Notes: a model not told the origin generated them from the letters alone. DNA of 64,000 nucleotides from Diadema antillarum (GCF_040938485.1 NW_027270924.1:682001-746000); one strand, 5' to 3'. Positions 1 through 64,000 are shown, numbered from the stretch's first letter. Translations and numbers: made by a program.

Positions 1-2552
1 TACGAAAGTTCTCGGTTGATCTGACCGTCATTTCAATCACCAACTAACAAATTCCTTTAAATATGCTATCGTTATGTTATTTTGTCTTTTACTTTCTGTT
101 CCTTTCATATAATATATGCAAGAACATGTGGGACTGGTACTTAGTTTGAATGAAATGAAAATTTGAGCTCAAGAAAAGTTAGGATTCAATCTTATAACCA
201 CTGGCTGAAAGGTAGGCAATTTTCTATTTGCAAATAGATTTTTCTGTAAAACACAGGGTTATTGAATTTCATCCTTAAACATTGATTGTGAATTGGAACA
301 AATGGAGAACTGTATTAAAGCAAGAAATATTCACGGCATGAATTTTTTGCAACTTGGAGCCGCCATCATTTTCATGGCATTAAATTTTTATGAATTGCCG
401 ATGGCATCCAATCCATTATAGTATAGACAGGAACTTTCGTGTGCAGTGTGATTTCATGAATTTTGGCTCTCGCAAAATTCCTGAAATTAAAATGCATGCA
501 AAAATTTCTGATTTTTCAGTATACACTGTAGCTTTTATGTGTGCTATCAAACTTACTTTACCATCTGAGTGAGTCGAATGAAATTAATTTCCTATCTCGC
601 AGGTGTAATTGTCCATTGAGGACTTTCGCGAATGCAGTAACATTTAAGTACAGGAACAACTCTCTTTCCCCGCTAGCAGTTGGCAGTGTTTGAGTCAGAT
701 ATATAGTTTCTTTTAATAGTGCATTGCTAAGTTTTCAAGTCAATGGTCTGCACGATTGCCCTATCTCAAAGTTCCAATGACTCGTGTCTAGAAGGTAAAA
801 TGCAACACTGGAGGCAAAACTTATGAAATAATGCTTGACAAAAACTAATGCTGTCACTGCGGTGAGATTGGGTTATCCGAATGCATCTTATAATCATTAA
901 TTTATGTGTCATCCATTTTTTTTTCTTTTTTTGTATCTATGAAAGGGGAGGTGGATACTCCCGTAGCAAGATGTGTAACCTGTTATATGTGCAATAAGAA
1001 TGTATAGTTCTCGAGATGGCTGACAAGTATGTAATGGTATATAGTTAGATAATTTGTACATTTTGCTCTCAGTTATAGTCGAGTTTTAAATTCCAGCATC
1101 ATTTTTTCATTCAAGTCTTCCTATCGCTGTGTATTTCTCATCTTAAGTGCAGAGGTACTGCTTTTGTTTTGTTTGCTTTTCTTTCTTTTCTTTCTTCTGT
1201 GAGTGTGAGCTTTATCTTTGTGAATGTAAAGATTATTTTGATTGTCACGGGAAGAAACAGCTGTGAAGAGATACACTTTCACAATGTGAAAGGGCCTAGC
1301 CCAGGACTGTCAGGTCACTATGGTATATTTATTGCGTATATCCAAGATTTGAAATAGGGTGCATTTGTGCTCAATTTGCGATGGAAGAATCAGTGTTTTG
1401 AAACGCTGATCCAAAACGCCATTCACAGGGATACATCTTATCCTCAATTCTTTAGAGCTTGAGAAAAAGCTGATTAGCAAATATGCACTGCACATTGTTG
1501 AAAACTTTATATTAACCCCTTTTCTTGAGCGTATTTGATTTTGGGTTTATGCTTTCCCAGAACATGTCATCAGAAAAAATTGTTGATTGTAAACGTGATT
1601 TGAGTTTATGTTTCAGAGTAAGCATGATTAGAGAAAGTCACATATTGTAAATGCACCTTGTTGCTTATTTAGAAATGGCGTTTGTATCAGAATGTGTCAG
1701 GACACAGCCTTCTTTTGCACTAATCACATTTCAAAGCACCTATTGCCAGTATGGCCAAACAAAATCAAGGCATAAACACTCCCTTGGATTGATCAAGTCA
1801 TGCAGTCCCAACATTTGTAGAGAAGTTTGTATGCACAACATAGTGTGTCATCATCTCATTCTGGATGTGTATCAACAAAAACAAAACAAAACAAAACAAA
1901 TAGAAAAACAGGAAGAAATCCTCATTATACAATGTCTTGTATCACCACACTGTAGATCACTTTGTCTTCTTTTGCTCTTTTTTTTTAAAACGGAAAAACT
2001 TCTATTCAGTTTATGTTAGTTATGAATTTGAGCACATATTATTGATGTTTATGCAATCTGGCTTTGTTTTGTTTTTTCCTCAAGAACATATGTGATGCAT
2101 CATTATGAAAACCATATGATGTCAAGAAAATGGTAACAATTTTTTTTTTTTGGTGGATTTTGACAGATATGAAGTTGTTAGATGCTAAAGCTCTAATTTG
2201 ATGTATTGTTCATCCCTAATTCTTTGCAAGGAAAATGTTTTTAAAAAAGAACTAAATCATATGAAAACTGTAAGAGTTGTATTGCCAAAGTCGGCTTTAC
2301 ATGCAGTTATCATCCCTTTTATGATCTCCGACTTTCTACGGGTAACATGATGACGCACCACATATGACTGTATGATCCCATCTATTTATGAGAATGCAAG
2401 GTTGACCAGCTGAAAAGTGGAAAGTAGACAGAGATATCCAGGGAGGCATGGTGCATTACTACACATCATGCGAAACATAGATTGGCCTTCTGGAAGAATA
2501 AAGATGAGATGTGTTTCTGTTAAACAGTATCCACTATTTCACTATTCATTAA

Positions 2553-2637
2553 CCCTTTGAAGACCAGCCCCAAGTATACTCGGGCAGGTGCCTATGGGAT
2601 ATGTGTGTTATAGCAAAATCAGCTTGACCTCAACGGG
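2553..2637. mobile_element. 85-bp TTAA-flanked mini-element (piggyBac-like ends); second copy at 16810..16895
   Basis: TTAA-CCC…GGG-TTAA; shared core gagtat…gcaggtg.ctatggga.atg…tagcaaa…ctcaacgggtt. Confidence 0.6.
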
Positions 2638-5569
2638 TTAATGCACTGACATTACACTTTCACCAGCGAATGCAATCATCAATTGTACAAGGCTCACATG
2701 AACCCCAGAAGACTTTTAATGCAGCTTCTTCCAGCCATTTATATCTTGAGCCGTAGTGGCAGTAGACAACTTGAAGCAGGGTGATGAATCACTAAATACA
2801 GTTTTGTGTCATGTTTTGTTTTGTTTTGTTTGTTTTTACATTTGAAGATTGGCGCAAGCAAACATGCAAAAGACAATTGCTTGAGGAGAGACATGTTCAT
2901 CCAAGATTTTTCTTTTTTCGAGGTAGCATATTCATGCCCGAGATGTTGAATTGAATCTGGTTTTGTTCTTGTTTTTTGCCACAGTACCTTCCGTGTGTGT
3001 GAGTTTGTTTGTCTGCAAGAGGGTCACAGCGAGACCGTTGGGTTTGGTCCAATGGTCACTGAAGTCATTTGCAACTACCTGAAAAGTGAGAAATCTTGTC
3101 AAAATCAACATTGGGACAATTTGGTGTGAAAAAATAATGCAGCAATATATGTCAATGCAAGATAAGAATGAAGTGGGGCATGTTTAGGTGATCCTTTTTT
3201 GCTTTCTTTCTACTTCTCTTTCTTCTTTTTCCTTTTTTCAATGTTCCCGGTTTGGCTCATCATCCAAACCCCCGTGACTCAGCCATGAATGCCAGGCAGC
3301 GTGTTTGAGAATGTTGAAATATGCAGTACTACTACGAGTGTGAGAATACCATGCTAAAAAACAAGCGAGGAGAAATAATGTACAGTGTATCATAGTTTGT
3401 CATAAAGTATTTGTTGATTTACGAAGAATGCTGGAGCAGTGCTAGCTAGTTTTTCCCCTCTGCCTCCTGTTCACCTTTTCGCACAGGCTTTGGTCGATGT
3501 TGTTTTAGCTTTTTGTTTTTCTCTCGTGTGTAAATATTCAAGGTGTCGATATATTTATTCACTTTAAATTAAGCAAACTCCACCCCACCCCTGTTTACAG
3601 CTCAGATCACCCATGTAAATCATTTGAGTCAATCCATGTTGTTGTATCTTTTTTTTAAAATGCTGCATGCTGGTATCAGCAGCCTGTTTACATAATGTAA
3701 TGTTGTAATGAAGTCATCTCTCTGTAATTTGAGAGAAGATTACATTTTCTATCTTGTTTCTTCTGCTTTCTCTCCTGTCTGTTTTTTTTTTCTGTCTTTT
3801 TTTTATTTAATATATGCCAACATATGTGAAGCACTCCATAAAGTGACAAGTCCAGTTTTGCTCTTATTCCCAGACATTTCAGAAATTGAAATCCTAAAGT
3901 CAGAATGAATATAGAGTGATGTAGCACTTTATTTAGCAGTCACATTAGAGGAGAATGTTCGGCTTACTAGACTCGCCTTATATTCCATGTATGCAAAATC
4001 TAACTTGGCAGTCCATGAGAGTAGTGCAACTGACAGCAACCAACCGATGAATGCAGTAGCTAAATTGGACAAATTAATATGAGATTGTTAGTCCTTATGT
4101 TCAGCATTTCCCTGGTGTCTTAAAAGAGTGGTCCAGGTGACAATAGTGTCATGCTTTCTTTTGCGATAACTGCAATTTTGATTTGTCCTGGAATTGCTAG
4201 TAATCTCATGCTTTCTCTGTTGTGCTGCTCAAGGCTAGTCAAAGATATCTTTTCGTACATCCTTTAAGGAGAGGGGAAGGATTTCTCCCAAACAATTCAA
4301 GGAATATATCAGTCATTTTTCATTCATGATAGATGTCTGTAATGCGCAGATGATACCACATTCACACGACCAAAGCACTTGTATAGGATCTACAGTGCCA
4401 TCTGTGAGACGACATATATGAAGATTCAAAACATGGAACTTGTTCATTTTTTTAAATTACTGTCCGATTTTGTGCCAACTCTTCCCAATCTGTTATCTTT
4501 TCAGATTTCCCTTGAAAATTGTGTTTTCATGAGCTAAATATAATTTGTTGGTATTCTCAGCAGCATAGCATTATTTAAAAACAGTAGTATTCAACATCAT
4601 GGTCGTAATGCACTCCTATTCATCGTAGACATCATGCATCATTTATCCTTTTTTATTCAAAGGTCTGTTATCAGTAACAGTCACACTGTGCCCGCCAAAA
4701 CAAAAGTCCATGAAATACTGAAGTATTAGTATTAATATGATAAAAAGAATGGTAACTTTCACACAGAGCAAGGAGAAAGAGATGAATTAAGAACTCCCGT
4801 TCTTGTATGTGGATAGGTTCACGGGAATATATTAGATAGGCATTTTTCCTGCTGCCGTGCCACATTCGCATGCCATTTTTTCCTGTGTCAACACATGGAA
4901 TATCTGCAACCAAAAGGGGAAAATGTTCTTGTTGTTAAAGGTGGAATGATAATGCCATCATGGAACCATAACTTGTCTCCATGGTTACACAGTTTAAATC
5001 TTATCCATGTTTTCATTTGAATGCAACATCCTTGAGATTTGTGTCTTTTTTTTTTTTTTTTTTTTTACTTGTGACAAGAGAACAGTGTTTAGTAAATTTG
5101 CTTGCCGTCGCAAACTCATCCCAGTCAATTTTCCCTGCGCAGTTCACACAAAGTGCAAGTGTGTAGGAAATTGAAAGATGGAAATGTTCATCATGGATTT
5201 TATAGTACGTTTAGGACTCAAGATTGATGAATAGCAGTGTGTCCCTATGAAGTCTAAAGGCAATGAGAAAAATTGGACAGATGGGACCATTAGATTACAG
5301 CCTGAAACAAGATGAAATCACACTTTGTAATATGATTGTGTAATGTAACATTATTTGTAAGAGATGAAAATGTGAATGATCACATTAAAAATTCAACAGT
5401 ATTTCTAACTTCTCATGAGTGACTTCGTGTTTATTATGTATACCTGTCTCGTTTTCTTAATGTGTATATGTGTGTTTGTGTGTTTGTGTATTTAGTTCAG
5501 TTTCTACTTGTTTACTCAAGTCAGCTGAATGCAATTCTTCAGTGTGGCTGTACAGATGTTTACCAAGTA

Positions 5570-5571
<2 letters not shown>

Positions 5572-5641
<70 letters not shown>
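5572..5641. repeat. (TG)n microsatellite
   Basis: Direct reading. Confidence 0.95.
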
Positions 5642-5643
<2 letters not shown>

Positions 5644-6044
5644 TGTATCTGTATTCAACTCCCTATATTCAGAATATAGTTTTGTGCCGCAAATATGCAA
5701 ACTTTATTACCAACAATATTCTATATATTCACACCATCTTGTGGTGGTGACATTGATGATGATAATGATGGATTGAAGAAGGAAACTAATCTTTTATATT
5801 GTATGAATCATAAATGCGTGAATACAGGGCTTGACATCAGCAGGTGCCCTGTGACCCCCGGGTCGCCCAAATTTTGGTCCTGGAATCAACCTTCGAAGTA
5901 ACAATGGGGAAATCTTTCTTGACCTCCGTAGGTCAATGACAGCTAAACAAAAAGTTTAGAATAAAAAAAAAAAGACAAGAATAATCGCCTAATAAAGAAT
6001 CCAAGACTGCTGCCTTTTCATGGCGATATCAGAGCAATCAGATA

Positions 6045-6364
6045 TAGTCAGGTCGCTTAGTGAAAAGCTTACTTTACTCCCTCAGATACATAGATACTGA
6101 GTTATTTTCATGGCATGAAATTTTCGTGACTTGGAGCCGACAGTCTTTTTTGCAGTATGAAATTTCTGCGAATTGCTTTTGCGAAATTTTTATGCCCGCA
6201 AAATTTTCTGCAAAATGAAATTCAGCATTTATACCATGAAATATTTTGCAGAGCTCCTACTCAAATATCAGTAAGTAGGTCCTGAGGAGTCATCTCTCCA
6301 AATTTGGTGCTTTTATCCGCCGTGTAACGGTAATCTCAAAATTTGACGTTAAGCGACCTGACTA
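6045..6364. mobile_element. TIR element with TAG…CTA termini (possibly Academ-like), with a nested MITE fragment
   Basis: Perfect 15-bp IR TAGTCAGGTCGCTTA / TAAGCGACCTGACTA; no clear TSD. Confidence 0.45.
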
Positions 6365-6770
6365 ATGACCCTTTGGTCTATCAGAGGACACTGAACACAG
6401 TAAACGACTTTTCAAATATCCAGAAATCACAAATTAATGCATCAAAGTGTCTCCCTTTCCAAAGTGGCTCCTCCAAAATCCATCATTTTTCTATTGAACT
6501 ATTGGAAATCCTGTCTAAACAGGATACTTCCTCATTTCTTCAACAAACAACGTTAGAAAAAAATACGGTACCGGTACTCACTAAATGGAACCGCATACAT
6601 ATGCAAAATATAAGCATACTGCCCCCCGCTGGTGGGTCAAGTTCTCCCTAAAATGGACGCACCTCAACATCTTTTTACTTTTCACCACAAGAAATAACAA
6701 AATTATAATTATATATACAGATCGTCACATATCCGTTTATTGAGCCGAACTGACTGCTATATCACTTTAC

Positions 6771-7150
6771 CAGGGATGAGTCAAAAGATTTTTATGAGTG
6801 AGATTTTCATGACTCGGCATCTCGACGAGCAAATGTGCGCGCGAGCGAGGGTGCGGGAGGGGTTTTTCCCCCTTTTGCCTCCCACGGTAGGGAGCTTTTT
6901 CAATTCTTAGCTCTTAATGGTGTGATCAGGTGCATACTTAGGTGAATATCTTTTACTTATTTTGAAAGACAAAAGGAAAATATACCTTCAGTTGCAACTA
7001 TCACTCTAATCCTTTGAGCTATGCTCCTTATTATAGGCCCAAGTTGTAGGCTTCGCCCAATGCGTGAGAAAAATGGGTGCCATGCGTGAGATCGTGAGAC
7101 GGCCCCAAAATGCTTGAGTCTCACGCAGAATGTGTGAGACTTGGTAGCTC
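6771..7150. mobile_element. hAT-like MITE remnant related at its right end to 49206..49383
   Basis: Ends tgtgagacttggtagctctg (compare tgagtgagagttggcagccctg); left end degenerate (cagggatgagtc). Confidence 0.45.
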
Positions 7151-7925
7151 TGCTTTACTTGACTTGGATACTGTAGCAAAATATATCTATACATGTACGC
7201 GATAGCTATAGGGGGCCTATACCGGAACAGTCATTATTTTTATAGACTCTCTGAGTACATTACAGGCTTTAAAGAAAGCAACAAAAAAAAAAAAAAAAAA
7301 GGGGGAAAAAAAAGGAGTTAACTTGATTCACAAAATCTTGGTAATGTGCTCATCTGCATTGCCACTGAGTAAATATTCATTTTAAACTGGATCCTACACT
7401 GTGTGATCACAGGGACAGCTGTACCACAGAACTGTACACGTGTATAGCAGGGAGAAGCTAAATATGTAACAAGTTAATGTTCTGAATAAATCAAGTGAAG
7501 AAACTTAAATTATTTTGATATTTTATATTTTAACGAAAATGGCAAAAACGTTGGGAAAAATCACACTGCCAGTTGAAATGTATGCTAAAAAGTGTTCTAG
7601 AATCCATGAAATGAATGATGAATGTAAACTACAGGACTCGAGCTTTAGATATGCGACGCGAACGCCAAGACGACGCTAATTAGGCCAAAAATAGCGTTCT
7701 TATTACACATGCGCGAGACAGAGCTCTGTATATTCATATCCAGTCCGGAAGACTGCGTCGTTCGCGTCACAGAGTGGTCATGTACAATGTAGAGTACAAT
7801 TGTACGTCTGGTGACGCTGTACAAGAGTATTCACGCTTAATTCGTCAATTTTAAGTTTAAATCATATTTTGACTTTACACAGTGTCCAGATCTTCATAGC
7901 AATTAATGATTACCAAGGAGACGCC

Positions 7926-7997
7926 ATGGGTTATTCTAATAAATTAACTGAAGAAGAAGAGATGCTGCAGAAGAAATTTGCCAAGCTTCGAAAGAAG
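7926..7997 (+). CDS. NELFE: NELFE coding exon 1 (MGYSNKLTEEEEMLQKKFAKLRKK)
   Basis: gccATGg start context; donor AAG|gtaaaa; phase 0. Confidence 0.9.
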
Positions 7998-10900
7998 GTA
8001 AAAACTGTGTGGTCCCACACTATTATATCGCTGTAAAGTGTACTGACTAGTACCGTGTAGTTCGTGGTAAATAATAATAGATAGGTCTAGTCTACTAACA
8101 GTTACATTTATGCATTTGTGCATGACATCTAAAAGTATGGTCTGTCTAGTTCAAAAATCAATGCCTGGAATTTCTCCTTTGACTTTGACATTTCCTGTAG
8201 GGCCAGATTGTGATTATAGTTTGATAATAGTCATTTTAATTTTAATTTTGTATCTTTAAAATACTTTCATTTAATTTTCTATCTAGAACTATTTTATCTA
8301 GACCATAGTCTAGAGTTCTAGTATCTTAGTTTAGTTGTTACAACACTGAATATCTTCTGCCAATCAGGTGGTTATGAATCATTCATGAGAAAAGAGATGT
8401 GTTAAGATTGCTCATTTGACTTTTACTCCAGAAAAAGGCAATACAGCAGCTGAGGCAAAGTAAATCCAACCCACAAACTCCAACAACTCCCCAACCCACA
8501 GCAACTAAAAGAGGTAAGTATGAATTTATTGAAAGGGGTAATGAAGAGGTATTATTAAGAGGAATGGTTAAATGAATGAATGAATGAATGAGGTAAGTGT
8601 TGCCACTAAAGTAAAAATCTATAAAGATTTTGTGTAGGCTGTAATCATTTTTGCTTGCAGGCTGATTAAATTTCAGTTCTAAAGATGTGAAAGCTCCCTT
8701 GTGTCCTGGTGTGTGGGAAGGGAATGGACTGTATTAGTACAGCACAGGGAAGATGCACATGGCAAAAAAGAGGTGACAGATACCACAAATTCAGCCAGTC
8801 ACACTGTCTGAATATTCATTTTTTCTTACTTTATGACTGAAAATTTTCTTGTAGTTCCCCAAATAGAAACTAGTACATACCAGATCATTGTATCAATTCT
8901 TAAAGTACAAAAGCTCCACACCTTTCCCCCTTGTCTTGGCCTTGGTCCATCTCCATAGACTTCATAATATATACAGTGAAGATGCACATGTGGAAAAAGA
9001 GGTGACAGATATTACAACTTTGCCATTTGCAATACCCTGGAATATTAATTTTTCTTACTTTTTGTTGAAAATTTTTCCAAACATTTCCCCCAAAAGTGTG
9101 CATTTAAATATAGATCGTTGAGTTTTAGTTTTAAGAATGCATAATCTCCCTCATATAGGAGGGTGATACCCCCTCACACACCTTCTCCCTGCTCAGTTGC
9201 TTCACTCACTCACTGGANNNNNNNNNNNNNNNNNNNNNNNNNNNNNNNNNNNNNNNNNNNNNNNNNNNNNNNNNNNNNNNNNNNNNNNNNNNNNNNNNNN
9301 NNNNNNNNNNNNNNNNNNNNNNNNNNNNNNNNNNNNNNNNNNNNNNNNNNNNNNNNNTGAACATAATTATTCTTGTTCCCTTAGAAAAATATTCCTGCAT
9401 ATGGTCATGTCTGTGACTTATACAAATTTAGCTAATGCTGTCCTACATTCTGAATGAGAACATGTTTATAAATAACTGGTCTTGAATTGTTACAACTAAG
9501 TGAAAATTGACCGATGTCTAAATAATCTAGCACTCTCATCAATTGGGTGGTGAGTTGGCTCAGTCGGTAGCGCATCTGCCGCACGATCCAAAGGACCCGG
9601 GTTTGAACCTGAGTCTGGACTGAGCAATGTTTTGTGTAATCATACCGTCCCCTCTGGCAAGAGGCAAAACACTCTGTCCCTCGGATAGGACATAAAATGG
9701 AGGTCCCTTGTGTGAGAGAGTCACAACTCATGCATGTAAAAGATCCCGCTCCATTCATTCATCGCAAAGAGCAGGGTGTTTAACCCGGTGAAGTGGACCT
9801 GCCTCACATTCAACTGGACCCCATGGAAGACCAGCTTTGCATAGCTGAATACGGGCTTTCCAGCCATCTTCTCAGATGGAAAAATGAACAAACAAAATTG
9901 ATAATCATTGAAATGGGACCTGTAAGTAAACTGAAATGCAGCTTACTTCTCAAATTTTTTATTTTTCCTGGTCTGTTGCTTTGCTTCCATGGCTCTAGAT
10001 TCTATTGCTTTCGCAAATCAAAATGTTTGCATGTGTCACATGAAGGTTGACTGTAAAATGGTTGTTTCTTAATGCTAGTTTCAAATGAAGAGTAAAAGAG
10101 TATAGTATGGTATCCAAAGAAAGAGAGACAATTTAGGAGGATATTTACGACAATTATGTCTTGTTACTCTAATTTCTGCAGATAAGAACAAACTTTGTAA
10201 CTCAAAGAACGAATTTATCATTTTGCAGACTGAGCCCTCTCAGATGTTGCACTATGTTTGTGGAATCAGTTCTGTGTTCGTATCTGTTCCATGCAAACAT
10301 TGGATTCTTTCAAAGCTAACCTGAAAAACAGTCCTTTTCACAAAAGCATACACCACACAGCTGACACAAGTTTGTAATTGTCTGTAGCATATTGCATTAG
10401 TTCTCCTTGTCCTCCTATTTCATAATGTGCCTCAGAATAATTTAACTATGGGTAGATGGTGCAGTAGAGATGCCTATTTTTGTTATGATTATGATTTTTA
10501 TCTTGTGTGTGTGTGTTTATTTGTGTCTTGGAAATGTCATCTGAAAATTTTGTTTCCCTTTTCCCGTCCCTTTCTCAACAGCTGCTGAAACAAGCAAAGA
10601 GGATGCCAGGGAATTGGCTAAAAAGATCCTTGCTGCCCAGGTATGTGTTTACTCTTTAAATGCCACTTTAGCACACCTGACTCAGTCAATGGTGTGCAAA
10701 GTTTGCGTATTTTGCTCAATCACTCAAACCTGCCCGTTTAAAACCTATCAGTAAATTGCAAAATGCTGCATTACAATGGAAGCCTCACTTGTGATTCTCT
10801 TCCTCTCACTTGCAGCTTGCATTGAGTGGTGATTGAATATCAAATGGCGTTTCCTATTGGATTTGTGAGTAAATTCTGAATTTCTGCCCCTGTTTTGTGT

Positions 10901-13900
10901 GCCTGAAGGATTATAGCAGCTACTGGTAATTTCAAAGAAAGATACTGTGTAAGCTGTTATTTTTTTTTGCGAGGGTTTAATTTTCGCGAATTTTGCGAAT
11001 CTCAGTTGGATCGTGAATTTTACAACATGCTCAAATGTCTCCTTGCACTTTGTTATAATAGAGCATTAACGTAAGTGTCGGTGTCGATTCGGGAAAACAA
11101 TATCTCGCAAAAATGTCTATGACCTCGTCATTGGCGAAAATATCTGTACGCGAAAATAACAGCATATACAGTGAACATAGATTTGTCATAAAGTTTACAT
11201 CATATCAAAGCTTGGCATTTTCTCTACAACTTTGCTCTTTGCATGTCCAGGTAACAAAAATCTATAAAAAGTTACATAGATCTGAAAAACCAAAGCATGC
11301 CTATGATGCAGTCTTAAAATAATGTGGCACACAGGGGGTTTACACTGTGGCGCATAAAGAGTTGATTCTCGAGAAATGTGAAGTGTGTGATCAAATCAAA
11401 TCAAGTTTGAAGTTGGAATACCTGAGTAAAAAGAAGACTTCATGCAGAACCATTTATCAACAGGATCATGTGGTTATCCCCGACTATTAATGCAATTTCA
11501 AAATGCATGTGAGCTGTAGTATCAAATGTTTGCACATAGGAATTGATTTTGGGATGCATTTGTAGTACTTTTCAGCTTGTTGATGATGAGAAATCTCTGT
11601 TCATTAAAATTATTCATCTTATTGGAATAAAAACAAATTATACACAATGTACAAACCAAGGAACTATGCATTTTTATTGTTCTCAATCAGCAAGCAAAGC
11701 AGACAAAGCAAGAAAATAAAGAAAAAGGCTTCAAGAGATCTCGCAATCTTGAAAAGAGGCTTCGTGATCCAGACAAGTCCAGTGGAGCTCCAGCATATCA
11801 ACCTTTCAATGCCTCGGGGTCAAGTCCTCGGGGGTCAGATGACCATTCCTCTTCATCAGGGGGAGATATGAAGAAACACAAGGGACTATATGACAGGTAA
11901 AAAAATAGAAAAGTCCTGCTATTACCATGAAATATCACCTCAATGAATTTTTCTTCAGTTTGAACGTGTGTGTGTTTTCCACTTTTTAAATTTAGTTTTC
12001 ATTATTATTATTATTTTTTGTTTACTGCAGTTTCATAGGATGGAGCAGCTGGTCGTTATTTGGTGTGCGAAAAATAGTATACAAATAATGAATGTTTGTG
12101 AGTGCAATGGACAGAATATTTCATGGGGTGAAAGATGAAATGATCCATTCAACGAGGCGCAGCCAAGTTGAATGGATCAAACATTTCATCTTTGACCAAA
12201 TAAAATATTCTGTCCATTTCACAAATGAAAAACATTTATTATTTGTTCTATATAACGCCTAAAATGGATCCTTGTCATTTGACGTATTATTGATTTAGAA
12301 ACAAGAGAGAATCTGAGCGCTTTCCGCTATCGCGCTGTAGCATACACACTGCAAACGCAAGTGTTTTACACGCGTAGTGTGCCGGGCTCTCAGCGAGCGT
12401 GCAATGGATCGTATGGATCCAAAATTGCACGGTTAATGGAGCCACAATTGCACGGATGATGACGTCATAGTGAAATGGACCGAATGATCAATGTCAAACA
12501 ACCAATCAAATGACAAGGAACTCTTCAGGCGTTATATAATAGGTGATTAAGATTTCCAGATTCACCTTTGATGCTTAAGTGCTTACTGTTTGAAAGGATA
12601 TGGTGATTTGATGATTTTATGCAGTCACACCCAAGTGTGACTGCTTCTTGTTATTAAAGCAGTCTGATCTTTTGTTAGTTAGTTTGAATAGTAAGTTAGT
12701 TAGTTTATTTGTGTGTTTGTTTGTTGTTGTTGTTGTTGTTGTTGGGTGTTTTTTTTTTTTTTGGGGGGGGGGGAGGGGCTGTACAGCACACTGTGTTAAA
12801 TATTTCAAATCAATCAGATGAGATCCTGCTGGAGTAGACATTCATGTTGTAGTTGTCTATGCCTTTGATAGTGAATTTCCTTCCTGCTTTCCCAACTAAG
12901 AATTTACTTTGATATCACATGCTCACATTTAGAAGCCGTCACCTGCAAGCACTCACAATTGCAAGCAGCTTTTATTGAAAGATGCCATTAGATGGTAGAA
13001 TGACAGTTACCCAGATTTTGCCTGAACCACCCTCTGGTTTGGCGTTGAAAATGAAGGAAATCACTCCTATAAACCACTTGATATTTTGTTTCACTGCCAT
13101 GGCATTTTACAGTTTTCTGAAAATTAAGATCAAAGTTTTGCTGTTAACCCTGAATATGGGATGATAATACCCATTTAATACCACACAATCTGTTATTATC
13201 AAGTTTAGATAAGCCCTTTTTTTGTCATAAGACTCCCATATATTTTCACAAACCACAGCTGTTTATCTAAAAGATTGGGTGCTCTGAAATTTTATTCACA
13301 GATGTATTATTCTATTGGATAATACAGACACATTTGCTATTTTTCCGGTTATTCTCACACAGATTTGTCAGCAAAGGGACGTTGGAAGATGAAAAGCGAG
13401 AATCCAGTGAGTTATCTAATAGATATGTGACACACTTGTAGTGAGTAAAAGATAATAAGATTTTTATTGTAGGTAACTCCTCAAGACCAAGGTCCATCCT
13501 TTGTAAAAAAAAAATTCAGTTTACAGTCTATGTTGCAGTTATCATGTAACCCAAGAACTTGTCATTATGATCAAACCGGGATGTGCGGTTGTACATATTA
13601 TTCTGTGTATCTGTTGATGTATACCAAAGAATGATATGGACATTTTAAATGAAGCAAAATTAGATGATCAGCAGGAACTTTTCACCATTGTTATCTTCTT
13701 GAGGGTGTAGGGCAATTACCCCCTGGGTAATTAACTCGGACACTTTGACCGTAACCCTAATCCTAATCCTGAACCTAATCCTGACCTTAAGCCAAATTCT
13801 AACCCTAATTTTTACTCTAACCTTATCACTACTGGGGGGGGGGGGGGGGGGGAGTGGTTATTGCCCTGATATGCTTCTTGCATCTGCAATCCTGTGAGGG

Positions 13901-15976
13901 ACATCCTAACTTGGCAAATACTCATATTCTGTGTCTTTATCTGTAGCAATGTGAAGAATTTTCAGTCTATCAATCCTTGAGGAACTGAACTCTTTGTTTT
14001 TCTTACACATTTAATTCCTATATTCTATGTTTGCATGGCTGTTCTGTTATTTTTCTATTGCAATGTATATAATATGATGTCAGTTATTGGATTAATGAAT
14101 AATGGCAATAAGGATACAGAATGTGGTAAAAGTTTATGGAATAGATGCCAACTGCTGCATTATTCATGAGTATTCAATCGTGTTCACTTTCCTCACAGAT
14201 CAAGAGACGTCATTCAGCGGAAGGCGGCGAGGAAACACAATATATGTCTACTGTCCAAAGATCAACCAAGAACTGTGCAAGGAAACGTTCTCAAAGTTTG
14301 GCTCCATCGCAAACATCTCCCTGGAACCGGACAGAAAGTACAAGACTAACTGCTACGAAAAATGTTCTAAAAGTTTAAATCATATTTATGAAATTGTTTC
14401 ACTCTGATTTCGTGTAATGAGATTCCCCCCTCCCCACTGCCTGCCACAAAAGTTGGATGTTTTTAGCGATATGTCGACAAATTGAAGTCTGTCTCTCAAG
14501 ATGGGACCATCTGATACAAGTCTAAAAGATAGAATGCATGTAGCTATGTTTCCATGTGCCCTATGGTGGTCATTATAGATGGATTATTGTTGACCACAGT
14601 GAGGTATCAACACTTTAGATCATTTACACTGGAATTTTACTGGTACTCCGTTAAGAAAAAAAATCTTCCTTGAATCAAATCAGAAGTAAACCTCCTTTCA
14701 CTCTGAATGTTTGAATTCATATGATGTCATGTTTTGTGAGAAAAACTCGTGCAATTAGACATTTTTTTTTGGGGGGGGGGTAGGCTAATAACGCTGGTCA
14801 TAAGAAGTAGTATTAGTGCAATGCAATTTTTTTTTCGAACTACAATGTATGTAAGTATTTGACTATTGCGTTATCCATTTCTGATGTAATTTTGTCAAAA
14901 GATCTGTGTAGTTCAATATTTCAAGCATATGTTTCTAAGCTAGTTGCCAGTGATGTAACCACCCAATGTAAATGCATTTGCTTCATGGCTGCTATTCATG
15001 ATCCTCCGTTTTCTTTCCAGCTGCGCCTTTATCACGTTTGACGCACTGGATGCGGCGGACAGCGCCATCGAAGCGATGAACGGCAATATGGTGAAGGGCA
15101 TGACGCTGAAGGTAGCTCTTGCCCGGAGACAGCCCTCCCTGGAGGCCGTCCAGAACAACACCAACTCTCCCTGGACAAAACTGGGTGAGAACACACTGGC
15201 AAATGGCATATAATTCAAATTTGACCATGCATCACAAACTGGCAAAACGTTGCCCGACTTGATTTTATTGGAGGACTCAAAAAAAGGTGAAAGGGTCAAC
15301 CCAGGCAATCTTTAGTTTTTCATATTTTCTGAAAGAGCTACGTGTACATGTATTCTTTTTCTACATAATTTGTAGGTTTTAGGATAATAAAATGAATAGG
15401 AAAGCATGTTTTTAGCAGGTTGTTTTTAGAACACTTCTTTGTAGAATAGTGTCACTAGATATGTCTTAGAGGCCCCTTTTCATTTCTTTAGAAATTTCTG
15501 TAAACATCTTTTACGTGGTCTTCACTTTCAACTCTAAAAACGTTTGAAAGGATAATGCTACTGCTTTGAAAGTTGGCGTTAAGCATGGACAAAATGTGGT
15601 TATAGAGCATGCTTAATTTCAGCCTAATCTAATAATCCCTTCATTGTCGTCCCTCCACCCCCACCCCCGCTCTATCATCTACCGAATATAGGGATAAGCC
15701 TAGTTACCCTTCCTTTCCAGTATGTCTTAATGACTCTTATGCTAAGAACACATCATACTTTCGATTTTCATTTTATCATTTGATGGTCAGCAGATGTGTT
15801 TATTTTTTTTAATATCCCTGTCATGTTTGAAGTGAAGAAATCACTCATATGAATCAGTAAATTTTGTATTAAATTCTGTTGTTTTGTAATTTTTCCCCCT
15901 TCCAGCTGGTGGCATAACCAAGACGAGACACAAGGACCAGAGGGAAGTTGTAGTATACGACAACACATTTGAATAG
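7926..15976 (+). CDS. NELFE: Negative elongation factor E (NELF-E), 278 aa, spliced: join(7926..7997,8432..8513,10582..10640,11691..11896,13363..13406,14199..14337,15021..15184,15906..15976)
   Basis: All introns are GT-AG with consistent phases; 837 nt ending in TAG. The N-terminus MGYSNKLTEEEEMLQKKFAKLRKKKKA resembles human LSEEEEALQKKFNKLKKKKKA. Other matches: GFKRSRNLEKRLRDPDK, KGLYDRFVS, RRM GNTIYVY...FSKFGSIANISLEPDRNCAFITFD...AIEAMNG...LKVALARRQP, and C-terminal HKDQREVVVY. Confidence 0.93.
8432..8513 (+). CDS. NELFE: NELFE coding exon 2 (KKAIQQLRQSKSNPQTPTTPQPTATKR)
   Basis: Acceptor ttttactccag; donor G|gtaagt; phase 0 to 1. Confidence 0.88.
9218..9357. other. Assembly gap (140 N)
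   Basis: N run. Confidence 1.
9545..9897 (+). mobile_element. tRNA-derived SINE with Deu domain (DeuSINE family) in NELFE intron 2
   Basis: A box TGGCTCAGTCGG and B box GGTTTGAACC; central TCGGATAGGACATAAAATGGAGGTCCC…GTAAAAGATCCC…AAGAGCAGGG…CCCGGTG resembles the recalled Deu-domain consensus; (AAC/AAAC)-like tail. Confidence 0.8.
10582..10640 (+). CDS. NELFE: NELFE coding exon 3 (AAETSKEDARELAKKILAAQ)
   Basis: Acceptor tttctcaacag; donor CAG|gtatgt; corresponds to human ATEQAKQLVKSG. Confidence 0.85.
11691..11896 (+). CDS. NELFE: NELFE coding exon 4 (…GFKRSRNLEKRLRDPDK…KGLYD)
   Basis: Acceptor ttctcaatcag; donor AG|gtaaaa; conserved GFKRSR motif. Confidence 0.92.
12079..12538. repeat. Interspersed repeat built from two adjacent inverted repeats
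   Basis: ~170-bp imperfect hairpin centred on TTCAACGAGGCGCAGCCAAGTTGAA, then IR TATATAACGCCT…AGGCGTTATATA. Confidence 0.6.
13363..13406 (+). CDS. NELFE: NELFE coding exon 5 (RFVSKGTLEDEKRES)
   Basis: Acceptor ttctcacacag; donor A|gtgagt; the only candidate I found that bridges phase 2 to phase 1 and gives LYDRFVS (human LYESFVS). Confidence 0.8.
13709..13867. repeat. Small IR-bounded repeat with degenerate telomere-like (TAACCC/TAATCC) hexamers and a poly-G tract
   Basis: AGGGCAAT…ATTGCCCT ends; hexamers at about 13752..13825. Confidence 0.55.
14199..14337 (+). CDS. NELFE: NELFE coding exon 6 (RRM N-terminal half)
   Basis: Acceptor ttcctcacag; RRGNTIYVY; donor AA|gtacaa; lies within ORF 14102..14407. 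Confidence 0.92.
15021..15184 (+). CDS. NELFE: NELFE coding exon 7 (RRM C-terminal half)
   Basis: Acceptor ttctttccag; CAFITFD…AIEAMNG…KVALARRQP; donor G|gtgaga. Confidence 0.93.
15906..15976 (+). CDS. NELFE: NELFE terminal coding exon (AGGITKTRHKDQREVVVYDNTFE*)
   Basis: Acceptor ttttcccccttccag; resembles human HRDKRTQIVY; stop TAG at 15974-15976. Confidence 0.88.
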
Positions 15977-17759
15977 ATGCATATTGGACTGGCTGTAAAG
16001 GCAAGCTGGTGTTATGAAGCTGAAAATTCAACTCATCATGCCAGAAAGTCACTTCAGATTTGTGACAAAAAAAAAAATTGCTTAAGCAGGCTTCAGGCAC
16101 AATCTCACTGTAAACTATAGAGATATACGGATGTTTAGCCTTTCCATTTACACTGCAGTGAAAAATTGTGGAGTTTAAGAAAAAAAGACAAGTTCTTGCC
16201 GCCACTGTGACATAAGAGCATAATTGGCTGGGCCGTTTATTGCATGCAAATGGCGGATCCAAGCACCCAAGAGGAAGTATTGTTACAAAGTTTATTATGT
16301 TTTTGTGTTGAACATTCTCAATGCAAACTGTCACCGTGAATTTAACGTCAAAATGACACTCCAGTCTTTGACTTTTTGGGTGACATAATTCTTCACTATC
16401 AGTGTGAATGGCTCACTCTTAATGGCAACCATGTACACCATGAAAGCCATCTTTAAATCACAACTGGAATGAAAAGCAGCCATGAAAATCTACCAGCATT
16501 GGAACCATTGCATCGGCGAGCCAACTTTGAGGGCCCACTGTGTGTAAAGCCATTTTGGAACAGGATTCACCTGTTTTGATACTAACATGGAATGCCAGAC
16601 TTATGCAAACCGCTGTGGACTCAACACCACGTGTCAAACAAGAAGTGATGTACGCCATCTGTACAACATTGTGGACACGAAGCCATCTACGAAAAGATCT
16701 TCACTCTTTGTTGAATCGGTTGCAAGAAGGAGAACCCTTGGTTTAAAGTGTGGCCTGCGAACCATCATTCACAAATTACTTGTACCATTGAAATTTGAGC
16801 CACCATTAATCCATTAAGGACAAGTCCCGAGTATGACCAGGCAGGTGTCTATGGGAAATGCTTGTCGTAGCAAACTCAACCTGTCCCTCAACGGGTTGAT
16901 ATTGTAGTTATGTACAATGTGTTTGGTCAGCTGCTTTTCTTGGTTGGCAATGGGAAGTGGCAGTTATTCCTCTGCGTACTCATTTTCCTCTCTTTTTTGA
17001 GCTAGATCAGCTGTGTTTTATGATTCAACTGAAATCATACATTTTTCCAGAGAGGTGCATCAATGAGACTGGATTTAGAAGGAGTTATTACACCCTATCA
17101 CATCCTACAAGAAACCTAAGATGTCTGTGTCTTACTCAAAGCAATTTTAAAGTAGAATCTATCACCGCTGAAACCCCAGTGCCTAACCAACTTAGGCAAT
17201 TATTCTATCTATGCGAGGTCAACTTCAGCGAGGTTGACCGCATGTGCCGAAGACATGTACAAATATTTATTCCAGTAGCTGTGAATGCACACATGGGTAT
17301 GTTGAAAACATACAAATTATGAAGTGACTCCTTTATTTTCTGAGGAATGATTTTAAACCTTTGTTGTTTCTGGGGTTTTTTTTCAAATAGATAATCAGTG
17401 TCGAGTGACTTCACATTTTTTAATTTAAATTTAATTTTTTTTCTCTATATCTGTGGTGCATTGTATTCTTTGAAAGATTATGGCAAAAGGAAAATTAGCA
17501 AAATTGTTTGTGGCAGTTCACCATGATTATGTTGGCAACATTAAGCCTGTTCTTAAGTCTTACTGCAAATTCAGTGTTGATTATCATTATGTTTTCTTGT
17601 AATTTGATTTCTAAATTTTGTGAATAAAATGTAACCTATGTATAAACAAATGAATTACCAAGTTGCTACCTTTGTTTACCATTAATATTTCATTTATTTG
17701 CAGTCTGTCATCCAGATTGTGTGTATACTTGCAGTGCACAAAACAACAATTTGATTCTT

Positions 17760-17903
17760 NNNNNNNNNNNNNNNNNNNNNNNNNNNNNNNNNNNNNNNNN
17801 NNNNNNNNNNNNNNNNNNNNNNNNNNNNNNNNNNNNNNNNNNNNNNNNNNNNNNNNNNNNNNNNNNNNNNNNNNNNNNNNNNNNNNNNNNNNNNNNNNNN
17901 NNN
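17760..17903. other. Assembly gap (144 N)
   Basis: N run. Confidence 1.
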
Positions 17904-18678
17904 TTTTATTTTTGGTGGCCCGATCGGGCCACCAAAATCATTGATTTTTATTTTTTTGGTGGCCCGAAAAAAAAATCAAGAAAAACATAAGAAAAACTAA
18001 ATTGGTCCTACTAAAGAGAAAAATAAATATTAGAGAAAAATAAATATTAAATATTACTGAAGTGATACAGGTACCCTTGTCTAAAATAAATGAATAGAAA
18101 ATTCAATCATCTTACCGTTATTCTGAGTTCTAAGATTTTGCAAATGGGCTTATAGATTATTATAAAAGTTGATGCCTATTTAGGTGGTCAAAACTTAGGT
18201 TTGAAATGAGAAAGTGGGAGCATTTGCAGACATTTGTAAACATCCGACATTTGTTTTAACATTGTAAAGAGCCGAAAGTTACCGTTATTCATTTCTGATT
18301 TCCGAATGTCAAAGCAAACATTCGACATTTATTCGGCATCTTCCGGAGCTGAATGTTATCCTTGTTCATTTCCGAACGTGAAATCAAATATCTGACATTA
18401 ATTTTAGCACCGTACGGAGGTGAATCGTACCGTTATTCATTTCCAAAAGAATACATGTATAAGCAAACATCCGACATTTATTTTAGTATCATATGGAGTC
18501 AAATATTACCGTTATTCATTTCCAAACTTAAAAGCAAACATCTGACATTTATTTTAGCATCTTGCAGAGCCGATTGTTACCGCTGTACATTTCCAAAAGT
18601 AAAGGCAAACATCAGACTTTTTTTGGGGCCCGACGTGCGTTTTTGGTGGCCCTGGGCCACCGTTAGTGTCGAGCCCTG
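17904..18678. mobile_element. hAT-like element, right part (left end in N gap), with five ~74-bp internal tandem repeats
   Basis: Ends TGTCGAGCCCTG; GGTGGCCC/GGGCCACC motifs; repeat unit ttaccgttattcatttc…caaacatccgacatt starting at about 18279, 18355, 18428, 18506 and 18576. Confidence 0.6.
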
Positions 18679-19036
18679 TATATAGATAGATAGAGAGATT
18701 AATATTCCTCTACTTGCAAGAGCAGCATTTTCTTGCTTCTAGCTGCCCTGGGAGGTTTTATTTTACCCCTTCTGTTTCATCATCCACTCCCCCCCCCCCC
18801 CCCCCCCCCTGTGTTTCATTATGCAATATCTGGGAAGTTTTGACATCTACTAATGGCATTTCAACCATTGCGATGGAATATTCCGTATTTCCTTCCCCTT
18901 TATACTGTATTGGGCTCCACTTCCACAGAGGGTACTTACCTTGGGGTTTTAGTCGAACAATGGGATTGCCTAGTCAGAAAAAATGAACAGCAGACTGACC
19001 ATGAAAACAGTGACATAATGTGACAGATTTCACTTA

Positions 19037-19625
19037 CAGTGCACTCCCGTTACAACGAACATGGTTATAATGAAATTTCGTTATAACGAAGTAAAACTTC
19101 TGGTCCCAAAATTATCGCCATTAAAGTCTATGGTACAAAATTCGCTTATAACGAACACGGTTATAGCGAAGTTTTCATTATAACGAAGTCTTTTTTGAGC
19201 GCCACTGACAAAGAAAAACAAAAGAAATGTGCTCCGTTACAACGAACTGAGGATCATTTTTGAAAATACACTGTGTACGTAGTGGAACAAGCATTTATAG
19301 CGTCTCTGCATGGGCGAACGCGTCACATCACTGTGCGTTCGCTTGGTGTGTCACGCACAGTTTCCGAGGGGAACTTGCGTTATTGTAATACAATAATCTG
19401 AAATTGAATAACTATTTGTTTTATTGTTCACATAGCTTTTCAGTGTATGACGAGTATACAACAAACAGAATATCATATATGCTTGGCTTCCTTGTTTTCG
19501 TTATATATTGTATTTGTTCGGTTATAACGAAATTTCGTTATAACCGAAAAAAAACCCCGAAACCGAAACCGAAAAAAAAAGAAAACTGCCGGTCCCGAGC
19601 AATTCGTTTTAACGGGAGTGCACTG
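19037..19625. mobile_element. Tc1/mariner-pogo (Tigger-like) MITE
   Basis: TIR CAGTGCACTCCCGTT / AACGGGAGTGCACTG flanked by TA; repeated CGTTATAACG motifs. Confidence 0.85.
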
Positions 19626-20817
19626 TATACAGTATGTAATATTGATAAAATACACCTAACTTTTCTTGAAAATGTACTACAGACTGTACTGTATATTTCT
19701 ATTGGTTGATTAAGTTAATCTATATATACCATTGATCAAGCAAACTATCAAAGTGGTAGAGGTCATAAAAAAAAAAAAAAAATGCTGAAGACCATGTTCA
19801 CTAAAATATGCCAACACAGATACAAGTTTGAGAGACTAGTTCACTGTGTATGCAATGTTCATGACCAGCACAAATAAACATACACACAGGTCCAGTCTAT
19901 TTTTCTTTTCTGTTTTCAGCTGTTCGCTTGCATAATTTCTTTATACATGTATATGATGCTTCATTTTATGTTATCAAGAACCCCCCTCCAAAAAAACAAC
20001 AACAAACAAACAACCTAGATATACTGTATCTTCTCTCTCACTGGCATCTTGCAAGTATACTTAGCTCTTTACTAAAGAGCTGGTATCTTTGTTTACTTTT
20101 CGACCTTTGACCTCTTCACATAACCTTTTCAAATCTCTGACTCTCCTCGCTTTTCACCTATGACCAAAAAGAAAAGACAAAGCAAATATTTAGCATGGTA
20201 AATATCTTTTATTCCAAGCATTGGCATCTCTTGGTCAGTATGGGCCTCTAGCCAACCGACTGATTTGAAAAACCTGTGTCACACATTCAGAACATACTCG
20301 TCTGAATTCGTTCTCACCCGATACAGCACATATGCGTGTTCTCACCTTAAACTGAGAATCCACAACCATCTCGTGAGTACAAATACATACATCACAGCTT
20401 GCCCCAAGAATTAATTACAGGAGCATCCTACCAATCTGAAGGAACATTCAAATACTAATTCACAATTCAAAGCAACAAAACAATACATTTTTCAGAAACT
20501 GCGTAACCAAGCATGGAAGGTTTTTGTTTGTTTGTTCTTTTAAATCTCTCCTGTTTTCTTTCTTGTTGGTCATATACAACTATCAGTGATTTAGAGTTTC
20601 CAGAAATTATAATAATCGGTCCTTAATATTGAATTACGTAAAGTAAATGGCGGGCAGTTTATCATTGACGTTGACATATTCCCAAGGAAAGAATAAAGAT
20701 TGTGCAAAGTGGTAGGAAGAGAGCGAACAACAGGATATGTTGTAGATACACTGTACTTGTCTCGTACAAAGTCTTCATGCATAAAACATCAATGTGTGGC
20801 AGTAGATTATAGGGTCA

Positions 20818-20958
20818 NNNNNNNNNNNNNNNNNNNNNNNNNNNNNNNNNNNNNNNNNNNNNNNNNNNNNNNNNNNNNNNNNNNNNNNNNNNNNNNNNNN
20901 NNNNNNNNNNNNNNNNNNNNNNNNNNNNNNNNNNNNNNNNNNNNNNNNNNNNNNNNNN
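20818..20958. other. Assembly gap (141 N)
   Basis: N run. Confidence 1.
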
Positions 20959-23195
20959 ACTGGTTTTATTTAAAAAATCAGTGAACGTGGCAAAATATTG
21001 ATCAGCCATGGTGCACGCATAAATGTACGTGTAAGCTATTATTTCAGGAATATTGTGAATTCAGTCTTTTTTTTCTCTCTCTTTTTTGAGTGTTGAGGTT
21101 AATTCTTGTAAACTTACTGGTAGATGAACATAGATTACTATGCTTTAAAGACAAAACTTTTAAACATAACGTAGCCACACGGATCTACTAGTCGTTTCTC
21201 CTAGCCTGTCTTCCAATGATTTCATGGCTACTCGCTTGTCATGAGGAAAGCATGTGACAACTCTAGCTTGGGGTCAAAGTTTCATACCTGTAACATCTAA
21301 CATCTCTTGTAAATGATCTACATCATTACATACCATCCCATCGAGATTCTAAATCACAATATGGCAACTGTCATCTTTTTTTTTTTTCCTCCAAGAGAAC
21401 AATTAATTTCCTCTTCAACATTGCTATGAAACATGTCTGCCTATGCACATGTAGTCACACAGGTAATGTCATGTTTATCTCTTCAAATTACATATATATA
21501 ATCATAATTATATATATTTATACTTGATGCTTATACACAATATTAAAAGAAAAAAATGGACAACAGCTGATGTCTTTATGGAATGCATGCAATAGTTCCA
21601 TCAGCCATATTGAGTTCAAAGTCACAAAATATGCAAGTAGCTGGCCACATTAGATACATTGTAATGATATGAGCAAGGCAGTCAAGTGTAATAAAGTCTT
21701 GACTAAAGACTGCACGACACTCGTGTAACCTATAATACCTCACAATATGGGACCAGTATTACACAATGTACATACCACGGTACACATAAATCAATACATC
21801 CCTTTATAAGCTGTGAATTATTATTTCAAATTTGCAGAAGTGAGTGTCTTTCTCAGCATATCAGACATGGTGCTGCTGTGCTGGTATTGCAGAACTTTCT
21901 GTGAAGAGACTAGACTTCCTCTTCAGCAGAAGCACAACGTAAACAAAGGCAAAATAAAGCAAACGCTTTCGCTGAAGATGAAGATAAGAGGCAAAGATGC
22001 CAAGTTAAAGTTTGCTTCTTTTGCTTTGTTTTCTTCCCTGTTCCCAGCAAAAGTGGTCCTGTTCTCACACGTCCGCAAGTAACGATTTCTGAATGTAGAT
22101 TTTTGCAACGTGGTGGGAAAACTGTTCATTCTTGCATGTGAGCACAAAAGATTGTTACCAGATAATTCTCATGATTACAAAAATCAGTCCTTTTTTTTTT
22201 TAAACTCTCATAAAAATTTGACCTGCACAGCATGTGTGAACAGGACCCAAACAGAACATTGATTTCTTTTAATCCAATAATGCAAGTCGCCACGCTATGT
22301 CTGCACACTTGGGTGCTCAGGGTCACACTCACATTCTATAGTCATGCGTAGTCTTGAGAGTCAGAGTGCTTCATTTGCAGCTGGTGATACACATATACAG
22401 TGTATATATATATTTTTTTCTTGCTGCGTGTGAACAGTGGCAAATAACGTTGGTTTTAGCATCACGATGCAAAAATAAATAACTCTTGCATGCGCATTCG
22501 GCTCGTGTGATACAATGCATTGGACTTCTAAAATATTTCCTAGGATATAGACCTCCCAATATGTTGACTTTATGCCAAATCCATTATTCTGCAATACTGA
22601 CAACGACGAAACTTTTGCTTCACATCTCAGAGCATCATATCTAAAAGTGTGTCACGTTCTGCCTTATTCTGACTGGTCTGAAGAGGGTAAATTTATGACA
22701 TTGTTTCAAACAACATACTAGAGTTGAGCCTTTATGCGTTGGGGCTGTGGTCGTAGGACCCAAGATACTTCACAGGTGAAACACACACAAAAGCTCAGGA
22801 TGCTCAGAATAGTCTTTCCATAAAGTGATATCATGAAATCTTGTTTGATAATTATGCAATTTGAAATATTACATGTATAATAATTATGGTATAATAATAC
22901 AATGAAAATATGAATCAATTGTATATCTGACAGATAACATTCAGGTGTTAATTAAATATCTACTGCTGAATAATTTGGTTGTATGATTTAGATGTCATTG
23001 CTTTTCATAAGATTAACTGGGTGAATACTAGTCATACCATTGGGCAAAACAGTGGATATTCATGTTCATGTAAGAACAGTGACAACGTAAAACTTTTGAC
23101 AGGAATAAGTGTATGACCAATTCCTGAAAAAGCAAAACAAACAGCACGGCTGCACACTGAAGTTTCAAATTAACATAATAATACTGGTATACATA

Positions 23196-23382
23196 CAGTG
23201 TACTCCCATTATAACGAACATGGTTAAAGCGAAATTCCGGTTAAAACAAAGAAAAAATTCGGGCTGCAACGTTATCCATTCTGTGCCTTTTTATTGTTTA
23301 TTTGTTCGGTTCATAACAAAATTTCGATATAACGAAAGAAAACTGCTGGTCCCGAGGATTTCGTTATAACAGGAGTCCACTG
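23196..23382. mobile_element. Short member of the same Tigger-like MITE family
   Basis: TA-CAGTGTACTCCC…GGAGTCCACTG-TA; a more decayed copy lies at about 57675..57862. Confidence 0.75.
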
Positions 23383-26300
23383 TATTACATATTGGGAATA
23401 AATCCTTGTATGCCTCATATGTTAAGAATTCAAGCATTTTACAAATCATCCACTGGAGTTAAGATTATTTATGTAATATAGATGATAAGATAATTTTACA
23501 AATTACAGCAATGTATTTGCTTGCCAACAAATTTTTTTACCGGTACATGATTGTGCGTAAAAATTTAATGTAAATTAACATCGGTACGCCTCCACAACCA
23601 GAAGCTGCTCTTCATGAGATTGTCCACAGCTGTACTTCAGCAGATTGTCCATAGCTGAGATAAAAGGACACATCTGCCATCACTAAAGCTATGAATGACA
23701 GAAGATGCCAACACACAGCTGGACAAGTGAAATTGATTCGACACAGATTCCTAGTACAGCGCAATGTTTCGATTTCCACACTAAGCACGGGTGAATACAC
23801 ACGAAATGGATAATGATACAAGTGGAAAATTTAAATACAATGGAGGGGTAGGGAGCCTAACATGCACCAAATATATTGCACATAGAGAAAACGCTCAGAA
23901 CATATACATACATGTTCACAGATGACCAAAAGTCTGTTGTGACAATCAATGTCAGTGGTTGGGAGAAAAGTTTTCTCAAAATGAACAAATCTTGTGAAGT
24001 CTTTTCTCTCTGTTGTATCATGTCCTGCTGCCAAAATTGTTCATCATGTTGCATTGCGAGTGAGGAGAGATACATCTCTATAACAGTGTATACTTTCCAA
24101 GCGAGTGACCTTGAGAGACTCTTTTTCTTCTTCTTTTTTTGCCAACTATTCCATCATTAATGAAAAAAAAAAAAAAAAAATTAAACAACAAACAGAAGAA
24201 ATGCAAGTTACTTTGAGTGCTCCTGCTCCAAACAGAGCCAATCGAATTAAAGGCACATAGACCCGGTGGGTGCAAGGGAGCTACTGCCAATCACCATTAG
24301 GATGATACGAAGATTGCCGAAGTTGAGCTGTCATCAGGAGTAAAGCACGTAGGTGTTGCTAGGTAACGTTGCTTTCGTTGTCTTTTGCGCGTCACACAGT
24401 CTGTAGTGATGCCAGGGTGTGCACTTCTTAGTATGACGTCACAGAAGAAGTTCACTAAAGCTGTCATCATCAGCCGAATCATGAGCCGAACTGTGATCGG
24501 ACTTCTTTGGACTCCGGGGAAATGGGTCACAGCATAAGCATTAAAGAGGAGTCGATAGCATAGGTCTCTGTAGGAAAATTGCGCCATGCATTCGCGTATG
24601 CATTCAACTAAACCACCGGGGCTACGTGCCTTTAACACAGCACCACGGAAACACATGCCTCCATCATGCAAAGAGCAAGCTAGTGGAGTAAAGGGACAAG
24701 CTAATGCTTGCTCATTAAAACACTTAATTATCATGAGATGGTTACAAGATCTTACAGGTCCTTACGTAGCTACTTTCTGGCTCCATGCTCAAAAAGATAT
24801 CAGATACTGATTTGAACAACATCACTGAACTTTTACTTTGTTCACAACAAATGAAGATATCCCATGTTAAAAGAAACATATGAGTGCTACACGTAATGGA
24901 AGAAAAACGAATGTCTGTGTACATGTACGACACACGACATTTTTGGGAGACAAATTAATAAAAATTAAGTTTACAATGTGATTAATCAATATAAAAGAAA
25001 AAATAGAAAGTGAATAACCCGAATAATTTTGAACTAACGATTCTAATGGATATATAATGTCCATTCATTGGATTTTAGTCTTACCATATAAAGGAGAGTT
25101 TTGTGGCTAATCCCAAGCGCCATACCATGTGTTTTGTGACATACAATGTAAAACATCTGATTTTACGACAGCAAATTCACTCATGAATGCTACTGAACGT
25201 GAAGAAATTACTACACAATGTAGCGGTTGTACCCCAACTATATACCTATCTTGAAATCATAGATATCAAATGCGTCTGATTTGCAGTTATCTTTTACAGC
25301 AGTATGTGCTGCCAAAGACCTTTAATAACTGCCGTGGCAGCAGTGAGCCGTTTAAAGTGCTAACTAAATTGTTGTGATCATCTGCAAAAATTAAAAGCAT
25401 GCGATATTCATCTTACCCGGCCAAGTATTGAAAAGTTTTTCACATGAAAATTTCCTCTTTGACAGAATGTCTTCCACACAGTACAAAGAAAAGAAAGCCA
25501 TTGTTCCAAAAATTTGCAAAGGAATTAAGTGATACTGATTAATCAGATCCCAAGCACCACTACACAGCATAGACATCTTTCGAAATGATTATATCGGAAT
25601 ACAAAAATGAATATTCCTGATTAAGTATGATAAGTCCATAGGCAAATGTATAATGTATTAATTGATACTGTGTGCTCTCTAGTTTTATGTCCACTAGCGA
25701 TCAATAAAAATAAAAACTATTTGGCAAATATCCATCTGTCAACGGTCTGGTATTCGTCACATTTACTGTTTTAAATCTTGCAAGCTTTGAATATGACTTG
25801 TAGCTGACTTAGATCAAACGAATACCTTCCCAGCTCTCGTCCATTCAGTACACTTGCAATCAATATTCAATGAACAGTTACATAAAATAGGATCATTTTT
25901 TTTTTCTCATCTGTCTGTCTATATACAACAATTGTAATGTACAATTTCTTGTATTTTTGTCTGCACATGTCTCAGATAGAGGTGGCTCTCCTGAAATACG
26001 ATAATTCATCTCCATGGTACTTACATATATACAGTAGCCTTCTTACCTCCTCCCCCCCCCCCCCCCCCTACAATTTTCATTGGCCCTTTCACACCATAAT
26101 TTGACATGGGCACTATCAAATTTATTATACAGTTGCATTGGTAGGATAGGATTCCAGTTTGCCGCACAGAAGATCCCCACAGTCCATTCTATTGTCAAAT
26201 CGCTGTCAAACACGAGCCAAAAGCCTTTCTGAACTGGGCTTCTGTGTTTGTTGATAATCTGCCATGCAACTTTAGTTTTGCTTTCCAAAATGTGGAATGT

Positions 26301-48968: not shown

Positions 48969-51900
48969 GTAAGTTTTTGGGCGTAAAAGAACCAGGTCCA
49001 CAGTTAGTTACACTCACTAAACACTGTTTGAATATAAAAATTTAGGGTCCTACTAACCACTGGGGCACTGCACTGGCAATGCAGTACTCAGGTCTCAGTA
49101 CAAACGCCACCAGCCGGCAGCCGCAGCTCAGCCACTGCGAACCAATGCAGTGGCAGTGCGATCTGACCAAAGCAGAGGGTAAAGCAAAGCTGCAGATCAC
49201 TGTCCCAGGGCTGCCAACATTGGAAACTAGTTGAGAGTGAGACTCCCATAGGCCAATGCTATGATTTAGGAGTCAAAATGAGTGAGATCAATAGAAATGC
49301 ATGCAAATGAAATAAAGTTTTAGAGTGAGAAAGGACCAAAATGAGTGAGTATCACTCTCGATGAGTGAGAGTTGGCAGCCCTGCTGTCCTCTCTCTACCA
49401 AATTCTGGAGTCACTCATTGGTAGCGCGCAGCGGTATAACTGGTACAGTGGTAGTGCACTGAGTGAAAGCTTTTACAGAGTACAGAGTGACCAAAAAAAT
49501 AAAAAAGGTCCCGTCATTTTGAAGTTGCCTTGTTTAAAATTACATTACAAAGCCCTGCCCCTGGCGCTGTACAGACGTCGCGACAGGCTGCGCATGGCAT
49601 CTGGTCTGGTTGGGCTGCCCGGCTAGTAAGTAGTATGGAAGTATAAAACGAGCGCGAAAATTCATGCTGCGAATAGACCACATATTTTACAGTATCTCCG
49701 ATGTCCTTACGATCTTTCGGTCAAGTTTGAAGTAGCCACTAAAATTGTTCGGGAATTTTGATACCACACCACTTGGCTTAATACTAATGATAGTCTGGTA
49801 TTCAGTAACATTCAGCAATAATCTTGATTTTTTTTAAATTAATAAAAAAAAGAATTGCTTGATCAGAAAAGGGGTCAACACTGTGTTATGAATTTTTATT
49901 CTGTGTGTGTGTGTGTGTGTGTGTGCATATCCTGTTGTGTGTGTCTTTCTGTGTGCACGTAAGTTGTAAATTCTCTCAAAATTTGTTTTAATATGGAAAT
50001 ATAATGCCAATGGTTAGCTTCACCCAGCCACTTGCTACAAGCAAAATTTTGCAGTCTTCAAAAGATTGTTATTCAGACATGCATGCAAACATGCAAAAGT
50101 TTATGAAAAGGGCATCAAAAATGCTGGGGGAATAACTCTACCAATGGTCCAAGATATATCACAAAACCACCCATGATTAGATGTTCTTACTTCACAAACT
50201 AGACAACTTCAAAATGATGGGACATTTTTTCTGACTCACCCTATACCTGTATAACTAACTGGCTGGCCTTTTCACACCACATCATGCCACCTTGTCTGCT
50301 CTGTACATATCTGGATGACACTGGCAGCTTTGCAATGGTGACATCACTCTCTAACTTGCCTTTTGCAAGTCTACATAATTTCCCCTGATTCAAAGAAGAA
50401 TTGAATTTGAATGTCACTTGCAGGTAACTGCAGTAGAATTGATTCTCGCAAATGGAAGAGTGGATTTGTCATTTCTTATGGTGTAAATTATGTTTCATGC
50501 ATGATTGTTCATGTCATGCACGGAAGGGGGTTGAGCCCAATCCCTGTCAATCTCGTAATTCTTTGTACAGGATCCACCCTATACTTTTGGGCAGTGGGGT
50601 GAATTATCAGACAGTGCAAATTGTACTTGTGCAATCATTGTTTGATTATGAATTGCTGTTACAATGTATTTCAGTGCATGCTATAATACTTGGTATCTGG
50701 TACAAATAGTGCTGTTTTCAAATCTATCAAGCACAATTTTATCACATTTTCAGGCATTTGCTAGCTCAAAGTAGATTAACGTTAGGTTCAGTACACTTAA
50801 CTTGTTTTCCATACATTTTTTTTTTTTTTAATATCCAGGTAGATATTTTGTTGACAGTAATGAGTAATACCAGTAATTTATCTATATTTTGTGAAAAAAT
50901 ACTTGCAGAACCACTAACTGAATGAATTGATGGTGGAATTTGTAAGAAAAGGTTCTGTGAAGATAAAACTAATAGGGCCATTGTGACATGATTGACAAAC
51001 CTGATTTTTGCATTACTAATTGTGTAAGTAATCTATACTGTGAACAGTTTGCATGCCACCCATGGTTCAAATGACATGGTTTTGTTTTGCAATATCATTT
51101 CTTATTTAATATATACAGACTGTAAGTGTGCAAGGGATACCATACACATGCATTTATAAAAATAATCAAAATGTCCTTCCATCCATCATTACCTGTCAGA
51201 TGAAGATATTTTCCAGGAGCTTCTACAATGTGTATGTAACATTCACAGTAAATCTTATCCCTTTCTATGTTGTTTATTTGATTAATTTCCTTTCACTGCA
51301 GTTGTTCTATTCCTTCTTCAAGTCCCTTGTGGGAAAGGATGTGGTTGTAGAGTTGAAGAATGACCTCAGGTATGTCCATTTTGATTACTTGCACCCCTTT
51401 TGTCATTTAACTGCTATGAGCAAAGAAGACCTCTACTGTACTATACACACATCCAACTTTCATACTTTCTGGAAATTGATTTTGCACTTGGAAAACTGTT
51501 GGTCATGATATTCACTTACTGTTAAAAGTCTTTGTCAGATGTGATATCCTATTGTGTTGAAGTAGAGGAGAAAGAGGGGTAGAAAACAGTGCCTTTTCTT
51601 TGCATCTTTTAAATTCTCATCAGTCACTCACTTAATAAGTAAGTGACTGATGAGAATTAAACTAGAAAAGTATAATTTTGAAAGCCTGGATAGAATACTG
51701 GCAAGGCAAAGCGAGCAATTCTTAAAAAAATAAATAAATAAATAAAGATATACAGAATGTTCAGCCCTCAGAGAGACATCATGTTTTTAATTTTTAGGAT
51801 AAATTCAGTGATATTGTAGTTGCCAATATAAGGAAAACAGCTTTCCTAGTTAAAGTCTACAAAGAACCCTTTCATAAGGATTTTTTTTTTTTGAAGATAA

Positions 51901-53497
51901 ACTTGTGACAAAACATACAATCACAATCTTTACTTGATTGTTTTGAGCACTCTCAATCTGGCTTCAAATGATTTCATAAATGTTTCTCCCCATTTGTCAG
52001 GTCAATTGCTAAGTAAAATTATTTTGACCTCTTTGTCATCGTCAATCTTTATACCCTCTTTTTTTTTTCAAGGAAATTTCATCTAATGGAGGTGTATCTT
52101 TCTAGCACTGCATTGCAAAAATGTGTGTATAACCAGGCAATAGCTGATGTACATTGTATATTTGTGTTTTGTGTGGTTTTTTTTTATGTCTACAGTATAT
52201 GTGGTACGCTGCATTCTGTGGATCAGTTCCTTAACATCAAGCTGACGGACATCTCTGTGGTCGACCAAGACAGGTATCCACACATGGTAAGTTGTCTCTT
52301 TGACCTCTGACCCTTGACACGCAGAGGGATAGCGCAGTTGTTTGTCCAGAGAGCACTTCAGTGATGAATCAGTTCCTTTCAAATCACATGCACCTCAACA
52401 GACCAAAGTCACACACTTTCAAGTGGAAAAGAAGTGCGAGGAAAATAGAAAGGGAAATTGCGCAATGATGTAAAAATCTAAAGCTGGTTAAAAGTTGATC
52501 GACCACCAACTTTTTTTTAGGAGTTTAATCACTATAAAACCCACATTATTAAAATCTGATGATCCTTGCAGTTTCAGTATTGTAAAAATATAGCCTTTTG
52601 AATATACATTTAAAAATTTTGAGCAGATTTTAGTCTGGATTTAATGGATCTGAAAAAAAACCTGTCGCCAAGCACATTTAAGGTGAATTGAGCATACAAG
52701 CCAATTCTCAAACCTTCTGCACAATGTAGACAACATTTTTTGTGTGTCAATAGTTTTGGCTGCTGTATTTATTTTTCTGCAAAAGAGGGCATTAAGAAAG
52801 TCTTTTTAGGAAAACAAAGAATGTTATACCACTGTAAGGTCTGTAACACATTTGACAGTAATGGAAGTTTGAATATGCCTAGTTCCTGCAAAGTATGGAC
52901 AAAAACAGTGTGAATCAGTATGGCATGGTATGGTTGGGTGAATATTGAGGGACTCGTGCTTAGATGGTATCATTCCCTTTCTATGATTTGTGCACCTAAA
53001 GTGGCAACTGGCTGGAATGCTCCCCAGGAAGTAAAGAGTGAGCACTGTTGGTACTGAGTGGAAGTAATGTAGGCATATCCAGTGTTCAGGATGATAATAA
53101 GAGTATGCATGTGCCTTGAGCACTCTACAGAGTGGATTTGGTGCAATATAAGTCATTATTCTTCTTCTTATTATTCTTATTCTTATTCTTATTCTTATTG
53201 TTATTGTCGTTGTTGTTGTTGTTTTTGTTGTTATCATCATCATCATTATTATTATCATTTATTCATTCACTGAGAGAAAACTTTGTGTACCCTCTGATTC
53301 AGCATTGTCAAAATGTACATTTCCTTTTTTACTGGCCTGTGTACATAATTTCTTGCACAATTTGTTTACAGCTGTCAGTCAAGAACTGCTTCATAAGGGG
53401 CTCGGTGGTTAGGTATGTTCAGTTGCCGGCGGACGAGTGCGACACACAGCTTTTACAGGATGCCGCTCGGAAGGAGGCCTCTCAGAGCAAACAGTGA
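48966..53497 (+). CDS. LSM2: U6 snRNA-associated Sm-like protein LSm2, 95 aa: join(48966..48968,51302..51369,52196..52286,53372..53497)
   Basis: Spliced product MLFYSFFKSLVGKDVVVELKNDLSICGTLHSVDQFLNIKLTDISVVDQDRYPHMLSVKNCFIRGSVVRYVQLPADECDTQLLQDAARKEASQSKQ*; canonical GT-AG; first coding exon is ATG only (ATG|gtaagt). Confidence 0.96.
49206..49383. mobile_element. hAT-like MITE (178 bp) in LSM2 intron 1
   Basis: Perfect 13-bp TIR CAGGGCTGCCAAC / GTTGGCAGCCCTG; 6-bp TSD CTGTCC (49200-49205, 49384-49389). Confidence 0.8.
49483..50243. mobile_element. Tc1/mariner-like non-autonomous element in LSM2 intron 1
   Basis: Imperfect TIR CAGAGTGACC…GTCCCGTCATTTTGAAGTTG versus CAACTTCAAAATGATGGGAC…CTGACTCACCCT; TA flanks. 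Confidence 0.7.
51302..51369 (+). CDS. LSM2: LSM2 exon 2 (LFYSFFKSLVGKDVVVELKNDL)
   Basis: Acceptor ttcactgcag; donor AG|gtatgt. Confidence 0.96.
52196..52286 (+). CDS. LSM2: LSM2 exon 3 (SICGTLHSVDQFLNIKLTDISVVDQDRYPHM)
   Basis: Acceptor tatgtctacag; donor ATG|gtaagt. Confidence 0.96.
53156..53256. repeat. Compound simple repeat (TTC/TTATTC/GTT/ATC/ATT)
   Basis: Direct reading. Confidence 0.9.
53372..53497 (+). CDS. LSM2: LSM2 terminal exon (LSVKNCFIRGSVVRYVQLP…SKQ*)
   Basis: Acceptor ttgtttacag; stop TGA. Confidence 0.96.
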   Translation: MSVKNCFIRGSVVRYVQLPADECDTQLLQDAARKEASQSKQ

Positions 53498-54309
53498 CCT
53501 CCTTGAGACAAGACTATTGACTCAGAGACGCTGATCATGAAAACAGTGATGTCATACCCTGTGTGTATGGATGCTGTGTGATGCATTATGAGAGATGCAG
53601 ACTGTGCATTAAGGAAGCCAGGAGCGAGCCAAAACGTGGGAAGAGAAACACACTGGAGGATCTTTCATGTATTTTTCTCTTTTCCTTTCATCAAGTTTTT
53701 ACTATTCTCTGTACATATTGGTGGATCACTGATACAAGAACGGGAAATGTTATGTTTGTGCAAAGTAGAAATTGACAACATAGCAAGCATGATTTCAAGT
53801 CATCCAGTACTCAGGTATTCTGCAACAGAAATCTCACTCCAGAGTTACCTGCATTACACTTTATCTTACTGTGGTGTTCTATATACAGTGGTTAGCATGA
53901 TCACTTTATATGGATAACGAAGAAAAAGAAAAAAAGGAACAAGGTCTATATAAAGACCAAAAGACATAACCTTTGCAAAATACACACCTTGGTTGATAAT
54001 TCATCAGCTACAAATGTTTGGAATACAGTAGCTCCGTTGTGTTCATTTGTTGTTGTTGGGGTTTTTTTTAATAAAATGGGGGGTTTTATAGCAAAATGTA
54101 GTCCTGAATGAGAATTTGAGTCCACATGAAGTCAAAGGGGGTTTGTGACTGATCCAAATGTCAAGGAAAAAGTAGTCTCTTGATAGGAGGCTGTGATGCA
54201 CTATGGAGTATGAACCTTTCCTCACATGCAAGGATGCCAACCTTGTAAATATCATTTCAGTATTCCAGCAGCTGAAAAGGCTTTTTTTTTTGGGGGGGGG
54301 GGAACAGTA

Positions 54310-54485
54310 CAGTCAAACTTGCTAAAGTTGACCTCACATAAGTCGAATAATAGCCTAAGTGAAAGGTCTTTTCAAGTCCTCTTCTCTTGATACTATATTG
54401 ATTTTAATCCCGCATAATTGAATTTTCTCTTAAGTCGAAGCTATTTCTTCAGTTCAAATAGATTTGACTTGGGCGAGGTTGACTG
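54310..54485. mobile_element. Tigger-like MITE
   Basis: TA-CAGTCAAACTTGC…GCGAGGTTGACTG-TA. Confidence 0.75.
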
Positions 54486-57400
54486 TATTGTTACCTTTCC
54501 TACATGAACACACTTCAGAAAAAACACTATTTTCCATGAAACCTACAAATTTTTCGCAAAAACTGTACAAAATACTGCAAAAAAAGTAATTGGCAACTCT
54601 AAACATGTCATGCCCATAAGCTGTATACAATGTCTATTTCCCAAAGCAAGCTGTAGTGACAAGTCACAAGCTGAAACACAACTGTATTTCAGTAAGACAG
54701 CAAGAGAAGAGTGTGACCAATCCCCTTGTTGTGGAAGCCAACATGAAAACACTATGCACACTTGAAAGGAAAAAGTGAAGCTCCAGTGTGGCTGAGCAAC
54801 TTCAAACTCCCTCCTGAAAAAAGGAAGCAGCTTCTCAACCCCCCATTACATTGGCCACCATTCTTTTTATTAGACCGCTAGCCCATTGATTATCTATCAG
54901 ATTCGGAGCCAGTCCGAGGCTAAATTCACTCCCTTGTTGTCAGTATTTGTGTGGTATTTTTTTCCATTTTTACTTTCCTCTTTAATACCAAACCAGATAT
55001 TTGACCAGGAAGCCGTTTTTGGTGCACATTATCTGAAAGTGAATGCATTGAAAGTGCCATCAGGAAACTGCATTGATTTGTATGAAGATGTAAATAAAAA
55101 GGCAAAAAAAAAAAAAAGATTCATGATTACCACTCAGTTCTTGGCCGTTATCTGTGTTCATGTTCACAACAAATTTATGCTACGATAGTTGTCTATCATG
55201 TTGTTGTTGGTTTTGACAGCATTATCATTCAGTGTCACCTTTGTCAAACTCTAGCCTGATTTCAAGGCTGTTAGAATATTAGCGTGTACATACCCCATCC
55301 TCATCCCTATCCTACGACAACAACACATAGATACATGGTCTGTCCATTATTATGATGGTTTCATTAGTGTTCGATCAGCAACCAACCCATGACTGCTTAA
55401 AATGACTAGCCACCCATCACTCTGTAATAAAGTTAGACCGCTTCTACATGTACTGTACATGTACATGTATTACGGTACACCAGACAGCTAGATTGTTTAA
55501 CACGTGCCTGTGTGTGTGTGTGTGTGTGCAAGCATACATATGTAAGTACTTTTGTGTGAGAATGTCAAGAGTCACTCACAAAAACAAGCACACCAACAAA
55601 GAAAAGGAATTGTAAAAAAAAAAGAAAAAAGAAAGTGGTTCCTTGGCCTATTTTTTTTTTCATACAGTTGCGAACGAACAGACAGCAGTGATGAGCATCA
55701 CAGCAAACTCTGCATGACAAATTATAGGAAACTTGTAAGATCTGGGTCTCATTTCATAAAACTTGTTATCAGTAACTGCCACATTTCTATGACAAATTTT
55801 GCTTTCAGCCAATCAGATGCAAGGATTTCTGTAGCTTGTAACAACTTTCATAACTTGTTATTGATAACAGGTTTATGAAATGGGGCCCTGGTCAGCTGCA
55901 CATAGTAGCAAACATAGACCAGGGAGGTCTTCCCAACCTCCCTGCATAGACAGAATAGATTTGTAGTTTCAAGATGGCTTGCGCAATACCTGTCAGTAAT
56001 GGCTGAAGAAGTACTGTACATGTAATTCAAAGCAGTTCTGAATTTGTTCACCCTGAGTGTTCCATTAACTTCATTCACCAAATTTAACAAGTCGTCTACC
56101 TTATCAACTGCAATGTACCAACATATCACCACATCACAATATTTTTAGATACACAGACAGGCAGACAGACAGACACACACACACAGATCGGTACCTTTCA
56201 GAGGAGATTGCCATCATAAAGTATGTAGAGAGCCGAAAGATTTACATTTCTAAAAGTCCTCTCTTGAACTTCTGTAAAATCTCTCCACACGATAAGAGCA
56301 TTTCGAGATGAAAGCCTGTTCTTACAGCACATCACTTCTCACATCCACCACAACTACTTCAGAAATCTTTCACTTCTACAGCAACATGAAACATATTTCG
56401 GAGGACTAGAATGACAATACCTTGACAAAGACTGTAAATACAAAATACATGTACAATGTACTGTATTTGTAAACTGTACATGCAACTTTCAATTGTAGTC
56501 ATGTGGTTTAATAACACAGTAGTAGTACATGTACTTGCAAATAAGCTCACCCCTTTTTCTGCAAGCCTTGTCAAATCGATCATAAGTACAGGCAACTCCT
56601 GTAATAACAAAGTCCTCGAAACCAGCAGTTTTCTTTCATTACATCGAAATTTTGTTTAAGCTGAACAGCAAAGTTCATATTCTAAAACAAATACACATGT
56701 ACATGTATAATCGATGTAGACGATTATCTTGGACTTGAATTTTTTTCTTTTGTGTAACGAGGATTAAGTTATAACTATGTTCATGACAATGGGAGTGCAC
56801 TGTAATTATGTGAAATTTAGCTTGTCTTGTTTTTCAGCACTTAAAATCTTATTTTCATCACTGAGTGCTGAAAACTTCATGTGCCTATGACTTGAAAATA
56901 AATACCTAGCAATCTCGGTATTTCACTTGACGTAATGAACTGCGAATTTACATTACACTGCCACAAGTCTCAGTGACAAAGAAACCAACAAAAATTCCCC
57001 CATCCAAACATTTCCCTATTTCTCACAAGGTTGCAATGGTAAAGCCCTACTCAGACATGAATAACTATTGTTTTTGCTATTCTGAGTCCACTGATATTCA
57101 TTCCACGGTGACCATGGTACCTGTGGAAAAGCTGCTCATTTTGATGGGATGCATGTAGATTACGATTGTAAAATTGGTGCAAGTTTGCTTCCTCAGTGTC
57201 TCTGAAATCCAGGATGAAGCCATTTCTAACCAACCATCAGGCCTTTACTGTAGCAGTTGTTCCACATGAAACCCCAGGGGTATCTGAAAGGCCAGCATCT
57301 GAAAATTTCAGAGTCTGACTGTCACATCACAGTCAGACTGTGATGTTATTGTAACAAATGTGTTGCAAAAAAGGTGATTGACAACGAAACCTAGGGTGCG

Positions 57401-57514
57401 GTGACTGCATTCTTGTCAGGAATGTTACGGGGCTTCTGAGCATTTGGAAATTTCATCCTGCGTGACTTGACATCCAATAATCTTGAAAGGGAAGGGTGCA
57501 CAATCCGCTATGTA

Positions 57515-57629
57515 TTATGATTTTTGGGGGAGAGTGTCCACATCCAGACTTGTGATCTCCAGCGTTTCCTCTTCTGTCAATTCTGAACGTACCTTTTCTC
57601 CCTTCGCTGCCATTATCTCCTCAATGTTC
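57515..57629 (-). CDS. DNLZ: DNLZ terminal exon (NIEEIMAAKGEKV…LPQKS*)
   Basis: Acceptor ctgtcatacag; stop TAA at 57517-57515. Confidence 0.9.
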
Positions 57630-59814
57630 CTGTATGACAGACAGACAAATCCAGAAGATTAAGACAAACAACTGCAGTGCACTCCCATTATAACAAACAC
57701 AGTTATAACCAAAATTTGTTACAGTAAAGTAAAAATTTGGTTTCCAAAAGTGTCATTTAAATATCTTTATATACTTTCTTTGTTTGGCTATAAAGAAATG
57801 TAAATACCATTACAAAAGAAAACTGCTATCTCCAAGGAATTCATTGAAATGCGACTCACCTGTACATCATTCCAACACTTCATGACAATACATGAGAAAT
57901 GAATTCTTTACCAATCATCCCTACAAAACAACTGTTTTTATTTCAACAACTCTATGCAATGTTGAATAATGATGTGGTTAGCATACAATTGAAGAACTAC
58001 ACATAACCAGTGAACCACCTTAATGGGGATCTGACACACACGTTAAAACGACAACATGAAGACACATGCAATCGTTTAGATCATTTATTTGGGCGTCTTA
58101 GTGAAATAATGAAATATGTCTGTATGTCTTTTTGCACTTTGTGTAGGAGAATACAGTGTACTTGTATTTGCAGAATATTCCAGCTCTCGAATTACAGATA
58201 TCTCTGTCAGGTCAGCCTCTGACATTACAGCATTTGAGAGTGAGAACTCTACATTGTAGACATATACATGTATTTACCTTCCTGCCCCCTCAGCTCCCTT
58301 GAACCAATCAAGGTTGTCCGCAATGAGGTGGTTGCTGTCGCATCCGCTGCACCTCACTATGACCACACCCTTTTCATAGGCCTGCTTTGAGATGGAGCGT
58401 GCTGTCCGTGTTCCACACACTTTACAGGTGAAGGCCAGATGGAGCTTTCCTGGAAAGGCATCATCATGTGATTATTAAGCTAGGTGTGCTGTGCAGTGAC
58501 TCCATTTATTCTTCCTAAACTAAACTGAACAAACTCTAATAGAACTGTATAAAAAAGTTCACATCTTACTTGTGTGGTTGTTTAGCTTTTATGTTATCTG
58601 CATAAAATTCATCATGCATTATCCCATGGATGATTTCTCTCGCATTCCATCACTCAAGCAAACACAAAAGGTTAACAAAATGTGAGCGAAGATAGTTGTT
58701 TTTATCTTGCACATAGGAAGGCCTCAAAAGATAGGGAGACAGCTAAACTTTAGCCTATTGAATTGAAGATATCAGATGTGCCCTTGATATGAAAAAGATT
58801 ATCTTCCATCACATCATGAAATCGTCAGTTGGTTTCCATCATGAAAACTGTGACTGGCAATGTCCATTGAAATGCATTCATGGATGGTTAAGACCAACTG
58901 CAAAAGGTACTCAGTATAAAATGTATTAGTTTCCACTTCAAGCAAAAACTTGAATCAGTAAATATTAATTTCATTCATCCAGCCAATGCATTTAAACTGA
59001 TGCCTCTTAAAGGTATCGTATAGTTTTGGTTGCGACCTAATTTCAGGTTTCTAACATTTTTTGGTGAGATCTAATCAGAAACATCTTTTGAAATATGAAA
59101 GAGCATGTAATTCTATGGGGAATTCAACATTAATTTGATGAAAATTGGTTTTGAAATGGCCAAGATATACAAAAAAAAGCGATTCTACTAAAGTGTGGGA
59201 CCCACACTTTATCACAATCGCTTTGTTTTACTTTGTTTTTGGATGTTTCAGTCATTCCAAACCCGATTTTCATCAAATAAACTTTGAATTCCTCTTAAAA
59301 TGGTATGCTCTGTACTATAAAATAAGTGTTTTCTTGATATCTCGCAAAAAGTTAAAAGCCCAATTCTCATCTCCACCAATACTGTACTATCCCTTTAAAG
59401 CGACTTTTCAATGTTTATTCCTATTATACAGACAGGAAAAGCAAACCAGAAATGTGCTTGGTCTGGATTAAGTAGGATACCTTGGATCTTTCCCAATGCT
59501 TGCTTGCCATCCTCACTGCTGCCTTCTCCACTTGAACAAACCCTTGATGGCGCCCTAATATTGACATGTGGTCTGTGTCTTCCCAGCACACAAGAGTCAT
59601 TCTGATGATTACACAGTCCTCCATTCCGTCCTCTCACACAAAGACATGGTGACGATGTAGCTGTCCTGGCTTTGATTTTTGATGATGAAAAAGTTCTAAA
59701 GCCAACAGAAGAACTTGTGGCTCGCACAGGTGGAGTTCTTCCATGGATGTTCCAAAGTGTTCTTGTAAAGAAACGAGCTCCAAGTCTGGTCACTGCACTT
59801 ACAGATTGTGACAT
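57515..59814 (-). CDS. DNLZ: DNL-type zinc finger protein (mitochondrial Hsp70 escort, Hep1/Tim15/Zim17), 206 aa: complement(join(57515..57629,58278..58449,59481..59814))
   Basis: Arg/Ser-rich presequence-like N-terminus with no acidic residues over the first ~70 aa; [56 protein letters not shown] (zf-DNL CxxC…CxxC, ADNL) followed by RNIEEIMAAKGE; in-frame upstream TAA fixes the start; phases consistent. Confidence 0.93.
58278..58449 (-). CDS. DNLZ: DNLZ zinc-finger exon
   Basis: Acceptor cctttccag; donor AG|gtaaat; CKVC…CSGC…IADNL. Confidence 0.95.
59011..59394. mobile_element. Kolobok-like non-autonomous element in a DNLZ intron
   Basis: TTAA flanks (59007-59010, 59395-59398); AGG…CCT termini with imperfect TIR; central palindrome AAAGTGTGGGACCCACACTTT. 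Confidence 0.75.
59481..59814 (-). CDS. DNLZ: DNLZ first coding exon (targeting peptide); exon begins at 59904
   Basis: ORF 59395..59814; donor G|gtatcc; acceptor ttctttttgaag ends at 59905. Confidence 0.85.
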
Positions 59815-60172
59815 TGTGAAGTATTTTGCTTTCCTCTTTTTGAGTGTTACTCCTTCTTTGTATTCATCTGGAATTTTTAAAGTTTAACTCCTCATGATCA
59901 TGTCCTTCAAAAAGAAGAAGAAATGATACATCATCGTTATCACAAAACTACATATGGCATGACATCAATATTCAGTAGACCGATGGTATCTGTCTCTTCA
60001 CAATGGGCTTCTGAACTGACATTTATGGTCAGCCCATCATGTCCCAACATCAGATAAGAAGCCCATCCGGAAGAGACAGATACCATCGGTCTACAAACAT
60101 TGTTCAATTGAGCTTTCACAAAGCAATATCCAGACAAATAGAACAAGTTTGAATACTACGAGAATATCCTAT

Positions 60173-60876
60173 GTGACCCGCTACAACAAAAGGATCCTAA
60201 AGTTGCTGACGGGTGAGTGGAGAAAATCAGTTTGAAGTCAGATGATCAAAATCCGTCAAAACGTTTGGATTTCTGTTTTTGACATAACTTTGTAGTCTAA
60301 TGTATCTTTTATCATCTACGGAAATTTCGAAGCTAAATGATCAAAGGAAAGGCAAGAAAATAGTGTTTTTCTGGGCCATGATTTTCAGACTTTCAACGGA
60401 ACAGAAACGTGTCCGAAGATTTGGATTTAGCGCCGCAGCTAGACTCCACCCCTAGCAACGAGGGAGTGATCTCATTGGTCAGTGCGTGGCATCCTGGTTA
60501 CTGATTGGTTGTGCGTAGACTGCTTGGTTACTGATTGGTTGTGCGTAGACCGCTGGGGCTAAGCTTGAATAAGCATCATGGAGGTTGCTAAAAGCGTACC
60601 TTCTATTGTCACACGGTGAAAACTGTCTTGCTTCCCCTTGATCCTGATACAATCAATAGCATCAAAAGGAAAACTTTGAAGGCGGTTTTCTCGAAACATT
60701 GATTTCCTAAACCACTCCACATGCGCCAATAAATTAATTGATATCCCCGCAACTGAGTACTTTTATGAGTCATGTTATATATGACATTTAAGCGGAAGAG
60801 TAAGGGAATAATGGCATGTCATTTTCAGAAAATTGTCCTCCCCCGACTTTTGGATCCTTTCGTTGCAGCAGGTCAC
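60173..60876. mobile_element. Unclassified TIR element (704 bp) with 4-bp TSD
   Basis: Imperfect ~30-bp TIR GTGACCCGCTACAACAAAAGGATCC / GGATCCTTTCGTTGCAGCAGGTCAC; CTAT on both flanks. Confidence 0.75.
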
Positions 60877-62099
60877 CTATCTCCATCACGCTGATTCATG
60901 GTTCCCCTTTCCCCCGAACACCAGTCTTTTTCTTTAGTCAACCATCTTAATTCTTTCTTCTTTTTTATATTTAAACAGATCTATAGACTGTAGTATAGTA
61001 ATGTATTGTAAATTTGTACTAAGTGAAAAGGAATTCATGATCGGAATGACTAAAAAGTATTCATTAAATGTTATAGGCTTGGCATCTTTCTATTCAAAAC
61101 AAACTGAATGAAGTCACCGAAGTGAATGTTTAACATTAGTGAATTATGACAAGATTTGCTAATGTAGGACAGTTATTTTGTCGTTGCTTACTTTGCTGTA
61201 TATCTTGTATGCCTACTCCCCTTTTGTTGTCTGTCTAGACCTTGTATTAATTTGCATTAGTTTGCTTTTCAGTACTGCCTTGCAGTCTGACATTAATTCA
61301 GTTAAATTAATGATATTCAGTTGTCGCCTCCATGATCATCACTTCACATACCTTTCCTCTTCTTTAGTTTTGTCACCTTCATTCTTTCTCTATTCAGGTA
61401 TGTTCATTCATTCCATCCTACACACGATTCTTGAGTTAAGCCCAGACAGCTCCCACTCTTACGTAATCACCCCATCCTGCTTCCATCATCTCATGCTCTC
61501 CTTTACTTTAATTGGTTGATTTATTGAATTGGACTCTTCTACTTTATTGAAGTCCTCTGTTCCATTTAGTTCCATTGGTTGCTATAGATAATTTGAATAT
61601 ATGTAAATATTGGTTGTGTAAATTATGTTCATGCAGAAGTTTACTAAGGGCGAGTTGCCCTCAGAATAAAGCAGAGCACTACCCAGACTTCATCGACTCC
61701 AGTTCATCTTTTTTTGCTTTCCCGAGTTATCAACATTAAGTTATATTTATCTCCCGTCTTACAAATAGATTTCTGTTAAGTTTACAGGATCAGGATCGAG
61801 AACATTTCTTAATAATTTCACAACATTTACTTTGACACGCTACACTATTCCTTCAATCCTTGTTATCTTTTTAATCTAACACTAACAAAATCTACATCAT
61901 GCGCATTCCAGGCGCAGGCCCACAAGTAGTAGGTAGTGGTAGTGCATCTCATCTCATCTGTAAATTTACTGTTGTCCCACATACTTACATTTGTGTGGGC
62001 AGTGCCTTTAAAGAAAAAAAAATACGTGGTTTTCAGGGGATTTTGTAGCTTCTTTCCGTTTAGCAGACCTCAAATTCAATTTCAAATCAGCTTCGGTAT

Positions 62100-62700
62100 C
62101 CTCTGCAATAGTGTTGCCAGTAAGTTTACAGCAAATCATCTACAGGGAAGTCGCGGCCGCGGCGGTGAGGCGATGGTTTGTTTCACGTTTAAACGAACTC
62201 TTGGATGCGGGGACGCGGACGACGCACGTGAGTGTATGCACGATCATAACATTTTATTACGCAATCCAGTTTAGAATCGACGTGACTCAGTACTCGATCA
62301 GTGTGGCGCAGCGTGCGAGCGCTGAGCGCGCGCATGTTACCGTATCTTATGTGTGTTTGTTGGTGTTCTATCAACTTCTAGCTTCTCATCAGACATCGGC
62401 ATGGCCTTCACACTTACCGAATCCTTGATTATACATAAGGAAGAACTCTTTCTTGGTTAATACAAAAATCACACTTTGCAACATGAATGCATCGTCCGTC
62501 CTGAGTTCTTCGAGAAGTGCAGTTTTACAGCTAAAAAACAAACGATGTTTTGCTGTTCATAAAGCTGTTTGGTTTTTCGGTGTTAGGAGATGTCACGAGC
62601 GTCGGGGGAACGGTAAGTAATTTTAGGCGAAAGGCGAAAGGCAACCCGAGTTGGGTTAAGTTTGTCTGTGGACTGTGGTATTGAATTAAGGTGTGTTTAG
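62100..62700. promoter_or_regulatory. CpG-rich shared DNLZ/COQ4 promoter zone
   Basis: CpG enrichment; minus-strand donor GTAAGT at 62417; COQ4 ATG at 62483. Confidence 0.55.
62483..62612 (+). CDS. COQ4: COQ4 coding exon 1 (mitochondrial targeting peptide)
   Basis: 130 nt, phase 1, donor gtaagt at 62613. Confidence 0.75.
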
Positions 62701-63304
62701 TCTAATTCTATTCTGCTGAAGATAAATCAGTAAATGCAGGGCTGCTGCCAACTGAACTTCCAAGCAGTAATGACTGTAATTTACCTAATTACAAGTTTAC
62801 AACTCGGTGCGGGAAACCTGGTCACGTCATGGGGGAGGGGGGCTCCTCCTATTGAGCGTGGTCGAGGTGCTCATGAGGCCCGTGGAGCGAGATGCCCGTG
62901 ATGAGGCCCCCCTGTCCACTTCTCATCCACCTCACATCTGACATTGTCACAGTTTGCACAGTGATTTTTAGTTACACACATGTCCACTCTCCATGCTGAA
63001 AAGAAGAAAAAAAAAAACATTTGTCTTCGCTTTTGACAAAAATCAAGTTTTCCGTGATGTGCAGCAACCCCACTGAAACAGAACGATAGATGTTGACCTA
63101 TCAACTTTATGCCTTTTTTTAGTTTAGGTTGACAGTGTTCACTGACTTTTGTTGGATTTGCAGATGGCTATCCAGATGAGACAATGGCAAAGCCTAACAT
63201 GGATGGTCTCCTGTATGAACATCACACTCCCACTACAGCCCTGCAGAAGATCCTTCTCACAGCTGGATCTGGTTTTATGTCACTCTACAATCCTTACAGG
63301 CATG
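62483..63304 (+). CDS. COQ4: Ubiquinone biosynthesis protein COQ4, 5' part (gene continues past the window): join(62483..62612,63164..63304)
   Basis: Exon 2 encodes [31 protein letters not shown] (human [32 protein letters not shown]). Exon 1 from ATG 62483 is open ([23 protein letters not shown]…, presequence-like) and phase-compatible; donors G|gtaagt and G|gtaagc. Confidence 0.88.
62805..63075 (+). mobile_element. Diverged left-end copy of the 47134..48070 family in COQ4 intron 1
   Basis: cggtgcgggaaacctg…ctcatgaggccc…ctcacatctgac…acacacatgtccact…gaaaagaagaaaa. Confidence 0.7.
63164..63304 (+). CDS. COQ4: COQ4 coding exon 2
   Basis: Acceptor ggatttgcag; conserved LQK.LL..GS....LYNPYRH. 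Confidence 0.92.
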
Positions 63305-64000
63305 GTAAGCGGGGCAGGCAGAACTGATTTTGGGGGAGGGGGCTTGGGCCCCCCTTTTTTTTAAATAAATACATAGGGTCTATTTGTAACAGAGGCCTTA
63401 GTGTGGGTAAGAACTTTTTTGTTTTTGTTTTTGTTTTTGCTTGTAAGCCAAAGAAACCGGAAGTAAGTGGCAGCAGAAAGTTGCGCTTGGGGCCTTTTTT
63501 TTTTTTTTCTTTTTTTGCTTGTTAGCTGATGAAACCCGGAAGTGGTACCAGAAATATAGACTTGGCCCCCCACTTTTAAGTTTTAAGAACACATTGAGGA
63601 GATCTTCTCCTCAATACATCTTCTTTTTTTGGTAGTAATTCTGTCATACATGTATGTACATGTAGTTTGAAGATTAGTGTCTATTCTCTAAACAAACACA
63701 GAAGTTTTCCTTGGCTGTTTGCTTTTTGCTTTAAATACATTAGTTGTATTGAATATTTGATGTGTGTGATGTGTGTGATTATTTCATATTGTTTTGAAAT
63801 GTAATATTTTATACTGTTTATATATATTTCATGCTGATCAGGCTACTCTGGATAAAGAATTGCAATAAATGAATAAATAAATAAATTGAATATTTTTTTC
63901 ACCTTCAGTTTCATTGACTTTTATCTGTATTATACAACACCTGAAAAGATTCTAGTGATGCGATTGGTCAATTGCTCATCATGTGACATGCTGTCGCTGT

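Follow-up and report, generated by a model that had tools for sequence, protein, structure and literature searches.

A five-gene stretch of the Diadema antillarum genome probably derived from the linkage group behind the human MHC paralogous regions, with DNLZ-COQ4 as its one old-looking gene pair

The stretch of Diadema antillarum DNA analyzed here (the window: 64,000 nucleotides, NW_027270924.1:682001-746000, scaffold JBFRCO010000036.1) is best explained, with a probability of about 0.8, as an ordinary gene-bearing part of a chromosome descended from the bilaterian ancestral linkage group (ALG) that later became human 1q23-25, 6p21.3, 9q33-34 and 19p13, with a local gene order that is a shuffled mosaic and in which only the DNLZ-COQ4 adjacency is old. 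The neighborhood itself is confirmed as real: exon-by-exon homology across the 64-kb window gave the order NELFE(+), KLHL20(-), LSM2(+), DNLZ(-) and the 5' end of COQ4(+), so that the five genes named in the first-pass annotation as consecutive within 56 kb were all found, in that order (Table 1). Genes were called exon by exon, without joined spliced models, and the public locus used for comparison corresponds to 39079-63497, with 100% identity over 24,419 nt to GCA_040938485.1. Besides the five genes and one retroelement, ORF surveys and Pfam scans detected no other cellular genes in the window, including no NOTCH, RXR, PBX, BRD, tenascin, C3/4/5 or PSMB7/10 anchors; the remaining ORFs of at least 90 aa had no Pfam match, and searches for tRNA and Rfam families gave no matches in the window.

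Table 1. Genes, exons, assembly gaps and other features located in the 64-kb window (positions counted from its first nucleotide).
Feature	Position	Strand	Remarks
NELFE	7926..15213	+	homology to NELFE exons; ATG at 7926
NELFE coding exons	7926-7997, 8432-8512, 10575-10640, 11715-11894, 14222-14338, 15022-15210	+	boundaries approximate
Assembly gap 1	9218..9357	.	NELFE intron between exons 8432-8512 and 10575-10640
Assembly gap 2	17760..17903	.	between NELFE and KLHL20; nearest coding sequence is the NELFE end at ~15.2 kb
Assembly gap 3	20818..20958	.	between NELFE and KLHL20; 6.5 kb from the KLHL20 stop
KLHL20 (Drosophila diablo orthologue)	27497..42088	-	Pfam, PDB and protein matches
KLHL20 coding exons (n=8)	~41558-42088, 40804-40962, 39956-40165, 39069-39257, 37630-37773, 35532-35663, 28812-29021, 27500-27688	-	
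Ty3/gypsy-type LTR retroelement	29697..35466	+	in a KLHL20 intron, on the strand opposite to KLHL20
Retroelement ORF	30003-34190		single; 1395 aa; gag-protease-RT-RNaseH-integrase
Retroelement terminal direct repeats	29697-29819, 35344-35466		123 nt, identical
LSM2	49079..53497	+	conserved coding exons 51302-51367, 52194-52292, 53372-53494
LSM2 5' exons	49079-49180, 49549-49611	+	public gene model only
DNLZ (HEP1/ZIM17 family)	57515..59814	-	zf-DNL; Diadema setosum 206-aa protein as tblastn query
DNLZ exons	59428-59814 (presequence), 58268-58456 (zf-DNL), 57518-57631	-	
DNLZ-COQ4 divergent intergenic region	59815..62482	.	2668 nt between the two ATGs
COQ4 5' part	62483..63303	+	exon 1 62483-62563 (presequence), exon 2 ~63208-63303; gene runs on beyond

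The gene identities were established by matches to individual exons. For NELFE, the conserved N-terminal NELF-interaction region and the C-terminal RRM were both recovered by sequence matches, the RD-repeat region aside: the sole PDB match of the fourth coding exon is human NELFE (residues 73-125, E 4e-6), and the last two exons match the NELFE RRM (E 1.6e-8). The 3' end of this gene was set at the stop codon 15211-15213, and extra small exons are possible at 11.9-14.2 kb. The kelch gene, with its BTB and BACK domains and six kelch repeats, appears closest to KLHL20 among the KLHL proteins, and the case in which it would have grouped outside KLHL20, raised as a weak point of the proto-MHC reading, did not arise in the sequence matches, used here in place of a tree. 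Its BTB, BACK and Kelch domains lie on separate exons (Pfam); exon 1 shares 77-89% identity with proteins named KLHL20/diablo and 54% with KLHL2, the next family; and the best natural PDB match of the kelch exons is human KLHL20, in colinear order, with one exon giving a 115.7-bit domain and aligning to residues 179-249 of the human KLHL20 chain. The public model of this gene, a CUL3 adaptor of the BTB-BACK-kelch type, has 587 aa, and the right end of the intronic retroelement lies 65 nt from the sixth KLHL20 exon.

The last exon of LSM2 is identical to human LSM2 at 37 of 40 positions, and the zf-DNL domain of DNLZ, an escort protein of mitochondrial Hsp70, was matched in Pfam with an E value of 2e-25. 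For COQ4, a coenzyme Q biosynthesis protein, the Coq4 domain (PF05019) in the window scored 22.8 bits, just under the cut-off of 22.9, and covered profile positions 1-30 only. The COQ4 exon had no PDB relative; it was matched by tblastx to the COQ4 exons of a crinoid (E 2e-9) and a mussel (E 2e-7), and the public gene model that starts at this place has a 283-aa product with PF05019.

All five genes are single-copy in humans and are not known to have paralogues across the paralogons. The proposal that their human orthologues lie in the MHC or its paralogous regions was upheld for all five, since LSM2 and NELFE are located in MHC class III at 6p21.33 (PMC13565614), KLHL20 at 1q25.1 (PMC6959051), COQ4 at 9q34.11 (PMC8826242) and DNLZ in subtelomeric 9q (9q34.3) beside NOTCH1 and CARD9 (PMC4766673). 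One amphioxus chromosome matches the human intervals 1q23.3-1q25.3, 6p21.33-6p21.31 and 9q33.2-9q34.3 and is linked to human chromosomes 1, 6, 9 and 19 through 432 genes (PMC13012124). All five cited positions fall within these published intervals, which supports the derivation of the five genes from a single pre-2R chromosome. Moreover, bilaterian ALGs are kept in sea urchins, a few fusions aside (Lin et al., 2024, PMC11175523), and any run of genes on such a chromosome should therefore have its human counterparts in the same four regions. The five-of-five result is far beyond chance when set against a scrambled genome and expected given the known macrosynteny. The reading in which five unrelated genes have human orthologues in these regions by coincidence, with no ancestral linkage, can scarcely be credited: nothing specific speaks for it beyond the fact that each of these single-copy housekeeping genes is a weak anchor alone, while the four regions hold, as a rough estimate, a tenth of human genes, which puts the chance of five out of five at ~1e-5. 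In addition, the clam and tick neighbors of the same genes also point to 9q34 and 6p21, and published chromosome-scale synteny explains the pattern (PMC13012124, PMC11175523), so that coincidence is effectively refuted.

The Diadema run resembles the proto-MHC chromosome of amphioxus (Abi-Rached et al., 2002; Asymmetron and Branchiostoma, PMC13012124) in that its five genes match the same human intervals and, as on that chromosome, most genes have housekeeping functions and no immune role. Unlike the chromosome-wide work in amphioxus, the urchin sample comprises 56 kb and five single-copy genes, with no multi-paralogue anchors. It also agrees with the conservation of ALGs in echinoderms (Simakov et al., 2022; Lin et al., 2024, PMC11175523), where gene content is conserved and free intrachromosomal shuffling explains a run of this kind; Diadema, an early-branching euechinoid, lies outside the urchin set of that study. 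An explicit examination of the proto-MHC in echinoderms was not found in the searchable literature. Under the preferred explanation, the bilaterian linkage group would have given rise, through the two vertebrate genome duplications, to human 1q23-25, 6p21.3, 9q33-34 and 19p13, and would have remained largely intact in urchin chromosomes, so that neighboring single-copy genes map to the same human regions, while intrachromosomal shuffling may have produced the mosaic of local gene order.

The ages of the KLHL20-LSM2, LSM2-DNLZ and DNLZ-COQ4 adjacencies were assessed from the neighbors of one gene in each of nine other species, within 10 kb on either side, a range at which a displacement by 15-50 kb scores as absent. 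The urchin Lytechinus carries KLHL(-) LSM2(+) DNLZ(-) and a DEAD-box helicase(+); the sea cucumber Apostichopus, ZIP(+) LSM2(+) DNLZ(-); the clam Mactra, PSMB1(-) LSM2(+) MBF1/EDF1(-); and a gastropod record, a MutL-like gene(-) and LSM2(+). The order COQ4(-) DNLZ(+) was found in the crinoid Anneissia (followed by an EF-hand gene(-), with the long DNLZ isoform as query), the brittle star Amphiura and the mussel Mytilus coruscus, while the tick Ixodes has DNLZ(+) BAG6(-) and the coral Stylophora has DNLZ with neither COQ4 nor LSM2 nearby. In a Logan contig with DNLZ (L005/L006), the neighbors were unrelated. Within this range, KLHL20-LSM2 is shared by Diadema and Lytechinus only, and LSM2-DNLZ, tail to tail, by these two urchins and Apostichopus only; neither was seen inside these 10 kb in Anneissia, Amphiura, Mytilus, Mactra, the gastropod, Ixodes and Stylophora. 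Searches by tblastn and tblastx revealed no LSM2 or COQ4 that had gone uncalled in the loci without them, and the 3' neighbor of DNLZ is not LSM2 in the crinoid, the brittle star, the tick or the coral. KLHL20-LSM2 may therefore be an arrangement that originated or survived within echinoids, whereas LSM2-DNLZ is common to echinoids and a holothurian.

These comparisons bear directly on the reading, which we consider unlikely, that the 56-kb block is left over from a compact ancestral proto-MHC core and that class III genes stood beside KLHL20, DNLZ and COQ4 in that core before the duplications. In its favor, all five genes lie on the paralogons, KLHL20-LSM2-DNLZ is common to two urchins that diverged deeply within the euechinoids, LSM2-DNLZ occurs in the sea cucumber as well, and DNLZ of the tick adjoins BAG6, another class III orthologue. 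The ZIP gene beside LSM2 in Apostichopus, an exon of which had no PDB relative, also looks ZIP7-like by its motif, and SLC39A7 lies in the human MHC. Nevertheless, both class III adjacencies compared, KLHL20-LSM2 and LSM2-DNLZ, are broken in the outgroups: the crinoid and the brittle star retain DNLZ-COQ4 with no LSM2 within 10 kb, the mussel has DNLZ-COQ4 without LSM2, and LSM2 has other neighbors in the clam and the gastropod. Human BAG6 lies at 6p21.33 and EDF1 at 9q34.3, and within the 10-kb range these foreign neighbors point to the same human regions as the genes of the block, which fits conservation at the level of the chromosome rather than of the local order; class III neighbors that differ from phylum to phylum are what random order within a conserved chromosome would be expected to give. 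Furthermore, 55 MHC-related orthologues are scattered and reshuffled over the whole chromosome in amphioxus, and MHC compaction has been dated after the cephalochordate-vertebrate split (PMC13012124), a dispersal that argues against a short run of genes representing an ancestral compact block.

The compact linkage block proposed in the first-pass annotation is consequently not supported, as the linkage is expected from ALGs and the amphioxus orthologues are dispersed, and the suggestion that KLHL20, DNLZ and COQ4 were ancient close neighbors of class III genes finds no such adjacency in the outgroups within 10 kb. As the adjacencies differ in age, the block does not serve as evidence for an ancient adjacency of class III genes to any of the three. 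The placement of two class III genes one gene apart was seen, across gaps 2 and 3, and this spacing is tighter than expected for two genes drawn at random from a chromosome with ~1000; such a chromosome would, however, carry ~50 MHC orthologues, among which one near-pair is unremarkable. A functional cluster was also considered, with NELFE and LSM2 in RNA processing and DNLZ and COQ4 in mitochondria, and was dropped for NELFE-LSM2, as nothing links these two genes beyond urchins.

The spacing between NELFE and LSM2 also depends on the assembly, since only scaffolding over gaps 2 and 3 connects NELFE with KLHL20, LSM2, DNLZ and COQ4. The two class III genes might not be one gene apart if NELFE had been wrongly joined through the gapped 17.7-21 kb interval, and the two N gaps located there, together with a compared public locus that spans only 39079-63497, are compatible with such an artefact. 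We regard it as quite improbable, given that gap 1 is flanked by NELFE exons on the same strand and colinear with human NELFE, which suggests sound joins, and that no other irregularity was seen, composition being uniform across the gaps. All three N gaps of the window are non-coding; gap 1 lies at least 700 nt from the closest coding exon and is touched by no coding frame, and the ORFs around gap 2 had no Pfam match.

The adjacency of DNLZ and COQ4 spans two phyla, Echinodermata (Diadema, Anneissia and Amphiura) and Mollusca (Mytilus coruscus), and the genes are arranged head to head (5'-5') in all four species. The gap between the called genes is 134 nt in Mytilus, 190 nt in Amphiura and 1355 nt in Anneissia, and the distance between the ATGs in Diadema exceeds the length of a classic bidirectional promoter. 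DNLZ-COQ4 is thus probably an ancient bidirectional pair, the only adjacency of the window that looks old, and its promoters are presumed to be shared or adjacent. A scan of the four intergenic regions for NRF1, GABP, YY1, CCAAT and CRE found no shared motif, its only yield being NRF1-like near-matches in the Mytilus spacer.

Its occurrence in a bivalve as well as in three classes of echinoderms suggests an old adjacency, most likely held in place by a bidirectional promoter, shared or interdigitated, that serves two nuclear-encoded mitochondrial proteins. We lean, with some reserve, towards a head-to-head pair of bilaterian age, held by selection on a promoter that would co-regulate two proteins of the mitochondrial matrix side, still present in mussels and, among echinoderms, in crinoids, brittle stars and diadematoid urchins, but independently broken later in camarodont urchins, ticks and vertebrates. 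In humans both genes are on 9q34 and are not adjacent; with both on 9q34 the pair is uninformative about class III, and surveys anchored on the human genome would miss it. No treatment of DNLZ-COQ4 as a pair was found in the searchable literature, a search to which the supplementary lists of microsynteny surveys are external. The pair resembles the conserved ancient microsyntenic pairs (CAMPs) with a 5'-5' arrangement, for example that of the mitochondrial chaperonins HSPE1-HSPD1 (Irimia et al., 2012, PMC3514665), in that its genes are unrelated, divergent and both mitochondrial, its spacer is very short in some species (134-190 nt), and it has been kept across phyla and repeatedly lost in some lineages. 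It differs from them in being non-adjacent in humans, in the 2.7-kb spacer of Diadema and in that its co-expression and shared promoter are putative.

Altogether, the locus offers a clean and checkable example of how, prior to the duplications in vertebrates, class III 'passenger' genes shared a chromosome with genes of 1q25 and 9q34. Beyond the published chromosome-scale synteny it contributes little, and the class III adjacencies that were compared are young and give no support to an ancestral compact MHC-like cluster. The modestly new result, and a more useful product than the proto-MHC reading, is the probable ancient divergent pair of DNLZ and COQ4, which may serve as a handy microsynteny marker within the linkage group and is a candidate for inclusion among the few bidirectional pairs of mitochondrial genes with deep conservation.

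Window positions 39079-63497 are 100% identical, over 24,419 nt, to a public Diadema antillarum locus in assembly GCA_040938485.1, scaffold JBFRCO010000036.1, on which base 682001 corresponds to window base 1. The five genes were examined exon by exon, and their identities hold at that level. For NELFE, the exon near 11.7 kb had human NELFE as its sole match among the PDB sequences (residues 73-125, E 4e-6), and the RRM assembled from the last two exons matches the NELFE RRM. The kelch exons of KLHL20 were colinear with human KLHL20, which was their top natural-protein match in the same set, with total scores at least 70 bits above those of KLHL17, KLHL2, KLHL3 and KEAP1; one of these exons gave a 115.7-bit domain on chain residues 179-249. 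Moreover, KLHL20 exon 1 shared 77-89% identity with proteins carrying the name KLHL20 or diablo, while the first match from another family (KLHL2) reached 54%, so that by similarity the gene belongs with KLHL20, a point on which the first-pass annotation had staked its reading. The LSM2 exon 53372-53494 was identical to human LSM2 at 37 of 40 residues. For COQ4, of which only the 5' part lies in the window, the Pfam score was borderline (22.8 bits where the cut-off is 22.9, covering 30 profile positions), the public gene model that begins at these exons encodes a 283-aa Coq4-domain protein, and the exon matches crinoid and mussel COQ4 exons by tblastx.

Features of the window
Feature	Position	Strand	Basis or content
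NELFE	exons 7926-7997, 8432-8512, 10575-10640, 11715-11894, 14222-14338, 15022-15210	+	homology; ATG 7926
Assembly gap 1	9218-9357		N run
Assembly gap 2	17760-17903		N run
Assembly gap 3	20818-20958		N run
KLHL20	42088 to stop 27497, eight coding exons	-	BTB, BACK and Kelch Pfam matches on separate exons
Ty3/gypsy-type LTR element	29697-35466	+ (opposite to KLHL20)	inside KLHL20 intron
Dispersed repeat family	42227-42753, 47133-48071, 62870-63080	both	74-93% identity
Tandem array	45473-46614		KLHL20-LSM2 spacer
Upstream exons of public LSM2 model	49079-49611		51-aa N-terminal extension
LSM2	conserved exons 51302-51367, 52194-52292, 53372-53494	+	homology
DNLZ	exons 59428-59814, 58268-58456, 57518-57631	-	zf-DNL on 58268-58456, E 2e-25
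COQ4, 5' part	exon 1 62483-62563, exon 2 ~63208-63303	+	Pfam borderline, public model, tblastx

The public annotation looks imperfect at two of these genes. Its DNLZ model is labeled partial (112 aa), yet the complete presequence exon is present, with an ATG at 59814 and 76% identity to a Diadema setosum protein. The N-terminal extension of its LSM2 model is absent from other LSM2 proteins, and the two upstream exons are probably 5' UTR rather than coding.

The genes are also consecutive, as had been proposed, since none of 20 further intergenic or intronic ORFs of ~90-200 aa had a Pfam match, no tRNA or Rfam match was found in the window, and the public annotation calls no further gene between 39 and 63.5 kb. 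Gap 1 is intronic in NELFE, with every coding exon 700 nt or more away, and affects no frame; its join looks correct because the NELFE exons on either side are on the same strand and colinear with human NELFE. Gaps 2 and 3 fall within the 12 kb that separate NELFE from KLHL20, the two genes being tail to tail, and interrupt no coding sequence; it is scaffolding across these gaps that places NELFE beside the other four genes. The G+C content varies between 35 and 46% across the window without sharp breaks. The Ty3/gypsy-type element, which ends 65 nt from the KLHL20 exon 35532-35663, carries a single uninterrupted 1395-aa gag-pol ORF that encodes protease, RT, RNase H and integrase domains; its 123-nt terminal repeats are 100% identical, which suggests that it may have inserted recently. 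The tandem array has a period of ~310-340 nt, with copies ~83-85% identical (staggered self-matches), and the dispersed repeats are sited upstream of both KLHL20 and LSM2 and within the first intron of COQ4.

Human COQ4 is located at 9q34.11 (PMC8826242), DNLZ in subtelomeric 9q together with NOTCH1, CARD9, GPSM1 and SNAPC4 (PMC4766673), KLHL20 at 1q25.1 (PMC6959051), and LSM2 and NELFE in MHC class III (PMC13565614). All five positions fall within the human intervals that match one amphioxus chromosome, namely 1q23.3-1q25.3, 6p21.33-6p21.31 and 9q33.2-9q34.3 (PMC13012124), confirming both the mapping and the observation of five neighboring paralogon genes. In a scrambled genome this would be surprising (~1e-5 by chance on our own estimate, taking about a tenth of human genes to lie there); a scrambled genome is not the relevant null. 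That amphioxus chromosome corresponds to human chromosomes 1, 6, 9 and 19 through 432 genes (PMC13012124), and under conserved macrosynteny neighboring genes anywhere along the homologous chromosome of the urchin should map to the same four human regions. The five-gene run is an ordinary consequence of this macrosynteny. In amphioxus, 55 MHC-related orthologues are spread over the whole chromosome, their order is reshuffled between species, and compaction of the MHC was dated after the cephalochordate-vertebrate split (PMC13012124). Nakatani et al. warn that later fusions account for part of the wider concept of a "proto-MHC chromosome".

Neighbors were compared within ±10 kb of the orthologous LSM2 or DNLZ in nine species; where LSM2 or COQ4 was missing from a locus, tblastn and tblastx revealed no uncalled copy.

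Gene order at LSM2 or DNLZ in the comparison species
Species	Gene order
Lytechinus variegatus (echinoid)	KLHL(-) LSM2(+) DNLZ(-) DEAD-box helicase(+)
Apostichopus japonicus (holothurian)	ZIP(+) LSM2(+) DNLZ(-)
Anneissia japonica (crinoid)	COQ4(-) DNLZ(+) EF-hand(-)
Amphiura filiformis (brittle star)	COQ4(-) DNLZ(+), then zf-MYND gene
Mytilus coruscus (mussel)	COQ4(-) DNLZ(+)
Mactra antiquata (clam)	PSMB1(-) LSM2(+) MBF1/EDF1(-)
Gastropod, GCA_000002075.2 (believed to be Aplysia)	MutL-like(-) LSM2(+)
Ixodes scapularis (tick)	DNLZ(+) BAG6(-)
Stylophora pistillata (coral)	DNLZ; neighbors sulfotransferase/peptidyl-tRNA hydrolase and Pygo-like

Within these loci, KLHL20-LSM2 adjacency was restricted to Diadema and Lytechinus, LSM2-DNLZ adjacency to urchins and the sea cucumber, and DNLZ-COQ4 adjacency to three echinoderm classes and one bivalve, so the block is a mosaic of adjacencies. 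Human BAG6 belongs to MHC class III and human EDF1 lies at 9q34.3; the foreign neighbors in tick and clam lead back to the same regions of the human genome, and the overall pattern is characteristic of a conserved chromosome whose internal order is free. The first-pass annotation had read the block as a compact pre-2R remnant. That reading is right as regards a common pre-2R chromosome, already known from macrosynteny, but an ancestral compact block is not supported. Ancient proximity of the class III genes to KLHL20, DNLZ and COQ4 is likewise unsupported, as no class III-orthologue adjacency of the block was found beyond Echinozoa within ±10 kb.

Other arrangements were seen at the same loci. 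The tick DNLZ is tail to tail with BAG6 (L012, 10001-20955), a class III partner different from that of the urchins, and the clam LSM2 has PSMB1 (PDB match, E 7e-27) as its head-to-head neighbor and MBF1/EDF1 as its tail-to-tail neighbor (L004, 4390-22679). Upstream of the sea cucumber LSM2 is a ZIP gene (L002, 1507-4545) with a histidine-rich N-terminus and a HEVPHEIGDFAIL motif, for which no PDB match was found; we take it to resemble ZIP7/KE4 (SLC39A7, which in humans lies in the MHC class II region), a putative subfamily assignment.

Each of the four species having the pair shows DNLZ and COQ4 head to head, with 134 nt between the called genes in mussel, 190 nt in brittle star and 1355 nt in crinoid, and 2668 nt between the ATGs in Diadema. 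That the same divergent adjacency arose twice, in molluscs and echinoderms, is unlikely even on one chromosome (~5e-4, our own estimate), and the pair is probably as old as the protostome-deuterostome ancestor. Lytechinus, Ixodes and vertebrates have lost it, and so perhaps has the sea cucumber, where only 5.6 kb upstream is visible. The head-to-head position that COQ4 has in Diadema is taken in Lytechinus by a DEAD-box helicase of 736 aa that carries a CTE_SPB4 domain (L001, 23683-24286), so within euechinoids either the pair was broken or COQ4 was displaced. The proteins encoded by both genes are mitochondrial: DNLZ is the escort of mtHsp70 (HEP1/ZIM17), and COQ4 acts in coenzyme Q biosynthesis. 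The two genes may share a promoter; a motif scan of their intergenic regions returned only NRF1-like near-matches, in mussel. The arrangement fits a known class, the conserved ancient microsyntenic pairs in 5'-5' orientation, HSPE1-HSPD1 being the mitochondrial textbook case (PMC3514665), and outside the supplements of microsynteny surveys our search found no literature treating DNLZ and COQ4 as a pair. Overall, while the common pre-2R chromosome was already known, the DNLZ-COQ4 pair is a modestly new by-product of this analysis.
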